Assembly (NCBI GenBank): GCA_037137755.1 | Contig: JBAXJR010000007.1 | Location: forward strand, 1 to 64,000 | Reading direction: 5' to 3' | Origin: Methanomicrobiales archaeon | GTDB taxonomy: Archaea > Halobacteriota > Methanomicrobia > Methanomicrobiales > Methanospirillaceae | Length of the DNA stretch: 64,000 nucleotides | Notes under the pieces: generated by a model | What the model was told of the DNA's origin: nothing | The model's input: the letters and a program-made list of their open reading frames with translations, nothing else | The model's database searches: none | Translations under genes and position numbers: made by a program | In this document: in pieces, positions 1 through 64,000 of the stretch | How the letters are laid out: each line of letters opens with the position of its first letter | Numbering within the stretch: the stretch's first letter is position 1

Positions 1-764
1 CGGGCAGTCTCGAATGCATCCTCGTTTTTTACCCGGATAATCTCATCCACAAGATCTTTTCTGAAGACTCCGGGTATAAAACCCGCACCAATACCCTGGA
101 TACGGTGTGCGCCGGGAGCCCCGCCGGAAAGGACCGGTGAAGCCTCAGGTTCAACCGCAATTGCGCGGAGCGATGGCTTCCTCTTCTTGATCACATCGGC
201 GACACCGGTTATCGTTCCTCCCGTCCCGACTCCTGCTACCAGGATATCGATTTTCCCGTCGGTATCGCGCCATATCTCTTCGGCAGTGGTCTTCCGGTGG
301 ATCTCCGGGTTTGCCTGGTTGTCGAACTGCTGGGGAACAAAATAATAATTCGGGTTCTCTTCTGCCATCTTCGCTGCCGTGGCGACTGCTCCTTTCATTC
401 CTCCGGGACCTGGTGTAAGGACAATCTCTGCACCGAATGCCTTGGCAAGTCTCCGCCGCTCGACGCTGAAGGTCTCAGGCATCACCAGGGTAAACTTGTA
501 TCCCCGGGCTGCACACACGAATGCAAGGGCGATACCGGTGTTACCACTCGTTGCTTCCAGAATGATCGTGTCCTTCTTGATCAGTCCCTTACGCTCGGCA
601 TCATCGATCATCGCAACGCCGATACGGTCCTTAACGCTGCTCAGCGGGTTAAAGGATTCAAGTTTTGCAACCACGGTTGCGCCGCTATCCCTGGTTACAC
701 GGTTCAGCCGCACGAGCGGGGTGTTGCCGATTGTTGCCGTGATATTATCATAGATTTTTGCCAT
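1..764 (-). CDS. cysK: Cysteine synthase A (O-acetylserine sulfhydrylase), 3' end outside window
   Basis: Manual translation from ATG 764: [20 protein letters not shown]...[16 protein letters not shown] (PLP lysine motif)...[12 protein letters not shown]. Absent from the ORF track because it runs off the edge. Confidence 0.95.
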
Positions 765-820
765 ATTTTTCCTCTATCGAATCCGGAAAACTCCCAGGTA
801 ACCTGGTGGCGATCCGGTAC

Positions 821-834
821 TTCACAATTGTTAA
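821..834. promoter_or_regulatory. Palindromic operator copy TTCACAATTGTTAA upstream of cysK
   Basis: Lies between a TATA-like TATATA (~849-854) and the cysK start; same motif recurs at 5 other sites. Confidence 0.75.
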
Positions 835-1459
835 TTGTTAGACCCTGATATATACCTTGGTTTACTGGCCAAATCCAGGCATGTTTGCAATGGCCACATC
901 AGTGAACTACTACACCCGTGGAAAAATGAAAGATAGCGGCAAAATCTGACGCGAAATCAGAGTATATCATACCCTGGAACCCTATATTGTGTGTTCACAG
1001 GAGTGAACAGGAAACAGCCATGAACACACACCATGCGAATATCGCAGGACCCTCAGCTTATCCGGATATTTCCGGAGCCGCTGTCCACACTTTTCCTGGC
1101 ATCCGTCCGGGAAAGCCGGTTGTACGGTCCAGTGGTATCTGGAGCTCCGGGCAGTATTGTAGGCCAACGGAGCTTTCAAGGAACGACCCCCCAGAGACTG
1201 CTGCCCGCAAGTACTGCGGACGATCAGTAGTCCATGGTATGTGTCTGTGAAGATCATACCCCTGGTTACACATCCTCACAACCGTACCGGAGTTGTCATC
1301 CGGCTCACATATTTTCGTCATGAAATATCATCTCATTCAGGGCAGCACGCACCTGCTGTAATCTTGGGAGAAGCAGTAATTCTCCCCGGTATTCCGAAAA
1401 AATAAAACAATCTTTTTATGAAAAATAGTTTATAGAGAAAAAATAATTGAAGAAATGGG

Positions 1460-1533
1460 GCCGGTGTGGCAGAACGGATAAATGCCTTCGCCTGCAAAGC
1501 GAATGTCCGGAGGTTCGACTCCTCCCGCCGGCG
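1460..1533 (+). tRNA. tRNA-Cys(GCA), A37/G73 variant
   Basis: Acceptor GCCGGTG/CGCCGGC, anticodon arm TTCGC-CTGCAAA-GCGAA, T arm GGAGG-TTCGACT-CCTCC; TATA-like TTTATA at ~1429. Confidence 0.88.
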
Positions 1534-1554
1534 TCTAATGAAAGGTGTAAAAGA

Positions 1555-2814
1555 ATGAACTTATACAGCACGTTGTCAAGGATAGTTGAGCCACTTGAGA
1601 CCCTGAACCCGGACAGGGTCTCACTGTTTGTCTGCGGACCGACGGTATACGATTATTCTCACATGGGTCATGCCAGGACGTATGTAGTCTTTGATGTACT
1701 GGTAAAGTACCTCCGGTGGACGGGAAAAGAAGTCTTCTATCTCCAGAATATCACGGATGTGGATGACAAAATTATCAACCGTGCGAATGAGGAAGGTGTG
1801 TCCCAGAGTGTTCTCGCACGAAAGTTTGAAGCTGAATACCTGAGGGACATGCGATCGCTGGGAATAGATGCGGTCAGCTATTACGCCAGGGCAACCACCC
1901 ACATCCCGGAAATTGTTAACCAGGTGGAACGCCTGGTAGCCCTCGGTGTGGCATATGTAACGGAAAGCGGGGTATATTTCAACGTGGATACGTTCGAGCG
2001 CAACGGTGAACTGTCCGGCCAGGATGGAGCAAAACGTGTCAGCCGTGTGAATGACCCCTCAAAACATAACTCCCTCGATTTTGCACTCTGGAAGATCGGC
2101 GAATTCGGGGAGTACACGTGGGACTCTCCGTGGGGCAGGGGACGGCCCGGGTGGCACATCGAAGATACAGCGATATCTGAAAAGTACTTCGGGCAGCAGT
2201 ACGATATCCATGGAGGGGGGCTGGATTTGATTTTCCCTCACCATGAAGCGGAGATCTCCCAGATGGAATCGCTGGAAGGAAAACACCCGATGGTCAGGTA
2301 CTGGTTGCATACGGGGTTCCTGACAGTTAAAGGTGAGAAGATGTCAAAATCTCTTGGGAACTTTATCACCATCAGGGACGCACTCGGGACCTGGAATAAA
2401 GATGTACTAAGATATTTCATTCTCCTGTCCCACTACCGTTCCCCACTCCAGGCCACCGAGGAGGGTATAGCAAATGCGGCCCGGGTTCTTGAACATATCC
2501 GGTCAGTCGCCACAAAGGAAAGAGGTGAGAACCAGGAAGGGAGAAAAGCATTCACAGATGCCATGGACAATGACCTCAATACACCGATGGCTCTCGCGGC
2601 AATACATGCCCTCGCGGCAAGCGGGGATCTCGGGGCTTTGAAACAGTTCGGGGAGATTCTTGGGATTAATTTCCTGCGAGAGGCAAGTGCCCCTTTACAT
2701 GTACTCCAGGATATCCGGGCAGAGCTCCGTGCAAAAAAGCAGTTTGAAGTGGCGGACCTCATCCGGGAACGGATGGTCGCTGCGGGTATCACGATAACCG
2801 ATGCACCCCTGTGA
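1555..2814 (+). CDS. cysS: Cysteine--tRNA ligase (compact archaeal type)
   Basis: VCGPTVYD, HMGH, GRPGWHIEDTAI, HGGGLDLIFPHHEAE, KMSKS; start placed at ATG 1555 (SD AAGGTG) because the longer ORF overlaps the tRNA. Confidence 0.95.
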   Translation: MNLYSTLSRIVEPLETLNPDRVSLFVCGPTVYDYSHMGHARTYVVFDVLVKYLRWTGKEVFYLQNITDVDDKIINRANEEGVSQSVLARKFEAEYLRDMRSLGIDAVSYYARATTHIPEIVNQVERLVALGVAYVTESGVYFNVDTFERNGELSGQDGAKRVSRVNDPSKHNSLDFALWKIGEFGEYTWDSPWGRGRPGWHIEDTAISEKYFGQQYDIHGGGLDLIFPHHEAEISQMESLEGKHPMVRYWLHTGFLTVKGEKMSKSLGNFITIRDALGTWNKDVLRYFILLSHYRSPLQATEEGIANAARVLEHIRSVATKERGENQEGRKAFTDAMDNDLNTPMALAAIHALAASGDLGALKQFGEILGINFLREASAPLHVLQDIRAELRAKKQFEVADLIRERMVAAGITITDAPL

Positions 2815-3016
2815 CATGGTTTCCATCGCGTGAAATACCATTAATTATCCCGGGCATTACCCGGTAAGGCATCGCTCTTTTTTTCCTGTTTACACGATCT
2901 CCGGAACGATCAAACGTTTCCCTAATGGGATCTGGTACTCGGCTGGTATTCGTGAAAAAAAGCAGATTGTTGATTTTATATGGAAAACTATGTTGTTTTC
3001 AGGCTATCCATTGTTA

Positions 3017-3553
3017 TCAAAGGAGTGTCGGGTTCAGCATCCCGAAGATCATCGCGATGTGGGCAAACACGAGGAACGTAATGAGGAGGCTGATATGGTA
3101 TACCATATGACGTTCGGGAGGTGCGTTCTTTTTAATGATCCCAAGTTCCAGCAGGGCAATCGCAAGCAGGGGCAGGAAACCTGCTATGTAGAATCCGACT
3201 GCGATGACATCAATCGGACCACGCCAGACGATTGTCGGAATAACTGTTATCATAAGATACCCAGCGATCAGGGTAAAATAGATCCCGAGTGAAATTCCGA
3301 TATATCGGTTAACGGTACGCAGGGTGCCCGAATAATCTCGGTTGAACGCGACGAAAAATTCCGTGGCTGTCAGTGCCTCCGCCAGGATCACGGGGATCGC
3401 CATGAATAACAACAGGTTCCATGGCTGGTTGGTCATAAGCAACTGCATATAGTGGGTAACCTGCATCATCGGGTCCATGGCAGTTGCCGCCGTTGTCGCG
3501 GCAGCATGGGCGTGTTCCATCATTGTCGGGGTAACCATCGATTCCATATCCAT
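3017..3553 (-). CDS. DUF6803-like multi-pass membrane protein
   Basis: THYMQLL..NQPWNLLLFMAIPVILAE motif, about 4 TM segments, Met/His-rich N-terminus; SD GGAGA before ATG 3553. Confidence 0.7.
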   Translation of the reverse strand: MDMESMVTPTMMEHAHAAATTAATAMDPMMQVTHYMQLLMTNQPWNLLLFMAIPVILAEALTATEFFVAFNRDYSGTLRTVNRYIGISLGIYFTLIAGYLMITVIPTIVWRGPIDVIAVGFYIAGFLPLLAIALLELGIIKKNAPPERHMVYHISLLITFLVFAHIAMIFGMLNPTLL

Positions 3554-3569
3554 AGTATCTCTCCATTTA

Positions 3570-3583
3570 TTCACAATTGTGAA
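3570..3583. promoter_or_regulatory. Perfect palindromic operator TTCACAATTGTGAA
   Basis: Perfect 14-bp inverted repeat 16 nt upstream of the membrane protein start codon. Confidence 0.8.
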
Positions 3584-3694
3584 ATGTGAATTATTCTCGT
3601 TTGAACTGAATAGCTCATGAATTGTCTCGCAGTATCGTCTTAGTTATCATGGAAAGTGCGTAGGTGCAGGGCTGCTCCTGAAGCGGCAGGGAAT

Positions 3695-3997
3695 CTAAGA
3701 AAATTTTTTCCAGAAAGAATTCCGGTATTCAGCCTGGGAATTGTCCTCTTTTAAGTATTTTTCCCCTGGCTGGGGTTTATATTTATCCGGGTCATCCAAA
3801 GCCTTCTGACATTCATCCGATATGCTGAAACAATCTCCATCGCACTGCTTGGCAATTCGGCTCCTGATCTCCCTGACTTTTTCAAGTTTTTCAAGCCTCG
3901 TATTTATGTCATCAATTTTTTTGCCCTGCAGATCTATTGCTGCAAGCAGTTCATTCATTCGTGCAAGGATCTGTTTATCGGTTTCCTGTTCGTTCAT
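3695..3997 (-). CDS. Hypothetical protein, coiled-coil N-half with CDGDC..C motif
   Basis: 100 aa ORF with SD AGGAG and protein-like composition. Confidence 0.65.
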   Translation of the reverse strand: MNEQETDKQILARMNELLAAIDLQGKKIDDINTRLEKLEKVREIRSRIAKQCDGDCFSISDECQKALDDPDKYKPQPGEKYLKEDNSQAEYRNSFWKKFS

Positions 3998-4183
3998 GTT
4001 GCAAATCTCCTTTCTGATGCCTTCTTATACTCCGATATCAGTTAGTGTTTGCAGTGGTATGTTTCAAAAACACAATCTGGTAGACTCTCTGATTTCGGTG
4101 AGATTTTTTTAAAAAATTGTGTTTGAATGCACGTTAAAACAATTAACGTGCCAACAAATTGATTGCCCGCATCATCCGTCGCA

Positions 4184-4463
4184 TCATGCCAGAACTGCTT
4201 CCTGTTCTACGTTATTTAACCCATAAAGGCTCTGACGGGCGTCAATGAAATAATAACGCTCGATAAGGAAATTCTCAGTCTTCAGCCTTTTCAGGGCGTA
4301 CCTGACAGTCCTTGAAGGCAGAAGGGTTTTCTCTATCAGGTCCTTCTGTGTCAACTGACCGTCGGTTTGCAGTACCCTGTACACGAGCTTTGCCGATGGT
4401 GGCAGGTGCCCGATGTTTTTTAAGTTATTGCTGGTTGCTTTTACAACAAAAACGATCCCTCAT
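4184..4463 (-). CDS. Small winged-HTH (MarR-like) transcription regulator; frame discontinuity near 5' end
   Basis: HLPPSAKLVYRVL..LTQKDLIEKTLLPSRTVRYALKRL..DARQSLY. The LPPSAKL motif lies upstream of the GTG at 4384, and the SD-linked ATG at 4463 is in another frame (HTH frame is +1). Confidence 0.8.
4425..4463 (-). other. 12-codon leader ORF MRDRFCCKSNQQ* with tandem Cys codons
   Basis: AAGGTGA-TCCACT-ATG AGG GAT CGT TTT TGT TGT AAA AGC AAC CAG CAA TAA read on the minus strand. Confidence 0.6.
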
Positions 4464-4489
4464 AGTGGATCACCTTACCTAGGTGGTAG

Positions 4490-4503
4490 TTCACAATTGT
4501 TAA
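4490..4503. promoter_or_regulatory. Operator copy TTCACAATTGTTAA upstream of HTH regulator
   Basis: 26 nt upstream of ATG 4463; suggests autoregulation. Confidence 0.75.
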
Positions 4504-4712
4504 GTATTTCGGTAATCCTGTTTTTTCTATCCTGGACATTTCCACAAAAGGATTAGAAAATTTTGGTGTTCCTGTTTTTGGTGCACAATATTTACCGGGA
4601 TTACATACTATATACTATCCCATCGGAATGCGGCAATTACCCATTCATGTGAAAACCCGGGTGTACAACGACGTGAAAGAGAGATCAGGAAAAACCTGCC
4701 GGTGACCGAACC

Positions 4713-4762
4713 TATAAATATTCACAATTGTTACCTAGTATGGTAAAATTCACAATCGTGAA
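4713..4762 (+). promoter_or_regulatory. TATA box (TATAAATA) followed by two operator copies (4721-4734, 4749-4762)
   Basis: TATAAATA-TTCACAATTGTTAC...TTCACAATCGTGAA immediately before tRNA-Cys/pscS. Confidence 0.8.
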
Positions 4763-4774
4763 TTTTGATTACCT

Positions 4775-4846
4775 GCCAAGGTGGCGGAGTGGCCACGCGG
4801 CTGACTGCAGATCAGCTACACTCCGGTTCAAATCCGGACCTTGGCT
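4775..4846 (+). tRNA. tRNA-Cys(GCA), canonical methanogen G37/U73 type
   Basis: Acceptor GCCAAGG/CCTTGGC+T, anticodon arm GCTGA-CTGCAGA-TCAGC, T arm CCGG-TTCAAAT-CCGG. Confidence 0.95.
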
Positions 4847-4924
4847 TTCTCCAGGGATTTCTTCATAATCCTGAAGAAGAATAAAGATTCAGAAGCATAT
4901 CTTCATCGCAGTTGTGATTTAAGC

Positions 4925-6289
4925 ATGAGTATCAGAATCCAGAAAACATTTGAAGCGCTCTTCCAGCTCGAAGAAGTCCGGGGACTTTTCCGGGAGTCGC
5001 TACCAACCGGGTTGGATGCTGAAGAGGAAGCCACCTTCAGGAAGCGGATTGCTGATCTTAAGGCAATCGTTGCTGACCTCGAGGCGGGTACCGGCAGTCC
5101 TAAGGTGACAAAGATTGCCGGATCCATAGACTTGCGGACGAGGGAAGAGGAGTACATCAATATCCAGCCGATCCAGGCAGCTGGCCGGTTGACGACGGAG
5201 GCGAGGAAGGCCCTGATCTCCTACGGTGACGGGTACTCAACGTGTGATGCCTGCCGGAAACCATTTCGCCTTGATAAGATTTCCAAGCCGGGTATTGCGG
5301 AATTCCATGCTGATTTGGCAAAGTTTGTCAATATGGACCAGGCCAGGGTTGTTCCCGGTGCACGCCGTGGTTTCCAGGCTGTTGCCAGTACTCTCGTTGA
5401 GAAAGGCGATAGCGTAATTGTATCTGCCCTTGCCCACTATACAGAGTTCCTCTCAGTGGAAAATGCAGGGGGGGTTGTAAAGGAAGTACCACTGAATGAA
5501 AAGAATATCGTAACCGGCGAAGCAACGGCACAGAAGATCGAAGATGTCAAACGGGAGACCGGAAAACTCCCGGTGCTTGTGATGATCGACCACTTCGACT
5601 ACCAGTTCGCAAACGAGCATGAAGTAAAAGAGATCGGAAAAATTGCCCACCAGTACGACATTCCGTTCCTCTATAACGGGGCTTATACAGTTGGTATCCA
5701 GCCTGTTGATGGTAAGGCAATCGGAGCTGACTTTGTTGTCGGCTCCGGACACAAGAGTATGGCATCGGTCGCGCCGTCCGGGGTACTTGCAATGACCGAT
5801 GAATGGGCGCCAAAGGCGCTCCGTACGACCGCGATGGTTGGCGACCTTACCAAGCGTAAATTTGGTATCAAGGAAGTGGAAATGCTCGGGTGCACGCTGA
5901 TGGGCGGCACACTGCTCTCCATGATGGCATCGTTCCCTGCCGTTAAAGCCAGAACCCTGAAATGGGAAGAAGAAGTGAAGAAATCCAACTTCTTCATTGA
6001 CCGTCTTCTCAGGATCAACGGTAGCAGGGTGCTATCAGAGTATCCACGCAAACATACCCTGACAAAAGTTGATACAACCGGAAGCTTCGATACGGTTGCC
6101 CAGACTCACAAACGTCGCGGATTTTACTTCAGCGATGAACTCTCGTCGCGAGGAATTGTCGGTGAGTTTGCAGGTGCAACCAGGACATGGAAGCTGAATA
6201 CCTATGGCCTCAACGAGAAGCAGATCCACTACCTTGCGGATGCCTTCACAGAAATCGCAGAAAAATATGAGATCCCAGTCGCAAAGTGA
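4925..6289 (+). CDS. pscS: Sep-tRNA:Cys-tRNA synthase with N-terminal SepCysE-like domain (SepCysSN)
   Basis: INIQPIQAAGRLT, GDGYSTCDAC, GSGHKS (PLP Lys), LGCT; about 60 aa helical N-terminal extension. Confidence 0.93.
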   Translation: MSIRIQKTFEALFQLEEVRGLFRESLPTGLDAEEEATFRKRIADLKAIVADLEAGTGSPKVTKIAGSIDLRTREEEYINIQPIQAAGRLTTEARKALISYGDGYSTCDACRKPFRLDKISKPGIAEFHADLAKFVNMDQARVVPGARRGFQAVASTLVEKGDSVIVSALAHYTEFLSVENAGGVVKEVPLNEKNIVTGEATAQKIEDVKRETGKLPVLVMIDHFDYQFANEHEVKEIGKIAHQYDIPFLYNGAYTVGIQPVDGKAIGADFVVGSGHKSMASVAPSGVLAMTDEWAPKALRTTAMVGDLTKRKFGIKEVEMLGCTLMGGTLLSMMASFPAVKARTLKWEEEVKKSNFFIDRLLRINGSRVLSEYPRKHTLTKVDTTGSFDTVAQTHKRRGFYFSDELSSRGIVGEFAGATRTWKLNTYGLNEKQIHYLADAFTEIAEKYEIPVAK

Positions 6290-6367
6290 GCCTGTGAAGA
6301 AAATTACCAGGTCCGGTTCGGAATGCATTCAGGACCGATCATGATACCGGCTATTTCAGGTATATAA

Positions 6368-7738
<1,371 letters not shown>

Positions 7739-7823
7739 GAGAGAAAAAGTCCTTAATACGTCAGCTTGAGGACTGCCGGGACAAGTTTATAGTAAATACC
7801 CGGATTTAACAGGGGATATCCAG

Positions 7824-9314
7824 ATGATCAAAGGATCAGTAGGACTTGTAAAAACAAAATATTATCACCATTCCTCCCCGCTTGATCTTGAGAGCGGGGA
7901 GACGCTCCCCTCATTTACGCTCGCGTATGAAACATACGGGACCCTGAACAAGGAAGCAAGCAATGCTATTCTGTTATGCCATGCGCTTTCCGGTGATGCT
8001 CACGCAGCTGGTTACCATGCCGGTGAAGATAAGCCGGGATGGTGGGATTCTGTAATCGGCCCCGGAAAAGCGTTTGATACTGGTAAATACTTTGTTATCT
8101 GTTCGAATGTGATCGGCGGGTGTAAAGGTTCAACAGGCCCGTCTTCGGAAAACCCTGAAACCAAGGAACCATACGGAATTTCATTTCCCGTCATAACGAT
8201 AAGGGATATGGTTAATGCCCAGAAACACCTGGTTGACCACCTCGGGATCAACAGGCTTTATGCCATAGCAGGAGGTTCGATGGGTGGCATGCAGGTTCTC
8301 CAGTGGACAGTAATCTGGCCGGACCATGTAAGTAAGGCAATTGTGATCGCATCAACCGCCTACTCAACGCCCCAGCAGATCGCGTTCAACGAAGTGGGAA
8401 GGATTGCCATTACTTCCGACCCTGCATGGGAGAATGGGAATTATTACTCGCAGAAATCATACGATTCCAGCGGCCCGTTCCGTGGCCTCGCACTAGCACG
8501 GATGGTTGGCCATATCACCTACCTTTCAAATGAGTCCATGCATGAAAAGTTTGGCAGGGCATTGCAGGACAAAGACCAGATTGGTTATAATTTCTCGACA
8601 GATTTTGCCGTCGAGAGTTATCTCCATCACCAGGGAGACACCTTCACCCAGCGGTTCGATGCCAACTCGTACCTCTACATCACAAAGGCAGTAGATTACT
8701 TCGACCTGACAAAAGACGGATCGCTCGCAAAAGGGCTTGCAGGAGTACATGGTGCATTCCTCGTCATCTCGGTCTCCTCCGACTGGCTCTATCCCCCATA
8801 CCAGTCACAGGAGATCGTATCAGCATTGGCAGCGAATGACCGGGACGTACGTTACAGCGAGATCCGGTCAAATTTCGGCCATGATGCGTTTCTGCTGGAA
8901 TCAGGCCAGATCAATTACCTGATCTCCCAGTTCCTTTCAAAAACGGTCGTTGGCGATGTCATGATCCGGGACGTCCCGACTATTGAGGAAGGTGCAACAA
9001 CTGCCGTGACTGCCCGGCGGTTAATCAACCTCGAGGTCAATCATCTGCCGGTACTTTCGTGCAGCGGTCAGCTGGTGGGGATTGTTACATCATGGGACAT
9101 CGCAAAAGCAGTAGCGGGAAATTTCCTGTGGCTTGATGAGATCATGTCAAAAAAAGTCATAACTACTGTTCCGGATGAACCGATCGAATCTGCCGCAAAA
9201 AAAATGGAGGAACACTCCATCTCGGCCTTGCCGGTCGTCGATGAAGACCAGCACCTTATCGGTCTCATCACCAGTGATGCACTCAGTATACTTATCGGGA
9301 GGGGTAATTCATGA
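7824..9314 (+). CDS. metX: Homoserine O-acetyltransferase with C-terminal CBS pair
   Basis: [15 protein letters not shown] nucleophile elbow, GHDAFL; tandem CBS domains. Confidence 0.92.
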
Positions 9315-9895
9315 GGATCCTCTCCATCCATGCATCATCGATGTGGTATAATGCAAATCAGAAGACAAAAATGGCAGAACCTGTCACTGTCCGCGAAGAC
9401 AGGATGGAGGAATGCGTTGTACTCTTCTGTTGTGTTGAGAAACTCGATGAGAAAAATCCTGACCAGGTGGTAAGGGGTGCATCTTCGGGTGTCCTGGTGC
9501 GGCTGGGGAAGCTCAAAGTCAGCAGGGTGTTGATCTACCCTTTTGCACACCTGGCAAGTTCACTCGGACAGCCAGGTATCGCGCTTGACATCCTTAAGGG
9601 ACTAGAAACCACCCTCATAAACTCATCAATAGAGGTCAAAAAGGCCCCTTTCGGGTGGTACAAGGAGTTCGAAATCAGGGGGAAAGGGCATCCCCTTGCC
9701 GACCTTTCGATGACGATTTGCCCATATGACGGGTCGGAACGTGATTTTTCATGCCCGTACTGCAACCATCCGATAAAAACTTCTGACCTCTCTGATGCGA
9801 ATGCGGGTGCGGACAGGAACCAACAGATAACCGGGGGCCATGGATGCAGTTCCGGAAAAAATTATGGATTTGAACTGGTAGAACATCATGACTGA
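9311..9895 (+). CDS. Free-standing archaeal ThrRS editing domain protein with C-terminal Cys motif
   Basis: [38 protein letters not shown]; followed by CPYD..CPYC. Confidence 0.85.
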
Positions 9896-10358
9896 AGACG
9901 TAAAAAACCAAGAATATGCCACGCTCTTCCTGGGATGCCCGGAGGTTCCGGTGCAAATGGGAATCTCGCTCTATCTCTCCCACATGCTCAGGAAGAGTGG
10001 CCGGCAGGTGACAATTGCGGCGAACCCGTCCGTGATTAAACTCGCACGGGTCGCAGACCCGGAACGGCACTACATGGACAAGATCATCGACCTTGATCGC
10101 TGTATCGGGGATATTGCCGAAAAAAAGCGGAGCACGGATATTGCGATCCTATTTGCCCACAACGACGCTGGGATTACCTATGCAGCTACAGTCCGGTATC
10201 TCCACCCGGGCCGGCTGGTCCTGGTCCTCTTCGGGCGTCATGCTGAAGAGCTCGTTTCATCAGTTGATTTCCCCTGCGAAATGATCGTGGAAAAGGCAGT
10301 CCATGACCCGGCCGGCCTGAAAAAGAAAATCGATGAGGTATTTCAATGGCCTGCGTAG
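9888..10358 (+). CDS. DUF1890 family protein
   Basis: LGCPEVPVQ, DPERHY, DLDRC, FAHNDAG, HDP motifs. Confidence 0.75.
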   Translation: MTEDVKNQEYATLFLGCPEVPVQMGISLYLSHMLRKSGRQVTIAANPSVIKLARVADPERHYMDKIIDLDRCIGDIAEKKRSTDIAILFAHNDAGITYAATVRYLHPGRLVLVLFGRHAEELVSSVDFPCEMIVEKAVHDPAGLKKKIDEVFQWPA

Positions 10359-10642
10359 AGGACCTCAACAAAGAGATTGTCCTTTCGGGTGCCAGTTTCA
10401 AGGAGGCACGGGAATATGTGGAGGCCCATTGCACGGAGATCTATTATGTCGAGCCAGGGTTCAGGTTGTTTGAAAAGCACATCATCGGAATCCCGCCTAT
10501 CGCGTTAGGCCTTGACGGTGACATGGTCCTCTTTCCGTTTACCAAGCCCTGTTACGGAACGTTCCTGATCAGGGCAGAACATGCAGAAGAAGCATCAAGG
10601 CTCCGGTCCCTCGGTCTGAAGACAACAAAGGACAAGAAGTGA
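10346..10642 (+). CDS. DUF1894 family protein
   Basis: MAC start, SFKEAREY, PFTKPCYGTF; usual partner of DUF1890. Confidence 0.75.
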   Translation: MACVEDLNKEIVLSGASFKEAREYVEAHCTEIYYVEPGFRLFEKHIIGIPPIALGLDGDMVLFPFTKPCYGTFLIRAEHAEEASRLRSLGLKTTKDKK

Positions 10643-11784
10643 ACGCAGGAACAAGAGCCACCCCGTCTTTTCCGGATGGCGAACACGCGGCTATCTGGCT
10701 CGTCCGGTATGGCGAGATCGCCCTGAAATCACCGGGTGTCCGGGACATGTGGGAACGGCAACTCATTAAGAATATCCGGGAAACACAGCCATCGGTATGC
10801 AAGGTCAGCCGGGACCGGGGCCGTATCTGGGTAACCGGGGCTGTTGACCGATTAAGGCTTGGAAAGGTCTTTGGGATTGTTTCGGTCTCCCCGTGCCGGA
10901 CCTGCAGCCTTGAGGATATAAATTCCGAACTTGTCAGGTACATGGGAGACCTGCTTCCAGGGACTGGGAGTTTTGCCCTACGGGTCAGGAGGACCGGAAA
11001 TCATACCCTGAGTTCACAGGAGTATGCCCGGGAACTCGGTGCGGCTGTCAGGGATGCATTTCCGGAACTTTCGGTAGATCTAACGAATCCTGGAATAACC
11101 ATCCATGTCGAGATCCGGGATGACCGCTGTTTCCTGTACCACGAGATATTCCCTGGCCCCGGGGGCCTGCCTCTCGGTGTTGAAGGGACCCTTGTCGCGC
11201 TTCTTTCTGGCGGTATTGATTCTGCCGTTGCTATCTGGATGATGATGAAGCGGGGATGCCGGATCGTACCGGTCTATATTGATATGCCACCGTTTCTTGG
11301 TAACTCAGCCCTGAAAAGAGTCCAGGCAGTCCTCGGGATCCTTTCAGAGTATCAGCCCGGTATTACCCTGCATACGATAGAGGACACCTATGTTGCAAGG
11401 GCACGGGAATCGCTCAGGGCAAGCGGGGATGAAAAATATGTCTGCCTCCTCTGTAAACGCCGGATGTACCGGATCGCAGAAGACTTTGCCTCGGAAATAC
11501 ACGCCGGCGGGATCGTCACCGGGGAGTCGATGGGCCAGGTGGCCTCGCAGACGCTTGACAACCTCAAAGTACTTGACAGGGTTTCCGGTTTGCCCATTTA
11601 CAGGCCATTAATCGGCTTCGACAAGACTGAAATTATCACGATCGCCAGGAAAATTGGTACATTTGAGCCTTCAATCATGCCGGTAAGCAGTTGCTGCTGT
11701 GCTGTGCCGAACAAGCCAGCCACAAGTGCAGATCCGCTTGTTATCGAGGCACTTGAAGAGAGACTTGCCAATAATACCGGGTAA
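10639..11784 (+). CDS. thiI: tRNA 4-thiouridine sulfurtransferase
   Basis: RYGEIALKS, THUMP domain, LLSGGIDS PP-loop, CLLCKR, GESMGQVASQT. Confidence 0.93.
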   Translation: MNAGTRATPSFPDGEHAAIWLVRYGEIALKSPGVRDMWERQLIKNIRETQPSVCKVSRDRGRIWVTGAVDRLRLGKVFGIVSVSPCRTCSLEDINSELVRYMGDLLPGTGSFALRVRRTGNHTLSSQEYARELGAAVRDAFPELSVDLTNPGITIHVEIRDDRCFLYHEIFPGPGGLPLGVEGTLVALLSGGIDSAVAIWMMMKRGCRIVPVYIDMPPFLGNSALKRVQAVLGILSEYQPGITLHTIEDTYVARARESLRASGDEKYVCLLCKRRMYRIAEDFASEIHAGGIVTGESMGQVASQTLDNLKVLDRVSGLPIYRPLIGFDKTEIITIARKIGTFEPSIMPVSSCCCAVPNKPATSADPLVIEALEERLANNTG

Positions 11785-11938
11785 GATTACCAGGGTAAAC
11801 CTATTTTTCCGGTTGCAATAACCGGGTGTTCAATAGCGCTATTCCTCCTGTCTGTTACCTGGAATCGTTCCGATCAGTGTTAGCGGTGCCTGAAAGTCGG
11901 AACAGCAAGGAGACTGTAATTCGTGGAGAAAAAGAGGG

Positions 11939-12340
11939 TTATCCCCTGTATCTATAGGGATAACTGAGAAGGGCGAACCTGCCGGTGTATGCGGCAGTGG
12001 CTGGCCGATAGTAGCCTGAATTACCCGTTTTAACTGCCTGGAAAGACTGCTGGCCTGACTGGCATGTTGCACCGTTCGTGCATCCCGTTGAAACGCAGTA
12101 GACACTTGTAGCACATCCACCGTTTACACATCCCTGTCCGTTGTCCGGGCAGAGTGAACTGTCAGCGCATGACTGCTGACCTGTACATCCCGCAGAACCC
12201 GATGGGCAGGCGGTTGAACATGACTGGGCTGTTGAACAGGACTGCGCCTGGACACTGGCCCCGCAGCTTCCTCCGCATGCCATTACACTGGCAGGGAGGA
12301 GGAGGAGCATCGCCAGAGCGATGATGAGTAGTTTCTTCAT
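11939..12340 (-). CDS. Small secreted Cys-rich protein
   Basis: Signal peptide MKKLLIIALAMLLLLPASVMA, 13 Cys in a Ser/Gly/Gln-rich body; SD AAGGAG. Confidence 0.75.
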   Translation of the reverse strand: MKKLLIIALAMLLLLPASVMACGGSCGASVQAQSCSTAQSCSTACPSGSAGCTGQQSCADSSLCPDNGQGCVNGGCATSVYCVSTGCTNGATCQSGQQSFQAVKTGNSGYYRPATAAYTGRFALLSYPYRYRG

Positions 12341-12579
12341 ATTGGTTCTGACTCCTTGATCTTCCGGGATCTTCCCGGTAAAAATTCATTTCTCACCATG
12401 TAATAAACCATTTCTCGCAGATCACTCTTATTCAACGAACCAGGGGATTTCCAGCTGCCACGTGTCCTGAAAGGACTTTGTGGGATTAGGAAACCCGAAA
12501 TGTCAATATTTCCCCGTGAGAATAAGCTGGAACATTCAGAAATGATAAATAGAAGGATTTCAGACATGTACAATTAGCA

Positions 12580-13395
12580 ATGAATATCACATCATGGCTG
12601 GTCGTACCATTCCTTATACTCTCACTCGCTCTTGCAGCAGTGCCGGTATACCAGCCGGTACCCTCGTTCACACCTATAATGCCTGGCTCCGCAGGGGAAT
12701 GCAGGACAAGCATGCCATGTTGCGCGAATGGAGGTTCATCAAATATGGTTCCCCCGGCAATCCCCGCGAGGGTCCCGGTTGTCCCGCCGGGCTGCTGCCA
12801 GCCCTGCCAGGTCCCGGCCGCTGTACCGGTGGTGAGCAGCCCTGCCTGTCCCACTACCGATTCAAGGTTCCGCGGGTTTCGTAGGATTACAGCATCCAAT
12901 GTCCTCGATCATCCCGAAAGAAGGCTGATATTCGCAATTATTAGGGATAATCCTGGGATTGAGTTTTCCGGCCTGGCCCGGGATTCAGGGATGAATATCA
13001 ATACCCTGCGGTATCATATCGACACACTCGTGTATCATGGAAAGGTGACGGTATCGAGAGCCAGGGGGATATTCCGGTATTTCGAGAACCACGGCAGGTA
13101 TTCGGAGTTTGAGAGGCAGGCCCTCCCGTATACCAGGAACCCTGTATCTAAGTGTCTCCTGGCGGTCATCGAAAAATTCCCGGGTGTTACCCAGAATTCT
13201 CTTGCAGACCATATCGGCATTACGTGCCCTACTGTCCGTTGGCATATGCAGCGGTTTGAATCTGACAGGATTGTCCGGGCAGTGAGAGAGGGGAGGAACG
13301 TATGTTATTACCTTACCCCCGAAGCATCCGCATTCTTCACGCAGCTGGAAAACCCACCTGAAGAAACAGGTACGGGTGGCCGTGCAGGAAATTAG
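12580..13395 (+). CDS. Double winged-HTH regulator with hydrophobic N-terminus and Cys/Pro-rich linker
   Basis: NVLDHPERRLIFAIIRDNPGI..TLRYHI and PGVTQNSLADHIGIT..TVRWHM HTH units. Confidence 0.8.
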   Translation: MNITSWLVVPFLILSLALAAVPVYQPVPSFTPIMPGSAGECRTSMPCCANGGSSNMVPPAIPARVPVVPPGCCQPCQVPAAVPVVSSPACPTTDSRFRGFRRITASNVLDHPERRLIFAIIRDNPGIEFSGLARDSGMNINTLRYHIDTLVYHGKVTVSRARGIFRYFENHGRYSEFERQALPYTRNPVSKCLLAVIEKFPGVTQNSLADHIGITCPTVRWHMQRFESDRIVRAVREGRNVCYYLTPEASAFFTQLENPPEETGTGGRAGN

Positions 13396-13433
13396 ACCTT
13401 TTTCCCCAAGGTTACGTCCCTGCCCCTCACCAA

Positions 13434-14372
13434 TCATACAACGATATTGGTATCAGAAAATGGCTTGATCTTTATCAGGATATAGTCACGCATGCGTGAG
13501 GGCCTGACGTCTGCAACCGCCCCGATCGTTATGCCGTTTTCGATCTCGCATTCCCTGACCGGCCCTGCGTAGATGTCATAGGGTAACTTGATACGGAGCC
13601 CGGCGATCTGGACTGTGATCGGGGTCGGGGACGTTACATCTTCAATATCCGGAACCTGTTCCGTAATGATGTCCATGAGGCGTGCGGGGGAAACCGAGAG
13701 CGGGTCTTTTGCGATCTCTTCCCGCCGGATGTCAAGGACACGGGTGATTTCGGCCACGATCTCTTCCAGTTTCTCAATCTCGTCCGATTCTTTCGTCCTG
13801 TGCATGAACCTGCCCACGTTCCCGACGTACCCGGAAACCGGCGGGTCGATGATCTTCTCTAATGCTTCCTTTGAAGGGCCACCACATACGACGATCGGGA
13901 CTTCAATACCCCTCCTCAAAACGGGAAGTTTCTTCTCAATGCATGTCTCGAAATTGCCGAGCATGAAGAGTGCGAGGTCATGCTCGTTTATGACATCGCG
14001 TTCCTCGTCATTTAGCTGGGCAATCCGCTTCCCGAATCCTCGTGCGAGCCCGACCATGTTGGTCTTCGCACCATTTCTCCTGATATATTCTGCCACGTCG
14101 CAGGAGGCATGGGGGAGGTGGTGGATCTCGAGGCTCATGGTGACGACGGCGATCTCGGTCCCAACCAGCGATGCAGGGAGAATATCGCCCATGAGGGGCT
14201 TTCCAACAGCACGGATGAGCTCGATGTCATCCCGTGGCACAAGTGCCTGGAGGACTACTTCCTGAGCGACGAAATGTTTCTGGATAATATAGCCGCCGAC
14301 GTCCTCGATAAGGTCGACAATCTCATCATGGCGGTATATTCCCCCTTTGTAGGTAACCGGGACCAGGATCAC
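13434..14372 (-). CDS. mmp7: Methanogenesis marker protein 7
   Basis: YKGGIYRHDE, HHLPHASCDVAEY, GLARGFGKR, GNFETC; cluster context. Confidence 0.85.
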   Translation of the reverse strand: MILVPVTYKGGIYRHDEIVDLIEDVGGYIIQKHFVAQEVVLQALVPRDDIELIRAVGKPLMGDILPASLVGTEIAVVTMSLEIHHLPHASCDVAEYIRRNGAKTNMVGLARGFGKRIAQLNDEERDVINEHDLALFMLGNFETCIEKKLPVLRRGIEVPIVVCGGPSKEALEKIIDPPVSGYVGNVGRFMHRTKESDEIEKLEEIVAEITRVLDIRREEIAKDPLSVSPARLMDIITEQVPDIEDVTSPTPITVQIAGLRIKLPYDIYAGPVRECEIENGITIGAVADVRPSRMRDYILIKIKPFSDTNIVV

Positions 14373-14950
14373 AGGCTCTCACCCATTAGTCTGAATTTTT
14401 CTGAAAGGAGCAGGGGAATGTCCTCATCAAGAGTATTTTCACTCGCGACATAGTAGAACTTCCCGTTTCCATAGTATTGCCGCCGAACCTTGAACCCTTC
14501 CGGGGCAATGGTCTGCATCGCATAGATCAGGTCTTTGTAGAGGGTTTCGCTCGGGTCGCTCACGACCATGTCTGGCAGGCTCTCCGAATCGCCCCGTTCA
14601 AGCGGCATGATGATGGTCAGCCTGTCCGGCTGGTCAACCATGGCCTGCCCGAACTTGTCCCAGAGTATTTTCAGCAGTGGTGCGAGGTACGCTTCGTTCG
14701 CGATCGAAATCGTCACCTTGTGGTCCTCGATATTTAAGTCGGAAAAGTCCCGGACGGTAACAAGGCCCGGCAATTTCCTCGTGGTCCCGACGGCGACAAA
14801 AATCGGGACTGACGGGTCAATGAACACGTGGATTTTTGCGACGACCTTGACGAGGTCATGGTCAAGGAGCACCGTGGAGACGATACGCTTGTAGTACTCA
14901 CCCCCGAGCAGTTCCGGGCATTCCACCTCATAATAATCGAGTGTCCCCAT
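14369..14950 (-). CDS. mmp17: Methanogenesis marker protein 17
   Basis: VECPE..GG..Y, APEGFKVR, ASEN motifs; cluster context. Confidence 0.8.
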   Translation of the reverse strand: MGTLDYYEVECPELLGGEYYKRIVSTVLLDHDLVKVVAKIHVFIDPSVPIFVAVGTTRKLPGLVTVRDFSDLNIEDHKVTISIANEAYLAPLLKILWDKFGQAMVDQPDRLTIIMPLERGDSESLPDMVVSDPSETLYKDLIYAMQTIAPEGFKVRRQYYGNGKFYYVASENTLDEDIPLLLSEKFRLMGESL

Positions 14951-16189
14951 CTACTTCTCCCTGATGAACCCGGATGAAAGGAGTGCAGAACCCACGGCCC
15001 CGATATACTGCGAATAAGGAGGCACGAAGATCTCAACCTGCAGGAGTTCTCCCATCGCAAATACAAGCCCCTTGATCAACGAGGTCCCACCCACCATGAT
15101 AACGGGCTCCCTTATATCAACTTCCTGCAACTGCTGCTCAAACACCTGTTCCGCGACGCTGTGGCAGGCGGCAGCAGCAACATCCTCCTTAGAACTCCCG
15201 GCTGCAAGGGCGTTTACAAGGCTCTGGGTACCAAACACGATACAGTAGCTGTTCATTGCTACCTGCTTAGACATCCCCTTAAGTGCGAGCGGCCCAAGCT
15301 CAGTGATATCGACACCAAGGCGCTTTGCGGTCATTTCGAGGAACCTGCCACTTGCCCCCGCACAGATACCCCCCATGGTAAATGTCCCCGGTATCCCGTC
15401 CTGAACACTGATCGCCTTGTTGTCCATCCCGCCGATATCGATGACGGTCGAAGGCCCGTGCTGGCAGTCTGCAAGGAATACCGCTCCCTTTGAGTTCACG
15501 GTCAGTTCTTCCTGGATAAGGTCCGCTTTGATCTTTTCCCCCACAAGGAACCGCCCGTACCCGGTAGTGCCAACTGCCTGGATCTCTTCCCGTTTAACTC
15601 CTGCCATATCGAGTGCCTGCTGTATTGCCGCATTGGCACTCTCGAGCACATCGGTCGTTGGTAACCACCCGGTGCCGATAATTTTGTTATCCCTCATCAC
15701 CACGGCTTTTGTGGTACTGGAACCGGAATCCAGCCCGAGCGTGAGCCCTACCTGGGTCTCCCTCGCTAACAGTGCTCTCCGCCGTGCGATGGTGGTCAGG
15801 GCTTCCATCCGCGTGAGTAAGGTCCCCGAGGTGGTACGTTCGGTGAACGAATAACTGACGACCGGGAGTTTGGAATTCTCGTGGATGTACCTCCGGAGCT
15901 CGTTCCGGACAATAGCCGCCTCGGCACAGCGGAAACAGGTGGCGATAAAGACCGCGTCTGCCTCGACCCTTCCCTCAACAAGTGCTTTTGCCCGGGCAAT
16001 CGCCAGCTTGAGGTCAGGGCTGCGGACATCAAGGCCAAACGCGGTGAAATCCCTTTTAATATCTGCGAGACTGATATCGGGGTAAAAAATCTCTGCATCA
16101 ACCGCTTTTGCGGCCTGGTCAATCTCTTTCTGGACACCACTGTATTCAGGACCGCATGAGAGTTGTGCAATTCGTACGGGGGTGGTCAT
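14951..16189 (-). CDS. mmp15: Methanogenesis marker protein 15 (CoA-substrate activase-like ATPase)
   Basis: [42 protein letters not shown]. Confidence 0.88.
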
Positions 16190-16632
16190 TTCGCCACCCT
16201 TTGTCCCTTGAGGAAATCCCTGATCGCTGCAACGAATTCTGCCCCTTCTGAGTCAGTCTTTGGATAATTCAGTTCCAGCACAGGAATATCGCGTTTCTTC
16301 AGAAGGAATATGATCAGTTCGTTCGTCCGGGCACAACCCATGCAACCGAAGGCGAGATCTGCATCGTGAATAATGATACCTGCTTCAGCGTCCTCGATCA
16401 TCGGGCCGTAGAGCGACATCCGGCCCCGGACACCCGAGGGGACCTCAACAGCTGCATACTTAAGGCCTTTTTTCGGGTCTTCCGGGCTGATCTGGAGTGG
16501 GGGTGATTCAAGGCCTGCGGTCTGGATATGCTCCCGTATTGATTGTGCTGCGCTCAGGGGGGTATGGCCGAACCGGGCAACAAGGTCAGAGAGGATCAGG
16601 CTGGTAGCGGGATAAATAAAAACTTTCGCCAT
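16186..16632 (-). CDS. mmp5: Methanogenesis marker protein 5
   Basis: [34 protein letters not shown]. Confidence 0.88.
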
Positions 16633-16637
16633 TTTTT

Positions 16638-17096
16638 TCAGGGCTCCTGTGCTTCGACTAATTGTTTTAACTTGTCAATACCGAGTCTCGTTTCCGGTCC
16701 GGGAGATGGCGGGTGCGGAATAGATTGTTCATCACGAAGAGGGAGTACGTGGAGTCCGTACGAGACGTGGCGGATAAGGGAAATTTCGAACTCATGTCCG
16801 AAATACCCTGGCCTTGCACCACCGAGGTTCGCCCGGCAGCGCCGCGGGTCCCCGGGGGGGAACCCCCTGTCTTTTACAAAGATGTGATCGGGATCAAGCT
16901 CCCGTAATGCTCCGATTATCTTTTCCACTTCCTCTGCAGTTCCCGTGATCTGGAGCCCGAAACAGGTCTCCTTGATCATCGCACCTTCCGAGATCTCATA
17001 TGCCCTGACGGCCAGGTCCTGTGGTGTCATCTCCGGTGACTCAACGAATACGTATTTCGTCACCGTCCCCTGGTAACGCGGAATGTATTCGCTCAT
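16638..17096 (-). CDS. mmp6: Methanogenesis marker protein 6
   Basis: IKETCFG, KDRGFPPGDPRRCRA..GGARPG. Confidence 0.88.
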   Translation of the reverse strand: MSEYIPRYQGTVTKYVFVESPEMTPQDLAVRAYEISEGAMIKETCFGLQITGTAEEVEKIIGALRELDPDHIFVKDRGFPPGDPRRCRANLGGARPGYFGHEFEISLIRHVSYGLHVLPLRDEQSIPHPPSPGPETRLGIDKLKQLVEAQEP

Positions 17097-18619
17097 CCCT
17101 TTACCTCCCTGATAAACACGATATCTTTCTCCCTGATATTTTTCAGTACGCCGGGGTTCGTGACTCTGCCGATGATATTGGTCCCCTCAAAAGGCTCTGA
17201 TGTCGGCCCGAACTCTTTGTGGGCGGATACCCGGATCCCGACAAGTCCTACCCCTTTTCTCGCTTCATTGGTAATGGCAAGGGCCCCTGCCGGTACCTCG
17301 TCCTGCGGGGTATTTTCAGGAATTATTTTCACGCTTTTTGGTATAACCGGCTTGAACAGGTACACATCGTCAAAAATGAAAAGTGCCGGGACCTGCCCGA
17401 CATCATGGGACCAGAGGCCTGTAAGAAAACGGAATATCTCACAGGATTCCGGTGCGTTTGCGTCATCAAGGACAATGTCAATCACCCTCGAGAGCGATTC
17501 CGTGACCAGGGATACCGTTCCACCGGCCAGCACCTCAAGTGTTGTCCCCGGGACCTGCCCGACAACCACGCGGTCTCCTGCCTGGTTGTCAACCACTGTT
17601 TTCACTCCTCTTTCTGCTGCAATATTGAGTGCTTCTCCGAGCGGAAGTCCTATCAGGTCGAACCGTGCCGGTGAGGCCCTGACACAGAATATGTCTCCCA
17701 CCTTTGCAAGCCGGGCAATCTCTATCCCGTGGACCACCTGAGCCACGACGGTGTGGGCGGGGTTACTCGGGACATCGGCGGTGTAAATATATACTCCTCC
17801 CCTTGACCGGCCTTTTGTCCTGATGGTTACCGTTCCCTCCCGCCTCGGTCCGTTCAACTCGGCTGGGACATCAATCTGGGTCCGGCGGCCATCAAAAATA
17901 TGGGTGCTCGCTGCCCTGCCTACATGAAACGTCCCTTCTTCCAACGCAAGCAGCAGGTGTTCAACGCTTCTGGAGCAATCTGTAACGATATGGTCCTCGT
18001 CGTTCCCCTGCACGGCCAGGTCGACGTGGGTAACAATCTGCATCCCTTCTTCAAGCAGCAGTTCCGGGTCAGTAGTTGTAAAAGAACGGGTGGTGTCGGC
18101 CCATGCGATAACAGGGATTACTTCTGTTACCCTGTCCCCCGTACCCCAGTGGTCCAGTACACCCCGTCCGGACACTACTCTTCCGATCACTCCCCCGTTT
18201 TCACCCGTTCCATGGTCTGCGGAATGCCGCATCCTTGAAAAAATGAGATATGACTGTTTCGGGTCATACCCCCCGCACCCTAGGATAAGGTCTCCACGCT
18301 CGTACAGGTGGGGTCTCCTGTCCGGAACAATTATCGAAGGGAATGGACCGAAGGCGGCACTATACCGATCTTCCCAGTGCAGTTTCAGGCTGTCAATAAA
18401 ACCGGGGCCTTCCATGGATATTCGGCTTGACGCAGGGATCTCAACCCGTATTTCCCCTTTGGTGGTCAGGAACTGGAGATTTTCTGTTGTTTCCTTTTCC
18501 TGCGTACCGGGCCGGATCACTGCCACACAACAGAGCGGGTCCCGGCCAGTGACCACCGAAGCAAGCCTGCTTCCTTCTTGCACATCGAGGCTCTCCCCGT
18601 CGATCCGGATCGTGACCAT
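17093..18619 (-). CDS. mmp3: Methanogenesis marker protein 3 (cyclophilin-like)
   Basis: C-terminal ITN..RKG.G.VGIR...EFGPTSEPFEGTNIIG. Confidence 0.85.
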   Translation of the reverse strand: MVTIRIDGESLDVQEGSRLASVVTGRDPLCCVAVIRPGTQEKETTENLQFLTTKGEIRVEIPASSRISMEGPGFIDSLKLHWEDRYSAAFGPFPSIIVPDRRPHLYERGDLILGCGGYDPKQSYLIFSRMRHSADHGTGENGGVIGRVVSGRGVLDHWGTGDRVTEVIPVIAWADTTRSFTTTDPELLLEEGMQIVTHVDLAVQGNDEDHIVTDCSRSVEHLLLALEEGTFHVGRAASTHIFDGRRTQIDVPAELNGPRREGTVTIRTKGRSRGGVYIYTADVPSNPAHTVVAQVVHGIEIARLAKVGDIFCVRASPARFDLIGLPLGEALNIAAERGVKTVVDNQAGDRVVVGQVPGTTLEVLAGGTVSLVTESLSRVIDIVLDDANAPESCEIFRFLTGLWSHDVGQVPALFIFDDVYLFKPVIPKSVKIIPENTPQDEVPAGALAITNEARKGVGLVGIRVSAHKEFGPTSEPFEGTNIIGRVTNPGVLKNIREKDIVFIREVKG

Positions 18620-18639
18620 CCTTCATCTCCTTTGCCAGC

Positions 18640-20253
18640 TCACGGCGCTACCGGCTTACTCATGACTTCACGTTCTTCTTCCGTGAGGGTTGCAAGTACT
18701 TCGGCGGTTTTTCCAATTGCAACAATCTTGCCCCCCCGCATCAGTGCCAACCGGTCACAGACTTCCCTTACAAACTCCATGTCGTGGGAAACAACGATAA
18801 ACGTCTCCTCCATCTCGTCCCGTGAATGTAGTATTGAGTGTTTTACATCGAGTTTTGTGATAGGGTCCATTGTCCCTGTCGGCTCGTCCAGCACGACAAG
18901 CCGTGGCTCACGGATCAGTACCTGGGCGAGTGCCACCCGGTGACGCTCTCCCTCTGAAAGCTGTGAAGGATAGCGGTCGAGAATCTCCCTGCTCTTATCT
19001 TCTGTAAAGCCCGACATCCGGAGCGTAATAACTGCTTTTCGTATCGCGAGCTCTTTTGGGAACTCAAGACCGATCGCATCGGTGAGGTTATCCAGCACCG
19101 TCCGGTGTGGGAACAGGTCATATTCCTGGTGGAGCAGCCCGATATAACCCTTGGCCCGTCCCCGGTACTCAATACCTGGTTTTGTCATATCGATCCATTC
19201 ATCCCCGATTTTAATGTTCATTTCACCGGATGTAGGCTCGATTATCCCGGAGATGATCCGCGAAAGCGTGGTCTTTCCTGCGCCACTTTTACCAATGATA
19301 CCAAAAATTTCCTTGGTAAAGACATCGAATGTCACCCCGTTCACAGCCTTGACCACTCCGCGGTCAACCGAGATGTACCGTTTGATCACATCCCTTGCAG
19401 AGAGGATCTGTTCCCCGATCTCGGCTGCCGCGAATTCCTCCTGGTCATGGTAGTCCTTCATGAACTGCTGTATGACCACGGCAGGAGTGCCAAGTGCGGT
19501 AATTTTTCCATCCTCAATGAGCATTGCCCGATCAGCAACATCCTCGATGACCTGCGAGAAGTGGGAGGTTACGACCATCCCCATATTTTCCTTTCTTGAT
19601 GCCTCGAGGAGCATTGCATGGACAACTTTCGCGGTGCCGGGGTCAAGAGTGCCTGTCGGTTCATCTGCAAAAAGGGCAAACGGCTCTTTCGCCAGCTGGC
19701 GGGCAAGTACAACCCGTTGTTTCTCTCCGCCGGAAAGGTCACGGGCGATATGCATCATCCGGTGGGAGAGGCGGACCTGGTCAAGGAGGTCTGCCGCACG
19801 GTTGATGGACTTATCAACCGGGTAATTGATATCATCGAGTGCATGAAGGACGTTTTCGATAACCCTGTCGTCCCCGTAGAGAGCAAATGTCCTCTGGAAC
19901 ATGATCGCCGTACGGTTCATAATACGGCGTTTCATTGCAGTATTGGCTTCATTCCAGAAATCAACGTCGAGGGACTTGAGAGACCCCCCACACTTTGGGC
20001 ATACCTGGCCTTTTTTGCTCGGCACGTCCAGGTAATCGCATCCATCACATGCCGCAACATGGTAGATGATTTTTCCGCTCGTCGGAGGTGTCTCCACCCC
20101 TCTCATGAGCTGCATCAGGACTGTTTTTCCTGCGCCGCTCCTGCCGATAATTCCAAGGATTTCTCCCTCTGAAAGTTCAAAAGAAATGGTATTGAGGATT
20201 CGTTTTCCGTCAAAATCCATGCACAGATTTTCAACGGTGATAAGTGGGGCCAT
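18640..20253 (-). CDS. atwA: Methyl-coenzyme M reductase system component A2 (double ABC ATPase)
   Basis: Two Walker A motifs (GRSGAGKT, GKSGAGKT), CxxC..CPKC zinc insert, MHIARDLSGGEKQR. Confidence 0.93.
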   Translation of the reverse strand: MAPLITVENLCMDFDGKRILNTISFELSEGEILGIIGRSGAGKTVLMQLMRGVETPPTSGKIIYHVAACDGCDYLDVPSKKGQVCPKCGGSLKSLDVDFWNEANTAMKRRIMNRTAIMFQRTFALYGDDRVIENVLHALDDINYPVDKSINRAADLLDQVRLSHRMMHIARDLSGGEKQRVVLARQLAKEPFALFADEPTGTLDPGTAKVVHAMLLEASRKENMGMVVTSHFSQVIEDVADRAMLIEDGKITALGTPAVVIQQFMKDYHDQEEFAAAEIGEQILSARDVIKRYISVDRGVVKAVNGVTFDVFTKEIFGIIGKSGAGKTTLSRIISGIIEPTSGEMNIKIGDEWIDMTKPGIEYRGRAKGYIGLLHQEYDLFPHRTVLDNLTDAIGLEFPKELAIRKAVITLRMSGFTEDKSREILDRYPSQLSEGERHRVALAQVLIREPRLVVLDEPTGTMDPITKLDVKHSILHSRDEMEETFIVVSHDMEFVREVCDRLALMRGGKIVAIGKTAEVLATLTEEEREVMSKPVAP

Positions 20254-20318
20254 TCTTCACCTCTTGTAGATCATGTAACGTACGGACATATTACTTTTTA
20301 TATACAGATATCTCTGGA

Positions 20319-21131
20319 TCAGGAACTCTGGAGATTTCTTACGATCTCGACCACTTCGCTCACGTTTTTCACTACGTGCCCGGCAGTCTTGTATAACTCG
20401 TCTGGTTTTCCCCCGGACTGCTCCTCGGTGAGGATGGCAATATCGGCTTTTTTCATTGCACACAGGTCGTTAATGCTGTCACCGACCATTACCACCCGAT
20501 CGAATTCACACTGGAGGTCTGAGACGATTTGCGCCTTCATGGAGGGTGTCGCCACCCCGTACACCCGGTCACGCGGAATACCCAGGTAATCCGCCATCCG
20601 TTCGAGTTTTGCTACCCTGTCACCGGATGCAATGTAGGTGGGAACACCCATCCGGTGCAGTGTTGAGATGGCCTCCTTGGCACCCTCGAATGGCCTTCCA
20701 CCGGTTGTAATCGTAAACTCAATGCCGTGTAAGGCCATGTTCAGGATGACCCCGCTGTTCATCGTCACAACCGCCTCACGACTGCAGTTTCTCCATACAT
20801 CACGGATACACTGCTGGAGGTCACCGACCGTTGCGTAGGTGTCATTATATAATGTGTCCCCCACTTCCTCAGCGGCGAGAACCTTCCTTGTGCAGCTGAT
20901 CCCAAACCCGATATTGTTCTCGACCAGGAACTCAGAGAGGAGTTTATCCGGTGGCGTGTCCATTACCTCCCTCGAATGGAGGTGCATCACGACAAGCACC
21001 CGTTCAGGAGAACTGAAGGTGAGCATTGTGGTCTCAATACCTGGTAAGAGCTGGTTGTTCAGTACATCCTTTGCCACCCGGTAGGTATGGAGCAGGGTAC
21101 CGGCACTATCAAAGACTACCGCGACTGACGT
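20319..21131 (-). CDS. HAD-superfamily hydrolase (soluble P-type ATPase-like); probable ACG start
   Basis: Frame extends upstream of the track's GTG to (T)SVAVVFDSAGTLL (HAD motif I); IASGD, VMVGDSIND. Confidence 0.82.
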   Translation of the reverse strand, partial: TSVAVVFDSAGTLLHTYRVAKDVLNNQLLPGIETTMLTFSSPERVLVVMHLHSREVMDTPPDKLLSEFLVENNIGFGISCTRKVLAAEEVGDTLYNDTYATVGDLQQCIRDVWRNCSREAVVTMNSGVILNMALHGIEFTITTGGRPFEGAKEAISTLHRMGVPTYIASGDRVAKLERMADYLGIPRDRVYGVATPSMKAQIVSDLQCEFDRVVMVGDSINDLCAMKKADIAILTEEQSGGKPDELYKTAGHVVKNVSEVVEIVRNLQSS

Positions 21132-21189
21132 TGCAAATCACTCCCCATAAACTCTTTCTAGTTATTTATCCTTGAATAAATGAAGCTGG

Positions 21190-22146
21190 ATGGTCCTTAC
21201 TGATACCGCAGACAAGATAAAGAGCATGGAGATCAGGGGGGCCGGGCGGATCGCCCGGGCTGCCGCACTCGCTCTGGCAGAGCATGCCGAATCACTTGAT
21301 TCCACAGATATAGCTGTATTTTCCGGTGAGATGAAGCGGTCAGCGGACTTTATGGCAGGGACAAGGCCAACCGCCGTCTCACTCCCGAATGCGGTGAATA
21401 TTGTCATGGCGTCAATAGCCGGGGCGACATCAGTGGCTGAAGCAAAAATGGCGATCGGTTCGAAAGCCCGTGAATTTGTCAATTCCTCGAACCAGGCGGT
21501 CGAACGCATCGGGAAAATCGGGGCCCGCCACATCAGGGACGGGGACGTAATCCTCACGCATTGTAATTCCGAGGCCGCACTCGCCTGTCTTATCGAGGCA
21601 AAAAGGAGCGGCAAGGATTTTTCCGTTTTTGCCACGGAAGTAAGGCCAAGGAACCAGGGACTCCTTACCATTCGCGTGCTCAACGAAGCAGGGATCAAAA
21701 CGAATTTTATTGTCGATTCCGCCGTCAGATCGTTTATCAGCGATATCGACCTGGTGATAACCGGTGCCGATGCAGTAACCGTGAATGGTGCGGTAGTCAA
21801 CAAGATCGGGACCTCCCAGATTGCACTTGCCGCCCACGAAGCACGGACGAACTTCGTCGTCGCCGCAGAGACCTACAAATTCGCGCCAAGGACGATCCTT
21901 GGAGAATTAATCGAGATCGAAGAGCGTCCGGCAGGTGAAGTGCTCCCGGACGAGATTGCGAAAAGCCTCCCGTATGTAACCGTGAGGAACCCCGTCTTTG
22001 ACGTGACCCCCGCGGAGTACGTTGACCTGATTATAACTGAAGCCGGGGCAATCCCCCCCCAGATGGCCTATATTATTATCCGCGATTACCTCGGCTGGGA
22101 CATATCGGAATTCGGGAAGGAATTTGATATCGACCACCACGATTAG
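21190..22146 (+). CDS. Ribose-1,5-bisphosphate isomerase (eIF-2B family)
   Basis: MEIRGAG, TRPTAVSL, LTHCNS, GADAV, NKIGT, NPVFDVTP; adjacent to RuBisCO. Confidence 0.9.
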   Translation: MVLTDTADKIKSMEIRGAGRIARAAALALAEHAESLDSTDIAVFSGEMKRSADFMAGTRPTAVSLPNAVNIVMASIAGATSVAEAKMAIGSKAREFVNSSNQAVERIGKIGARHIRDGDVILTHCNSEAALACLIEAKRSGKDFSVFATEVRPRNQGLLTIRVLNEAGIKTNFIVDSAVRSFISDIDLVITGADAVTVNGAVVNKIGTSQIALAAHEARTNFVVAAETYKFAPRTILGELIEIEERPAGEVLPDEIAKSLPYVTVRNPVFDVTPAEYVDLIITEAGAIPPQMAYIIIRDYLGWDISEFGKEFDIDHHD

Positions 22147-22158
22147 GAGATAACCAGC

Positions 22159-23358
22159 ATGTCAGATGTCATTGCATCATACTATTTCAGGCCCCGGGTG
22201 GACACCACTCCCGAAGAGGCAGCCCAGGCCCTTGCCGATGAAGAGACCACCGGTACATGGACCGGTATAACCACACGGATGGAATATGTGAAACATCTTG
22301 ACGGTTCTGTGCTTGATGTAACACCTTCAGGCAGGGGATATATCACCCGGATCAGTTACCCTGCAGATGTCTTTGAGCCGGGGAACGTCCCTCAGTACCT
22401 TTCAGTCGTTGCCGGGAACCTTTTCGGCCTGTCGAGGCTTGAAGTAGTGAGGTTCCTTGATTTCTCACTCCCTGACAGCCTCGTTCCGTTCAGGGGGCCA
22501 AAATACGGGATCCCTGGCGTACGCCGGATGACGGGTACAACGAAGCGGCCTCATGTCGGGACTATTATAAAACCGAAAGTGGGGCTAACGCCGGATGATA
22601 CCGCCGCGGTTGCCTACCAGGCAGCAATTGGCGGGGTTGACCTCATTAAGGACGATGAGACCCTTACCGACCAGAAATTCTGCCCGATAGAAGAACGTCT
22701 GCCGAAAGTAATGGCGAAACTTGAGGAGGCCAGGGATGAGACCGGTCATCTGGTCCTCTACGCGGTCAATATTACAACCCGGGGGGACAAGATAGTCGAA
22801 CGTGCAGAACACGCCATTGAACTTGGGGCGAATATGATCATGATCGACGTGATTACCGCCGGGTTTGGTGCACTCCAGGCGCTTGGGGAAGCACCCGGAA
22901 TTAGGGTCCCGATCCATGTCCACCGGACGATGCATGCCGCAATGACAAGAAACCCCGAACATGGTATCGCCATGAGGCCCCTTGCACGGCTGGTCCGGAT
23001 GCTTGGCGGGGACCAGCTCCATACCGGGACCGTGAGCGGGAAGATGGCCCATGCCGCTGAAGAAGTGATAGGTGACAACCGGGTACTGACCGAACAGGCA
23101 TTCGGGATGCAACCAACATTCCCGGTTTCAAGCGGGGGGCTTCACCCCGGGAAGGTCGAAAAGGAACTCTCCACCCTCGGTACTGACATTATCCTCCAGG
23201 CGGGAGGGGGTATCCATGGGCATCCCTCAGGGACCGCCGCAGGGGCCCGGGCGATGCGGCAGGCAGTCGATGCGTTCATGGCAGGTATTCCTGCCAGGGA
23301 ATATGCAAAGGATCACTTTGAACTGGAGCAAGCCCTCAAATTATGGGGGACCAACTAA
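22159..23358 (+). CDS. rbcL: RuBisCO large subunit, archaeal form III
   Basis: GTIIKPKVG, DLIKDDE, HVHRTMH, HTGT..GK, SGG, GGGIHGHP. Confidence 0.9.
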   Translation: MSDVIASYYFRPRVDTTPEEAAQALADEETTGTWTGITTRMEYVKHLDGSVLDVTPSGRGYITRISYPADVFEPGNVPQYLSVVAGNLFGLSRLEVVRFLDFSLPDSLVPFRGPKYGIPGVRRMTGTTKRPHVGTIIKPKVGLTPDDTAAVAYQAAIGGVDLIKDDETLTDQKFCPIEERLPKVMAKLEEARDETGHLVLYAVNITTRGDKIVERAEHAIELGANMIMIDVITAGFGALQALGEAPGIRVPIHVHRTMHAAMTRNPEHGIAMRPLARLVRMLGGDQLHTGTVSGKMAHAAEEVIGDNRVLTEQAFGMQPTFPVSSGGLHPGKVEKELSTLGTDIILQAGGGIHGHPSGTAAGARAMRQAVDAFMAGIPAREYAKDHFELEQALKLWGTN

Positions 23359-23377
23359 GTATTGGTGAGGTGCATTC

Positions 23378-24199
23378 GTGGAAATAGAATTTACAAAATT
23401 ACATGGCAACGGCAATGATTTCATCCTGATCGATGAGTATGAACGGGTGGTTATTCCCGACCCGATGAAAGGAGAATTTGCCGCTTCATTCTGTGACCGC
23501 CATTTTGGTATCGGGGCAGATGGAGTGCTGTTCCTCTCGAAAGCTGGGACCTCGGGGGACCTGCGGATGCGCCTGTTCCAGCCTGACCAGAGCGAGGCGG
23601 AGATGTGTGGGAACGGGGTTCGTTGTTTCGCAAAATATGCGTATGATCACTCCCTGATTGGTACGAAAGGAGTCATCGGAACAATGGCAGGTCCGATGCC
23701 CGTTGAACTGCATTATTCCGATGAGGATTTCATGGTAAAAGTCCTTATGCCGGAACCGAAATTTGACAGGAAGGACATTCCGGCAACCGGTTCCGGTGAT
23801 TATGAAGAGAAGATTGCAGAGTATGATGTATTTGCAGTGAATACTGGGGTACCTCACGCGATCATTTTTGTTCCTTCGGTTGAGGCAGTTGATATTACTG
23901 CGGTATCACCGGGTGTACGGCACCACAAGACCTTCCCCGCCGGGGCAAATGTCAATTTCGTTGAAAGGACCGGGACCGGTGAGATCCGGATCCGGACCTA
24001 CGAGAGGGGTGTGGAAGATGAGACCCTGTCGTGCGGTACAGGAGCAACCGCATGCGCAGCGGTGGCACATAAACTTGGCTATGCAGGAGAATCTGTCCAT
24101 GTCGAGACTGAAGGGGGTCCGTTGAATATCTACCTCGGAAAGGAGACGTTCATGGAAGGCCCCGCAAGCACCGTGTTTACCGGGACCCTAACATTCTGA
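23378..24199 (+). CDS. dapF: Diaminopimelate epimerase
   Basis: KLHGNGNDF, EMCGNG, TYERG, SCGTG. Confidence 0.95.
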   Translation: MEIEFTKLHGNGNDFILIDEYERVVIPDPMKGEFAASFCDRHFGIGADGVLFLSKAGTSGDLRMRLFQPDQSEAEMCGNGVRCFAKYAYDHSLIGTKGVIGTMAGPMPVELHYSDEDFMVKVLMPEPKFDRKDIPATGSGDYEEKIAEYDVFAVNTGVPHAIIFVPSVEAVDITAVSPGVRHHKTFPAGANVNFVERTGTGEIRIRTYERGVEDETLSCGTGATACAAVAHKLGYAGESVHVETEGGPLNIYLGKETFMEGPASTVFTGTLTF

Positions 24200-24428
24200 T
24201 TTTTTCGCTAATATTGACAGCCTGCATCGTATTGAAAAAGACGAGCTATGTAGACAGGAGGAGTTTCACCCCGTCCCTGTCCCACTCCCATTAAGATATT
24301 CAGTGGGCCCCGATTGGGATAGAGTAAGTTCAATAAATCTCTGTAACTTATTGTGAATCTTGGATATGGGTGATGTTAACATTGTTAACATAATCTTATT
24401 TCTTACAATTCAGTCCTGTTATCCCTGC

Positions 24429-25151
24429 TTAGGTTGATGATTCCTGATCCGGTTCAGGTTCCCTGGTGTTTTGTATTCCGGTTCCGGTTATCACGAAATC
24501 AAAGAAACCCCCTGCAGGGAGTGAACGGTGTTTCATAAGAGTAGCACGGCGCACCGTCCCCTGCTCCCGGTTGAACATGATGATTGCTTTTGATATGTGT
24601 TCGAGCGCCGTACCGCCAAGCCCGGAATAGGCATTTTTTACCACGTCCATGTAGACCTGGTTGGTAACTACCACCGGTATCCGGTACCGCTTTGCAAAAC
24701 CAAGGAGGAGGACGATCTGCCTGGTAAGTTTCTGCATGGCGTCCCTCCCCCTTTCAAGGTTTGTCCGGTATAGTGCGGTTGCAGAATCCACGATGATCAA
24801 GCCTACATTCCGGGTCCTGAGCACGGTATCCATCCCGGAAATCATGACCCCCTGCTGGTCAAAATCAGTTGGTTCGTAAATATAGAGGTGTTCGGCGAGT
24901 GTTGCCGCATCCTCGCCTGCTATCTGCCGGAACCGTTCGATGGAAAACCCTTCGGTATCGATAAAAACGACAGATTTACCTGATACAAGGCAGTTTACCG
25001 CGGCGAGTATGCAGGCAGAGCTCTTTCCGCTTGCCGGTTCTCCAAAGAACTGGGTGATGGTACCTGGTTCGAATCCGCCGTTCAGCAACCGGTCCAGGTC
25101 AGGGCTTCCGCTCGGTACTCTTCCCGGGTCCGTTGGTATCACCTGCCGCAT
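24429..25151 (-). CDS. radB: DNA repair protein RadB (start uncertain, 25151 or 25133)
   Basis: GEPASGKS, IDTEG, VDSAT, TNQVY, basic KHR motif. Confidence 0.88.
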   Translation of the reverse strand: MRQVIPTDPGRVPSGSPDLDRLLNGGFEPGTITQFFGEPASGKSSACILAAVNCLVSGKSVVFIDTEGFSIERFRQIAGEDAATLAEHLYIYEPTDFDQQGVMISGMDTVLRTRNVGLIIVDSATALYRTNLERGRDAMQKLTRQIVLLLGFAKRYRIPVVVTNQVYMDVVKNAYSGLGGTALEHISKAIIMFNREQGTVRRATLMKHRSLPAGGFFDFVITGTGIQNTREPEPDQESST

Positions 25152-26328
25152 GTTCAGGGAGGATCTCCCATGCCCGTTGCTCGATTTGCCTGACAAGTTC
25201 CCTCACGGGAATCCCCAGTTTTTCTGCATGGGTGCGTGTCTCATCAAATTCTGCTTTAAGGGTGTAACACCTTTCCCCGATCCACCCGCATTTTACCGGG
25301 ACTTCTATGGTGGCCCCCCTGATATCGAACCTGACCCTCTCAATCGTTCGCCTCGCGATAAAACGGTGGACCGACGGGGTGCAGCGGACACCGAGCGTAC
25401 CTAGTTCTGAGGCCATCACTCCAGCCAGCCGGACCGAGTCCTCCTCACGACAGATTACCCTGACAAGGTAACCCCCCCTGCCCTTTTTCATGATGCAAGA
25501 AATTGCACTGGCATCCCTCGCCCCTGCCTTCATGAGCACGGATATGGCGTTGCCGATGATCTCCCCGCTGACATCATCAACATTCGTCTCGAGCACGTCA
25601 ACACGGTCCGAGGTGAGTTCACAGTTTTTCTCCAGCAGCACCACCCTGAGGACATTCGGAACCCCGGGGGGGTCCCGGTTTCCTGCCCCGTAGCCGATAC
25701 CGGTAATGTTCACCGGGCCAAGGCGATCCGGATTCATCGTCGCAAATTCTGCGAGGAGGGCAGCTCCGGTTGGCGTGCACAGCTCACCGTCTGCCTGGGT
25801 TCCAGGGAACCATGCGAGCCCTGATCCTTTCAGTATCGCCATGGTAGCTGGTGCCGGGACTGGCATTGTCCCGTGAGCACCGGTTATAGTACCCCCGCCG
25901 GCAGCGACAGGTGTCACCGCAACACCATCCGGTTTCAGGATATCCATTGCTGTACAGGCACCAATCACGTCAGCAATGGCGTCATCAGCACCAACCTCGT
26001 GAAAGTGGACATGGATACCGTGGACCGATTCTTCTGCATCCGATATCCTCCGGAACACCCTGATCGCCATCTCAATTGCAGGCTCCGGTGCCCGGGCACT
26101 CCGTACCCTTGCGATGACCTCATCAAGTGTCCGGGAACTCTTTGTTGCATGGGTCTCTACCCTGATCGCCTGTATTCCCGCCCGGTCTACGATGGAAAAA
26201 GACGGGTCTGAAACAACCGAACGCATTGCTTCCGCCACGGTTTCCCTGTCTGCACCGAGGGAGAGCAGGGCACCGGTGACCATGTCCCCGGCGGCACCAT
26301 GGAACGGTTCAAAGAGAAGATATCGCAT
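25099..26328 (-). CDS. larC: LarC-family nickel insertion protein
   Basis: GAAGDM, HFHEVG..DAI.D, PVPAPAT, ELCTPTGAA, LETNVDD. Confidence 0.9.
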   Translation of the reverse strand: MRYLLFEPFHGAAGDMVTGALLSLGADRETVAEAMRSVVSDPSFSIVDRAGIQAIRVETHATKSSRTLDEVIARVRSARAPEPAIEMAIRVFRRISDAEESVHGIHVHFHEVGADDAIADVIGACTAMDILKPDGVAVTPVAAGGGTITGAHGTMPVPAPATMAILKGSGLAWFPGTQADGELCTPTGAALLAEFATMNPDRLGPVNITGIGYGAGNRDPPGVPNVLRVVLLEKNCELTSDRVDVLETNVDDVSGEIIGNAISVLMKAGARDASAISCIMKKGRGGYLVRVICREEDSVRLAGVMASELGTLGVRCTPSVHRFIARRTIERVRFDIRGATIEVPVKCGWIGERCYTLKAEFDETRTHAEKLGIPVRELVRQIEQRAWEILPEHAAGDTNGPGKSTERKP

Positions 26329-26375
26329 GATTCTAACAGTACATATAAATTCCCGCATATATGATCTTTCTCTGG

Positions 26376-28796
26376 ATGCCTGAAATTCACTTAAAAGTCG
26401 ATAGTGCCTACCCTGGTGACCAGGGAGGCGGAAAGGCCCGGCTTGACCCGGAGACGATGCTGTTTTTAAAAATCTCTCCCGGCGACCTCGTGGCTATCGA
26501 AGGAAAACGAAGGACTGTGGTGAAGGTATGGCGTGCACTGCTAGAAGACTGGAACCAGCATAAAGTCCGGATCGATAATTTTTCGCGGACGAATGCCGGG
26601 GTCAGTATCGGGGACACGATCAAGATCACCAGCCTGAAAGAAGAGATCGAGGCGAAACGGGTCTTGCTTGCCCCCCCCGAAGACCTGCCGAAGAATATCC
26701 AGGTCTCAAACAACCCCCACGTCATCAACAGCCTGATTGATTTCCCTGTTGTAAAAAACGACCAAATCCCGATCATGGTGGGGCTGCCTTTTATCCAGCC
26801 CCAGATTGTTGCGTATAAAGTGGTCGATATTGAGCCCGAACAAGCCGTTATTATCACAAAAAATACCATTATCGAGTTCTCTGAAAAGCCGGCGGCAGGG
26901 TTCGAAGGGCTGAAACGGATCTCCTATGAGGATATCGGTGGTCTCAAGGACGAACTCCAGCGCCTGCGGGAGACTATTGAGCTCCCGATGCGTCACCCCG
27001 AACTGTTCCAGAAACTCGGGATAGAACCACCCAAAGGAGTGTTGTTATACGGGCCCCCCGGGACTGGCAAGACGCTGATTGCGAAGGCCGTTGCGAGCGA
27101 GAGCGGCGCACATTTCATCTCCATCGCCGGGCCGGAAGTGATCTCCAAGTATTACGGGGAGAGCGAACAGCGTCTCCGCGAGGTATTTGAAGAGGCCAGG
27201 GAAAATGCACCCTCGATCATCTTTATCGACGAACTTGACTCTATTACCCCGAGAAGGGAAGAAGTGACCGGGGAGGTCGAACGGCGGGTTGTTGCCCAGC
27301 TGTTAACGATGATGGACGGTCTCGAGGAGCGGGGCCAGGTAGTCGTAATCGGTGCGACGAACCGGATCGATGCGGTTGACCCAGCATTAAGAAGGCCGGG
27401 TAGGTTTGACCGTGAGATCGAGATAGGTGTCCCGAGTGAGCTTGACCGTATAGAGATTATGAAGATCCATACCCGTGGTATGCCGCTTGCCGACGATGTG
27501 AAACTCGAGGACCTGTCACAGCAGACCCACGGTTTTGTGGGTGCCGACCTTGCAGCACTCGCCCGCGAAGCTGCTATCCGGGCGCTCCGCCGGTACCTGC
27601 CTATGATCGACCTGGACGCGAAGGAGATCCCCTCGGAGATCCTCGATACGCTCCAGGTGAAGGCAACCGATTTCAAGGGTGCACTCCGGGACGTAAGCCC
27701 GAGTGCGATGCGTGAGGTTATCATCGAAGTGTCCCATATCCGGTGGCAGGATGTCGGAGGGCTGGAATCTGCCAAAGAGGAAGTCAGGGAAACGGTGGAG
27801 TATCCCCTTACTGACCGGCACCGGTTTGATGACCTCGGGATCCAGCCACCAAAAGGGGTCCTGCTCTATGGGCCTCCCGGTACGGGAAAGACGCTTATCG
27901 CCAAGGCAGTCGCCAATGAAAGCGGTGCGAATTTCATTGCCATCAGGGGTCCTCAACTGCTCTCAAAATACTGGGGGGAAAGTGAACGGGCGGTCCGTGA
28001 AATCTTCAAGAAGGCACGGCAGGTGGCGCCAGCCATCATATTTTTCGATGAGATGGACGCCATTGTCCCGCACCGCGGGGCCAACCAGAACTCCCACCTC
28101 CTTGATAGTGTCCTGAACCAGATCCTCACGGAAATCGACGGGCTGCAGGAATTAAAAGATGTCATTATCATGGGAGCAACAAACAGACCTGACATGATAG
28201 ACCCTGCACTGCTCAGGGCCGGACGATTTGACCGCCTCGTGTATATCGGCGAGCCCCGCCTTGAAGACCGGCAGAAAATTGTGAAAATTTACCTCCTGCA
28301 GATGCCGATCGAAGGGTCTGCCCTCTACGAAGTGATTAATCTCACCGATGGCCTTGATGAACCCGCACTGGAATCCCTGATTGAAAAAATGGGGACGAAT
28401 AAAACGGTCACGCTCAATGAAGCCCGGGCCTTCATCGAATCAATTGAGAAAAAAGAACGGGCTTCACTCGACAGGGGGACGAGAAGAAAAGTCCTGTGGG
28501 AGATGATGAAACAGAACGGTCTCTCCTTTGAAGACCCGAAACTGGATGAATTTATCCGGCAGCTTGCGATAATGACTGAAGGTTACGTTGGATCTGATCT
28601 CGAACTGCTGTGCCGTGAAGCAGGGATGCTTGCACTCCGGGAGAGGAGCAGCGTGGTGACATTGAAACACTTTGAATCGGCAAAGCAGAAGATCCACCCG
28701 ACTATGAACCAGAATATCAGGGAATGGTACAAAAAGATCCAGGACTCCTTCAAAGGCGGCCTGCCAAAGGAAGTGCAGCCACCGGAATACCAGTGA
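26376..28796 (+). CDS. cdc48: CDC48/VCP family AAA+ ATPase
   Basis: N-domain plus two AAA modules (GPPGTGKT x2, RPGRFDR/RAGRFDR). Confidence 0.95.
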   Translation: MPEIHLKVDSAYPGDQGGGKARLDPETMLFLKISPGDLVAIEGKRRTVVKVWRALLEDWNQHKVRIDNFSRTNAGVSIGDTIKITSLKEEIEAKRVLLAPPEDLPKNIQVSNNPHVINSLIDFPVVKNDQIPIMVGLPFIQPQIVAYKVVDIEPEQAVIITKNTIIEFSEKPAAGFEGLKRISYEDIGGLKDELQRLRETIELPMRHPELFQKLGIEPPKGVLLYGPPGTGKTLIAKAVASESGAHFISIAGPEVISKYYGESEQRLREVFEEARENAPSIIFIDELDSITPRREEVTGEVERRVVAQLLTMMDGLEERGQVVVIGATNRIDAVDPALRRPGRFDREIEIGVPSELDRIEIMKIHTRGMPLADDVKLEDLSQQTHGFVGADLAALAREAAIRALRRYLPMIDLDAKEIPSEILDTLQVKATDFKGALRDVSPSAMREVIIEVSHIRWQDVGGLESAKEEVRETVEYPLTDRHRFDDLGIQPPKGVLLYGPPGTGKTLIAKAVANESGANFIAIRGPQLLSKYWGESERAVREIFKKARQVAPAIIFFDEMDAIVPHRGANQNSHLLDSVLNQILTEIDGLQELKDVIIMGATNRPDMIDPALLRAGRFDRLVYIGEPRLEDRQKIVKIYLLQMPIEGSALYEVINLTDGLDEPALESLIEKMGTNKTVTLNEARAFIESIEKKERASLDRGTRRKVLWEMMKQNGLSFEDPKLDEFIRQLAIMTEGYVGSDLELLCREAGMLALRERSSVVTLKHFESAKQKIHPTMNQNIREWYKKIQDSFKGGLPKEVQPPEYQ

Positions 28797-29067
28797 TTTT
28801 TTCCCTGTTTATTCATCAATGGCATTTTTTGGTAGCAGAAAGATAGTCGTTTCAGGACCAGCGGTAGGTAAATTTTTGAATAATTCGAAATCGGCAAAAA
28901 AGAACAGAGCATTTTACAGAGTATTTTTGCTTTATTTCACGGTTCCAGAAAATTACCGGCATTGACATAAGAACCGATCGGGATGCACACGCTGGTACCA
29001 TTCAAATAATGAACACCTATATACCGCAGCGTCAAAATTGTTGTACCAGGACGTGCCGGTTCTTACC

Positions 29068-30597
29068 ATGTCGAATATCACCACCCTCCTCGATGCCAAA
29101 AATGTTCCCGCGGCGAAAGCAGCGTTGATCTGCCCGTCGAGGGATGTTACCATATCATATGGTCTTCTCCGGAGCGAAATGAACCGTATCGCCCTGGGCC
29201 TCTCATCGCTCGGAGTCAGAAAGGGCGATCGGGTGTGCATCTATCTCGACAGCTCCCCCGAGTACCTTATCAGTTATTTTGCGATCTGGCGGATTGGGGG
29301 CATAGCCGTGCCCACGAATATCGCGTACCACGAGGAGGAGCTGCTCCATGCGATTATGGATGCAGGGGCATGTGCCGTTATCACCGATCCACGCGGTGCC
29401 GGTATCATAGGGTGTATCCGGGAACAACATCCCCTGGCATGCCATGTCGTCAGTACCGGTGGCGGTGGTCCCGGGGTGGTGGACTGGGCTTCTTTCCCGG
29501 AGGCACCTGGACAGATGCGGGCAACCAATTGCAGCCTCGATGACCTGTGCCAGCTCCAGTATACTGCCGGAACCACCGGACGGCCGAAAGGAGCAATGCT
29601 CACGCACGGGAACTGGATAACGGCCCTCGATGCGGAATGCGAAGCGCTCCGGATCACACCGGATGACATATATCTCGGTATTTATCCGATGGGTCATGTA
29701 GGGCTTTCCTGGGGGCTTGCCGTGCTCCGTGCCGGGGGCACGTACGTAATGATGGAGCGGTTTGACCTGGAACATTACCTCATCCTTGCCAGCAGGTACA
29801 AGGTTACAATACTTGCGGGTATGCCACCTGTAATCCACTCCCTTGTTCACAGTTGCCCCGGGACCGAGCAACGGCTAGCCGATGCACGCGTGATTATCTC
29901 GGGCGGTGGACAACTCCTGCCAGCTATATGGGAACGTTTCGATCAGCGGTTTCATATTCCGGTCGCGAACTCGTTTGGTCTTTCAGAAACGATAGTAATC
30001 GGGTCAGGTACTACCACCTTACCCGGGTACCCGCATCTCACCCGTGGTTACCAGAGTGTGGGTGTTGCGGTCGGGTACACCGAAGTCATGGTCGTTGACC
30101 CGGATAACCCTGTTTTGGAACTTGGCCTGGGCGAGACCGGGGAGATCGCCCTGCGTGGCCCTTCCGTTGCGAAAGGTTACTGGAATATGCCCGGGGCAAC
30201 AGCAGAGGTCTTTCGGCCGGACGGATGGTTCCTAACCGGAGATATCGGTCACCTTGATGATGAAGGTGTCCTCTTCATTACAGATAGGAAAAAAGACATG
30301 GTCATCATGTCAGGCTGGAAGATCTACCCGACCGAAGTTGAGAATGTTATTATCCAACACCCGGGTATCGCTGATGTTGCGGTCTTTGGTATCCCGGACG
30401 AACGGAAAGGGGAACTACCGGTTGCAGCGGTGATACCCCGTACCGGAACCCTGGTAACCCCGGAAGACCTCGATGAATTCTGTCGCAAACACCTTGCCGG
30501 GTATAAAATTCCAAGGAAGTTCATTGTTACTGATACCCTTCCCCGGGTGAACGGGTGGAAACTGCTCCGTCGTGCTCTTCGGGAGAAGTATGGATAA
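29068..30597 (+). CDS. Acyl-CoA synthetase (AMP-forming, long-chain ligase family)
   Basis: YTAGTTGRPKG, FGLSET, TGDIG, DRKKD. Confidence 0.9.
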   Translation: MSNITTLLDAKNVPAAKAALICPSRDVTISYGLLRSEMNRIALGLSSLGVRKGDRVCIYLDSSPEYLISYFAIWRIGGIAVPTNIAYHEEELLHAIMDAGACAVITDPRGAGIIGCIREQHPLACHVVSTGGGGPGVVDWASFPEAPGQMRATNCSLDDLCQLQYTAGTTGRPKGAMLTHGNWITALDAECEALRITPDDIYLGIYPMGHVGLSWGLAVLRAGGTYVMMERFDLEHYLILASRYKVTILAGMPPVIHSLVHSCPGTEQRLADARVIISGGGQLLPAIWERFDQRFHIPVANSFGLSETIVIGSGTTTLPGYPHLTRGYQSVGVAVGYTEVMVVDPDNPVLELGLGETGEIALRGPSVAKGYWNMPGATAEVFRPDGWFLTGDIGHLDDEGVLFITDRKKDMVIMSGWKIYPTEVENVIIQHPGIADVAVFGIPDERKGELPVAAVIPRTGTLVTPEDLDEFCRKHLAGYKIPRKFIVTDTLPRVNGWKLLRRALREKYG

Positions 30598-30665
30598 TTG
30601 CCCGGGATCCGGAAAAGGCTTATAATCCTATATAAACCAATAATCCATATGGGGGTTTTCCTTCT

Positions 30666-31250
30666 CTGTCCAGGGAAAATAAAAGGACTACTGGTATAAA
30701 CGGTCTGGACCAGGCATTAGAAGGGGGCTTTCCCACGGGGACAACGGTCCTCGCAATGGGTTCAGCAGTCTCCGGAACTGACCTTCTGGCCCGGCAGTTC
30801 TGGCAGTCTGAGGGTGAGGAGGGCACCTACATTATGCTTGACGCGGAGGTGCAGCCCGGGATGATTGACGGCAGGGGTTTTACCGCCGAGGAATTCGTCA
30901 CAAAACTGAACGGGCAGAAACTCGTAATTGATTCTCTCTCCTTATTCATCCTTAAATTCGGTATCGATGCTGCTGTAAAACTTATCCTGTCCCTCCGGGA
31001 TATTGCGGTAAGTCGGAAGGCAAATGTTCTTTTTACCTTCTATCCGGAGCTCCATCCCCGGGTAGAAGAGATCCTTGTCATGAGGACCGTGGATATTATT
31101 CTCGAATTGAAAGAGGTAATCTTCATGAACGAGATCGAACGCCAGCTCGCAGTACACAAAATTACCGGCATGGCGGTCCCGAGACGGCTGATACCGTTTC
31201 TTATCACCGAAAAAGGGATTGAGCTCTCGACGACCTCAAGAGTCGTGTAA
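30666..31250 (+). CDS. RAD55/KaiC-like RecA-fold protein, degenerate Walker A; probable CTG start
   Basis: Frame extends 30 codons upstream of ATG 30756: RTTGINGLDQALEGGFPTG..; VIDSLS; ITEKGI C-terminus. Confidence 0.75.
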   Translation: MSRENKRTTGINGLDQALEGGFPTGTTVLAMGSAVSGTDLLARQFWQSEGEEGTYIMLDAEVQPGMIDGRGFTAEEFVTKLNGQKLVIDSLSLFILKFGIDAAVKLILSLRDIAVSRKANVLFTFYPELHPRVEEILVMRTVDIILELKEVIFMNEIERQLAVHKITGMAVPRRLIPFLITEKGIELSTTSRVV

Positions 31251-31305
31251 TGGTATAATAAAGCCAAAAAAATACTTTAATCTCTCTGTAACCTTAGATT
31301 ACCTG

Positions 31306-32220
31306 TTATTTTTGGGCAACTTCATTACGGACGATTCGTGTTGCAGCGACCATATTCGTTAATTTTGCGAAGGCCACATCCCTGGTCTGCATCCTGAGTC
31401 CACAGTCAGGGTCGATCAGCAGCTGTTCCGGTGAGAATAGTTCAAGACCTTTCCGGATCCGGGACTCGATAGTTGCCGTACTTTCAACCACAGGGCTGGA
31501 AGAATCAACACAGCCATACCCTAGCATTTTTCCTTGTAAGTCCTTTCCCGACAGCAGGTCGAGGTTACCGGGATCCTTTGCAAATTCGAGATCGATAATA
31601 TCGACCGGCATGGAAAGGACCTCATCGATAACGCTCCCAAGGCCTCCGCAGACATGGAGACATACGGGTATAGTAACTCCCGTGGCAATCCGTTGCAGGG
31701 CCTCACGGCCCGTTGAAAGGTCTGCAGCACCTGTTGAAAAGATGGGCTCATCGATCTGAATCATGCAGACTCCGGTTTCCGCCAGACCCTGCACTTCCCT
31801 GGCGATTGCCACCGACAGGTCGAGGGCAAGTTCCTCCTTGTTCCGGTAGACTTTCGAAGAGAGGTGGAGTGCATGGGCAAGGGTGGTGGGACCGGTTACG
31901 ATACCCTTGACCAGTGCGTTCCTGCCGAGTGCAAACCTCGTATCGGCCGCCGTGATCGTTGTTTCTGCGGGGAGCACTTTTCCAATCACTTCCTGGCCCT
32001 TGATCCCCGGGAGGCTGTTCGTGAACAGGTGGACCATGTCCCCTCTTACCTGTCCGTCAGAGATAATATTGATTCCAGCCGCAATCTGCTCTTCAACGGC
32101 AGTTTTCACGGCAAAGGAAAGGGGGTCAAAAAGTGACCTGATCCCGTGGCCACGGACCACCGGGTAACTGCCCACCACGGTCGTGGGGAGCGGTACACCA
32201 AAAGACACAGCCTTTTTCAT
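31306..32220 (-). CDS. Core (MetE C-terminal-type) methionine synthase
   Basis: TTVVGSYP, SDGQ, QIDEP, HVC, DPDCGL zinc ligands. Confidence 0.88.
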   Translation of the reverse strand: MKKAVSFGVPLPTTVVGSYPVVRGHGIRSLFDPLSFAVKTAVEEQIAAGINIISDGQVRGDMVHLFTNSLPGIKGQEVIGKVLPAETTITAADTRFALGRNALVKGIVTGPTTLAHALHLSSKVYRNKEELALDLSVAIAREVQGLAETGVCMIQIDEPIFSTGAADLSTGREALQRIATGVTIPVCLHVCGGLGSVIDEVLSMPVDIIDLEFAKDPGNLDLLSGKDLQGKMLGYGCVDSSSPVVESTATIESRIRKGLELFSPEQLLIDPDCGLRMQTRDVAFAKLTNMVAATRIVRNEVAQK

Positions 32221-33509
32221 GGCACCAGCCGGTGACGGTCCCTCGGGAACAGCACAGCCTCACGGATATTGGATAGGCCGAGCATGGTCATGACAAGCCG
32301 CTCCGCACCAAGCCCCCATCCTGCATGGGGCGGCATCCCGTACCTGAAGGGGTTCAGGTAAAACTCGAAACTTTCTGAAGACAACCCTTTTGCACGTATC
32401 TGGTGGACGAGCTGGTCATGCTGGTGGACACGCTGTGCGCCACTCGAGAGCTCCATCCTCGGGTGCATGAGGTCGAAGGCCTTGCAAACGGACGGGTCAT
32501 CCTCGTACGGCATGGCATAATAGGGTTTTATCGCTGTTGGCCAGTCGGTAATGAAATAATGCACCCCCATCTTCTCCCCGATTGCCTTCTCTGAGACCGT
32601 CCCGATGTCGTCACCGTATTTGATGTCCTCCCCGGTAACCTTCTTCGCGATCTCAATCGCTTCGGGATACGGGAGTCTCGGGAACGAAGGTTCCGGAATA
32701 GTGAAATCCTGGATCTCAAGGGCTGCCAGCTGGTCGCCACACTGGTCGGCCACCGTTTTGTAGGTCGTGATGACCAGGTCTTCGAGGACCTTCATGACCT
32801 CGAGGTGGTCGGCAAACGAAACCTCCATGTCGATGGAAGTTGCTTCGTTGAGGTGCTTTGTCGTGTTATGCTCTTCAGCGCGGAATATAGGGCCAATCTC
32901 GAACACCTTCTCGAACCCTGCGGCCATCATCATCTGCTTGTAGAGCTGCGGGCTCTGGTTCAGGAATGCCTCGCGCTCGAAATAGGCAATCGGGAAGAGC
33001 TCGGTCCCACCTTCTGTGGCGGCGGCGACAATTTTTGGTGTCGTGATGTTAACAAACCCGCGTGAGAAGAAGAAATCGTAGGCCGCCCGTGTAACGGTGC
33101 TCCTGATATGGAACACCGCACTGACACGAGGCCTGCGTGCATCGAGGAACCTCGCATCAAGCCGGGTGTCAAGATCTGCGGGTACCTTTTCGACAACATC
33201 GAGGGGCATCGGGCTCGCGCTCAGGCTGATGATCTCGAAGGATTCCGGTACGAGCTCCCTGCCCCCCGGGGCCTTATCGATTGGCTTGACCGGTCCGGAA
33301 ACCCGGACCACCGACTCGCGGGATACTGCTTTCACGGCAGCAAGTACCGATTCTGACGCTTTCTTTTTGGGTATTGTGACCTGGATGATGCCGGTCCTGT
33401 CACGGATAAGTAAAAATGTAAGGCCCCCGAGGTCACGCACTTCGTGGACCCAGCCGATAATCTCTGCCTCACCGGTATCCGGATGAACGGCATGTATTGG
33501 TATACGCAT
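32217..33509 (-). CDS. aspS: Aspartate--tRNA(Asp/Asn) ligase
   Basis: [37 protein letters not shown]; KAPGG loop consistent with the non-discriminating type. Confidence 0.95.
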
Positions 33510-33626
33510 ATCAAATCCAGTACAGATGAAACGTGAGAGGTAATTGTTTTTGCGGGGTGACACCCGGCGGGAAAAAAATATGGGGGACGAGAATTCCCGG
33601 CAGGGCCACGGGAAGAGATCCCCGGA

Positions 33627-34604
33627 TTACCCGTTAAAAATGTTATCCAGAATTAACTCCTCGGTTGATGCCTGTTTTTCAATGGCAGATCTCCAGTGTT
33701 CGGGTTTCTCCCACCGGTACCAGTCCTGCATTGCCATCATGACCAGCCACCGGTTGGTAATGTCAATACCACACTCGTAGAGATCGTAATACAAATCAGG
33801 GCCGGGATTTTTATTGAAATCTGAGTTGAGGCTGAGCTTGAGGATATTTGACATCGCATCGCCTACGACTTTCGTATGGTACCAGTGAGAACGGCTCCAG
33901 CGGTTGTCCATCATCTCTTTCATATCGAGTGCCCGGAACTGCTGGAGCTCCGGGATGTTGATCATGGGGTTTAAGCGGTACTCAGACAGGGTATAGGCAA
34001 GGAGCATGTCCCGGGCATAGTAGATCGCGTTATGCATCACGTAATAACGCTGTGGCAGGCTCTCGTTTGCCTTTTCAAGGGCATGCATCTCGTACATGCT
34101 CTCCCTCATCAGGAGGTACACCTGTGAATTCCTCATCACCGGAAATTTCTTCGAGATGTAGATATTTGAGAGAATTGACCATGGTACCTCGGAGAGCGTG
34201 TTCCTGAAGAGTAAAAAGAGGTGGAACAGAAGTTTTTTCCGTTGCGCGATCTCAAGGCCCCTTGTATTTTCGTCCTTTAATACATCGAAATAGACCTGTT
34301 TCATCCCTTCGCCTGCAGACATATCGTCAAATGACAGTACCTGCAACTCCCCTTTCCCGGACGCAATACCCTTGAATAATAACTCGATGCAGTTTTTGGT
34401 GATAACAAAATCCTTGAGCATACCGAGTTCGTTGCTCGAGAACAGGATCAGGTTTTTCCCGGTCCCATAGGTGTAATCATCAACCAGGAGTCCCTGGTCA
34501 GGGATGTTGTCCTGGCGCCGCAACGTGATCCCTATCCCCAGCAGGTCTTCGACATGACCGATCAGTTCAGTCAGTTCATCGGAGAGATTGTAGGGGCTGC
34601 TCAT
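33627..34604 (-). CDS. Hypothetical protein
   Basis: 325 aa ORF with normal codon usage, no recognised motif. Confidence 0.75.
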   Translation of the reverse strand: MSSPYNLSDELTELIGHVEDLLGIGITLRRQDNIPDQGLLVDDYTYGTGKNLILFSSNELGMLKDFVITKNCIELLFKGIASGKGELQVLSFDDMSAGEGMKQVYFDVLKDENTRGLEIAQRKKLLFHLFLLFRNTLSEVPWSILSNIYISKKFPVMRNSQVYLLMRESMYEMHALEKANESLPQRYYVMHNAIYYARDMLLAYTLSEYRLNPMINIPELQQFRALDMKEMMDNRWSRSHWYHTKVVGDAMSNILKLSLNSDFNKNPGPDLYYDLYECGIDITNRWLVMMAMQDWYRWEKPEHWRSAIEKQASTEELILDNIFNG

Positions 34605-34916
34605 TAAGAATCACGTCCGGGATCAGGGGATATGGTGTCCTGGTGTTTAATCGTCTAACACGGTCACAAGGGGCAAATCTACACCCTGACTTCGTTATTC
34701 TTTCTATATCTTTTTAGAGTGGAATAAATTTTTCATTAGGCATGGCAAATAGCCGGGATATCAGGCCCGGGAAAATTCCTGGTATTTCCTGGAAAAAGAT
34801 AGAATTTCAAAGGTATTTTCACCCGGTGATATAAAATCACCCGCACCCCGGTATTCCAGTTCTGCCCGGAAACCACTCCCAAAAAAGGGATATTCATACC
34901 AGAAAAACGGCAACAC

Positions 34917-35630
34917 CTATTCTTCGGGACTTCCGGTACCGGGAGTGGTCTGTCCCTCTTCCTGGTGGTACCGCCGGGAGGCCACCTGGATCGCTGAGCG
35001 GACTACCTGGGTGAATCCCGGGACTTCAGTCACGATAAAATGCCAGAGCAGGAACGGGTCAGCACCGAAACGTGCTTCGGCAATACTCTGGCTGATCCCC
35101 TCCACCTCCTTCCATGGTGCACCCGGGAACATGTCTTTTTGCGAGGCCGATATCCTCCGGACGGCGAGGCTCATGATCTGAAGGCTTCTTTCGCAGGCCC
35201 TGCGCAGTAATGACTCTCTCGCAAACGATTCGAAGGCCATCCCCTTGCACCGTGCCTGCAGGAAATCAAGTTCACCAAGGACCTGCATCAGTGCCTCCTG
35301 GTCCACTTCACCCATTTCGGGATCGAACGATGCCGCCGCGGGAGATTCCGCAAGCACCCGTGTTGTGATGAGGTTGATCCTCGTCGAAAAATACTCCTCA
35401 AGGTGCCATTTAAGGCCAAGGTAATGCCGGTATGTTTCAAACCCGGGAGAAAACTCTACCATCAGCTCAACCGCATCAACGGCAATTGCATCTCTCCGCG
35501 CGAACGCACCAAACATCCCGATTTTTTTAACCCCGTACATATTTTTTATTATTGGAAAAATCGTGTTAAGCCCGATTAGGACTTCTTCCGCCATTGAAAC
35601 ATCCGGCGCCCGTATTCCTGGTGTGACCAT
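34917..35630 (-). CDS. Fused MNT (nucleotidyltransferase)-HEPN/DUF86-like protein, degenerate
   Basis: YGVKKIGMFGAFAR..VEF N-domain; RACERSLQI...FPGAPWK..FG.D..LLW C-domain. Confidence 0.75.
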   Translation of the reverse strand: MVTPGIRAPDVSMAEEVLIGLNTIFPIIKNMYGVKKIGMFGAFARRDAIAVDAVELMVEFSPGFETYRHYLGLKWHLEEYFSTRINLITTRVLAESPAAASFDPEMGEVDQEALMQVLGELDFLQARCKGMAFESFARESLLRRACERSLQIMSLAVRRISASQKDMFPGAPWKEVEGISQSIAEARFGADPFLLWHFIVTEVPGFTQVVRSAIQVASRRYHQEEGQTTPGTGSPEE

Positions 35631-35764
35631 TCCTCTCCCCTTGTCAGAACGAATTTTCAGTTATAACAACTTAAACCCTCTATTGGTGTCAGGTAGATCA
35701 CGGGGACGATTGCGTGGTAAGAAGAAAGTTCTCCTTAACGCGCCCTCCCCCTGAACTCCCTGGT

Positions 35765-36673
35765 TCACCCATTATGTGCATTTATTTGCCGGAAAATCCC
35801 TTCGGCGAGATCCCTGCTCTTCTCTTCGCTTGTCATCATGGTATCAAGACGGATCGCACCCGGAACTGTCACGGTGTCCCGTTCGTCCTGCACGAACAGG
35901 TCGAGGAAATCCCGGTACAATTCCCATGTACCCAGTGATGACGGGGAGAATCCCTTCGCCTTCATGAGTTCCCCTGCCGGGCCGCTGAAGGGGGCCTCCC
36001 CGATAAACGGGCTTACAGCGACCACGTACTGTTCACGCAACGCCTCCCGGACGCCCTGGCATTCAAGGATAGGAAGGATACTCGTAACGGGGTTGCTCGG
36101 CCCGATTATCACGGCATCCGCCTCGGTAATCGCCCTGATCACATCTTCGGTTGCGGGAGGGGGTATTTCCGGGACCCGTTTCACCGCATCAACCGGGATA
36201 GAACCCCTGCACCGTACCCAGTACTCCTGGAAATGTATGTAAACGCCCGACGACCTGACCATGGTGGCAACTGCAGAATCGGTCATAGGGAGCACCCCTG
36301 CCTTGATACCCATGTTCCTGCACAGGATGGTGGTCGCCTCGGTAAGGGATTTACCCCGGGTGAGGAGATCTGCACGTGCAATCTGAACCGCACGGTCACG
36401 GTCACCGATCGCAATATACTCGTCGATCCCGAGGTCAAGGAGGGCCTTGTGAGTGAGGAAGGTATCCCCGGCAATCCCCCACCAGGTCTCCGTATTGAGA
36501 ATTCCGGCGAAGAGGTACATCACCGTATCAATATCAGGTGACAGGTGTGCGCCGGATATCCAGACATCTTCTGCGGTGTTCACCACGACATTGATCTTCT
36601 GGTCACTGGTATGGCACCGGACACCACGGAGGAGTTTTGGTGTGCCAGTCCCGCCGGATAGTAAGGTAATCAT
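35765..36673 (-). CDS. cofD: 2-phospho-L-lactate transferase
   Basis: [33 protein letters not shown]. Confidence 0.93.
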
Positions 36674-36725
36674 TACTCAATAGGTTTATCTTCTCTATAT
36701 CAAGACTCTTTAGCGGTCACGAGGG

Positions 36726-37931
36726 ATGAAATCGATCAAGGACCCGGTCCACGGGTATGTGGAGGTTGATACCCCAGCCATCACGCTGCTTGACTCCCCC
36801 CTGCTCCAGAGGCTCCGCCACATCAAGCAACTGGGTTTCTCTTATCTTGTCTACCCGGGAGCGAACCACACCCGGTTTGAACACTCGCTTGGCACGATGC
36901 ACCTCGCCGGGGTGATGTGCCGCCAGCTCGGGGTGCCGGAATACGACCGTCTCCTTATCGTAACGGCGGCACTCCTCCATGATATCGGGCATGGGCCCTT
37001 TTCCCACTCGATTGAGCCGGCAATGGAAGAGCTGACCGGCCGGAGCCACCACCGGATCGGAAACCTGCTGAAATCCGACTCCCTTGCCCCCCTGCTTGAA
37101 ACAATCGGGGTGGACAGGAACGAGCTCGGAGAAGTCCTTGCAGGGGAACACCAGTTATCAGGGATTATCCACGGGGAACTTGATGTCGACCGGATGGACT
37201 ACCTGCTGCGGGACGCCCACTATACGGGTGTCCCGTACGGGACGGTCGATGCCCAGCGGCTCATCAGGAGCACGCTTCTTTCAGAGGAAGGTATCGTTAT
37301 CCATGAAAGCGGGATTAATGCAGCCGAATCGCTCCTGATTGCGAGGACACTGATGAGGCCTGCCGTCTATTTCCACCACGTCAGCAGGATTGCAGAGACA
37401 ATGTTCAACCATGCTGTGTTACGCCACCTGGGAAACAAGTCGCCCTCCGAGGTAACCGGGATGATGTACATGGATGATGTCTCCTGCATTCACGCTCTCC
37501 GTACGTCAGAGAGCAGCGTCGCAAGGGAATTTGCTGAAAGGATATTCTGCCGCCAGCTCTACAAGAGGGCACTCTACGTGGGCCGCGAGCAGGTCAACGC
37601 TAAGGCGATTACAGAATACCGGGGGATCCCGGCACAGAGGGAGATCGCGGAAGAAATTGCAGGGATCGCAGGGGTAGACCCGTCAAAGATACTGGTTGAT
37701 ATCCCGGAGCTCCCGTCAGGGATGTCGCTCCATGTACAGGTTAAAAACCGGCACCGGGTAATGGAACTTGCCGAAGTGTCACCGCTCCTGAATACCCTCA
37801 ATGACAACCGGCTGGAACAATGGCGACTCGGCGTATATACTCCCCCGGAACTGACCGATGAAATCGAGATCATTGCATCATCGGTCTTCCATGTGAAACC
37901 GGTAACCCTGCAGGATAAATTACATGTTTAA
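36726..37931 (+). CDS. HD-domain phosphohydrolase
   Basis: DPVHG, HTRFEHSLG, LLHDIGHGPFSH, DVDRMDY. Confidence 0.9.
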   Translation: MKSIKDPVHGYVEVDTPAITLLDSPLLQRLRHIKQLGFSYLVYPGANHTRFEHSLGTMHLAGVMCRQLGVPEYDRLLIVTAALLHDIGHGPFSHSIEPAMEELTGRSHHRIGNLLKSDSLAPLLETIGVDRNELGEVLAGEHQLSGIIHGELDVDRMDYLLRDAHYTGVPYGTVDAQRLIRSTLLSEEGIVIHESGINAAESLLIARTLMRPAVYFHHVSRIAETMFNHAVLRHLGNKSPSEVTGMMYMDDVSCIHALRTSESSVAREFAERIFCRQLYKRALYVGREQVNAKAITEYRGIPAQREIAEEIAGIAGVDPSKILVDIPELPSGMSLHVQVKNRHRVMELAEVSPLLNTLNDNRLEQWRLGVYTPPELTDEIEIIASSVFHVKPVTLQDKLHV

Positions 37932-38010
37932 CCCGGTGGTGCCCTGCCCCCGGAAAAAAACGGAAGCCTAAATAGCGATAAAAGAACATCTCACAACGAG
38001 GGGGTTTTTA

Positions 38011-38454
38011 GTGACCGAAGACTGGATTATCATATTGACCGGAGTCATCGCGGTAGCAATTGTCATTTGTATTGTCTACCTCTATACCAACGGCCGTGAA
38101 CGAAAGATTATCGTGGACCGTCATAAACTGAAAGTGTACCAGGAGTTTTTCCACGCGGTAACAGACCTCAATACTGCAGGAAGTGATCCTGACCGGCTGA
38201 TCCGGGCAAAGATGAGGCTGGCCTACATCCTTGATACGATGAACCTCGTATCAGGACCAGAGGTCCTTAAATCTATCAATGATTTTCTTGATTTCCTGAA
38301 CGAGTGTGCGGATGGCGATTGTGACGTGCTCAAGGAATTGAATATCCTCAATGCCATTGTCCGGGACATGAGGGATGAACTTGACCGGAAGGGGTCGAGG
38401 GGACTCGATGAGTCAGAGTTCAGGTTCAGGTTCTTTATCCCGAAAAACCGGTGA
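38011..38454 (+). CDS. Hypothetical protein with N-terminal TM anchor
   Basis: SD GAGGGGG before GTG; hydrophobic residues 5-25. Confidence 0.65.
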   Translation: MTEDWIIILTGVIAVAIVICIVYLYTNGRERKIIVDRHKLKVYQEFFHAVTDLNTAGSDPDRLIRAKMRLAYILDTMNLVSGPEVLKSINDFLDFLNECADGDCDVLKELNILNAIVRDMRDELDRKGSRGLDESEFRFRFFIPKNR

Positions 38455-38697
38455 ATAGTAAAAATAATAGAAAATTTCCATTTTTTTAGGCCGGCTGAAA
38501 CACTATTCCAATCGAATTTGGGGTTGCATAAGTTCTTTCATCAGAAAATCTCACTGTATTGTAGAACCGGGGATGCCCGGTACCTTACCGTTGTGTCCTT
38601 TGGATTCGGGTTAACAGAATCCACTACAAGGGGGACCTTTGAGTGGTGCCGGGAGATGTCCCTGTCATATCATTCATGTAGGTGACCGGGAGTGACA

Positions 38698-39252
38698 ATG
38701 AAGAGGACATTCGTTGTTGGGGTGACAGGGGCAAGTGGCGTGGTATATGCGAAACGGCTCCTTGATGTGCTCTGCGAGGAGGAGAACGTCCACCTGATAA
38801 CAACAAGAATTGCACGGGACATTGCCCGCCATGAAGGTGTGGCCCTTGACAGGTACAACGCGGTGTATCATGATGAGGACGGGATGGGTGCAGGAATTGC
38901 AAGCGGTTCATTCCGGCATGACGGCATGGTGGTCGTCCCCTGCACGATGAAGACCCTTGCTGCCATCAGTAATGGTTTTGCTGACAACCTGATCACGCGG
39001 GCTGCAGATGTCAGCCTGAAAGAAGGGAGAACGTGTATTCTCGTACCCCGTGAGATGCCCCTCTCACGCATTCACTTGAAAAACATGCTCGCTGCAAGTG
39101 AATCGGGCGCCACGATCATGGTCGCAAGTCCGGGGTTCTATCACCACCCGAAGACTATCGATGACCTTGTGGACATGGTAGTTGCAAGGATTCTCGACCA
39201 CTTATCAGTTGAGCATTCCCTTTCTTCCCGGTGGAGTGGTTACGATGCGTGA
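38698..39252 (+). CDS. ubiX: Flavin prenyltransferase
   Basis: GVTGASG, IASGS, PCTMKTLA, RAADV, PREMP, PGFY. Confidence 0.93.
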   Translation: MKRTFVVGVTGASGVVYAKRLLDVLCEEENVHLITTRIARDIARHEGVALDRYNAVYHDEDGMGAGIASGSFRHDGMVVVPCTMKTLAAISNGFADNLITRAADVSLKEGRTCILVPREMPLSRIHLKNMLAASESGATIMVASPGFYHHPKTIDDLVDMVVARILDHLSVEHSLSSRWSGYDA

Positions 39253-40480
39253 TTTCATAGAATTAATGCGCGAAGCAGGGGAAGTCACCGATATCGATCA
39301 GCCCGTTGATATCAGGTTTGAAGCCCCTAAAATGGCGGCAAAAACAGACAAATTACTCTTCTTCCATAACGCGGCAGGTCATGCGGCGGTGATGAATGTG
39401 ACCGTTACTAGAAAAGCCCTCTCCCTCGCACTCGGGATAAAAGAGTCAGAAATCGTAAAAGACCTGTCGACCAGGGAATGTAGCGGCCGTGTTGCCGAGG
39501 AAGGGGACCTGAAGATGAGCAAGCCGGATTTCTCTTCGATCCCTGTAATGACTCATTTTCCGAAGGATGCAGGTCCCTATATTACGTCAGGGATCGTCTT
39601 CTCCCGGTACGGGGACGTTGAAAACGCGTCCATTCACCGGATGCTCGTCCTTGATAACGACCATGTAGCCGCACGTCTTGTTGAGGGCCGCCATACCCAT
39701 ACTCTCCTAAAAAGAGCGCTTGCGGAAGGAAAGGAACTCCCGGTGGCCATGGCCATCGGTGTGCACCCGGCGGTCACCTTTGCAAGCTGCTCGCGGGTCG
39801 CATGGGGCGATGAACTCGCATTTGCAGCAACATTACTCGGAGGCGAACTCCCTGTGCGAAGGTGTTCAAACGGGGTGCTTGTCCCGGATGCCGAGATTGT
39901 GCTGGAAGGATATATCGGGAGTGAACGGCATGCAGAAGGACCATTTGTCGATATTACCGGGACATACGATATCATCAGGAACGAGCCGGTCATCAGGTTC
40001 ACCGGGATGAACCAAAAGAAAGGGGCAATTTACCATGGGATCCTTCCCGGCGGCAACGAGCACAAGCTCCTGATGGGTGCCCCCTATGAGCCGAAAATAT
40101 ATCATGCCGTGGCAGGCGTTACCGACGTAAAAAATGTCAGCCTTACCCGTGGCGGGTGCGGTTATCTCCATGCGGTTATCCAGATCCGGAAAAATACCGA
40201 AGGGGATGCGAAAAATGCAATTATGGCAGCGTTTGCCGCACATACCTCGTTAAAACATGTGGTGGTGGTCGATGACGACATTGATATTTTTAATCCTGAG
40301 GATGTCGAGTTCGCCATTGCGACAAGGGTCCGGGGAGACAAAGACCTCATGGTGATTACGGGTGTCCGGGGTTCTTCGCTCGACCCGTGCAGGCTTGAAA
40401 ACGGGACGAATGTAAAGATCGGTCTTGATGCCACCATGGAAATGGGCCGGGAAGCAAAATTTATCAGGGCCGGGTGGTAA
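39245..40480 (+). CDS. ubiD: UbiD-family decarboxylase (likely anhydromevalonate phosphate decarboxylase)
   Basis: DAGPYIT, EGPFVD.TG.Y, VDDDID, GSSLDP; between ubiX and AcnX. Confidence 0.88.
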   Translation: MRDFIELMREAGEVTDIDQPVDIRFEAPKMAAKTDKLLFFHNAAGHAAVMNVTVTRKALSLALGIKESEIVKDLSTRECSGRVAEEGDLKMSKPDFSSIPVMTHFPKDAGPYITSGIVFSRYGDVENASIHRMLVLDNDHVAARLVEGRHTHTLLKRALAEGKELPVAMAIGVHPAVTFASCSRVAWGDELAFAATLLGGELPVRRCSNGVLVPDAEIVLEGYIGSERHAEGPFVDITGTYDIIRNEPVIRFTGMNQKKGAIYHGILPGGNEHKLLMGAPYEPKIYHAVAGVTDVKNVSLTRGGCGYLHAVIQIRKNTEGDAKNAIMAAFAAHTSLKHVVVVDDDIDIFNPEDVEFAIATRVRGDKDLMVITGVRGSSLDPCRLENGTNVKIGLDATMEMGREAKFIRAGW

Positions 40481-40484
40481 CAGG

Positions 40485-41645
40485 ATGGAACTTGACCGGG
40501 AAGACGAACTAATTTTGGACGGGGAGTTCGGGGAGACCAGGAAGATGATGATGGAGATCCTGGTCGCTCTCGGCAAGGTATTCGAGGCGGAGCGGATGAT
40601 CCCCATCAGGAGTGCCCAGGTGAGCGGGGCGTCCTACAAGACAATAGGGGAATACGGGCTCCAGTGGCTGAAAGGTCTCGATGCACGTGCAGCTGTCCCC
40701 GCCGTCCTGAACCCGGTTGGAATGGACCGTGAACGGTGGCGGGAGATGGGGATCTCACCGGAATTTGCAAAAAAACAGGCAGAGGTGGTGTCGGCCTATG
40801 AACACCTTGGCATCCGCCTTGATTGTACCTGCACCCCGTATTACCTGACGATCACGCAGTATGGTGACCATATCTCCTGGTCGGAATCGTCGGCGGTGGC
40901 GTACTCAAATTCGGTAATCGGGGCGAGGACTAACCGTGAAGGTGGCCCGAGTGCACTTGCCGCCGCGATAATCGGGAAGACCCCGTATTACGGGTTGCAC
41001 ATTGTAGCAAACAGGAAACCCGGGCTGGTCATCGAGGTGGATGGGTCCGGAACACATGATACCTCCTGGTACGGTGCGCTCGGGTACATCGCCGGGAAGG
41101 AAGCCGGGAACCGGATACCATATTTCAGGGGTATCCGTCCTGACCGCGACCAGTTGAAAGCACTTGGCGCGGCAATGGCTGCAAGCGGGGCCGTTGCCCT
41201 GTTCCACGTGGATGGCATCACACCCGATTCAAAAGTGTTCACATATGACCTGAAAGGCCTGGATACCATCCCGGTGGCACAGGAAGAGATCAGCGACCTC
41301 TACAAGGATATCCCGGTGGATGCGGTGGCAATCGGGTGCCCTCACTGTTCCCCGGACGAACTTGGCACGATCGCTCACCTGCTCGAGGGGAAGCATGTAC
41401 ATAAACCCCTGTACGTATTTACCTCGAGGGCTGTCGCAGGAAACTCGCGTGGTTTTGTTGAGACCATTGAACGGAGCGGCGCCCGGGTATATGCCGATAC
41501 CTGCATGGTCGTCTCGCCCTGCATGGATACCTATAACGCGGTCATGGTAAACAGCGGGAAGGCGTTCACCTATGTCCCGAACATGTGCGGTGCGGCATCG
41601 CGGATCGGCACACTTGAAGAGTGCATTCACGTTGCATGTTCATGA
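40485..41645 (+). CDS. Aconitase X large subunit (likely phosphomevalonate dehydratase)
   Basis: CTCTPY, WSESSA, TNREGG, GCPHCS, DTCMVVSP, NSGK. Confidence 0.88.
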   Translation: MELDREDELILDGEFGETRKMMMEILVALGKVFEAERMIPIRSAQVSGASYKTIGEYGLQWLKGLDARAAVPAVLNPVGMDRERWREMGISPEFAKKQAEVVSAYEHLGIRLDCTCTPYYLTITQYGDHISWSESSAVAYSNSVIGARTNREGGPSALAAAIIGKTPYYGLHIVANRKPGLVIEVDGSGTHDTSWYGALGYIAGKEAGNRIPYFRGIRPDRDQLKALGAAMAASGAVALFHVDGITPDSKVFTYDLKGLDTIPVAQEEISDLYKDIPVDAVAIGCPHCSPDELGTIAHLLEGKHVHKPLYVFTSRAVAGNSRGFVETIERSGARVYADTCMVVSPCMDTYNAVMVNSGKAFTYVPNMCGAASRIGTLEECIHVACS

Positions 41646-41749
41646 GATCGGGTTGTAATCAGGAGGGACGATCCCAAAACCCAACCTGTGAAAAGGTCCG
41701 GATCGAAACTCATGATAATTTACCTGCAGGGGACGCAAAAAGCCATTAA

Positions 41750-42874
41750 TTACATGCCGAAGAGGAATTGCGGGATAAATATAACTGCAAAATAGATTAT
41801 CATTGTTACAATTCCCACCGGAATGCCAATTTTTGCCCACTCCTTACTTGTAATCCCGATTTTTCCGGCAGAAATGATATTCGGGATATTTCCCGGGACC
41901 AGCATCCCCCCTGCAATGATAAGACCCATAAGGGCACTTTTTATCTGGAGCTCTGAAAGGACTGGGTTAATCTCCGCTGAAGCGAGGGTTGCGTTGTCAA
42001 GGACCGCAGAGATCATGTTTACCCAGTATAGCCCCACGGAGGGTATCGACACGACGTACTGCACGATAAGGGGCTTGAACCCTTCACCGAGAAAGATCAG
42101 GGCCACGATAAAAACATAGACCTTCGCTGCACGGATTGCAACTTCTGCCAGCGTGTCCCGCCTGAGCTCACATGCCAGTGCCTCCTCCGATAATCCGCTA
42201 CGGTGGTAGATGATCATCCCCACGATACCGAGGGCGATAATACCCGGGAGAATATAAAGGCCCAGGAGATTAAACAGGAAATCGAACCCGGCATAATACG
42301 GGGGCCCGGACAACCGTGAAGTAGCAATGGTCGAAAGTGGCTCACCAAGAGGTGTGAGTGCAGCACCAAGCCCGATCGAGAAACAGGCGACTATCGTAAC
42401 ACTGATCTTATCTCCCCTGTTGATAGGAAGGGCACAGACCATCTCAACCAGCACCAGTGCAGCGAGGATAGCAGAGATCAGGCTGGAGACCAGTCCGAGG
42501 ATTACAATGATAAAAAAAATAAATACCGGTATGGAGGTATGGGCGACGGTCCATACAATTGCCCTCTGGACCACGTTGAAACAGAAATATAAAAAAAGCC
42601 CGAAAATCAGGACAATCTGGACGATACCCACCGGGACCCCGAAGACTGTCGTAATCACGAGCGGTGCTGTCAGGGCTTCGATCACGACGTCCGTGGTCCA
42701 GCCAAATGTATAGCCTTCGATTGTAGCGAAACCAGAAATTGTCAGGGCAATTACCCCGCAGCCCAGGAGAAATACCTCGAGATTCTGCTCAACCCGTTTG
42801 GACCGGAACGGACCAATTAACACTACCAGGAGTATCCCGAACAGCCCGATATCGGCAAGTAATGTCCCATCCAT
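41750..42874 (-). CDS. DUF1646-like membrane transporter
   Basis: VEQNLE, IGLGAALTPLGEPLSTI, DNATL, GGMLVPGNIPNI. Confidence 0.8.
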   Translation of the reverse strand: MDGTLLADIGLFGILLVVLIGPFRSKRVEQNLEVFLLGCGVIALTISGFATIEGYTFGWTTDVVIEALTAPLVITTVFGVPVGIVQIVLIFGLFLYFCFNVVQRAIVWTVAHTSIPVFIFFIIVILGLVSSLISAILAALVLVEMVCALPINRGDKISVTIVACFSIGLGAALTPLGEPLSTIATSRLSGPPYYAGFDFLFNLLGLYILPGIIALGIVGMIIYHRSGLSEEALACELRRDTLAEVAIRAAKVYVFIVALIFLGEGFKPLIVQYVVSIPSVGLYWVNMISAVLDNATLASAEINPVLSELQIKSALMGLIIAGGMLVPGNIPNIISAGKIGITSKEWAKIGIPVGIVTMIIYFAVIFIPQFLFGM

Positions 42875-43319
42875 AACAAAAACCACCTCACAACATGATG
42901 GTCCTGGTACTACAATTGTCTCCAGATACATTATGGCCTACCATGCTCCCGATCACCAGGCCACGCGGTCTGTAAATTGGAATGCCATATTCATGTATCG
43001 TCCGGGATCTGGCGGAGATACCAGGAAAGGGTTTTCATATGAAGTCACAATCATTTTTCGCATACGGTGTCAATCACACGAGGCCTGCAAAACAATTCAC
43101 CATTTCCTCCTGGGATGTGTCCTCGTGCGTTACCCCAAAGTACCCAGGGAATGAAAATCCGTGTTCGTCATAGGAGTGGTATTTTTAACCCTGGCACTCC
43201 TGGTTTTATTACTATACCTGCGTGTACCCTGCGGTATGCAGGCAGGGTAACAATGACATCATGAAAGGCAGTTAAGGACCTGATGCCGGGGAAAAAATGG
43301 TGGTATTATTCACAGGGTT

Positions 43320-44153
43320 TTGAGGGAGATCCGGAACAGGATACGTTCGTATTCTAACGTAGATGACCTCCGGAAAGAGAAGGATATCCCGGGCCTGATC
43401 AAAGCCCTTGGGTGTAAGGATCTGGATGTCCAGTATATGGCAGTGGAGGCTCTCGGTTACTTACAGGACCCCTCAGCAATTCCTCCCCTTGTTACTTTGC
43501 TCTCCGAAGACCAGTACAGTGCAGTCCGGTGGAAATCTGCGGAGGCTCTTGCAAAAATAGGCAAAGAATCGGTTGAACCACTGATAGTCCTGCTTCATCA
43601 CCCGGACGAGGACGTCAGGTGGAAAGCAGCTATTGCGCTTGGGGAGATCGGGGATGCCCGTGCCATTGACCCGCTCATCGGTCTTCTTTGTGACCAGGAC
43701 CGCTATGTCAAGGGGAGGGTGGCCATCGCACTCGGGATGATCGGGCAGTCTGCGGTAGCATCGCTTATCAGGGCGCTCGGTGAGGGAGACGGGAGCCTCC
43801 GGTGGGGTGCAGCAATTGCACTCGGGCGGATCGGTGATCCACGGGCAATTGCACCATTGGTCAGGGCCCTTGGAGACAAGTACGAAAATGTCCGCTCCGA
43901 GGCATTGGCATCGTTAAAAGCAATGGAAGATGGGAATATAGACCTTTTTATCCAGTTGCTGAACGAAGTTGGCAATGAGGCACTGCAGGACTATATGGCA
44001 AACTCCCCTGCAGGTGATGGGCCAGATAGCCCTGGTTTCACAGACTTCCTGCTGTCTGTTGACCCTGATATACGCAAAAGGCTTGTTTCTGCCCTCATTG
44101 GTGTCGGTGACCCGGACCTCGGACCATTGATCAATGACCTGTCCGGTTCATGA
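43320..44153 (+). CDS. HEAT/PBS-lyase repeat protein
   Basis: Repeated VRWKAAIALGEIGD-like units. Confidence 0.85.
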   Translation: MREIRNRIRSYSNVDDLRKEKDIPGLIKALGCKDLDVQYMAVEALGYLQDPSAIPPLVTLLSEDQYSAVRWKSAEALAKIGKESVEPLIVLLHHPDEDVRWKAAIALGEIGDARAIDPLIGLLCDQDRYVKGRVAIALGMIGQSAVASLIRALGEGDGSLRWGAAIALGRIGDPRAIAPLVRALGDKYENVRSEALASLKAMEDGNIDLFIQLLNEVGNEALQDYMANSPAGDGPDSPGFTDFLLSVDPDIRKRLVSALIGVGDPDLGPLINDLSGS

Positions 44154-44242
44154 TGGGAAGATTTGGGACCTCCAAATTTTGATGGGCGTTTTCGCCTCTC
44201 GAAATGGAGTGCAAAAAATAATTAATTATATGTCCTGCGACA

Positions 44243-45034
44243 GTGATTCAATTCACTGTGTACGGCACGTATGATTACTCATGCTATATCAGGGAGGACG
44301 AGATCTCGGTGGAGGTCGAACGTTCTGCCCGGTACCTCACCTACAAAAGGGTATGCAGGGGAGAACCAGCGGAGCGGGTAATCGCCTCTGAAAACGGGTC
44401 AATCATCATCAACCCCGTGGAACCACTGAACCTGCCAAAGGAAGTGACACGGTACCTTGAACTCCATTTCAATCCCATATTCGTGGAACCTGAAACAACC
44501 CGACAGCTGTACCTTACCTTCCCGCTGGAAATCGGGGTGTTTATCCGGGCAAAGGATGATTATGATCTTCTCGACGTATTCTCCCCTGCAAAGCCAAAAT
44601 ACTCCCTCTACGGGCCCCCCGATTATGGTCGTGTTACCCGCTGGCACGAGAGTACAATCCACCAGGATATCCCCAAAACCGATCCCCTGCGGGAAGGGGT
44701 GCTTGACCTTACGGTTGTAAACGAGGGAAGGACCTGGATCGAGGTATCCAGAGCGGTCTTTGTGAATACAGGTATGACTATCTGGTACGGGGATTTTGTT
44801 GCGATGTCGGCGAGAATGGAATTGTTCTCTAATATCGTCGCAGAAACGAGGGTCCTCTCCACGCCGGAAAAAACGGGGTTTACGCGGTCACTCCCTGCCT
44901 ATTCTGCCAAAAAAGTATCAGTTGTCGAGATGGTAAACCAGATCCCGTTTTACTCCACAAAAAAGGCATTTGTACCGGAAAAAACGGGGTTCCTGATGGA
45001 ATTCGGGTTGGGTGACAAGGTTGCAGATGACTAA
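44243..45034 (+). CDS. DUF432-like protein
   Basis: PVEPLNLP, FPLEIGV, KYSLYG motifs; typical upstream partner of MscS. Confidence 0.7.
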   Translation: MIQFTVYGTYDYSCYIREDEISVEVERSARYLTYKRVCRGEPAERVIASENGSIIINPVEPLNLPKEVTRYLELHFNPIFVEPETTRQLYLTFPLEIGVFIRAKDDYDLLDVFSPAKPKYSLYGPPDYGRVTRWHESTIHQDIPKTDPLREGVLDLTVVNEGRTWIEVSRAVFVNTGMTIWYGDFVAMSARMELFSNIVAETRVLSTPEKTGFTRSLPAYSAKKVSVVEMVNQIPFYSTKKAFVPEKTGFLMEFGLGDKVADD

Positions 45035-45956
45035 CAGCACCCTTGATATTGCCTCGGTATTCGCCAATGTCAGGGCGTATGATATCCTTGCAATTGCAGT
45101 TATCCTGGTGGTTGCGGTTATCATTGCAAAAATTGCCACTACCTTCATGAAGCGGAAGCTCTCTGACCGGATGGAAAAATACGAGCTCAAGGTGCTGATA
45201 GCGGTCGTGTGGTGGATGATAATCCTGCTCGGAATTTTCATCGCATCACCCCATTTCAAGATCGACCTGTCAGGGCTCCTCGTTGCCGGCGGCATTATTG
45301 CTGTCATTATCGGGTTTGCCAGCCAGAGTGTCGTGTCCAATCTTGTATCGGGGATCTTTTTAATTCTCGAACGGCCTGTGAAAATCGGGGACAATATCAG
45401 CATAGGGGATGTGTCGGGAAATGTTGAGCATATCCATATCCTCTCAACAATAGTCAGGACATTCGAGGGGATCTATGTACGGGTACCAAACGAGAAGGTA
45501 TTCACGTCAAATATTACGAATTTTGTATCAAATGTTGCCCGCAGGTTTGATTACAAGATAGGTATCGGTTACCGTGAGGATGCAGGTCGTGCGATCCGGA
45601 TCATCAAGGAGGTGATCGATGAGGAGCCGTTTGCCCTTAAAAACCCGGAGCCCCTGGTCTTCGTGGACAAGCTTGGGGATAGCACGGTTGACCTTCTTAT
45701 CAGGATATGGGCCCCTTCAAAGGAATGGTACGACCTCAGGACGTCGTTGCTGTTGAAAATCAAAACCACGCTTGAAGCCAACGGGATTGAGATCCCCTAT
45801 CCGCAACAGGTGGTGTGGGTCCAGCAGGCATTACCTGCTGAAGGAAATACGGGGGGTCGGGGGCTTGTAACAGTAAAGCCCAATGAATCAAGGGTGCCTG
45901 AAGTTATGGATGAATTAAATTTCGCCGGCGAAAATGGAGGGGATAACCGTGGATAA
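45027..45956 (+). CDS. mscS: Small-conductance mechanosensitive channel
   Basis: 3 TM, GFASQSVVSNLVSG, RPVKIGD, VPN, GIEIPYPQ. Confidence 0.9.
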   Translation: MTNSTLDIASVFANVRAYDILAIAVILVVAVIIAKIATTFMKRKLSDRMEKYELKVLIAVVWWMIILLGIFIASPHFKIDLSGLLVAGGIIAVIIGFASQSVVSNLVSGIFLILERPVKIGDNISIGDVSGNVEHIHILSTIVRTFEGIYVRVPNEKVFTSNITNFVSNVARRFDYKIGIGYREDAGRAIRIIKEVIDEEPFALKNPEPLVFVDKLGDSTVDLLIRIWAPSKEWYDLRTSLLLKIKTTLEANGIEIPYPQQVVWVQQALPAEGNTGGRGLVTVKPNESRVPEVMDELNFAGENGGDNRG

Positions 45957-46497
45957 TGAAGAGACCGGAACTGCCGAAGCCGGGAGACTGATAGGTGACC
46001 TGGGTGACCCGGACATGACTATCCGGCGGGAGGCGGTCCTGCGTCTCGGGGCGATGGGCGAACAATCAGTACACCCGCTTATTCGCTCGATGCAGGAGAA
46101 TAATGACGCCGACTTCCGCTGGTACGCTGCAAGTGCATTGGCTCTGGCCGGGAAAATTGCAGTTGAACCCCTGATTCAGGCCATGGAGGACGACCCTGAC
46201 CCGGGGTTCCGGAAGTATGCGGCGGCTGCGCTCGGGCAGATCGGAGAGCCTGCGGTAGACCCGCTGATAGAGGCGTTCACCCGCGGGGACAGGGGGATGA
46301 GGGAATTCATCGCACTCACCTTATGCCGGATTGGAAAACCTGCCATCCAGCCCCTCCAGCATTTGCTGCATAACGAAGATCCGGAAATGCGGTCGTGTGC
46401 CGAGCTGGTACTCTGGAAGATGGGCGAACCGGGAGTGCATGCACTGGTTGATGAGTATAACCCTGCTGATCCGGGAAAAGGCGATCCGGAAACCTGA
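45949..46497 (+). CDS. HEAT repeat protein
   Basis: Repeated R..AA.ALG.IG..AV.PLI units; SD GGAGG. Confidence 0.82.
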   Translation: MDNEETGTAEAGRLIGDLGDPDMTIRREAVLRLGAMGEQSVHPLIRSMQENNDADFRWYAASALALAGKIAVEPLIQAMEDDPDPGFRKYAAAALGQIGEPAVDPLIEAFTRGDRGMREFIALTLCRIGKPAIQPLQHLLHNEDPEMRSCAELVLWKMGEPGVHALVDEYNPADPGKGDPET

Positions 46498-46731
46498 CAT
46501 GGCCGATCCCATCCAATTCAGCTCCGGCACCGCATTATCCCTGGATTGGGGGCACCTGGAGAAGATGCCTGAATAGCCCGGAATTACTGTTTTCCCAGTT
46601 TTACCTATTACTCTGGTTCCCGCCGTGCTCCTGTTGTCGGCATTGTTGGATCGCAATTCATCGGCACTGTTTCCCGGTTCCCTGCGGGTGATAACCCAAG
46701 AGATAAATCCCACCCTGCTCATGAAATTGGT

Positions 46732-49700
46732 ATGCTGAAGGTCTCACCGCTCATGGAACAATACCTTGCGGTGCTTCAGAATGGCCTTGAAGAGGCGATG
46801 GCCGTTGCACGTGCGGCGCGGGCACAGGGTCTTGACCCAAAGACCGTCCCAGAGATCCCGGTGGCAAATGACCTTGCAGACCGTGTTGAAGCACTCCTGA
46901 ATATCCGGGGTGTTGCAGCGCGTATCCGTGAACTGGAGGCCACGATGTCACGTGAAGAGGTGGCACTCCGCATCGGTGACGATTTCGTTGCCTGCAAGTT
47001 CGGTGAGACCGGCCCCCTCGAAGTCCTCGATCATGCAATCCGTACCGCAATGGCACTCCTTACCGAAGGTGTGGTTGCAGCTCCCACCGAAGGGATTGCA
47101 AAAATAGGTCTTGGCAAAAACGATGACGGCACCGAATACTTGAAAATCTACTACGCAGGTCCCATCAGGAGTGCCGGGGGAACTGCACAGGCGCTGTCGG
47201 TCCTTGTCGGTGACTATGTGCGCCGGGCGCTCGGTATTAACCGCTACATCCCGCGACAGGAGGAAATTGAGCGGTATATCGAGGAGATCCGCCAGTATAA
47301 CACCATTATGAACCTCCAGTACCTCCCGAGTGAGAAGGAGATCCGGCTTATTGTCACCAACTGCCCGGTCTGCATCGATGGTGAAGGCACCGAAAGGGAA
47401 GACGTGTCAGGGTACCGGAACCTTTCCCGGGTTGAGACGAATACTGTCCGGGGCGGGATGGCACTCGTGCTTGCGGAAGGCCTGGCGTTAAAGGCGCCAA
47501 AAGTCCAGAAAAACGTTAAAAAGATGAAAATGGACGGGTGGGACTGGCTCGACGAACTGATTAGCGGGACGACGAAAAGTGAGGCAGAGGAGACCGGCCA
47601 GGCCGGCGTAAAACCAAAAGACAAGTATTTACGGGACCTTATTGCAGGGAGGCCCGTTTTCGCCTATCCCATGAGGAAAGGCGGGTTCCGCCTGCGTCTC
47701 GGGAGGTCAAGGAACACGGGTTTTGCCGCTGCCGGGCTCCACCCTGCCACGATGCATATCCTCGGGGACTTCCTGGCGGTCGGCACCCAGATGAAGACCG
47801 AACGCCCGGGAAAAGCGGCAGGAATTGTCCCGGTTGATTCAATTGAAGGCCCGACGGTCAGGTTAAAGGACGGGTCCGTGCTCAGGGTCGATGATGGTGC
47901 CCTTGCCCGGGAAATCATGCCAAAAATCGAAAAGATTCTCGATGTGGGCGAGATCCTGATCAGTTACGGGGAGTTCCTCGAGAACAACCACCTGCTGGTC
48001 CCGGCAGCCTACTGTGAAGAGTGGTGGCTGCAGGAAGGGGGAAAAGTCCGGCCTGAAAATGAGTCGGAAGCGATAGCAATGGCACGTTCGGGTACCTGCC
48101 TCCACCCTGCCTACATGTATTTCTGGGACGATCTCACCTGTCTTCAGGTGAAGACGCTGGCTGATTTCATTGCAGAACATGGGTCGGTCGGTGAGAACGG
48201 ACTCGTGATCCCGAACGAGTTCATCTGTAAAGGTATACTCGAAGAGGCACTCATCCCGCATACCGTTCGTGATGGGCGGATCGTAATCAGGGACTACCTT
48301 GTGCCCCTTGCGTGTCTCGGCCTTGGCAGTGACCTTACCCGTAACAGGGAATGGGAGAATGCACCGATGGAAAATTCCCTGGCGCTTGTAATTCACCTGT
48401 CCGGCTTTACCATGAGGTCCAAGGCTGGGACACGCATTGGTGGCAGGATGGGAAGGCCGGGGAAATCAGCCCCGCGGAAAATGGACCCGGCAGTCCATGT
48501 GCTGTTCCCGCTCGGGGAAGCAGGCGGGACCAGGAGGTCATTCCAGCAGGCTTCCACCCATACCCTGGTCGCCAACAAGGACGGGGGGATTATTATTGTC
48601 GAGGCCGGCAGCCGCAGGTGTCCTGCTTGTAACATGATGACCTATAAAAACCGGTGTCATTGCGGTGCCCATACAAAACCCGTGTTCAAGTGCCAGAAAT
48701 GCAGTCACGAGGGGGAGGAGGCCGAATGCCCTGCCTGTCACGTGGATATGTCCTGCTCGTCCACCTGCACCATTAATGTAAAAGAGGAGTACGCACTGGC
48801 GATAGCGCGTCTTGGTATCAGGGAGGACCAGGTGCAGCTGGTCAAGGGAGTCAAGGGGATGATCTCACGGGAGAAGGCAATCGAGATGATCGACAAGGGT
48901 ATAATCCGGGCACAGCACGATCTCTTTGTCTTCAAGGACGGGACGGTCAGGTACGACATGATCGACCTCCCGATTACCCATTTCAGGCCGGACGAGGTGG
49001 GCATTACCGTCGAACAGGCTATTAAACTAGGATATGAACGTGACCTGTTCGGGACACCGCTCGTCGAACGGTCACAGGTGATTGAGCTCCATCCCCAGGA
49101 TATCCTGGTATCCGAGATCTGTGCTGATTACCTGATAAAAATTACCAGGTTCATCGATATGATGCTGGTAAAATGCTATAACCTTCCGCCGTTTTACAAC
49201 GTCAGGACGAAATCAGATCTCCTCGGGCACCTCGTAATGGGGCTTGCACCACACACGAGTGCCGGGGTACTTGCACGCCTTGTCGGGTTCACGAAGGCGA
49301 ATGTCGGCTATGCACACCCGTTTTTCCATGCTGCAAAGCGGAGAAACTGTTTCCATGGTGATACGGTGATCGAGGTGTACGACGGGTGGTCATGGAAGAG
49401 TTTGCCGATACGGCAGTTTGTGATCGAGAATTTCGATATCAGCCAGCCCGGCCTTGACCGGCTCGGGACGTATTATTCGGACCCGAAGTCCTGTTTTTAT
49501 ACAAGGGCTGTCGATACGAACGGGATATTGCATATGCGGAAGGTCACGTCTGTATCGATTCACCGGTCTCCCGCTGCTCTGGTGAGGATCGAGACCCGCC
49601 GTGGCAAGGAAATAGCGGTGACCCCTGATCACGCCATGCTGGTCTGGGATATCGGGTACCTCCGGAAAATTAAAGCAATGGAAATAAAACCAGGGGACCC

Positions 49701-50598
49701 GCTGCCGGTAATGGAGGGGATGAACATCATCACCGACTACGTGAAGAGTGCTGATCCGGTCCCTTCCCCGGAAGACCGTGTCTACTGCCTCACGGTAGCG
49801 GACGACCACACGGTCCTTGCAAACGGGGTTTTTACCGGGCAGTGTGATGGTGACGAGGACTGCATTATGCTCCTCCTTGACGGCCTCATCAACTTCTCCC
49901 GGTCGTTTCTCCCCGAGACCCGTGGTGGTTCGATGGACGCCCCGCTTGTCCTGACGACCCGTATTGACCCGGCAGAAATCGACAAAGAAAGCCTCAATAT
50001 CGATGTGGGGGCGTCATACCCCCTCGAGTTGTACAGGGCCGCACAGCAGTACACACACCCGAAAGATGTGGAACACCTGGTCGACCGGGTCGAACGCCGC
50101 CTCGGGACACCGGCCCAGGTGGAGGGGTTTTTCTATACCCACAGCACGAGCAACATCTCGGCCGGGCCTGCCGAGTCCACCTATACGAGGCTCGAGTCGA
50201 TGCTCGAAAAACTTGATGCCGAGTTGAAACTGGCCGAGGAGATCAGGGCAGTTGACGCGGACGATGTTGCCGAACGGGTGCTGAATACGCATTTCATCCG
50301 TGACCTCCAGGGAAACCTCAACGCCTTTTCGAAGCAGAAATTCCGCTGTACAAAATGCAACCAGAGCCACCGGAGGATGCCCCTTGCAGGGAAATGTATC
50401 AAGTGCGGTGGGAATATAATTCCGACAGTCCACGAGGGGTCAGTAAAAAAATATCTGGTGATGTCGCAGGACATCTGTAAGAAATATGCAGTATCCGAAT
50501 ATACCCGGCAGCGTGTGGAGGTACTCATCATGTCGATAGAGTCCACGTTCGGGACTGAAAAGGACCAGCAGATGGGACTTGCTGATTTCATGTCCTGA
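46732..50598 (+). CDS. polC: DNA polymerase D large subunit (DP2), intein-containing
   Basis: [21 protein letters not shown], zinc fingers, AAKRRN-[intein]-CDGDED. Confidence 0.96.
49348..49842 (+). mobile_element. Mini-intein (165 aa, no homing endonuclease) in DP2
   Basis: Begins CFHGDT, block B VTPDH, ends VFTGQ before +1 Cys; interrupts conserved RRNCDGDED. Confidence 0.92.
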
Positions 50599-50744
50599 TG
50601 GTAGAAATATAACCGTCTCTTTTAACAGCCCTGGTTTCCGGGGTATCCGGGTTTCGGGGAATCCTCTCCGAACCTTGGATAACCGCCATCAAACTGGTGA
50701 TCTGGATGGATGCTGAAATTTCCTTCGTAAAAAAAGTGTTGTGG

Positions 50745-51038
50745 TTAGACTTCAAGATCCGCTTCAATCGGACCGACAAAACCGGCAGCGATGTTATAGA
50801 CGAATGAATAGATCGCTCCTATGATGAATCCCCAAATTAAACCCCCAATTATTGCGATAACGAGGATTGCAACCGCACCTAGTCCTGCCATAGGGATCAC
50901 TTCCTTGGCTATAACACCCATACCCCCGACTACGAGAGCCATTATGATTCCCCAAATCAGACCAAAAATTAAACCTAAAATCGCACCAATCTTTGCGACA
51001 CTCATTACGTTCAAACTTTTAATTTTGTAATTTGCCAT
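50745..51038 (-). CDS. Small membrane protein (DUF3566-like)
   Basis: SVAKI..2 TM..YNIAAGFVGPIE; SD AAGGTGA. Confidence 0.7.
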   Translation of the reverse strand: MANYKIKSLNVMSVAKIGAILGLIFGLIWGIIMALVVGGMGVIAKEVIPMAGLGAVAILVIAIIGGLIWGFIIGAIYSFVYNIAAGFVGPIEADLEV

Positions 51039-51310
51039 TGTTCTTTTCACCTTCTGTAATGATTATGATTACATTGAACTCGCATTTAAGGGTAGTGCTG
51101 TTCCATCAACATCTGGAATCTACTGATTACTTGTTTATAGTATCAACTGGAATTTCAGCTCGAATTGTTATTATATCGTGATGCCATAATATAATATTAT
51201 TTGATATATAATATTCTCATTTATATATTGTAATTTTAAACGTATCAACAATTTGATATGAAATTCCTTACCTCAAAACCTTTTACCCTCTGCGTCCAAT
51301 ATGTTTTCGC

Positions 51311-51393
51311 GCGAGGGTATCTAAGTGGCCAACAGAGGCAGACTCAAGATCTGTTCCCGAAGGGGTTCGCGGGTTCGACTCCCTCCCCTCGCA
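51311..51393 (+). tRNA. tRNA-Leu(CAA)
   Basis: Acceptor GCGAGGG/CCCTCGC+A, GCAGA-CTCAAGA-TCTGT, long variable arm, TTCGACT T-loop. Confidence 0.93.
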
Positions 51394-51655
51394 TACTCAT
51401 TTAACAAAATATCCTCATTTGTGCGATATTTTATTTAACATAGAATACTTATCCTGTGACCCTGCTAATGGATGGATATAAACACAGAAAATAGTTGGGA
51501 TCGTCTTTTTAATACTCTGTATAGCTGTTCTACCTATATATTTTTCAATGCCTGATAATACAGCCAGATTCCTTGTAGGTGCAGTCAGCACTATCCTTGG
51601 GGTTGTTGGACTAATAATATTGTTTATAGACAAATAAAAAAAGAATGGGATTCTT

Positions 51656-51706
51656 CTCAAGATCCGCTCCCGAACGGGTTCGCGGGTTCAACTCCCACCT
51701 CTCACA
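51656..51706 (+). repeat. Degenerate direct repeat of tRNA-Leu 3' half (att-like)
   Basis: 44/51 identity by manual alignment to 51343-51393, beginning in the anticodon loop. Confidence 0.85.
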
Positions 51707-51756
51707 CTTTTATTACGCATTAAATTATAAAAAAGCAAAAAAAAAGGATGAGGGTC

Positions 51757-52326
51757 TTAACCCTGGATATTGCTATCCTGATTTATGAAGCAGAACGGGT
51801 CTTCTGCTGAAAAATTGCCGGTTCGGGCGTAGGCACGGACCCTGCAGCCTCCTCCGCAGAGAGGAAAATAACCACAATCCCTGCATTTTCCCCCGATTGA
51901 TTGATTTTTGGCCCGAAAACGGTCGAGAACGGGATGAGAGTCATCTGACCAGATCCCTGAAAAAGGACGTTATCGGATGTTTCCGCTTATAGCCACTGTT
52001 TTAATCCCAGCCTCATGGAGCTTTGCCGCTTTCGTCTGATCGATAAGTATCCCGCTCGTGCCCATGACCCTCCGGAGCCCCCGTTCTGTACCGTACCGGG
52101 CGATATCAAAGCTGTCCTCCCTCATAAGGGGTCCTCCTCCGCTCAGCACAACTACGGGTTTCCCGGTCTCGCAAATCTGGTCGACAACGCCGAACGCTTC
52201 CTCAGTGGAGAGCACTCCGTCTACCTCACGAACACCTGCGTCCACGTAACAGTGGGCACATTTCAGTGGGCACCGGAGCGTGATGTTCCACGAGATAATA
52301 CGTGGGCCGTTTACTCCACTTTTCAA
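51757..52326 (-). pseudogene. Radical SAM/SPASM (AhbC/NirJ-like) pseudogene
   Basis: WNITLRCPLKCAHCY N-terminus joined directly to GNIR*RPF..KCRDC..LCGGGCRVRA..DPFC; large internal deletion plus in-frame TAA at 51970-51972. Confidence 0.85.
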
Positions 52327-52404
52327 AGCTTCAACCCTTTTGCCACCCGTTTACCCGGTTCTTTATCCACCGTTGTGAGATTCTCCACCATTGAAGACTT
52401 TGTG

Positions 52405-54807
<2,403 letters not shown>

Positions 54808-54882
54808 TTACGGGACAATCTCCATTGGCCAATCCCCCCAATCGGATGTACCCCAAGTTTGAAAATATTAATAGGGATGAGA

Positions 54883-55476
54883 TTATTCACTGGTGGATTT
54901 TCCAAGGGCGTAGCCCTTCTGGTAGGCTGCTTCAAGGAGGTCCGGGTGTGCCGCAACGTCGCGAATTGTATCCATATCATTAATCAACAGTTCATCGGTA
55001 TACTGGCAGTCGATAATGTCAAAAAATGCCCTGACTGTCAGTTTAACACCTACGAAAACCTCGGGGATTTTCATGCCCGAGATACAGATGAAAAGTCCCT
55101 TACGCTCCTTTCTACGCTCCTTTGAGATGAAAGGCTCTTTTCGCATGTATTTGGCCATGAAAAAGACCTGGAACCTGTCGATCATTGATTTGAGTTTGCC
55201 GGGAATCCCCATAGTCATGACCGGGGTAGCAATGATGAGACAATCCATCTCTTTGAACTTCGGGTAGAGCTTCTGCATATCGTCATCCAGAATGCAGGTG
55301 TCATGGTCTTTGCAAAAAAACATCTCCATGCAGGATTCGAAATCAAGGTTGGCGACTTCAATTTTTTCAACCATACAACCGGCATCTTCTGCTCCCTTCA
55401 GCGCACGGTCAAGCAGTTTTGCCGTGTTGCCTTCGGAAAGGGGACTCCCGAGGATACCCATCACCTTTTTTCCCAT
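54883..55476 (-). CDS. Flavodoxin-fold iron-sulfur flavoprotein-like protein
   Basis: GSPLSEGNT, Cys cluster, DDMQ, ATPV, LKSMIDR. Confidence 0.85.
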   Translation of the reverse strand: MGKKVMGILGSPLSEGNTAKLLDRALKGAEDAGCMVEKIEVANLDFESCMEMFFCKDHDTCILDDDMQKLYPKFKEMDCLIIATPVMTMGIPGKLKSMIDRFQVFFMAKYMRKEPFISKERRKERKGLFICISGMKIPEVFVGVKLTVRAFFDIIDCQYTDELLINDMDTIRDVAAHPDLLEAAYQKGYALGKSTSE

Positions 55477-55890
55477 AGGACAGTAAACGTGAAAAACTCA
55501 CATATAGTTTTGTATAGGTATCTGGAATTTGTCCTATGGTGTGAAATGTAACAATACTCATTTCAATAGAGCGTATTGAACCGCCCCCTTGTACGGATCC
55601 TCAAAATTACCTGTATCACAATGATCTTTGAATCTGTGTCTGAATTCGGCATGAAACGAGTTATCATAATTTCTGCTGCAGCGATTGTCATGGCCATAGC
55701 AATCAGTGGTATTGCATACAGGCTGCTATGAGTCCGTTTTTGTGAAACATGAGGATTAGATTGCTCTTACAATATCCAGGTATCAAGGATTAGATTACCT
55801 TTTTTAACTATTCAGAGAACGAGGACATGAGGGGGATTGACCGCTCCGGGAAACATATTTCCATCTTGTAGAATAATAGTATAAAAATTC

Positions 55891-56583
55891 ATGAAAGTAT
55901 CACGTTCTCTTCTGAATAAGATAGACTTATTAATTGTTTTCATCTTCGAGTTGCTATTTCTCGGCCTTGCTCTATGGGCGGTCGAGATTGGTGATATGGG
56001 GCGGTTTTTTACCGTACTTGCCTCCATGGTGATAATCCTTGTTCCCTTAGCTGTTGAAAAAGTGTTAAAAATAGTCCTGCCATTCGGGGTGAAAAGTATC
56101 ATTTCTATGTCGCTCTTCCTCCATATCGCCGGGGGAGTCATGCGATGGTACTGGTCGCCAACGTTTCCTCTTTATAACCAGGTCGCCCATTTTGTCTCTG
56201 GATTGGCAGTTGGCCTGATAATTTTCGTGTTTTTTATATTCCTCGACGCTTATGGCATCAGGTTTAAACGCTCAACTATCCTTATTTCGATATTCCTCCT
56301 GATGGCATTCTTCGGTGGATTGTGGAAAATCGGGGAGGTATCCTCTGATGTTTTTTACCACACCTACTATAATGACGGGCTCTCCAACCTGATAGCGTGC
56401 GATTTCAGCCATACCATTGGATCAATAGCAGCCGTAACCGTTTCCTGGCTGTATTTTCTCTCCATTCCTGAAGGTGAAGGCCTTTATTACCTGTTAAGAC
56501 CTTTTAAGGAGAGAAAGAAGATTTTAGATAGATCAAAAAACGGGTCGAAAACGCAGAGCCACACCATCCCTGATGGGAAATAA
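55891..56583 (+). CDS. Multi-pass membrane protein
   Basis: About 6 TM segments; LH..G...WY...Y.QVAHFVSG motif. Confidence 0.7.
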   Translation: MKVSRSLLNKIDLLIVFIFELLFLGLALWAVEIGDMGRFFTVLASMVIILVPLAVEKVLKIVLPFGVKSIISMSLFLHIAGGVMRWYWSPTFPLYNQVAHFVSGLAVGLIIFVFFIFLDAYGIRFKRSTILISIFLLMAFFGGLWKIGEVSSDVFYHTYYNDGLSNLIACDFSHTIGSIAAVTVSWLYFLSIPEGEGLYYLLRPFKERKKILDRSKNGSKTQSHTIPDGK

Positions 56584-56652
56584 TCTCTTAATCTAACGTT
56601 AGTAGAAAAAATCAAATAACATATCTGCGTGTACTCGCAGAAGGTTTTGATC

Positions 56653-57411
56653 ATGACGATAACTATTGAGCCTGTTAACGGACTTCCCCTGATCCATGAG
56701 GGAGATGACCTGCCTGCAATGATTGCAGAACGAATCGGTATCCGGGATGGTGATATCCTCTGCATTGCATCATCGGTTTACTCAAAATCGAAAGGGTATA
56801 CCCGCAGGCTTAATGATATTACACCAACGGAACGAGCGATCAGGATTGGGAAGATGACAGGGGAAGACCCCCGTTTTCTCCAGGGTGTGCTTGATGCATC
56901 AACTGATATCCTCCTTGAATACCCGTTCATCCTCTCTGAGGTCGCTGGTGGACATATCGGCGTACGTGCCGGGGTCGACCAGAGTAACATTGATGACGGG
57001 ATGATCATTCTCCTCCCTCCCGACTCGATGAAGGCTGCAACAGCGGTAAGAGATCGTATTAAGGTGCTCAATGGCTGTGATATCGGGGTTATCATTACCG
57101 ATACGGTGGGAAGGGCCTTCAGACGCGGGCAGACCGGAAACGCGATTGGTTGGAGCGGTATGTCTGCAATACGCGACTTCCGGGGTGATACCGACCTCTT
57201 CGGACACGTTCTGAAGATCACGGAAGAGGCCGTCGTTGACGAGATTGCCGGGTTTGCGAACTTTATCATGGGTGAGAGTAACAACGGCGTTCCGGCGGTT
57301 GTCTTCCGGGGATGTGAAAAATGGAAGGGGCATGATGATCTCTTCTACCATGCTGATGAGGATATTATCCGGAAATCATTATGCTCAGGGGAACCCCCTG
57401 CTCAAAGGTGA
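56653..57411 (+). CDS. cofE: Coenzyme F420:L-glutamate ligase
   Basis: LPLIHEGDDL, AGVDQSN, ITDTVGRAFRRG, D.RG.TDLFG, DEIA. Confidence 0.92.
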   Translation: MTITIEPVNGLPLIHEGDDLPAMIAERIGIRDGDILCIASSVYSKSKGYTRRLNDITPTERAIRIGKMTGEDPRFLQGVLDASTDILLEYPFILSEVAGGHIGVRAGVDQSNIDDGMIILLPPDSMKAATAVRDRIKVLNGCDIGVIITDTVGRAFRRGQTGNAIGWSGMSAIRDFRGDTDLFGHVLKITEEAVVDEIAGFANFIMGESNNGVPAVVFRGCEKWKGHDDLFYHADEDIIRKSLCSGEPPAQR

Positions 57412-57687
57412 TGCCGGATTTATATCCTGAATCATCACATTTTTGATGAATAATCATTTTTCAACCTACCTGCTTTTTTTTGTGAATGGTATTTTCTGGA
57501 GCAGGGAAAAATTCTTTTCAGCAGTCATTCCGGGTATATTCAAACACCTTCGCCGAATACTGGCAGGAGCGGGGAATTCAAAGACAATATGCCGCATTTT
57601 GTAACACCCTGCAAAGAGCTTGGTCAATTCGGTAATCTTCATTTACTAGTATGACATATGTTAACAATTGACACGGTGGGATTGCAG

Positions 57688-58416
57688 ATGCTTGTCGCAC
57701 ATCAGGTAAAGAAAAAGTTCGGGGGCCTTGTTGCGGTGCAGGATGTAGACCTGACCCTTCACGAAGGAGAAATACTTGGGCTTGTAGGTCCCAATGGAGC
57801 GGGAAAGACAACACTCCTCAATATCATATCCGGCCTCTACCAGCCTGACAACGGTACTATTCATTATAAGGGCGAGAATATCACCGGCCTTTCACTGAAC
57901 AAGCTCTGCAAGAAGGGAATAGCCAAGACCTTCCAGCACCCCCAGTCCTTTCCAGGCATGCTGGCAGCTGAAGCGGTAATGGTCAGTGCAATATTTGGTA
58001 ACCATCACAAGGTCGGTATGAAGGATGCCCGAGAGGAGGCAATAGGCCACCTCGAATTTGTAGGTTTTCCAAAGGACAAGATCGATGCACCACTTTCCCA
58101 GCTTAACCTCATGGAGTTGAAGCGTATCCAGCTGGCCCGGGCCCTTGCTTCCAGGCCAAAACTCCTTCTCATGGACGAACTCACCACCGGGCTTAACCCG
58201 AACGAGAGCGGTGAAGCCATCAGCCTGATAAAAAAGATCCGGGACGACGGGACAACCATTATGCTGATAGAGCATGTAATGAGAGTCATTACCGGTGTTT
58301 CCGACCGCATCGTGGTGCTGGACCACGGTGAAAAAATTGCGGAAGGCACACCCCTCGATGTCCTCAATGACCAGCGGGTAATAGATTCATACCTTGGCGA
58401 AAAATATACTACCTAG
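57688..58416 (+). CDS. livG: Branched-chain amino acid-type ABC ATPase (LivG-like)
   Basis: FGGLVAV, GPNGAGKTT, LIEHVM, IAEGTP..V..SYLG. Confidence 0.88.
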   Translation: MLVAHQVKKKFGGLVAVQDVDLTLHEGEILGLVGPNGAGKTTLLNIISGLYQPDNGTIHYKGENITGLSLNKLCKKGIAKTFQHPQSFPGMLAAEAVMVSAIFGNHHKVGMKDAREEAIGHLEFVGFPKDKIDAPLSQLNLMELKRIQLARALASRPKLLLMDELTTGLNPNESGEAISLIKKIRDDGTTIMLIEHVMRVITGVSDRIVVLDHGEKIAEGTPLDVLNDQRVIDSYLGEKYTT

Positions 58417-58426
58417 AGGTCAATTT

Positions 58427-59122
58427 TTGCTCAGGATAGAACATCTGGATGTCTGCCACGGTAACCTGCACGTGGTCTGGGACCTGTCACTTGCGGTCCG
58501 GAAAGGTGAGATCGTTACGCTCCTTGGACCAAACGGTGCAGGAAAAACAACATTTGTCGAGACAATCATGGGGCTTAACCGGAGTGCCCGGGGTTCCATA
58601 CAGTTTGAAGACCAGGAGATCCTGGGACTACAGACCTACGAGATCGTCAAGAGAGGTATTGCACTCGTTCCGGAAAAAAGAGAACTCTTCCCAAAAATGT
58701 CAGTCCGGGAGAACCTGAGCCTTGGTGGTCACCTGAAAGTGCGTGGTACGAGCAATCCAGAAACAGTACTTGACATGTTCCCGGTCCTCAAGGAAAGGCA
58801 GGACCAGCTTGCCGGTACATTATCCGGGGGCGAGCAACAGATGCTGGCAATTGGCCGAAGCCTGATGTTAAACCCGAAATTGCTGGTACTTGATGAACCC
58901 TCACTTGGTCTTTCCCCGCTGTTTGTAAAAAGTGTGCTGGAATCGGTAGCAAAACTCAATGAATCAGGCCTTTCTATCCTGCTCCTTGAACAAAACGTAA
59001 TGCATGCCCTCGAAATTTCGCACCGTGGATATGTCCTCGAGAACGGAAGGATCACGATCCAGGGAACTGCACAGGAGCTCCTCGATAACCAGGAGATACA
59101 GGCATGCTATCTGGGGCTTTGA
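58427..59122 (+). CDS. livF: Branched-chain amino acid-type ABC ATPase (LivF-like)
   Basis: GPNGAGKTT, AGTLSGGEQQMLAIGR, DEPSLGL, EQN; TTG start after GAGGT. Confidence 0.88.
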   Translation: MLRIEHLDVCHGNLHVVWDLSLAVRKGEIVTLLGPNGAGKTTFVETIMGLNRSARGSIQFEDQEILGLQTYEIVKRGIALVPEKRELFPKMSVRENLSLGGHLKVRGTSNPETVLDMFPVLKERQDQLAGTLSGGEQQMLAIGRSLMLNPKLLVLDEPSLGLSPLFVKSVLESVAKLNESGLSILLLEQNVMHALEISHRGYVLENGRITIQGTAQELLDNQEIQACYLGL

Positions 59123-59225
59123 AGGACAGGATAAGAAAAACAGGTTAATTAAAATTTAAGGACCGTGAGTATTTCCAGCTTGATGTAATCTCCCGTGCCG
59201 CCACCTTTCAGTATTTTAGGAAAAA

Positions 59226-60209
59226 TTATTTTTGAAGAAGTTTATTGAACCGTGCCCTCCATACGGGCGCCCTTTTCTTGATAACTTCCGGAAGGGAGAC
59301 CAGTCCGCGTGGCAGGAATATTACAACGAGGACGAGGATAACACCGATAATGATGAACCTGCCATAGGTAAGACCGAGCGACTGGAGGCCATCCCACAGG
59401 AGCGTAATCACAATTGTCCCGATGATCGGCCCCGCGAGTGTACCGAGCCCGCCACTTATGGAATAAATAATCGGCCAGAACGAGATATCAACGCCAAATA
59501 TTTCGGGTGTGACATAACCGAGATAGTGGATTTCCAATGCACCTGCAAGGCCGGCAAAATATGCACTTACCATGAATGCGAACAATTTGTACCTGACCGG
59601 ATCAATCCCCGATGCACGGGCTTCCAGTTCATTTTCCCGGATCGCAGAAAATGCAAGGCCTATTTTGGAATTTAAAATTGTCCTGAACAGGAGTATAACA
59701 ACCACTGCGATAAGCAGGATGGAATAATACTCGTACACGAGGTAGTTCGGCACCGTATTGCTGATCAGTGGCGGTGCTGCAACACCATCCCAACCCCCGG
59801 TGACAGAACTGAACTGGCTTGCCACCAGTACCTGGATAATAACGGCAAACCCGAACGTGACCATGGCGAGGAACCATTCCTTCATCCGCACACAGATCGC
59901 TCCAATAAAAAGCCCGGCTAAGGCCGCAGCTGCCCCCCCGATAAAAATTGTCAGGTATGGAGTGAGGCCGCTTTTCACCGCGATCAGGGTAGAGATGTAC
60001 CCTCCAATCCCGAAGAACGCAGCATGCCCAAGAGATCCCTGGCCGCTATAGGTAAGGAAGTTCCAGGCGGAGGCAAAGATGATAAAAATGACCATCAGGA
60101 TAAGAACGGTCAAGTAATACATGTTCAGCCCGGTGAAAAGGGGAAAAAGGATCGCAAAAGCAAGCGTAGCAATGGTGAGGTACAGGACAACACGGTTCTT
60201 TTCCATCAT
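59226..60209 (-). CDS. livM: ABC permease (LivM-like)
   Basis: GQGSLGHAAFFGIGGY, TGGWDG, AIRENE, GGLGT..GP. Confidence 0.88.
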   Translation of the reverse strand: MMEKNRVVLYLTIATLAFAILFPLFTGLNMYYLTVLILMVIFIIFASAWNFLTYSGQGSLGHAAFFGIGGYISTLIAVKSGLTPYLTIFIGGAAAALAGLFIGAICVRMKEWFLAMVTFGFAVIIQVLVASQFSSVTGGWDGVAAPPLISNTVPNYLVYEYYSILLIAVVVILLFRTILNSKIGLAFSAIRENELEARASGIDPVRYKLFAFMVSAYFAGLAGALEIHYLGYVTPEIFGVDISFWPIIYSISGGLGTLAGPIIGTIVITLLWDGLQSLGLTYGRFIIIGVILVLVVIFLPRGLVSLPEVIKKRAPVWRARFNKLLQK

Positions 60210-60215
60210 ATCTCT

Positions 60216-61097
60216 TCACTCCGCCTTTTCTCCGAACAGCCCGTTCGGCTTGATTATGAGAACTATTATTAAAATGAGGAATGCAACCGCGTCCTTCCAG
60301 GCACCCCCGATCGTTAAAACGGTGAAATTTTCAGCAATCCCCAGGATAAGACCCCCGATGATCGCACCGGGAATGCTCCCGAGTCCTCCGATAATTACAA
60401 TGGCGAAGGCCTTGACCGCAGGCACAGAGCCCATGTACGGGTTGAACACCTGGCCGCTGACCACCCAGAGTGTCCCTGCCGCCCCGGCAAGCCCGGCCCC
60501 GATACCAAAACTCAGCATGTCCATCCGTTCGACGTTGATCCCCACCAGCATTGCTGCCTTCCGGTTCTGGCTGGTCGCACGGACTGCCAGACCGAGCCGT
60601 GATTTCTTCAGGAATATGTAGAGTCCTACAAGGATCAACACCGTCGTGACAATGATAATGAGATAATCCACGGGGATTTTCATACTCCCGATCGTAACCG
60701 TAATCTCTTCGAACGGGCTCCGGATGGTTTTCCATTCATCAGTCCATATCATGGCAGCCACATTTTCGAGAATATATATAAGGCCGATACTGATGAATAT
60801 CTCGTTTAATTTCCCCGTTCCAAGAATAGGACGGAAACATAGCCGCTCTATGCACACACCGATTACGATCAGGATGGGGATTGATGCCGCCAGCAGGACA
60901 TAGGGATTGAAACCCGTGAGAACAAAGAAAGAAAAGGTCACATACGCCCCGATCATGAGCAACTGGCCATGGGCAAAGTTTACGACTTTCATTACACCGA
61001 AAATCAGGTTGAGACCTGTTGCGAGAAGGATATAGATGCATCCGGCATATAACCCCCATACCAAAACCTGCAGGAAGATATCAAGGCCGATTTCCAT
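60216..61097 (-). CDS. livH: ABC permease (LivH-like)
   Basis: GLNLIFGVMKVVNFAHG, G.AVRA..QN, IIGGLGS. Confidence 0.88.
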   Translation of the reverse strand: MEIGLDIFLQVLVWGLYAGCIYILLATGLNLIFGVMKVVNFAHGQLLMIGAYVTFSFFVLTGFNPYVLLAASIPILIVIGVCIERLCFRPILGTGKLNEIFISIGLIYILENVAAMIWTDEWKTIRSPFEEITVTIGSMKIPVDYLIIIVTTVLILVGLYIFLKKSRLGLAVRATSQNRKAAMLVGINVERMDMLSFGIGAGLAGAAGTLWVVSGQVFNPYMGSVPAVKAFAIVIIGGLGSIPGAIIGGLILGIAENFTVLTIGGAWKDAVAFLILIIVLIIKPNGLFGEKAE

Positions 61098-61145
61098 TTC
61101 TCATTCCCTCCGGGGGTACTATAAAAAAATTGGTGTTACAAGGGA

Positions 61146-62465
61146 TTATGCTTTACCCGGGACATACCAGTCAGGGAGCACAAAGTCACTTTCTTTTAGG
61201 TTAGCTGGTGAGACGATCTTCGGTCTCGTTTCATTTACCGCCGGATCCCATGCCAGTTGCTCCATGGTAAGATCGAATTTACTTTCCCTGAAATCTTTTG
61301 AGAAACTGATTGTCTGGCCCTGCATCGCCTCGACTACCTGGGGCATCTGCAGGTCTGCAATCGCATTCTTAACGGCAGTTTTATTCAATGAACCAGCATT
61401 TTCGACCGCCTTCGCACCAATATAAACCCCTTCGTAGGTCGCTACACCCATCATTCCTGGGAACCCGCCGAATTTCTTATCGAAATCTGAAACGAATTTT
61501 TTGTATGCGGCTTCGGTCGGCCCTTTTGGAACAGTATATGGGCTGAAACGGCTCTGTATTATCGAGTAGTCCCCGTATTTCCCGACACCCTTATAGAAAT
61601 CGGGGTCATCATTCGGCTCAATGGCGATAAAGATCTTTTTGAGGTCAACATCTCTCATCGCCTGTGTCTCGATGGGGATCTGTTCGTTTAAGAATGCTGC
61701 GACGTAGACGACATCGGGGTCAGATCCCTTGATGCTTGTCAACGCTGTCCTGAAGTCACTCTCACCCATTTTAAATGTCTCCTGTGAGACAAGGTTGATT
61801 TTCAGACTATTATTGGCGATCGTGTTCTTTACTGCTTCAAGATGGCCTTTTCCATACGGACTGTCCTGGTAGAGCACAGCAAGCTTCAGTGGCCGGTCCT
61901 GCGGGTACCCGAATTTTGCATTGATAGCCGGACGGATGACCGTATCGATAAATAACGTGGTCTGGCTCCCGGAATCATCAGTTGTCGGCGCGTGGTGGAA
62001 CATGTAACTTGTATTCACATCAGTCCTGCGAGTGATGACAGGGGTTGAAGCCCCGGTAATAATATAGGGCACATTATGCTCGGCAACAATTGACTGGTGG
62101 GCCGAAACAACGGCACTCGAGAATCCCCCGACCAGCATGTCGACATTATCCTGGGTAAGCATCCTTGATACTGCCTTCTGGCCGCCTTCCCGGGTTGATT
62201 CATCATCGCCCTGCACCAGCACGATCGGGACACTTTTACCGAGATCTTTTACATAAACCCCGCCTTTGGCGTTGATCTCCTCGGCTGCAAGCTGTGCGGA
62301 TTGCCAGACATCTTTTCCGGTAGTACTTGACGGTCCGGTCAATGACGCCACAACACCAATCTTAAGATTCTGGGCTGGTGCCGTCGGTGCCTGCTGGGTG
62401 CAACCTGCAAGGAATGCACCAATTACGACCATTCCAATCAATAAGAACACATATGTTTGTTTCAT
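61146..62465 (-). CDS. ABC substrate-binding lipoprotein (LivJ/K family)
   Basis: LAGC lipobox, KIGVVASLTG, AAEEINAKGG. Confidence 0.88.
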   Translation of the reverse strand: MKQTYVFLLIGMVVIGAFLAGCTQQAPTAPAQNLKIGVVASLTGPSSTTGKDVWQSAQLAAEEINAKGGVYVKDLGKSVPIVLVQGDDESTREGGQKAVSRMLTQDNVDMLVGGFSSAVVSAHQSIVAEHNVPYIITGASTPVITRRTDVNTSYMFHHAPTTDDSGSQTTLFIDTVIRPAINAKFGYPQDRPLKLAVLYQDSPYGKGHLEAVKNTIANNSLKINLVSQETFKMGESDFRTALTSIKGSDPDVVYVAAFLNEQIPIETQAMRDVDLKKIFIAIEPNDDPDFYKGVGKYGDYSIIQSRFSPYTVPKGPTEAAYKKFVSDFDKKFGGFPGMMGVATYEGVYIGAKAVENAGSLNKTAVKNAIADLQMPQVVEAMQGQTISFSKDFRESKFDLTMEQLAWDPAVNETRPKIVSPANLKESDFVLPDWYVPGKA

Positions 62466-62654
62466 TTAGTATCCTCTGCCATGCTATTGCATAGCAAGGT
62501 TCGTCATGTCATAGTATAAATATTCCCATTTATGGTTCAGACCAAAAACTGAAGAAGGGTGATGTAAAAACCTGAATTGCATGGAAAAAAAGCTGGTGAA
62601 TTTTTATAACGATGTACAAATCCCAATAATTGCCTTTCAAAAAAAGGGGAGATT

Positions 62655-63004
62655 TCAGGATTTTCCAAAATATGCTTTTACCTGTGGCTGGAACAGGTAG
62701 TAAAGGATGATCGCCGCGATAATAATCCCGAACAGTGCACCTGCCCCTGCCGAGAACAGGTTAAAAATGCCAATGATGATACTAACCGCTGAAAATATAA
62801 CCTCGACCGTGCAGACCCAGGGCCATGCCATGAAACATCCACCCCCAGGGATAAGGTAGACGACACCGACGATGAAAGCAACGATTCCAATGGCGGCACC
62901 GAAGCCGGCGACGCTCAGGGTGGCCCCGCTTATGAAATCGCTAACCTTTCCCCTATAATCCAGAGGATTCCAATAATTGTTACTCCTAATGGCCTTTCTG
63001 ACAT
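62655..63004 (-). pseudogene. Frameshifted small membrane protein
   Basis: MSERPLGVTIIGILWI in one frame and hydrophobic ...IILYYLFQPQVKAYFGKS* in another; span 350 nt. Confidence 0.65.
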
Positions 63005-63139
63005 ACTATTCCATTCATCGGAACATACTCATGTGTTGTTATTCAAGAGAAACGAAAATTATTGAATTATTGGTAAAGTTAAAGGATCCTACCCCCACAC
63101 TCGACGTTTAGGTTTGAAATAGCTCTCAAGTCAATAATT

Positions 63140-63153
63140 GTAACAATTGTGAA
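63140..63153. promoter_or_regulatory. Operator copy (reverse complement TTCACAATTGTTAC) upstream of cysteine desulfurase
   Basis: GTAACAATTGTGAA is the exact reverse complement of the 4721-4734 copy. Confidence 0.75.
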
Positions 63154-63224
63154 CATTTTTATCTCCTGCACTTCTTATGAATACTGGAATTACCGGGTAG
63201 TCCCGTTTTCAAGGGTGACAATAC

Positions 63225-64000
63225 ATGTATGATCTTCAAAAATTACGCAAGGAATTTCCAATACTTTCAAAATGTATCTATCTCGACAGCGCCTCAACAA
63301 GCCAGACGCCCCGGTGTTCTGTCGATGCGATGTGTGAATATTTCTATGAATACGCGGCGAATCACGGGAGAGGTGCCCATCACCTCGCCCGGAAGACAAC
63401 GGAAAAGTACGAAGAGACCAGGTCCCGGCTTGGAAATTTTCTGAAGGTCTCCCCGGACCACCTGATTTTTACTAAGAATACCACTGACGCAGTAAATACG
63501 GTTGCAAACGGGCTCACGTGGAAACGAGGTGACGAAATAATCACCACGTGGCTGGAACACCATTCGAACCTTCTTCCCTGGATGAACCTTAAGAAAAAAG
63601 GTGTCCGTGTTAAGATAATCCCGCATGAGGATGGATATCTCAATCCCCTGACTATCCAGGAAGCAATTACCGGAAAAACGAGACTGATCGCTGTCACCCA
63701 TATGCCCAATATTCTCGGGACTGCCCAACCCGTAGAGGCAATAGGCAGCATCGCCCACGAAGCAGGGGTGCCAATTGTCGTAGATGGAGCACAGTCGGTG
63801 GGGCATTTCCCTGTCGATGTGACCGATATCGATTACCTGGCAATTCCCGGGCATAAAGGACTTCTCGGGCCGCAGGGCACAGGAGCCCTCTATATGAAAG
63901 ATCCCGAGTCCCTGAATTGTTCGATCTTCGGGGGTGGGATGGTGGTATCCGTATCACATAACACTGTGAAATTACTCCCTCCTCCTGCAAAATTTGAACC
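63225..64000 (+). CDS. SufS-like cysteine desulfurase, 3' end outside window
   Basis: Manual translation: MYDLQKLRKEFPIL..YLDSASTSQ..FTKNTT..EHHSNLLPW..VDGAQS..PGHKGLLGPQGTG; SD GGGTGA. Confidence 0.9.
   Translation, partial: MYDLQKLRKEFPILSKCIYLDSASTSQTPRCSVDAMCEYFYEYAANHGRGAHHLARKTTEKYEETRSRLGNFLKVSPDHLIFTKNTTDAVNTVANGLTWKRGDEIITTWLEHHSNLLPWMNLKKKGVRVKIIPHEDGYLNPLTIQEAITGKTRLIAVTHMPNILGTAQPVEAIGSIAHEAGVPIVVDGAQSVGHFPVDVTDIDYLAIPGHKGLLGPQGTGALYMKDPESLNCSIFGGGMVVSVSHNTVKLLPPPAKFE

Follow-up and report, generated by a model that had tools for sequence, protein, structure and literature searches.

The window (the whole stretch of DNA that was analysed, 64 kb) holds the following genes and promoter elements, and the searches confirm the gene identities given in an earlier note on this DNA (cysK, DUF6803, HTH, tRNA-Cys, pscS and desulfurase).

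3..764, minus strand: cysK, O-acetylserine sulfhydrylase, truncated at the contig start; PALP E 2.2e-66; TIGR01139 377 bits, over cut-off
821..834: cysK promoter operator TTCACAATTGTTAA, 57 nt upstream of the ATG
about 848-855, minus strand: TATA GTATATAT of cysK, 13 nt upstream of operator 821..834
3017..3553, minus strand: membrane protein of the DUF6803 family, 178 aa if begun at ATG 3553; PF20617 E 2.5e-60
3570..3583: operator free of mismatches, its distance to the DUF6803 ATG downstream being 17 nt
3584-3590, minus strand: extra half-site-like TTCACAT beside the DUF6803 operator
4184..4459, minus strand: winged-helix (wHTH; HTH_24) reading frame, 28.3 bits vs 21.9 cut-off
4425..4463, minus strand: zero-frame leader ORF MRDRFCCKSNQQ, ending in a stop, behind Shine-Dalgarno GGTGATCC (plus-strand 4467-4474)
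4446..4454, minus strand: proposed +1 shift site CGU-UUU-UGU, the subsequent codon likewise UGU
4490..4503: wHTH promoter operator TTAACAATTGTGAA (gene strand)
4713..4720, plus strand: tRNA-Cys-pscS promoter, TATA box TATAAATA
4721..4734: operator O1, directly adjoining this TATA box; roughly -22 to -9 relative to the inferred start
4749..4762: operator O2, about +6 to +19; ends 12 nt before the tRNA
4775..4846, plus strand: tRNA-Cys(GCA), downstream of the double operator and upstream of pscS
4925..6289, plus strand: SepCysS (pscS), Sep-tRNA:Cys-tRNA synthase; TIGR02539 394.5 bits vs 365 cut-off
6440..7738, plus strand: O-acetylhomoserine sulfhydrylase (homocysteine synthase), pscS operon; TIGR01326 653.8 bits
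7824..9314, plus strand: homoserine O-acetyltransferase MetX with CBS pair, pscS operon; NF001209 524 bits; CBS E 3.2e-26
63140..63153: weaker operator GTAACAATTGTGAA, with the SufS-like gene beginning 72 nt downstream
63225..64000, plus strand: SufS-family cysteine desulfurase, extending past the window to contig position 64391; Aminotran_5 E 1e-110 (TIGR01979 359.6 bits, below the subfamily cut-off of 475)

A palindrome at promoters of sulfur genes

The 14-base palindrome TTCACAATTGTGAA matches at exactly six places when up to two mismatches are allowed, at 821 (one mismatch), 3570 (none), 4490 (one), 4721 (two), 4749 (one) and 63140 (two), with no further match at this threshold within the 64 kb window. 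These are the six intergenic sites that the earlier note had listed, and all six are indeed intergenic. By chance far fewer are expected: 100 dinucleotide-preserving shuffles averaged 0.24 matches, the highest count was 2, and none reached six. The whole assembly (2.64 Mb) contains four exact, three one-mismatch and fourteen two-mismatch sites; all seven with at most one mismatch are intergenic and sulfur-linked, whereas nine of the fourteen two-mismatch sites fall inside long ORFs, about as chance predicts. The genome-wide scan that the earlier note had proposed was run with a PWM trained solely on 69 sites of relatives, and it returned twelve matches of at least 16 bits in this genome, versus zero to two in five shuffles, all twelve intergenic. 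They lie at cysK, two DUF6803 genes, wHTH, tRNA-Cys-pscS (two sites), the SufS-like gene and NifS, and further at the HTH_3-LarE operon (beside cysE), fdhD and two DUF7507-like genes, with scores of 23.9 bits at cysK, 26.5 bits at DUF6803 site 3570 and 17.2 bits at 63140. Other contigs are reached through NifS, cysE/LarE, the second DUF6803 gene and fdhD. The DUF6803 paralogue on contig C95 (1637-2173) has the same operator, with an exact site at 2191. Site 3570 in the window is overlapped only by an unlikely GTG-extended DUF6803 ORF, and the ATG at 3553 is preceded by a GGAGAG Shine-Dalgarno.

At the tRNA-Cys-pscS promoter O1 and O2 are spaced 28 bp centre to centre. A TATA-like sequence occupies the same place in ten of ten aligned SepCysS promoters (exactly TATAAATA in five), and the order TATA, O1, 12-18 bp, O2 is found in 7 of the 10 (7 of 9 genomes), O1 being degenerate or missing in the remaining three. 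Genomes G005, G016 and G017 have the arrangement of double operator, tRNA-Cys and pscS in common, and in every copy from Methanomicrobiales the wHTH operator begins 39-42 nt, in most cases 40, ahead of the ATG. As read from these alignments, the motif is placed between the TATA box and the predicted transcription start, often in two copies, which is the geometry of a repressor. The earlier note had described this geometry at cysK and pscS, where sites just downstream of TATA are seen in both cases, and had pointed to a tRNA gene under operator control; tRNA-Cys does lie behind the double operator.

With at most one mismatch the motif is present in 25 of 31 and in 52 of 101 genomes of the methane-producing archaeal order Methanomicrobiales, the reversed-pattern control giving zero to two matches per genome. 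Targets that recur in the neighbourhoods of 16 relatives are the SepCysS operon, cysK-cysE, NifS-NifU-ThiF, SufS-ThiF and NadA, and likewise ThiS/MoaE, LarE-FdhD, radical SAM and TauE. In six families of the order the palindrome is confined to sulfur and Fe-S genes, and conservation of the sequence flanking it ends after one or two bases. On this comparative evidence, TTCACAATTGTGAA is a conserved cis-element, predicted to define a cysteine, sulfur-mobilisation and Fe-S regulon of Methanomicrobiales. A shared regulator of cysteine synthesis, tRNA-dependent cysteine formation and cysteine desulfuration, as proposed earlier, is supported in that the regulon is conserved order-wide, and phylogenetic comparison, also proposed in the earlier note, finds the motif kept at the same kinds of genes.

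The reading frame of the wHTH gene

The wHTH gene at 4184-4463 is, by its sequence, a predicted member of the regulon and not a broken gene. Its frame, which is +1 relative to the AUG at 4463, is open from a TGA overlapping the ATG to the stop codon at 4184-4186, and within 4184..4459 the first start codon in it is the GTG at 4384. Among the 84 readable copies, which come from four methanogen/ANME lineages, 83 carry a short AUG-opened frame reading ...CGU-YUU-UGY (Arg-Phe/Leu-Cys) with wHTH in the +1 frame. No ATG, GTG or TTG precedes the conserved helix in the wHTH frame in 61 of 81 copies; the other 20 have a possible start codon, mostly GTG inside ATGAGTG. Codon choice at the site, derived from wHTH sequences found through homology to one another, is narrow: the +1-frame Val codon is GTT in 46, GTC in 34 and never GTA or GTG, which account for 66% of the other Val codons of the wHTH genes, Phe is TTT in 79 of 79 versus 28% elsewhere, and Cys is UGU in 51 versus UGC in 29. 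These synonymous-site constraints appear to fit P-site re-pairing as in prfB. The Methanoperedens form has three extra leader codons, and its AUG is still in frame with the shift site. The T5 run at the shift site has no indels in independent DNA contigs covering it; the coverage of RNA contigs matching the window does not include the wHTH gene. In 60 wHTH loci all 27 tRNA genes, spread over 21 loci, are tRNA-Cys, and neighbours of wHTH elsewhere are sulfonate-type ABC binding proteins, sulfite reductase, CysRS, MetW and OAH sulfhydrylase.

It seems that wHTH is readable only through a one-base slip of the ribosome at a cysteine codon. wHTH is probably a target of the candidate repressor described below, translated from the AUG at 4463 via a programmed +1 frameshift at CGU-UUU-U/GU. 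An alternative, which we regard as unlikely, holds that no frameshift takes place, wHTH beginning in its own frame at a weak or non-canonical start (GTG, else ATC) and the AUG leader being a competing uORF. In accordance with a direct start, ATGAGTG puts GTG in the wHTH frame in 16 of 80 copies, public annotation begins some copies at GTG (e.g. the Mpal_2425 homologue) or ATC (P0158), and L077, the sole copy without a slippery codon, has the GTG. Yet most copies offer no canonical start (absent in 61/81), the Shine-Dalgarno is spaced for the AUG, and ATC lies 5 nt further off and is a poor start codon next to an AUG. A direct start also leaves unexplained why Val is GTY only, why Phe is TTT only, why the overlapping zero-frame codon is always Cys and why the AUG frame is kept relative to the site despite three inserted codons.

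The candidate regulator

The palindrome follows the distribution of a protein encoded outside the window:

contig C66, 7163-7504: HTH_3 (XRE-type) protein, 114 aa, in front of a LarE-like sulfur transferase

This protein has an invariant Cys6 and Cys88-x-x-Cys91 (CxxC); on Pfam HTH_3, P0002 scores 22.3 bits, slightly below the 23-bit cut-off. By manual tally over relatives, which are not independent samples, it is present in 36 of 37 motif-rich genomes (at least two sites), and of the 41 genomes that lack it, 40 have fewer than two sites, G052 having two sites and no HTH_3 match. Fewer than two sites accompany the protein in 24 of 60 genomes, which 13-bp or TTAAC operator variants partly explain in those genomes where they were looked for; G098 has seven sites of the 14-bp type, but a 13-bp operator at its sole detected HTH_3 gene. 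The palindrome lies about 45 bp upstream of the HTH_3 gene in at least 13 genomes, and an inverted repeat built on TTCAC or TTAAC was found at 17 and 2 further HTH_3 orthologue promoters, all that were examined, the repeat being imperfect in 6 of 7 loci of genus g28. The half-site goes with the recognition helix, TTAAC with TPxAxSQY and TTCAC with APSAVSQY. Two Methanoperedens genomes have neither protein nor palindrome, and both are present in one genome each of Methanocellaceae, Methanothrix and Methanoculleus. Most likely, the palindrome is where a small, uncharacterised repressor rich in cysteine docks. That the palindrome would serve as operator of a dimeric repressor, the HTH_3 protein and not wHTH, which blocks recruitment of the transcription machinery at its own gene and the regulon, we consider very likely. 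Less firmly, the cysteines of this protein may bind an Fe-S cluster or form a thiol/persulfide switch. Structure comparison found no solved structure resembling the HTH_3 protein, and because of this its DNA-binding mode and cofactor are guesses.

The earlier note had named the HTH at 4184-4463 as prime regulator on the ground that its own promoter carries the site. The site is there, but this is equally true of the HTH_3 protein, and the assignment is probably wrong, as the motif tracks the HTH_3/CxxC protein instead; the shared regulon, the geometry and the tRNA-Cys operator of that interpretation stand. That wHTH binds the palindrome as auto-regulated master repressor of the regulon is quite improbable, even though its operator keeps a near-fixed distance (39-42 nt) to the ATG in every Methanomicrobiales copy, its gene adjoins the tRNA-Cys-pscS operon, all 21 cassette-bearing genomes are motif-rich, and the Methanoperedens upstream element GWCAATAATTGCTC has an ACAAT...ATTG core in common with the palindrome. 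With orthologues recognised by the frameshift cassette, its occurrence in 21 of 101 genomes versus 37 motif-rich ones speaks against wHTH as master regulator. The 16 of 37 motif-rich genomes without the cassette include G071 (14 sites) and G029 and G098 (7 each); together with G086 and G019 these lack it despite 4 to 14 sites. Close orthologues turned up in only 8 of 31 relatives, versus the motif in 25, and the promoters of relatives in two Methanoperedens genomes have no TTCAC palindrome. Moreover, the sites are in repressor positions, and more repressor under Cys-tRNA shortage would silence cysteine genes when they are needed.

Similarly improbable is joint action of HTH_3 and wHTH on the operator, as co-repressor/anti-repressor or hetero-oligomer, HTH_3 reading the outer TTCAC/GTGAA and wHTH modulating. 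In at least 22 of 31 genomes two paralogues stand side by side, a wHTH gene (about 77 aa) and some 55 nt later an HTH_3-like gene (about 122 aa), and therefore the two families tend to work paired; G005 and G008 also have both regulon genes about 5 kb apart in one sulfur island. On the other hand, 16 genomes have the regulon without a cassette-bearing wHTH. As to a non-regulatory palindrome (a mobile-element repeat, a restriction/modification target or a factor-less promoter-associated sequence), it does contain CAATTG, and short AT-rich palindromes are more frequent between genes, but this reading deserves hardly any credence and is already close to refuted by the register fixed relative to TATA box and start codons, the restriction to sulfur and Fe-S genes in six families, the flanks unconserved beyond one or two bases and the co-variation with a DNA-binding protein.

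Proposed mechanism and known systems

Taken as a whole, the explanation we favour (regulon, HTH_3 repressor, wHTH frameshift and sensor) is a probable one. An HTH_3 dimer on the palindrome would keep the transcription machinery from being recruited and in this way repress both its own gene and the regulon. With less certainty, its DNA binding would report sulfur or Fe-S sufficiency, and upon shortage the regulon would be de-repressed. At the shift site Arg CGU would occupy the E site, Phe UUU the P site and Cys UGU the A site. The P-site CUU or UUU is followed by U, so that the tRNA could re-pair on UUU: peptidyl-tRNA-Phe would do so while the A-site Cys codon waits, and in other copies tRNA-Leu on CUU would take its place. 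More speculatively, and here we are in some doubt, the shift rate might rise with scarce Cys-tRNA(Cys), such that full-length wHTH would be made solely under de-repression combined with Cys-tRNA shortage and would act on tRNA-Cys and sulfur-acquisition genes. The tRNA gene of the shift-site codon adjoins the shifted gene, which suggests a feedback loop. If true, a programmed +1 frameshift may sense Cys-tRNA supply.

IscR (Rrf2 family, [2Fe-2S]) and SufR are bacterial auto-regulated repressors of cysteine desulfurase and Fe-S scaffold genes. As in these systems, the regulator gene stands at the head of an operon or next to it, sensing probably falls to Cys residues, and the operators are palindromes that overlap promoters. 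Unlike them, the protein here is an HTH_3-like five-helix protein, versus an Rrf2 or DeoR winged helix, and as an archaeal regulator it would therefore act on a TBP/TFB promoter; the regulon adds cysteine and homocysteine synthesis, SepCysS together with a tRNA gene, NadA, and the sulfur carriers for molybdopterin and thiamine. CymR, which needs CysK and O-acetylserine, and CysB, a LysR-type activator, are bacterial cases in which, likewise, a single factor adjusts cysK, cysE, sulfur uptake and methionine genes to the sulfur supply, but there is no sequence relation to them and the geometry here indicates repression. SurR of Thermococcales, too, is an archaeal CxxC factor tying sulfur status to transcription. 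SurR contains two winged helices and recognises GTTn3AAC, and the genes it switches are those for hydrogenase and sulfur reduction, whereas the targets here belong to cysteine and Fe-S biosynthesis, and no homology is expected.

The programmed +1 frameshift of prfB (RF2) occurs at CUU-UGA-C. The wHTH site resembles it in having P-site CUU or UUU and then U, a slow A-site codon starting with UG, a Shine-Dalgarno-like stretch (GGGAUC / GUGAUC) 2 nt upstream and, as proposed here, an output set by the availability of the factor decoding the A-site codon. The available text of a 2021 review (PMC8211752) gives one proven archaeal frameshift only, of -1 type. Unlike in prfB, the gene belongs to an archaeon, the A site would hold a sense codon (Cys) in place of a stop, the shift site lies at codon 5-6 of the gene, and the product is a transcription factor versus the factor being sensed. 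The Ty1 +1 frameshift takes place at CUU-AGG-C, and 'hungry codon' shifts are laboratory cases; in both, as proposed for wHTH, a scarce tRNA for the A-site codon drives the shift, but they need a constitutively rare tRNA or artificial starvation, whereas here the cognate tRNA gene adjoins. Finally, T-box leaders and leader-peptide attenuators, of which none were found for archaea in the literature searched, similarly read tRNA charging or amino-acid supply via a short leader rich in cognate codons; they act on transcription termination, whereas the wHTH leader would act on the reading frame.

A probable operator shared by sulfur and cysteine genes

We find the 14-base palindrome TTCACAATTGTGAA, here called the operator, at window positions 821, 3570, 4490, 4721, 4749 and 63140, the very coordinates that an earlier note on this DNA had listed at up to two mismatches; the 64-kb window has no other match. 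Shuffled windows yielded a mean of 0.24 matches, and none of 100 shuffles reached six. The flanking genes are likewise those the earlier note had named: cysK, DUF6803, an HTH gene, tRNA-Cys-SepCysS and a distant cysteine desulfurase. Further operators lie on other contigs (C) of the same assembly.

Operator-bearing genes of the window and of the rest of its assembly
3-764, minus strand: cysK
beside an operator in the window: DUF6803 membrane protein gene
4184-4463, minus strand: winged-helix (HTH_24) gene, below called wHTH
4775-4846: tRNA-Cys, followed by SepCysS (pscS), O-acetylhomoserine sulfhydrylase and MetX-CBS
58 kb from the other operator-bearing genes of the window: SufS-like cysteine desulfurase
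C41, outside the window: operator before a NifS cysteine desulfurase
C95, outside the window: operator before a second DUF6803 gene
C66, outside the window: operator before a small HTH_3 gene, then a LarE-like ATP-dependent sulfur transferase

The HTH_3-LarE unit of C66 lies directly downstream of a cysE-SufT fusion. The whole assembly (2.64 Mb in 106 contigs, of which C7 is that of the window, 90.6% complete; names on the nearest homologues are Methanoregula sp. and Methanomicrobiales archaeon) contains four exact, three one-mismatch and 14 two-mismatch operators. The seven sites with no or one mismatch all lie between genes, and nine of the 14 two-mismatch sites fall within long ORFs, about the number expected by chance. 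A genome-wide scan with a weight matrix trained on 69 sites, all from other genomes, returns 12 matches at a cut-off of 16 bits, all 12 intergenic, against 0-2 in five shuffles. The additional matches are one 186 nt upstream of fdhD and two before paralogous DUF7507-like genes.

Other elements accompany the operators. An extra TTCACAT (gene strand) abuts the exact operator upstream at both DUF6803 promoters (window 3584-3590, C95:2205-2211) and is kept between the two paralogues; DUF6803 itself has no match in NCBIfam. Three copies of CAATAATTG are found in the 510 bp upstream of the SufS-like gene (window 62624, 62971 and 63132), the last of them abutting the operator at 63140; this sequence, considered as a wHTH site, occurs 60 times genome-wide, where base composition by itself would predict about 21. 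An ORF of 100 aa (3695-3997, minus strand), with a C-x3-C-x7-C motif and no family match in Pfam or NCBIfam, separates the wHTH gene from DUF6803. Its N-terminal half looks like a coiled coil, and the relative G006 has an ORF of the same length at the same place (L041:563-865).

The motif is conserved in relatives. At one mismatch or less it is present in 25 of 31 genomes from six families, in which the reversed pattern gives 0-1 match per genome, and in 52 of the 101 genomes, each at least 90% complete, of an even sample of the class. Beyond the 14 core bases only an adjoining A and T are mildly conserved. We scanned 145 ORFs flanking sites in 16 relatives against Pfam; as these loci were picked for holding sites, they show the identity of the targets and not the frequency of sites per gene. 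SepCysS-OAH sulfhydrylase-MetX, with a ThrRS-editing-domain protein, DUF1890 and DUF1894 often lying downstream, is a recurrent target, as are cysK-cysE, NifS-NifU-ThiF, SufS-like-ThiF, NadA, ThiS/MoaD-MoaE, ThiN-AIRS, an HTH_3-LarE(-FdhD) operon, radical-SAM genes and TauE. The operator precedes NifS-NifU in five genomes (G005, G014, G017, G019, G030) and NifS alone in three (the window's own genome G000, G001, G029). These comparisons of sequence support the shared sulfur and cysteine regulon proposed in the earlier note, and the observation behind it is stronger than that note had it.

Alignment of ten SepCysS promoters from nine genomes reveals a common layout in seven, a TATA box directly followed by a first operator (O1) and, 12-18 bp on, a second (O2); O1 is degenerate or absent in G008, G014 and G016b. 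With the start placed by the usual archaeal TATA-to-start spacing, O1 would cover about -22 to -9, O2 about +6 to +19 and the cysK operator about -10 to +4. Archaeal repressors that block polymerase recruitment occupy such positions, and the repressor-like geometry that had been suggested for these promoters therefore stands. A tRNA-Cys gene intervenes between O2 and pscS in four of these promoters (G000, G005, G016, G017), which would place the tRNA for operator control, as the earlier note had supposed. The tRNA and pscS may share a transcript; contigs from one RNA run cover only the tRNA (4773-4847) and part of pscS (4982-5100), separately. The 76-nt spacer between them (4847-4924) is replaced by an 11-nt sequence in some contigs of three DNA runs, which looks like strain variation in related populations. 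A second tRNA-Cys(GCA) at 1460-1533, without an operator, lies 21 nt upstream of cysS (CysRS, 1555-2814), and the two tRNA-Cys genes are identical at only 39 of 74 aligned positions. Each thus precedes the gene of its own Cys-tRNA-forming enzyme, CysRS or SepCysS; the genome encodes both SepRS and CysRS.

The protein that may bind the operator

The earlier note took wHTH for the prime candidate regulator, as its own promoter carries the site. This is equally true of the HTH_3 gene of C66 (7163-7504), and comparisons between genomes favour the latter. Among the 101 genomes, which are related and hence not independent samples, 37 have at least two sites and 36 of these encode the HTH_3 protein (E<=1e-15), while 40 of the 41 genomes that lack the protein have fewer than two. 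wHTH, recognised by its unique DNA cassette, is found in 21 of the 101 genomes, all 21 motif-rich; 16 other motif-rich genomes, including G071 with its 14 sites, are without the cassette. Neither the HTH_3 protein nor the palindrome is present in two Methanoperedens genomes with wHTH, and one genome each of Methanocellaceae, Methanothrix and Methanoculleus has both protein and palindrome.

HTH_3 genes carry the operator about 45 bp before their start in at least 13 genomes. At 17 more orthologue loci, in genomes with few or no 14-bp sites, a related repeat occupies the same place without exception: TTAACAATTGTTAA, the 13-bp TTCAC-N3-GTGAA or, in genus g28, mostly TTCACAGCGAGAA. One Methanoculleus and one Methanocellaceae record also have such a repeat at the HTH_3 gene's own promoter. 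The half-site varies together with the recognition helix, TTAAC being found with T-P/Q-x-A-x-SQY and TTCAC with APSAVSQY. In 24 genomes the protein is present yet fewer than two sites are found, and operator variants account for some of these. At loci L011, L021, L022 and L030 of GC-rich relatives the HTH_3 genes, hidden under longer spurious ORFs, were located by tblastn. G098 has seven 14-bp sites, yet its sole detected HTH_3 gene carries a 13-bp operator, ATTCACGGCGTGAAT; in G052, which has two sites, the search gave no match to HTH_3.

The palindrome's repressor positions also speak against wHTH as its binder: a repressor that rises when Cys-tRNA is short, as suggested below for wHTH, would shut cysteine genes at the wrong time. 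From sequence comparison, wHTH is most likely a target of the regulon rather than its master, and the master regulator is probably an undescribed Cys-rich repressor of the XRE type. A paralogous pair is present as well, a wHTH of about 77 aa followed some 55 nt on by an HTH_3-like protein of about 122 aa (G000:C16:51800-51988 and 52048-52299; L040). The two genes are neighbours in at least 22 of 31 relatives, which suggests that the two families work in pairs.

The HTH_3 protein (P0002) has 114 aa and is annotated only as 'transcriptional regulator'. It scores 22.3 bits against Pfam HTH_3 (PF01381; cut-off 23), and the orthologue of G008 scores 27.8; a precomputed PF01381 match exists for some database homologues, not most, and a scan of NCBIfam returns nothing for this protein or for wHTH. 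Cys6, Cys88 and Cys91 are invariant in all 24 aligned sequences, and most have a fourth cysteine. IscR and SurR are the known regulators by analogy with which these residues may bind a cluster or form a thiol switch. An internal TGA in the HTH_3 gene of G022, G027 and G030 was considered as selenocysteine and is a real stop, past which the alignment had run. The AlphaFold (AF2) model has five helices, a pLDDT of 81 and a disordered tail. Foldseek against the PDB gives nothing at E<=0.001, the top rows, which fall short of this threshold, being weak HTH proteins including XRE, HigA and C.Esp1396I, and phmmer against the PDB gives only HigA (E 0.57). The ESM Atlas neighbours are unnamed HTH_3 clusters only, which fits a wider archaeal family.

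A conserved, predicted shift site in the winged-helix gene

The domain of wHTH matches HTH_24 with 28.3 bits in a 66-aa ORF (gathering cut-off 21.9). The frame that begins at ATG 4463 ends after 12 codons (MRDRFCCKSNQQ), and the domain lies in the +1 frame, which is open from a TGA overlapping the ATG and whose first start is a GTG that would remove the first helix. The layout is identical in all eight copies from six relatives. To these we added 80 loci from named public records of Methanoregulaceae, Methanosphaerula, Methanoculleus, Methanospirillaceae, Methanocalculus, Candidatus Methanoperedens, Methanocellaceae and Methanosaeta. Of 85 copies, 80 were parsed with a relaxed pattern, four were read by eye and one is cut at a contig end; of the 84 that are readable, 83 have a zero-frame AUG leading to YUU-UGY, with wHTH in +1. 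UUU (46), CUU (33) or CGU (1) is the slippery codon of the 80 parsed copies, always preceded by CGU and always followed by a Cys codon (UGU 51, UGC 29). All four copies read by eye have TTT-T, and in one of them UGU precedes the slippery codon.

Codon choice across the overlap is constrained. In 80 of 80 copies the wHTH frame uses GTT or GTC for the Val that overlaps the slippery codon, while 66% of Val codons elsewhere in these genes are GTA or GTG; only T or C at this position yields UUU or CUU in the zero frame, and, as established for prfB, the tRNAs for UUU and CUU can move by +1 and re-pair on UUU. For the overlapping Phe, TTT is used in 79 of 79 copies versus 28% elsewhere, and TTC would ruin the U run as well as the Cys codon. 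The leader of one Methanoperedens form is longer by three codons (M-x-x-R-R-N-R-L-C), its AUG remaining in register with the shift site. The GTY restriction, the invariant TTT and the frame-keeping AUG argue that the zero frame is read as far as the Cys codon and that the tRNA slips there. Conservation stops just after this codon. A Shine-Dalgarno sequence, GGTGATCC, is spaced to suit the AUG, and every copy has GGGAUC, GUGAUC or GGAAUC ending 2 nt upstream of the P-site codon, bases that also encode conserved residues in both frames.

Translation of wHTH might instead begin directly at GTG or ATC, with no frameshift. ATGAGTG, which has a GTG in the wHTH frame, is present in 16 of 80 copies, among them L077, the sole copy that lost the slippery codon, which agrees with this reading. 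Public records are inconsistent in this respect, taking GTG, ATC or an internal GTG as the start and, owing to this choice, giving lengths of 66 to 95 aa. Direct initiation, however, accounts for none of the three constraints, and in 61 of 81 copies the wHTH frame lacks ATG, GTG and TTG upstream of the conserved HLPPSAKLVY helix. Transcriptional slippage is unlikely, since 33 copies have only CTTT, and an assembly or sequencing error at the T5 run is contradicted by the same layout in 83 of 84 copies from many assemblies and by independent DNA contigs without an indel. The 'truncated' wHTH gene thus reads as a conserved, predicted +1 recoding cassette built on a Cys codon rather than as a broken gene. 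The inconsistent public records probably need recoding annotation; automatic names in the family include 'transcription initiation factor IIE alpha subunit'.

A tRNA scan of 60 wHTH loci, 1.5 kb on each side, found 27 tRNA genes in 21 loci, every one of them tRNA-Cys(GCA). In Methanoregulaceae the tRNA gene is divergent from wHTH, often in two copies, and in Methanoperedens it follows on the same strand within about 60 nt. Outside Methanoregulaceae the neighbours encode sulfonate-type ABC binding proteins (four loci), a sulfite-reductase-like protein, CysRS, MetW, OAH sulfhydrylase, MoaE and nitrogenase-like proteins. A RACo-like activase gene lies beside the recoded wHTH in Methanosphaerula subterraneus and two Methanoculleus records (L048, L082, L086), the latter two also having a nitrogenase-like (Oxidored_nitro) gene; our guess is that these neighbours may belong to a nitrogenase-like sulfur-salvage system. 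In Methanoperedens (L094-L123) a conserved GWCAATAATTGCTC, palindromic as CAAT-A-ATTG, lies about 75 nt before the shift site, with the wHTH(-tRNA-Cys) unit's TATA box about 10 nt downstream of it. L096 and L113 have a second copy elsewhere. It is a candidate for wHTH's own site.

A possible two-key circuit and its relation to known systems

Given that tRNA-Cys is the only tRNA found beside wHTH and that sulfur genes are its neighbours, we speculate that frameshifting is tuned by the supply of Cys-tRNA(Cys). The ribosome would start at the AUG of the five-codon leader and, when Cys-tRNA(Cys), which these organisms form on the tRNA from a sulfur donor, is scarce, would pause at one or two Cys codons. 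The P-site tRNA could then slip +1 on U-UUU or C-UUU, and only then would the winged-helix regulator be made, its gene being wired presumably, in Methanomicrobiales, Methanoperedens, Methanocellaceae and Methanothrix, to genes for tRNA-Cys and sulfur acquisition. Above this layer, a Cys-rich and possibly Fe-S repressor of the XRE type would make transcription a readout of sulfur or Fe-S status, and below it the reading frame would report the charging of one tRNA. Such a two-key circuit, in which a sense-codon version of the RF2 frameshift serves archaea as an amino-acid sensor under a Cys-rich repressor, we consider possible and somewhat short of probable.

Next to nothing has been described of how methanogens control sulfur assimilation, tRNA-dependent cysteine formation and Fe-S supply. 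In the passages covered, a 2021 survey of methanogen Fe/S pathways names no regulator (PMC8351635), and a 2021 recoding review counts a single proven programmed frameshift for archaea, of the -1 type, and brings up +1 only for a haloarchaeal virus and a predicted Mg-chelatase case (PMC8211752). Our literature search, which covered work outside subscription journals, found no regulator for these three processes, nor any paper on the operator, the cassette or the HTH_3/CxxC regulator. The locus offers a testable circuit, with a defined operator and a candidate repressor family found widely among archaea, none of whose members has been described, and the target list ties DUF6803, DUF1890/DUF1894 and the LarE-like transferase to sulfur metabolism. 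If true, the cassette would provide the first instance of programmed +1 frameshifting in a gene of archaeal cells and a natural case of a reading frame that gauges the supply of one aminoacyl-tRNA.

Two known systems invite comparison. In prfB the A-site codon of the shift is a stop, whereas that of the wHTH cassette is always Cys, at which decoding would be slow; GGGAUC or GUGAUC of the cassette resembles the internal stimulator of prfB, its constraint being inseparable from coding. With IscR of the Rrf2 family the HTH_3 protein shares an operator at its own gene, in every orthologue examined, and operators at cysteine desulfurase and scaffold genes, which it would bind. P0002 differs from IscR in having no Rrf2-type winged helix, the Pfam scan showing HTH_3 only, and the Fe-S cysteine ligands of IscR would have their counterpart in the invariant C6, C88 and C91, with a putative role in holding a cluster.

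Follow-up and report, generated by a model that had tools for sequence, protein, structure and literature searches.

The window analysed here (the whole 64,000-nucleotide stretch of DNA, from a Methanomicrobiales archaeon) opens with a cysK gene, followed on the other strand by a tRNA-Cys gene and, directly downstream, by cysS, the gene for a cysteinyl-tRNA synthetase (CysRS). A second tRNA-Cys gene of canonical type lies further along, directly upstream of the gene for SepCysS (Table 1). A U at position 73 is regarded as a near-universal rule of cysteine identity; on the indirect route, too, this base is read, by SepRS and SepCysS. The first tRNA-Cys departs from the rule: the RF00005 alignment agrees with the initial annotation that the base following the 7-bp acceptor stem is G, not U. 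The distance of 21 nt between the tRNA and the cysS start was likewise confirmed.

Table 1. Features of the G73 tRNA-Cys locus and of the canonical tRNA-Cys locus in the window
Feature	Position	Strand	Basis or detail
cysK (cysteine synthase A), divergent from tRNA-cysS, runs off the window	3..764	-	TIGR01139, 377.3 bits
TATA-like box TTTATA, candidate archaeal promoter of the tRNA-cysS transcript	1429..1434	+	sequence reading
tRNA-Cys(GCA), 74 nt, 7/5 cloverleaf	1460..1533	+	ARAGORN; Rfam RF00005; kept in 26/26 and 46/46 related loci
Anticodon GCA and A37	1494..1496; 1497	+	ARAGORN, RF00005 alignment, sequence reading
Discriminator G73	1533..1533	+	RF00005 alignment column after the 7-bp acceptor stem
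Spacer between tRNA and cysS, 21 nt, purine-rich, Shine-Dalgarno-like GGTG at 1544-1547	1534..1554	+	
cysS, encoding a 419-aa cysteinyl-tRNA synthetase that belongs to a distinct clade of short enzymes (ATG at 1555, stop ending at 2814)	1555..2814	+	TIGR00435, PF01406, AF2, Foldseek
N150 codon, in CP-domain motif Y-G-x-L-S	2002..2004	+	Y in 122/129 outgroup CysRS
Y187 codon, in CP-domain motif G-E-P-x-W	2113..2115	+	P in 108/129 outgroup CysRS
Canonical tRNA-Cys(GCA) with U73, G37, G15, A47, A59	4775..4846	+	ARAGORN; RF00005, 57.3 bits
SepCysS with N-terminal extension	4925..6289	+	NF006810, 632.8 bits; TIGR02539, 394.5 bits

ARAGORN called the first tRNA as tRNA-Cys with anticodon GCA, and RF00005 matched it over the full model (positions 1-71 of 71) with 60.2 bits (E 2e-11; gathering score 29). 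It has a G1:C72 pair, a 5-nt variable loop and the T-loop UUCGACU. From the canonical tRNA-Cys identity set the GCA anticodon is present and U73 is absent. The discriminator is G in all 47 parsed copies of related G73-type tRNAs. Position 37 is A in 39 of these and G in 8, so that A37, which the initial annotation had singled out, holds for the window and not as a feature of the family. A search of the genome (90.6% complete) gave no MiaA, and isopentenylation of A37 is therefore probably not to be expected, although this is a hint only.

The stems of this tRNA are maintained. Across 23 distinct tRNA sequences, 94.2% of stem cells were paired, against 43.5-59% when the partners were slid, and changes on both sides were seen at three stem pairs; further compensated pairs, 6:67 and 7:66, occur in related loci L097 and L108. 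The 51:63 pair of the T stem is nonstandard in 5 of the 23 sequences. No copy differs in base pairs 1-5:68-72, in the anticodon or in G73, and the GCA anticodon is invariant among the 26 that were aligned. Three independent metagenome contigs, from runs not flagged as a possible source of the window, match it exactly across position 1533, with no other letter in any of them, and G1533 is thus not an assembly slip. The earlier suggestions that the tRNA is decaying, or that G1533 is a sequencing error, do not survive these comparisons, which indicate that it is a real gene under selection. For some copies ARAGORN extended the acceptor stem by one base on each side, giving an 8-bp stem with U74 as the discriminator. 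This was rejected as a general reading. Of the 47 copies, 43 have T immediately 3' of G73, 3 have C and 1 has G, and the base at -1 varies, a U able to pair with G73 being mostly confined to Methanospirillum-type loci.

Relatives were surveyed for G73 tRNA-Cys beside cysS, as the initial annotation had proposed. At every locus of a first set (26/26), a G73 tRNA-Cys precedes an orthologous cysS of the 419-aa type by 14-25 nt, and the same adjacency was found at all 46 testable named loci (Methanoregula, Methanosphaerula, Methanospirillum and Methanoculleus palmolei); the two sets share genomes and the carriers are close kin, and the counts are not numbers of independent events. The flanks examined at 33 more distant CysRS loci (36-47% identity) held no tRNA-Cys. 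Among 251 genomes sampled in the order, the short CysRS (at least 76% identity) and the G73 tRNA occupy the identical 23 genomes, with one copy of the tRNA per carrier; neither partner was found alone. The pair also occurs together in three other families, with Methanospirillum and Methanoculleus palmolei among the named carriers, and in one family (f5) only 2 of 55 genomes have it.

The nearest named proteins and loci are those of Methanoregula, Methanosphaerula and Methanospirillum; Methanoregula formicica and Methanospirillum lacunae are among the cultured species whose records have the cassette. The next nearest CysRS sequences are at most 54% identical, and the few named ones are a mixture of Korarchaeota and Patescibacteria. 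A quick tree, in which two rows (L110 and L127) are shortened by frameshifts in their records, placed the short CysRS clade beside CPR/DPANN sequences (SH-aLRT 93), nested Methanospirillum among the Methanoregula sequences and left M. palmolei in a basal, unresolved polytomy of the clade.

The product of cysS is the only CysRS in the genome. It scored 364.4 bits against PF01406 and 416.6 bits against TIGR00435 (cut-off 340), the latter match covering only profile positions 1-375 of 466. An alignment-based AF2 model had a pLDDT of 93.1, and Foldseek searches with it returned 8qhp_A (E 3.8e-45) and 1u0b_B (TMq 0.86), a chain of the E. coli CysRS-tRNA complex. The clade shows no variation in the H-x-G-H motif (H36-G38-H39), in KMSKS (K262-S266) or at C27, H229 and E233, the last three being zinc-site residues by correspondence with E. 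coli CysRS. Judged by these motifs and the model, the enzyme looks active. Site 204 is Asp, and we considered whether this clade in particular had lost a zinc ligand, an idea that was dropped when Asp also appeared in 33 of 129 outgroup CysRS, the other 96 having Cys.

The partial match to TIGR00435 had raised the suspicion that the anticodon-binding domain was missing. This was rejected on comparison with 8qhp, 3tqo and 6ujd, with which the contact-helix motif R392-x4-F397-x3-D401-x2-R404, invariant in the clade, is aligned; its spacing equals that of the E. coli anticodon-contact residues 427/432/436/439 (PMC13449415). What the enzyme lacks amounts to some 34 columns of the helical bundle (following residues 326 and 356) and the final C-terminal strand, the protein stopping about eight columns early. 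That strand reads G-x-x-W-K/R in 27 of 28 outgroup rows, one row (L135) ending otherwise.

Only two strongly clade-specific substitutions were found, N150 and Y187. Both sit in the insertion between the Rossmann halves (the CP domain, on the acceptor side), and Y at site 187 occurs in none of the 129 outgroup CysRS. Site 150 was compared with the discriminator in one independent lineage, in which a Methanocellaceae CysRS has V and the same genome has an A73 tRNA-Cys. Further departures from U73 are reported, namely A73 in Methanolobus and Methanocella and C73 in Methanobacterium. The tRNA-Cys genes of distant genomes were sought with a purpose-built covariance model (R1); BLAST with the canonical tRNA gave no tRNA-Cys match in three distant genomes. 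The link to the discriminator is looser at site 187: V stands there in two lineages in which the search found tRNA-Cys of the U73 type only.

The TTTATA box lies 26-31 nt 5' of the tRNA start. Few related loci have a similar A/T box (-26 to -35), and TTTATA was rejected as a conserved promoter element. The spacers of the 26 loci carry GGAG/GGGAG-like runs. Since the 21-nt spacer appears too small for a promoter of its own, we infer that the tRNA and cysS are cotranscribed. A cysK-like gene is found at 3 kb or less in 31 of 47 related loci, and in nine (L071, L073, L075, L076, L077, L079, L081, L085 and L091) cysK-like and OAH-sulfhydrylase-like genes precede the unit on the same strand.

The genome also has a complete SepRS system: besides the G73 tRNA it encodes SepRS, SepCysS and two canonical tRNA-Cys, the one in the window and a near-identical copy elsewhere (G000:C60 c[11656,11727]). 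The profile match of SepCysS begins at residue 59. SepRS and canonical-type tRNA-Cys were present in all five complete carrier genomes. The determinants listed for SepRS are G37, A47, A59 and G15 (PMC9976931). At these sites the G73 tRNA of the window has A37, C47, C59 and A15, and across 46 G73 tRNAs A47 and A59 are absent from all, while G37 is present in 8 and G15 in 21. Canonical copies from the same loci have G15, G37, A47 and U73 in 8 of 8 each, and A59 in 6 of 8. U73 is read by SepCysS itself, which binds a U73G tRNA less well, whereas mutating U73 affects SepRS relatively little next to its effect on CysRS (PMC5688128); because of this tolerance, G73 alone may not exclude SepRS.

These observations are best read as a dedicated, coinherited CysRS/tRNA pair running beside the SepRS route, which we consider probable. 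The G73 tRNA would be a working cysteine isoacceptor made on the same transcript as the downstream cysS, released by RNase P and RNase Z and completed by addition of CCA after G73, leaving the cysS mRNA with a 21-nt leader. The short CysRS would charge it with free cysteine, a cysK gene being nearby, and the N150 and Y187 changes in the CP domain would let the enzyme accept G73. G73, together with the absence of A47 and A59 (in the window also of G37 and G15), would keep the tRNA out of the SepRS/SepCysS route, which would serve the canonical U73 tRNA-Cys genes. Two parallel Cys-tRNA channels would then read the same codons in one cell, the direct one being passed on as a cassette of two genes, by inheritance and at times by transfer. 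The initial annotation had proposed a coevolved, quasi-orthogonal pair: the strict co-occurrence, the adjacency, the CP-domain changes and the absence of A47 and A59 bear out the pairing, while the orthogonality itself is something we infer from these comparisons. Counting against insulation, the losses of SepRS determinants are not uniform, as the residual G37 and G15 show.

A bolder version holds that the pair is fully mutually orthogonal, with a CysRS that requires G73 and rejects U73, and SepRS and SepCysS that reject G73. The 1.4-kb cassette would then be a self-sufficient, mobile second cysteine channel, its switch read largely at CP-domain site 150, which is Y in ordinary CysRS, N here and V in the A73 lineage. 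We regard this version as tentative, its chances lying somewhat below even. If true, the CysRS pair would be naturally orthogonal through its discriminator base and transferable from one methanogen family to another.

The most serious alternative is that the insulation runs one way only. A CysRS with relaxed discriminator specificity would charge both G73 and U73 tRNA-Cys, and the G73 tRNA would be a pool that SepRS and SepCysS cannot use. The enzyme keeps all canonical catalytic and anticodon-reading motifs, and the scarcity of strongly clade-specific substitutions would fit such a relaxation. It would also agree with M. mazei and its relatives, where CysRS and SepRS share isoacceptors or merely prefer different ones, according to the accessible passages of PMC8762117 and PMC9976931. 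Good use of U73 tRNAs, however, would leave little reason for the G73 tRNA to be retained in 23 of 23 carriers and in three other families, and we judge this alternative unlikely.

The tRNA gene could instead act mainly as a cis element for cysS, carrying the promoter and providing an RNase P/Z site that sets the mRNA 5' end, with the RNA itself little used in translation. The tRNA-cysS spacer is fixed and short (14-25 nt), there is no apparent room for a separate cysS promoter, and the nine loci with the same-strand run of cysK-like gene, OAH-sulfhydrylase-like gene, tRNA and cysS would suit such an element. A processing handle, however, has no need of an invariant GCA, G73, G18G19 and T-loop, all kept across the 47 copies, and the changes in the acceptor-side domain of CysRS point to the tRNA as a substrate. 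The idea of a regulatory tRNA in the cysS leader, raised in the initial annotation, is thus compatible with a role in processing and insufficient to account for the conserved anticodon, loops and G73; as the main function of the gene it stands only a slim chance.

Very improbable, too, is that Cys-tRNA(G73) supplies a nonribosomal process, such as tRNA-dependent synthesis of a sulfur compound, with G73 separating it from the translational pool. The unit does lie among genes of sulfur amino acid metabolism (cysK, OAH sulfhydrylase and metX), and strict pairing of enzyme and tRNA would suit a private substrate. Yet no candidate tRNA-dependent transferase was seen adjoining the unit, the tRNA has all general elongator features, and its partner is the genome's sole CysRS. 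A sequencing error or decaying pseudogene, for which nothing speaks beyond the departure from the U73 rule, has practically no standing given G73 in all 47 copies, the identical independent contigs and the compensated stems.

The G73 tRNA-Cys is real, but it is already known. Its presence in some Methanoregula and Methanospirillum was reported, and orthogonality proposed, by Mukai et al. (2022, PMC8762117, citing Perona et al. 2018); measured against the accessible passages of that paper, the window represents one more carrier, in which SepRS is also present. Beyond those passages go the adjacency of tRNA and cysS, the 23/23 co-occurrence, N150 and Y187, the absence of A47 and A59 and the shortened enzyme, although these details may already stand in the 2018 chapter or in supplements. 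No experimental test of the pairing of G73 tRNA-Cys and CysRS was found in the searchable literature.

Three other systems invite comparison, each as described in the accessible parts of the sources cited. In Desulfobacterales, a dedicated CysRS* likewise accompanies a nonstandard tRNA-Cys, selC* (Mukai et al. 2017, PMC5389517; also PMC7609411), and CP-domain substitutions reading the acceptor-stem end shift the specificity of CysRS* (PMC5389517). Unlike the enzyme described here, which keeps the R/F/D/R motif and is the sole CysRS, CysRS* lacks the anticodon-binding domain and is itself a second CysRS; the selC* tRNA is of the 8/4 type with A1:U72, U73 and often UCA (PMC5389517), in contrast to 7/5, G1:C72, G73 and GCA in the window. 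In Methanosarcina mazei, also a methanogen with both Cys-tRNA routes and more than one tRNA-Cys, CysRS and SepRS prefer different isoacceptors (Hauenstein and Perona 2008, via PMC8762117 and PMC9976931), a partial division of labor. There, however, U73 is common to all isoacceptors and it is the tRNA core that sets the preference, whereas here it is the discriminator that differs, and the tRNA gene is physically linked to cysS. For Methanosarcina and Methanococcus, sharing of tRNAs by CysRS and SepRS is reported (PMC8762117), and the two routes can thus coexist without orthogonality. Finally, two PylRS/tRNA-Pyl pairs in one archaeon are mutually orthogonal by G73 versus A73 (PMC9071458; PMC9499178). 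There, too, a single cell has two synthetase/tRNA pairs for the same amino acid, separated by the discriminator base; that case concerns another enzyme class and amino acid, and it was shown experimentally (PMC9071458), whereas the case made here is comparative.

A lineage that retains a G73 tRNA-Cys linked to a CysRS of its own shows, as a natural experiment, how the discriminator rule of a synthetase can shift, and it is relevant to the question of how a single cell separates two ways of making one aminoacyl-tRNA. Should the pair prove orthogonal, genetic-code work would gain a small natural CysRS/tRNA cassette, with which one could ask why the phosphoserine route persists in methanogens although free cysteine can be attached to tRNA directly. 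The canonical locus of the window, with the tRNA-Cys, the N-terminally extended SepCysS and sulfur amino acid genes next to them, fits a 2017 description (PMC5424206) that, in its accessible part, covers the SepCysS side only.

ARAGORN called three tRNA genes across the window; two are tRNA-Cys(GCA) genes. Both score above the Rfam tRNA model gathering score of 29. The upstream copy has a 7-bp acceptor stem, from G1-C72 to G7-C66 and including U6-G67; the Rfam alignment places G1533 in the discriminator column, and the anticodon (1494 to 1496) is followed by A1497 at position 37. The other copy carries U73 and G37 and is a standard methanogen tRNA-Cys. The frame that follows the upstream copy encodes a cysteinyl-tRNA synthetase (CysRS), matching TIGR00435 with 416.6 bits (cutoff, 340) and PF01406. 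The initial annotation, which described a G73 discriminator, A37, and cysS starting 21 nt downstream, was correct in every detail according to ARAGORN, the Rfam model, and the sequence. The only feature of the 21-nt spacer is a purine-rich run for ribosome binding, and a TTTATA motif lies 26 to 31 nt before the tRNA.

Features surrounding the G73 tRNA-cysS cassette
Feature	Position	Strand	Remarks
cysK	3-764	-	Upstream of cassette, opposite strand
tRNA-Cys(GCA), G73	1460-1533	+	ARAGORN; Rfam tRNA model end to end, 60.2 bits
cysS	1555-2814	+	419 codons; ATG at 1555
DUF6803 membrane protein	3017-3574	-	PF20617, 203.8 bits; between cysS and canonical tRNA
100-aa frame	3695-3997	-	No family match; between cysS and canonical tRNA
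tRNA-Cys(GCA), canonical	4775-4846	+	ARAGORN; Rfam tRNA model end to end, 57.3 bits
SepCysS	4925-6289	+	Follows canonical tRNA-Cys; family match begins at residue 59
O-acetylhomoserine sulfhydrylase	6440-7738		After SepCysS
Putative homoserine acetyltransferase with CBS domains	7824-9314		Read from translation alone

The window enzyme is the sole CysRS in the assembly (106 contigs totaling 2.64 Mb; completeness, 90.6%). The SepRS gene is on a different contig, and a third tRNA-Cys, differing from the canonical copy by one base, is on contig 60. With SepRS, SepCysS, and canonical tRNAs present, the organism has a complete phosphoserine route as well as a CysRS preceded by an unusual tRNA. Because the canonical tRNA lies ahead of SepCysS, each Cys-tRNA route is represented within 5 kb by an enzyme gene with a tRNA of its own ahead of it. 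The canonical tRNA is 78 nt upstream of SepCysS in the window and just ~14 to 27 nt before it in related loci (L086, L090, L110, and L115).

We fetched every locus encoding a CysRS at least 74% identical to the window enzyme. The tRNA was carried by 26/26 loci from species-representative genomes and by all 46 testable loci of the 47 from named records (L107 contains just the 3' part of the gene and is untestable); the two sets share genomes, and these counts are not independent. All 47 copies, the window included, have G73, followed by T (43 copies), C (3), or G (1); at position 37, 39 copies have A and 8 have G. These copies, together with metagenome contigs identical to the window across 1533 (X5 records 5 and 8 and X10 record 3, from runs not flagged as its possible source), contradict a sequencing error at G1533. 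When 26 copies (23 distinct) were aligned, the share of paired stem cells was 94.2%, compared with 43.5 to 59% when the partners were slid, and three stem pairs showed changes on both sides. Compensated 6:67 and 7:66 pairs occur in addition in L097 and L108, and 5 of the 23 distinct sequences have a nonstandard 51:63 pair. Base pairs 1-5:68-72 and G73 are invariant. The stem pairing and the compensated pairs rule out the decaying tRNA also considered initially; the pattern is that of a functional tRNA with a strongly constrained acceptor end. One G73 tRNA copy (L052/L094) carries C in place of U at anticodon-loop position 33.

In a sample of 251 genomes from the order, 23 encode a CysRS at least 76% identical to the window enzyme. 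An independent DNA search for the G73 tRNA returned the same 23 genomes, with one copy each; the other 228 had neither. A different CysRS (33 to 37% identity) is found in 12 further genomes and as a second match in one carrier (G065), and no tRNA was found beside the seven loci examined for it (L019 and L059 to L064). Nor did the fetched flanks of 33 named loci with a more distant CysRS contain any tRNA-Cys; two of these loci had <1 kb of upstream sequence. The cassette is patchily distributed, in 5/13 genomes of the window's genus, 19/70 of its family, and 2/55 and 1/20 genomes of two other families; among the named carriers are Methanospirillum lacunae, M. purgamenti, and Methanoculleus palmolei. 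A quick tree places the CysRS orthologues (the clade) in a single group (SH-aLRT, 100; stem length, 0.93), with Methanospirillum nested among Methanoregula sequences and M. palmolei in a basal unresolved polytomy. Most simply read, the tRNA and cysS are acquired, lost, and transferred together as a single cassette, as expected if they need each other. Two chromosome-scale records, L110 and L127, have broken cysS frames, with translations ending at 281 and 185 aa and match lengths off by 1 to 2 bases, which probably reflects assembly indels and not genuine pseudogenes.

The clade forms one cluster (802 bits) in a library clustered at 50% identity, its next relative scores 422 bits (52% identity), and its few named neighbors are from Korarchaeota and Patescibacteria; the nearest named proteins and loci to those of the window belong to Methanoregula, Methanosphaerula, and "Methanomicrobiales archaeon" records. 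The clade (61 members) was compared with an outgroup of 129 sequences. Its class I motifs, zinc-site residues, and C-terminal-domain motif R392/F397/D401/R404 are invariant. This last motif lines up with its counterpart in three solved CysRS structures and has the spacing of the four anticodon-contact residues named for Escherichia coli CysRS (PMC13449415). With this motif retained, the enzyme probably still reads GCA, which argues against a CysRS*-type enzyme lacking the C-terminal anticodon domain. Absent from the clade enzyme are ~34 alignment columns of the helical bundle and the last strand of the protein. Every clade member has N150, where 122/129 outgroup sequences have Y, and Y187, where 108/129 have P and none has Y. 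Both sites fall within the insertion between the Rossmann halves, the domain in which the first acceptor base pair is recognized according to PMC5389517, and may touch nucleotide 73. An AlphaFold model built with an alignment was confident (pLDDT, 93.1) and had a TMq of 0.86 to the synthetase chain from the CysRS-tRNA complex of E. coli.

As an independent comparison, the CysRS of a Methanocellaceae genome (41% identity) has V at site 150, where almost all others have Y, and a changed second motif. This genome (locus L158; G264:C9:176500-186000) has three tRNA-Cys genes, one with A73, which lies on the cysS strand 6.1 kb upstream of that gene and is separated from it by other genes, and two with U73 elsewhere. 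In two further archaeal genomes with Y at site 150 of the CysRS, U73 tRNA-Cys alone was found; both enzymes have V at site 187, which makes this site the weaker marker.

U73 and the anticodon are strong elements common to CysRS and SepRS, with G37, A47, A59, and G15 as further SepRS-side elements (PMC9976931). Canonical tRNA-Cys genes in the same loci have G15, G37, A47, and U73 in 8/8 cases each and A59 in 6/8; the G73 tRNAs have A47 and A59 in 0/46 each, G37 in 8/46, and G15 in 21/46. SepCysS itself reads U73 and binds U73G tRNA more weakly, and mutating U73 affects SepRS comparatively little (PMC5688128). G73 by itself may therefore be insufficient to exclude SepRS, and the missing minor determinants may matter. 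SepRS and a canonical-type tRNA-Cys are retained in all five complete carrier genomes, so in every case examined the cassette adds to the phosphoserine system and replaces nothing. One of these genomes, G016, has six canonical tRNA-Cys matches, unusually high for one isoacceptor family.

Across 26 loci, the tRNA-cysS spacer measures 14 to 25 nt. The tRNA and cysS would be cotranscribed; RNase P and RNase Z would then excise the tRNA and leave a short leader on the cysS mRNA, and enzyme and substrate would thereby be produced together. The CysRS would charge the G73 tRNA with free cysteine, and SepRS and SepCysS would serve the canonical tRNAs. By every comparative test, the G73 tRNA-cysS feature is real and functional; that the two form a dedicated pair, as the initial annotation suggested, is a reasonable reading that we consider fairly probable. 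It is rather unlikely that the short CysRS also uses U73 tRNAs. We give small weight to a mainly cis-acting tRNA and likewise to a nontranslational use; error or pseudogene is effectively excluded.

The G73 tRNA observation and its main interpretation are already in print, in the Discussion of Mukai et al. (PMC8762117), which also reports C73 in Methanobacterium and A73 in Methanolobus and Methanocella. Beyond that account, our additions, some of which may have been published before, are the strict adjacency, the 23/23 co-occurrence, the particular residues, the missing A47 and A59, and the shortened enzyme. No published experimental test of the pair was found in the literature searched.

A cysK-like gene lies no more than 3 kb away in 31/47 loci. 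In nine other loci (L071, L073, L075, L076, L077, L079, L081, L085, and L091), cysK-like, sulfhydrylase-like, tRNA, and cysS genes occur in this order on one strand, the first two immediately preceding the G73 tRNA, the cysK-like product being ~45% identical to the window CysK and the OAH-sulfhydrylase-like product ~35 to 38% identical to its counterpart. The SepCysS of the window has ~58 extra N-terminal residues (4925 to 5098), which may correspond to the fused SepCysSN adapter domain of PMC5424206. The DUF6803 protein and the 100-aa frame recur beside the cassette in L065, L068, and L088, with 72 to 90% identity.

What the first reader, a model, noticed from the sequence alone, without database searches (positions are those of the whole stretch)
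4184..4475. Candidate cysteine-sensing translational switch: CysCys leader ORF and +1 frameshift site at the head of an HTH regulator
Seen: a strong archaeal SD (AAGGTGA) precedes ATG 4463, which reads MRDRFCCKSNQQ* (CGT TTT TGT TGT AAA...TAA). The HTH protein is in the +1 frame. That frame is open from just after the ATG but has no ATG/GTG/TTG until GTG 4384, which would cut off the family-typical LPPSAKL segment. Established: +1 frameshifts occur when a P-site tRNA can re-pair (UUU-U) while the A-site codon is hungry or slow (as in prfB). Inference: low Cys-tRNA(Cys) would stall the ribosome at UGU-UGU, and Phe-tRNA slippage would give a 92 aa MRDRF-VVKAT...HTH protein. Alternatively the leader acts as an attenuator or reinitiation device, a logic that fits better if the protein is a repressor. 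The gene lies divergent from tRNA-Cys/pscS in a sulfur island, which makes the tandem Cys codons less likely to be chance. I know of no such described system in archaea.
Basis: partly seen in the sequence, partly recalled or inferred. Interest (0 to 1): 0.92.

Follow-up and report, generated by a model that had tools for sequence, protein, structure and literature searches.

The report
Cysteine-codon frameshift switch in methanogens
A small DNA-binding regulator gene beside the cysteine-tRNA genes can apparently be made only if the ribosome slips forward one base at a cysteine codon, and this layout is kept across many methanogen lineages, which would make it a new way for cells to sense an amino acid.

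Summary
On the minus strand an 8-nt Shine-Dalgarno (4474-4467) leads ATG 4463, which reads MRDRFCCKSNQQ*. The winged-helix (wHTH) frame is +1, open from 4459, with no ATG/GTG/TTG before GTG 4384.

This layout is conserved well beyond the genome. Of 198 unique homologous loci, 164 carry the core ATCGNYTTTGY. All 164 have an in-frame leader ATG, and 112 have no canonical start in the wHTH frame. The core lies a multiple of 3 nt from the LPPS helix in 163 of 164, at 16 different distances. The linker has stops in 0 of 164 in the wHTH frame, against 155 and 158 in the other two frames. Carriers are titled Methanoregula, Methanospirillum, Methanoculleus, Methanothrix, Methanoperedens, Methanosarcina and Methanocellaceae.

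The site is YUU_UGY. CUU_U and UUU_U are the shift sites used by bacterial RF2, but here a Cys codon replaces the UGA. In Methanoregulaceae the gene sits among tRNA-Cys, SepCysS, cysS and cysK behind a shared palindrome.

Best reading: a +1 programmed frameshift that probably reports Cys-tRNA(Cys) supply. The frameshift is inferred from comparative evidence, and the sensing and its sign are untested. My literature searches found no description of it.

The parts
4467..4476 (-). Shine-Dalgarno AAGGTGATCC. The GGTGATCC part pairs 8 of 8 with the 16S 3' tail and lies 3 nt before the ATG (6 nt counted from GGTGA).
   Evidence: duplex energy -17.7 kcal/mol. In 45 SD-led orthologues without an in-frame start the median is -15.6. 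In other lineages GGTGA or GGAGA is kept 6-8 nt before the ATG while the spacer sequence differs.
4425..4463 (-). Leader ORF in the 0 frame: ATG AGG GAT CGT TTT TGT TGT AAA AGC AAC CAG CAA TAA, giving MRDRFCCKSNQQ*.
   Evidence: The leader M-R/S-D/N-R-F/L-C is conserved. Its length after the Cys codon varies from 0 to about 8 codons in most loci.
4454..4461 (-). Internal SD-like GAGGGATC, ending 2 nt before the slip codon. It is a possible frameshift stimulator (inferred).
   Evidence: The duplex with GGAUCACCUCCU is -11.5 kcal/mol, which is the 1% quantile of 20,000 random 14-mers of the genome. It is near-invariant in relatives.
4446..4451 (-). Proposed shift site: TTT (4451-4449, P site) followed by TGT (4448-4446, A site, Cys). 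After a +1 slip the A-site codon is GTT (4447-4445).
   Evidence: The first base of the slip codon is T in 110, C in 55, A in 0 and G in 0 of 165 unique loci. The next codon is TGT in 98 and TGC in 67. The genome has one tRNA-Phe(GAA), one tRNA-Leu(GAG) and three tRNA-Cys(GCA) genes.
4184..4459 (-). Open +1 frame encoding the wHTH regulator (91 codons plus stop). The predicted frameshift product is residues MRDRF followed by codons 4447-4187, 92 aa in all.
   Evidence: The linker from the cassette to LPPS is kept in frame and free of stops in relatives.
4490..4503 (.). Palindrome TTCACAATTGTTAA (1 mismatch to TTCACAATTGTGAA) in the regulator's own promoter. It overlaps a CGAAA-N-TTAAC stretch that resembles a BRE/TATA element (my reading).
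   Evidence: The palindrome is present 28-60 nt upstream of the leader ATG in 86 of 87 family orthologues.
4721..4762 (.). Two palindrome copies (4721-4734 with 2 mismatches, 4749-4762 with 1 mismatch) between a TATAAATA box and tRNA-Cys.
   Evidence: Of 60 tRNA-Cys genes in orthologous loci, 39 have the palindrome within 110 nt upstream.
4775..4846 (+). tRNA-Cys (GCA), divergent from the regulator and directly upstream of SepCysS.
4925..6289 (+). Sep-tRNA:Cys-tRNA synthase (SepCysS). The start is probably ATG 4925 (my reading of the ORF listed).
   Evidence: NF006810, 632 bits.
1460..2814 (+). A second tRNA-Cys (1460-1533) followed by cysteine--tRNA ligase (cysS).
   Evidence: TIGR00435, 416 bits.
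3..834 (-). cysK (cysteine synthase, running off the window start) with the palindrome at 821-834 in its upstream region.
3017..3583 (-). DUF6803 membrane protein with a perfect palindrome at 3570-3583, just before its start.

Best explanation
The wHTH regulator is expressed by a programmed +1 ribosomal frameshift. Ribosomes start at the SD-led ATG 4463 and read M-R-D-R-F. With peptidyl-tRNA-Phe on UUU (in relatives, tRNA-Leu on CUU) and the Cys codon UGU waiting in the A site, a fraction of ribosomes slip one base forward onto UUU. They then read GUU and make the 92-aa regulator. Ribosomes that do not slip incorporate Cys and terminate after a peptide of 6-13 residues. The A-site codon is always Cys, and in this family the gene lies among tRNA-Cys, SepCysS, cysS and cysK behind a shared palindromic operator. 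The slip rate is therefore most likely set by the supply of Cys-tRNA(Cys), which would make the leader a translational sensor that sets the level of a regulator of cysteine and sulfur genes. What is shown: the architecture, its conservation, and translation of the +1 frame starting at the cassette. What is inferred: the slip at YUU_U, the role of the internal SD-like GAG(G/U)GAUC, the dependence on Cys-tRNA, and that this protein binds the palindrome.
For: (1) The layout is not an artefact. It is present in 85 of 228 genomes of the family, including closed single-contig genomes, and contigs from other runs show no indel.

(2) I detected the core ATCGNYTTTGY without regard to frame in 198 unique loci, and 164 carry it.
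- The distance from the core to the LPPS codon is a multiple of 3 in 163 of 164, over 16 different lengths from 38 to 93 nt.
- Stops between the site and LPPS occur in 0 of 164 in the wHTH frame, against 155 and 158 of 164 in the other two frames.
- An ATG in frame with YTT-TGY lies within 39 nt upstream in 164 of 164.
- A canonical start in the wHTH frame is absent in 112, is present only downstream and not conserved in 23, and lies at or 5' of the cassette in 29.

(3) The slip rules fit. In 165 unique loci chosen by a protein motif, the first base of the slip codon is T in 110, C in 55, A in 0 and G in 0. In nearly all of these it is a four-fold degenerate third position in the wHTH frame, and GTA plus GTG make up 44% of Val codons in this genome. 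The wHTH-frame Phe codon in that alignment column is never TTC (its third base is T in 165 of 165), although TTC is 54% of Phe codons genome-wide. The third base of the Cys codon is T in 98 and C in 67. Third-position entropy is about 0 at these sites against a mean of 1.42 bits in the gene body.

(4) The RF2 shift sites are CUU_U and, in a minority, UUU_U (passages of PMC5009743).

(5) CGT to CGA or CGC, seen in Methanothrix and some Methanosarcinaceae, keeps Arg in the leader but changes V to D or A in the wHTH frame.

(6) Both family orthologues that lost the slip site (L067, L111) have an in-frame GTG. L095 carries a 1-nt deletion that fuses the leader ATG frame to the HTH.

(7) A strong SD is kept where no in-frame start exists (median -15.6 kcal/mol, n=45) and decays where GTG appears (median -6.9, n=30).

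(8) Homologues without the cassette have plain in-frame ATGs and unrelated N-termini. These are the haloarchaea-like GC-rich families f13, f21, f22 and f25 and the paralogues.

(9) Context. In the 87 family loci all 61 flanking tRNA genes are tRNA-Cys. SepCysS is present in 30 loci, cysS in 15 and cysK in 9. The palindrome regulon is described.
Against: - No protein, junction peptide, Ribo-seq or transcript data exist. The one RNA run laid covers only tRNA-Cys.
- The wHTH-frame codons 5' of the slip (G-I-V-F) are also nearly invariant. Several changes there are synonymous in that frame: GGG to GGA in 20 of 165, GTT to GTC in 55, and ATC to ATT in 1. A pure YUU_U shift does not require this. 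It may reflect a nucleotide-level signal, a shift further upstream, or some initiation in that frame.
- 29 of 164 loci have an in-frame GTG right after ATGA, so the frameshift is not obligatory there. The GGG/GTG state toggles 4-12 times on the tree.
- tRNA-Cys has three gene copies in this genome, so the Cys codon is not obviously served by a scarce tRNA.
- The operators sit over or just after the presumed TATA/TSS of cysK, tRNA-Cys/SepCysS and the gene itself (positions are my reading). That is typical of repression. More repressor when Cys-tRNA is low would not be homeostatic for these genes.
- The internal SD-like duplex is only at the 1% quantile of random 14-mers.
- In the one Methanosarcina locus (L270) and one Methanocellaceae locus (L216) I annotated, the neighbours are not Cys genes.
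- From recall, not from any call: archaeal tRNA-Phe and tRNA-Leu carry position-37 modifications that suppress +1 slippage.
Confidence: 0.6

Rival explanations
1. There is no frameshift. The regulator starts at a non-canonical codon in its own frame (AUC or AUU two codons after the TGA, or GUG where present). The SD-led ATG leader is an overlapping regulatory uORF whose Cys codon stalls ribosomes over that start, so low Cys-tRNA would lower regulator synthesis rather than raise it.
For: NCBI's pipeline called exactly this start in two records (P0040 MVFVV..., P0172 MVFVD...). The codon is ATC in 161 of 165 loci and ATT in 1. G-I-V-F is conserved, with changes that are synonymous in that frame. 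29 of 164 loci have an in-frame GTG.
Against: The SD is placed 6-8 nt before the ATG in all SD-led lineages, about 13 nt from ATC. A cognate AUG at optimal spacing should take nearly all initiations. The Methanospirillum-type loci have no SD and a TATA-like box about 35 nt before the ATG. This suggests a very short 5' UTR (my reading), where a 5'-proximal AUG is expected to be used. This rival does not explain why the first base of the slip codon is only T or C. It also does not explain V to D at wHTH codon 3 with the leader Arg kept, or the L095 fusion to the leader ATG. That AUC is an inefficient start in archaea is from recall.
Confidence: 0.15
2. A +1 frameshift occurs but is not a cysteine sensor. 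It is a fixed-ratio or otherwise controlled event, for example driven by the SD-like element, polyamines or the initiation rate. Alternatively the shift happens earlier, at AGG_G or at the start codon itself, and the Cys codon is kept for another reason, such as a function of the hexapeptide MRDRFC.
For: The whole 14-nt block AG(G/T)GATCGTYTTTG is conserved, not only the slip site. AGG_G allows re-pairing of tRNA-Arg(CCU), which is my inference. Start-codon-associated frameshifting under nutrient stress has been reported in mammalian cells (10.1101/2023.02.15.528768, search listing and start of the abstract only). There are three tRNA-Cys genes. The neighbours examined in Methanosarcina and Methanocella are not Cys genes.
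Against: Cys is the only residue at that codon in every cassette, with both synonymous codons in use (TGT 98, TGC 67). AGG is AGT in 27 of 165, which cannot re-pair on GUG. Linkage to tRNA-Cys recurs in Methanoregulaceae, Methanoperedens (tRNA-Cys about 40-60 nt downstream of the gene), Methanothrix (cysS) and some Methanosarcinaceae.
Confidence: 0.2
3. The layout reflects a sequencing or assembly error, a pseudogene or phase variation at the T5 run, or transcriptional slippage that removes one U.
For: The site contains a T5 homopolymer.
Against: The same frame arrangement is found in 164 unique loci from many assemblies, including closed genomes. 51 of the 164 have CTT, so the run is only T3, which is too short for polymerase slippage (the slippage length requirement is from recall). 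Contigs of runs X2 and X8 agree with the window. The gene body shows strong purifying selection, with entropy of 0.46 bits at codon positions 1 and 2 against 1.42 bits at position 3.
Confidence: 0.02

Closest known systems
Bacterial release factor 2 (prfB) autoregulatory +1 frameshift, with the sequence AGG GGG UAU CUU UGA C recalled for E. coli. The shift site and SD stimulator are from passages of PMC5009743.
   Same: A short 0-frame ORF precedes a main product in the +1 frame. The shift sites are the same, CUU_U or UUU_U, with wobble pairing in the P site. An SD-like element lies a few nt 5' of the shift codon. The A-site triplet begins with UG. Output is expected to rise when the A-site codon is read slowly.
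   Different: The A site holds a sense codon (Cys, UGY) rather than the stop UGA. The product is a DNA-binding regulator, not the factor that reads the codon, so any feedback is indirect. The shift is at codon 5-6 rather than codon 26. The organisms are archaea. The spacing of the SD-like element is 2 nt rather than 3, and it pairs with the GAUCAC part of the rRNA tail.
Hungry-codon +1 frameshifting: yeast Ty1 CUU_AGG_C, and starvation-induced shifts in E. coli (Gallant and Lindsley). Both are recalled. 'Hungry' frameshifting is mentioned in PMC8211752 (section 7).
   Same: P-site tRNA slippage is favoured while the A site waits for a limiting aminoacyl-tRNA.
   Different: Ty1 sets a fixed Gag:Pol ratio in a retrotransposon, and the E. 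coli cases are laboratory errors. The cassette here is conserved in a cellular regulator gene and appears tied to one amino acid's tRNA pathway.
Antizyme +1 frameshift (polyamine sensor), from passages of PMC5009743.
   Same: The frameshift acts as both the sensor and the effector of a metabolic feedback circuit, and only the frameshift product is functional.
   Different: Antizyme senses a small molecule at a UCC_UGA stop with an RNA pseudoknot and is eukaryotic. No RNA structure was found here.
Leader-peptide attenuation (trp, his, pheL) and T-box systems that sense aminoacyl-tRNA in bacteria (recalled; pheL passages).
   Same: A short leader ORF holds codons of the amino acid whose pathway is regulated, and ribosome speed on those codons is the signal.
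   Different: The proposed read-out is a change of reading frame within one ORF rather than a terminator/antiterminator switch. Only a single Cys codon is conserved, not a run. No alternative hairpins were found.
Archaeal recoding known so far: fucA1 -1 frameshift of Saccharolobus solfataricus, a putative Mg-chelatase -1 frameshift, and a +1 frameshift in haloarchaeal virus HSTV-2 (PMC8211752 section 7).
   Same: Programmed frameshifting by archaeal ribosomes.
   Different: Those are -1 events or viral, show no known metabolic sensing and have narrow distribution. This would be a cellular +1 event conserved across several orders.

Membership tests
RF2-type (prfB) +1 frameshift cassette | Shift site CUU_U (in a minority UUU_U) with the main ORF in the +1 frame | tested here: met
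   The slip codon is TTT in 113 and CTT in 51 of 164 cassettes, always followed by T, and the wHTH frame is +1. The RF2 rule is from PMC5009743 passages.
RF2-type (prfB) +1 frameshift cassette | The A-site codon is the stop UGA, read by the gene's own product (direct autoregulation) | tested here: not met
   The A-site codon is TGT or TGC (Cys) in all cassettes. The product is a wHTH protein. The cassette works like prfB but is not a member of that family.
RF2-type (prfB) +1 frameshift cassette | An internal Shine-Dalgarno-like stimulator about 3 nt 5' of the shift codon | tested here: inconclusive
   GAG(G/U)GAUC ends 2 nt before YUU. Its duplex with the 16S tail is -11.5 kcal/mol (range -7.1 to -13.7 in relatives), at the 1% quantile of random 14-mers. 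Function was not tested.
Hungry-codon +1 frameshift | The P-site tRNA can re-pair in the +1 frame | tested here: met
   UUU_U re-pairs identically, and CUU_U re-pairs with a first-position G:U pair. tRNA-Phe(GAA) and tRNA-Leu(GAG) are the only readers found.
Hungry-codon +1 frameshift | The A-site codon is decoded slowly because its aminoacyl-tRNA is limiting | not testable with these tools
   Cys codons make up 1.2% of codons, but three tRNA-Cys genes exist. Charging levels are unknown.
Leader-peptide transcription attenuator | A run of regulatory codons plus alternative terminator/antiterminator hairpins | tested here: not met
   Only one Cys codon is conserved. Folds of 15 orthologous 60-nt regions gave z-scores from -1.5 to +1.3 with no shared structure.
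Winged-helix HTH regulators (Pfam HTH_24; MarR/Lrp-like) | A match to the family profile above the curated cut-off | tested here: met
   PF13412 with E=9.8e-7, 28.7 bits against a cut-off of 21.9. The nearest solved structure is only the HTH of PF0864, an Lrp/AsnC-type regulator by recall, at E=0.005.
Autoregulated operator-binding repressor or activator | The protein binds the palindrome TTCACAATTGTGAA at its own and target promoters | not testable with these tools
   The site is present upstream of the gene in 86 of 87 orthologues and before cysK, tRNA-Cys/SepCysS, two DUF6803 genes and a class-V aminotransferase. Which protein binds it is unknown.

The most novel reading that the evidence does not exclude
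This is an ancient translational amino-acid sensor. In methanogens and ANME archaea of at least four orders, the charging state of tRNA-Cys is read directly by the ribosome at a YUU_UGY site five codons into a leader. The resulting +1 frameshift sets the amount of a winged-helix regulator that governs tRNA-Cys, SepCysS, CysRS, CysK and cysteine desulfurase genes. In these organisms Cys-tRNA(Cys) can be made on the tRNA from sulfide-derived sulfur. If true, it would be the first cellular +1 programmed frameshift in Archaea, and the first natural frameshift switch that senses an aminoacyl-tRNA to control a transcription factor.
Probability: 0.4. Interest if true: 0.95.

Novelty: new variant of a known kind. 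Interest (0 to 1): 0.9.

Why it matters
Recoding in Archaea is almost unexplored. A 2021 review lists one proven -1 frameshift, and its only +1 case is in a haloarchaeal virus, not a cellular gene (PMC8211752). This cassette is small at about 35 nt and sharply defined. It is conserved over very large evolutionary distances and is present in cultured organisms. By record title or source-given protein name these include Methanoculleus palmolei DSM 4273, Methanosarcina thermophila, Methanosarcina sp. DH2, Z-7115 and Ant1, and Methanothrix soehngenii. It is therefore directly testable.

If it works as proposed, it adds a third logic for sensing aminoacyl-tRNA, beside attenuation and T-boxes. It would show that archaeal ribosomes use RF2-like slip rules. 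It would also identify a regulator and operator for the poorly understood control of cysteine and sulfur metabolism and of tRNA-dependent Cys synthesis in methanogens.

It has a practical side for annotation. Gene callers currently give these genes inconsistent truncated or ATC-initiated models of 66 to 95 aa.

Tried and rejected
- RNA structure. Folding 60 nt around the site in 15 orthologues gave no shared hairpin or pseudoknot, with z-scores from -1.5 to +1.3. A weak GAUCC/GGAUC stem that would hide the SD appears in only some of them. I dropped it as an explanation for the conservation.
- 16S of the window's own genome. None is assembled, so the anti-SD was read from a genome of the same genus.
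- Reads. Only Logan contigs were on offer, not raw reads. X7 does not cover 4316-4477, and X8 covers 4447-4522 only. The RNA run X19 covers only tRNA-Cys, so nothing can be said about the regulator's transcript. The habitat labels of runs with small word shares were not used.
- Test of 'GTG gained goes with SD weakened' on independent tree pairs. The direction fits (about 2.5 pairs against 0), but only 4 supported pairs exist, giving a median p of 0.25, which is not significant. The tree has few columns and many open forks.
- Other copies of the cassette in this genome. There are none. One chance match to the short core lies in C22. My first regex in that script was mis-specified and matched nothing.
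- PDB sequence search. It returned only weak HTH hits, and no structure was predicted.
- classified all loci held, duplicates included: 151 with the cassette and no in-frame start upstream, 41 with the cassette and an in-frame start, 34 without the cassette, and 15 missed by my motif regex. I rely instead on the de-duplicated, frame-agnostic counts. In one search the regex itself fixes CGN, YTT and TGY, so those three tallies are composition counts and not tests. The test is, which selected loci by a protein motif. Rows with under 200 nt upstream, or without a PPS-type motif in the BLAST hit, were dropped before counting.
- Literature. The searches (the peptide string MRDRFC) found no description of this cassette or regulator. 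For PMC3711429 (GeneTack frameshift clusters) I searched only the main text and found no mention of Methanoregula, Methanosphaerula or Methanospirillum. Its cluster lists are in supplements or a database that I could not see and might bear on prior detection. Subscription-only papers are not in the library.
Full report
**The observation.** All positions here are on the minus strand. AAGGTGATCC lies at 4476-4467 and is followed three bases later by ATG 4463-4461. The 0 frame reads AGG GAT CGT TTT TGT TGT AAA AGC AAC CAG CAA TAA, which translates to MRDRFCCKSNQQ* with its stop at 4427-4425. The winged-helix frame is +1 relative to this ATG. It is closed by the TGA that overlaps ATGA (4462-4460) and then runs open from 4459 to the stop at 4186-4184. 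Its first ATG, GTG or TTG is GTG 4384, which would remove the LPPSAKL start of helix 1. Reading the T run as one four-base step gives a 92-aa protein, MRDRFVVKAT.... The protein matches Pfam HTH_24 above its cut-off.

**Not an error.** The first search of relatives showed the same out-of-frame layout in other genera. In the whole family, 85 of 228 genomes have an orthologue at E<=1e-18, and I fetched all of them. I could classify 87 orthologues:
- 55 have no ATG, GTG or TTG anywhere in the wHTH frame before LPPS.
- 2 have only a late, non-conserved TTG.
- 28 have a GTG directly after ATGA with the leader intact.
- 2 have lost the slip site (L067, L111), and both of these have the GTG.

L072 and L025 are further no-start cases. 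The carriers include closed single-contig genomes. Independent Logan contigs of runs X2 (4392-4469 and 4445-4733, no differences) and X8 (4447-4522, no gaps) cross the T5 run without an indel. These are contigs rather than raw reads, and X2 may belong to the campaign the genome came from.

**Distribution beyond the family.** A protein-based scan of one genome per species returned 588 relatives, of which the best 80 are listed with record titles (the first attempt gave no answer). By title, the same cassette is present in these groups:
- Methanoregula, Methanoregulaceae and Methanospirillum MAGs
- Methanoculleus palmolei DSM 4273
- Methanotrichaceae and Methanothrix
- Candidatus Methanoperedens
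- Methanosarcina sp. Z-7115, DH2, Ant1 and UBA7, and Methanosarcinaceae MAGs
- Methanocellaceae

An even sample of the phylum gave matches in 163 of 401 genomes. The loci I read from further families again carry the cassette. The GC-rich families f13, f21, f22 and f25, which look haloarchaeal, and the paralogues have a plain in-frame ATG and unrelated N-termini. In the genus that holds the Methanosarcina records, 23 of 59 species genomes have the orthologue at E<=1e-25, so its presence there is patchy.

**Which frames are translated.** I located the core ATCGNYTTTGY without regard to frame in 198 unique loci that had at least 200 nt upstream. 164 have it. The findings for those 164 are as follows.
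- The distance from the core to the Leu codon of LPPS takes 16 different values between 38 and 93 nt. It is a multiple of three in 163 of 164. The exception is L095.
- Between the site and LPPS, 0 of 164 loci have a stop in the wHTH frame, against 155 and 158 of 164 in the other two frames.
- An ATG in frame with YTT-TGY lies within 39 nt upstream in all 164.
- Where extra codons are inserted between the ATG and the core (Methanospirillum type MTRRDRFC, Methanoperedens type MNFRRNRLC), the insert is 6 or 9 nt.

The variable linker is therefore translated in the wHTH frame, in register with the cassette. This excludes downstream starts such as GTG 4384. An SD (GGTGA or GGAGA) stays 6-8 nt before the ATG although the spacer sequence differs between lineages. 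The ATG therefore has the hallmarks of a real start. Translation starts in one frame and continues in another. 112 of 164 loci offer no canonical start in the second frame, and 23 more have only non-conserved downstream ones.

**The site.** I selected 165 unique loci by a protein motif, so the nucleotides in question were not used for selection.
- The first base of the slip codon is T in 110, C in 55, and never A or G. In the wHTH frame it is a four-fold degenerate third position in nearly all of them. GTA plus GTG make 44% of Val codons in this genome.
- The next two bases, and the first base of the following codon, are T in 165 of 165. The overlapping wHTH-frame Phe codon is therefore never TTC, although TTC is 54% of Phe codons.
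- The following codon is TGT in 98 and TGC in 67, which is Cys in both cases. This T/C choice changes the wHTH-frame residue between Val and Ala.
- The second codon after the slip varies, and is a stop in Methanosarcina (MRDRFC*) and many Methanothrix (MRDRLC*).

Within the family, third-position entropy is about 0 bits at the leader sites against a mean of 1.42 bits in the gene body. YUU_U is the shift site of bacterial RF2, which uses CUU_U and, in a minority of species, UUU_U (passages of PMC5009743). The genome has single tRNA-Phe(GAA) and tRNA-Leu(GAG) genes, both of which read these codons by G:U wobble, and three tRNA-Cys(GCA) genes.

Two bases upstream of the slip codon lies GAG(G/U)GAUC. 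It pairs with the 16S tail GGAUCACCUCCU at -11.5 kcal/mol, which is the 1% quantile of random 14-mers. In two GC-rich relatives it is AGGAGUGAUC, at -13.6 and -13.7. This recalls the SD-like stimulator of prfB, but the resemblance is suggestive only. No conserved RNA structure was found.

**Points that cut the other way.**
- The wHTH-frame codons 5' of the slip (G-I-V-F) are almost invariant too. Some changes there are synonymous in that frame: GGG to GGA in 20 of 165, GTT to GTC in 55, and ATC to ATT in 1.
- Other changes are synonymous in the leader and radical in the wHTH frame. CGT to CGA or CGC occurs in 11 of 164 and changes V to D or A. TGT to TGC changes V to A.
- Both frames therefore look constrained. 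This fits a nucleotide-level signal plus leader coding, but it does not fix the exact point of the shift.
- NCBI's pipeline models two of these genes with an ATC start (P0040, P0172). Other gene calls are inconsistent truncations of 66-89 aa.
- The GGG/GTG state toggles 4-12 times on a poorly resolved tree, so the in-frame GTG comes and goes.

Where the GTG is absent and an SD is used, the SD is uniformly strong (median -15.6 kcal/mol, n=45). Where the GTG is present, the SD has decayed (median -6.9, n=30). The Methanospirillum-type loci have none (median -1.7, n=12). The tree-paired test of this association is under-powered (p=0.25).

L095 carries a 1-nt deletion in the linker that fuses the leader's ATG frame to the HTH, giving MSDRFCWYWSTADPALPPS. 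If it is not an assembly error, it is a natural hard-wired version that uses the leader ATG.

**Context and regulon.** The window holds the following genes:
- cysK (3-764, minus strand)
- tRNA-Cys (1460-1533) followed by cysS
- a DUF6803 membrane protein (3017-3574, minus strand)
- a 100-aa ORF
- the regulator
- tRNA-Cys (4775-4846) followed by SepCysS
- O-acetylhomoserine sulfhydrylase, MetX and ThiI

In the 87 family loci, all 61 tRNA genes found in the flanks are tRNA-Cys. They occur in 40 loci. SepCysS is present in 30 loci, cysS in 15 and cysK in 9.

The palindrome TTCACAATTGTGAA occurs 21 times in the genome at up to 2 mismatches, against 8.8 expected for up to 2 mismatches. Seven of these sites have at most 1 mismatch. 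Six of the seven sit before cysK, the regulator itself, tRNA-Cys/SepCysS, two DUF6803 genes and a class-V aminotransferase. The seventh lies near an HTH_3 gene. A site with 2 mismatches lies before a second class-V aminotransferase at window position 63140.

The palindrome lies 28-60 nt upstream of the leader ATG in 86 of 87 orthologues. It lies within 110 nt upstream of 39 of 60 tRNA-Cys genes.

Outside the family, the 1-1.5 kb flanks give this picture:
- Methanoperedens has tRNA-Cys just downstream of the gene.
- Methanothrix has cysS next to it.
- Some Methanosarcinaceae have tRNA-Cys or cysS nearby.
- No Cys-related gene or tRNA-Cys was found in the flanks of the Methanosarcina-genus loci (L253-L272).

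The one Methanosarcina locus (L270) and one Methanocellaceae locus (L216) I annotated have NifH-like, isochorismatase, radical-SAM and MFS neighbours instead.

**Mechanism and its weak point.** The most economical reading is a hungry-codon +1 frameshift. With Phe- or Leu-tRNA on YUU and the A site waiting for Cys-tRNA(Cys), the P-site tRNA re-pairs on UUU, and Val- or Ala-tRNA reads the new A-site codon. When Cys-tRNA is plentiful, the ribosome makes a 6-13 residue peptide and stops. The regulator level would then rise when Cys-tRNA(Cys) is short.

In organisms with SepRS and SepCysS, mature Cys-tRNA also reports the supply of sulfur donor (from established knowledge of that pathway). The weak point is the sign of the feedback. 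The operator copies lie over or just after the presumed TATA/TSS of cysK, tRNA-Cys/SepCysS and the gene itself (my reading). That position is typical of repression, and more repressor at low Cys-tRNA would not be homeostatic. In the Methanospirillum type the site lies just upstream of the TATA-like box, which is an activator-like position. Whether this protein binds the palindrome at all has not been tested.

**Comparison with what is known.** The cassette works like prfB in its shift site, the +1 main frame, the short leader and the SD-like element. It is not a member of that family, because the A-site codon is a sense codon and the product is a transcription factor. It shares its sensing logic with hungry-codon shifts and with leader-peptide attenuation, but it lacks the codon run and the hairpins of attenuators. 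A 2021 review states that only one -1 frameshift (fucA1) is proven in archaea, with a putative Mg-chelatase case and one +1 case in a haloarchaeal virus (PMC8211752, abstract and section 7). My searches found nothing on this cassette.

**Verdict.** The cassette is a real, sharply defined and deeply conserved recoding candidate. I put about 0.7 on a +1 frameshift being the route to the regulator. I put about 0.4-0.45 on the full Cys-tRNA-sensing model, and 0.6 on the combined statement as worded under Best explanation. Related genomes are not independent, so the counts overstate the number of independent observations. The spread over several orders, with diverged linkers, SD spacers and operators, is the stronger argument.

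Noticed in passing
window 1460-2814 and 4775-6289; G000 C60:11656-11727: Each of the two Cys-tRNA-forming enzyme genes (cysS, SepCysS) is directly preceded on the same strand by its own tRNA-Cys gene. The genome has three tRNA-Cys(GCA) genes among the 38 tRNA genes found, and of the families I tabulated it is the only anticodon with more than one copy. This suggests the tRNA and its enzyme are co-transcribed and that the tRNA-Cys level itself is regulated.
   Followed up: partly
window 821-834, 3570-3583, 4490-4503, 4721-4762, 63140-63153; G000 C41:3354, C66:7547, C95:2191: The palindrome TTCACAATTGTGAA marks a small candidate regulon: cysK, tRNA-Cys/SepCysS, two DUF6803 membrane proteins, two class-V aminotransferases of the family that holds cysteine desulfurases, and the regulator itself. 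Other lineages carry different palindromes before the gene, for example TTAACTATTGTTAAG in loci titled Methanocellaceae and GTTAACAATTGTTAT in Methanotrichaceae.
   Followed up: partly
window 3017-3574 (-) and L121:1637-2173 (-): Two paralogous DUF6803 membrane proteins of unknown function each have a perfect palindrome followed by ATGTGAA immediately before the start. They are candidates for a sulfur- or cysteine-related transporter.
   Followed up: no
window 3695-3997 (-): A 100-aa ORF lies directly downstream of the regulator on the same strand, with no Pfam or NCBIfam match. It has a Cys-containing stretch (CDGDCFSISDEC) and is conserved next to the regulator in 5 loci of the same genus at 65-100% identity.
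   Followed up: partly
L095 (G220:C45): This is the single orthologue in which a 1-nt deletion in the linker fuses the leader ATG frame to the HTH (MSDRFCWYWSTADPALPPS). It is either a natural hard-wired variant or a MAG assembly error.
   Followed up: partly
L167, L172, L176, L184, L187, L193, L206, L218 (Ca. Methanoperedens): In Methanoperedens a tRNA-Cys gene follows the regulator gene by about 40-60 nt. This is a different arrangement from the divergent one in the window, yet it is again linked to tRNA-Cys.
   Followed up: partly
L197 (QKCL01000028.1): A contig titled 'Spirochaetes bacterium' carries a Methanosarcina-type cassette and regulator. It is probably a mis-binned archaeal contig.
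   Followed up: no
L002-L004, L015-L035, L249: Paralogous small wHTH genes (about 45-50% identity) with normal ATG starts mostly have a direct repeat GTTAAC-N3-GTTAAC just upstream of, or overlapping, the start. This is a separate family that looks autoregulated.
   Followed up: no
window 9311-9895 (+): A free-standing 194-aa protein matches only the N-terminal part of threonine--tRNA ligase and Ser-tRNA(Thr) hydrolase. It may be a trans-editing factor, sitting in the same island as the Cys-tRNA genes.
   Followed up: no
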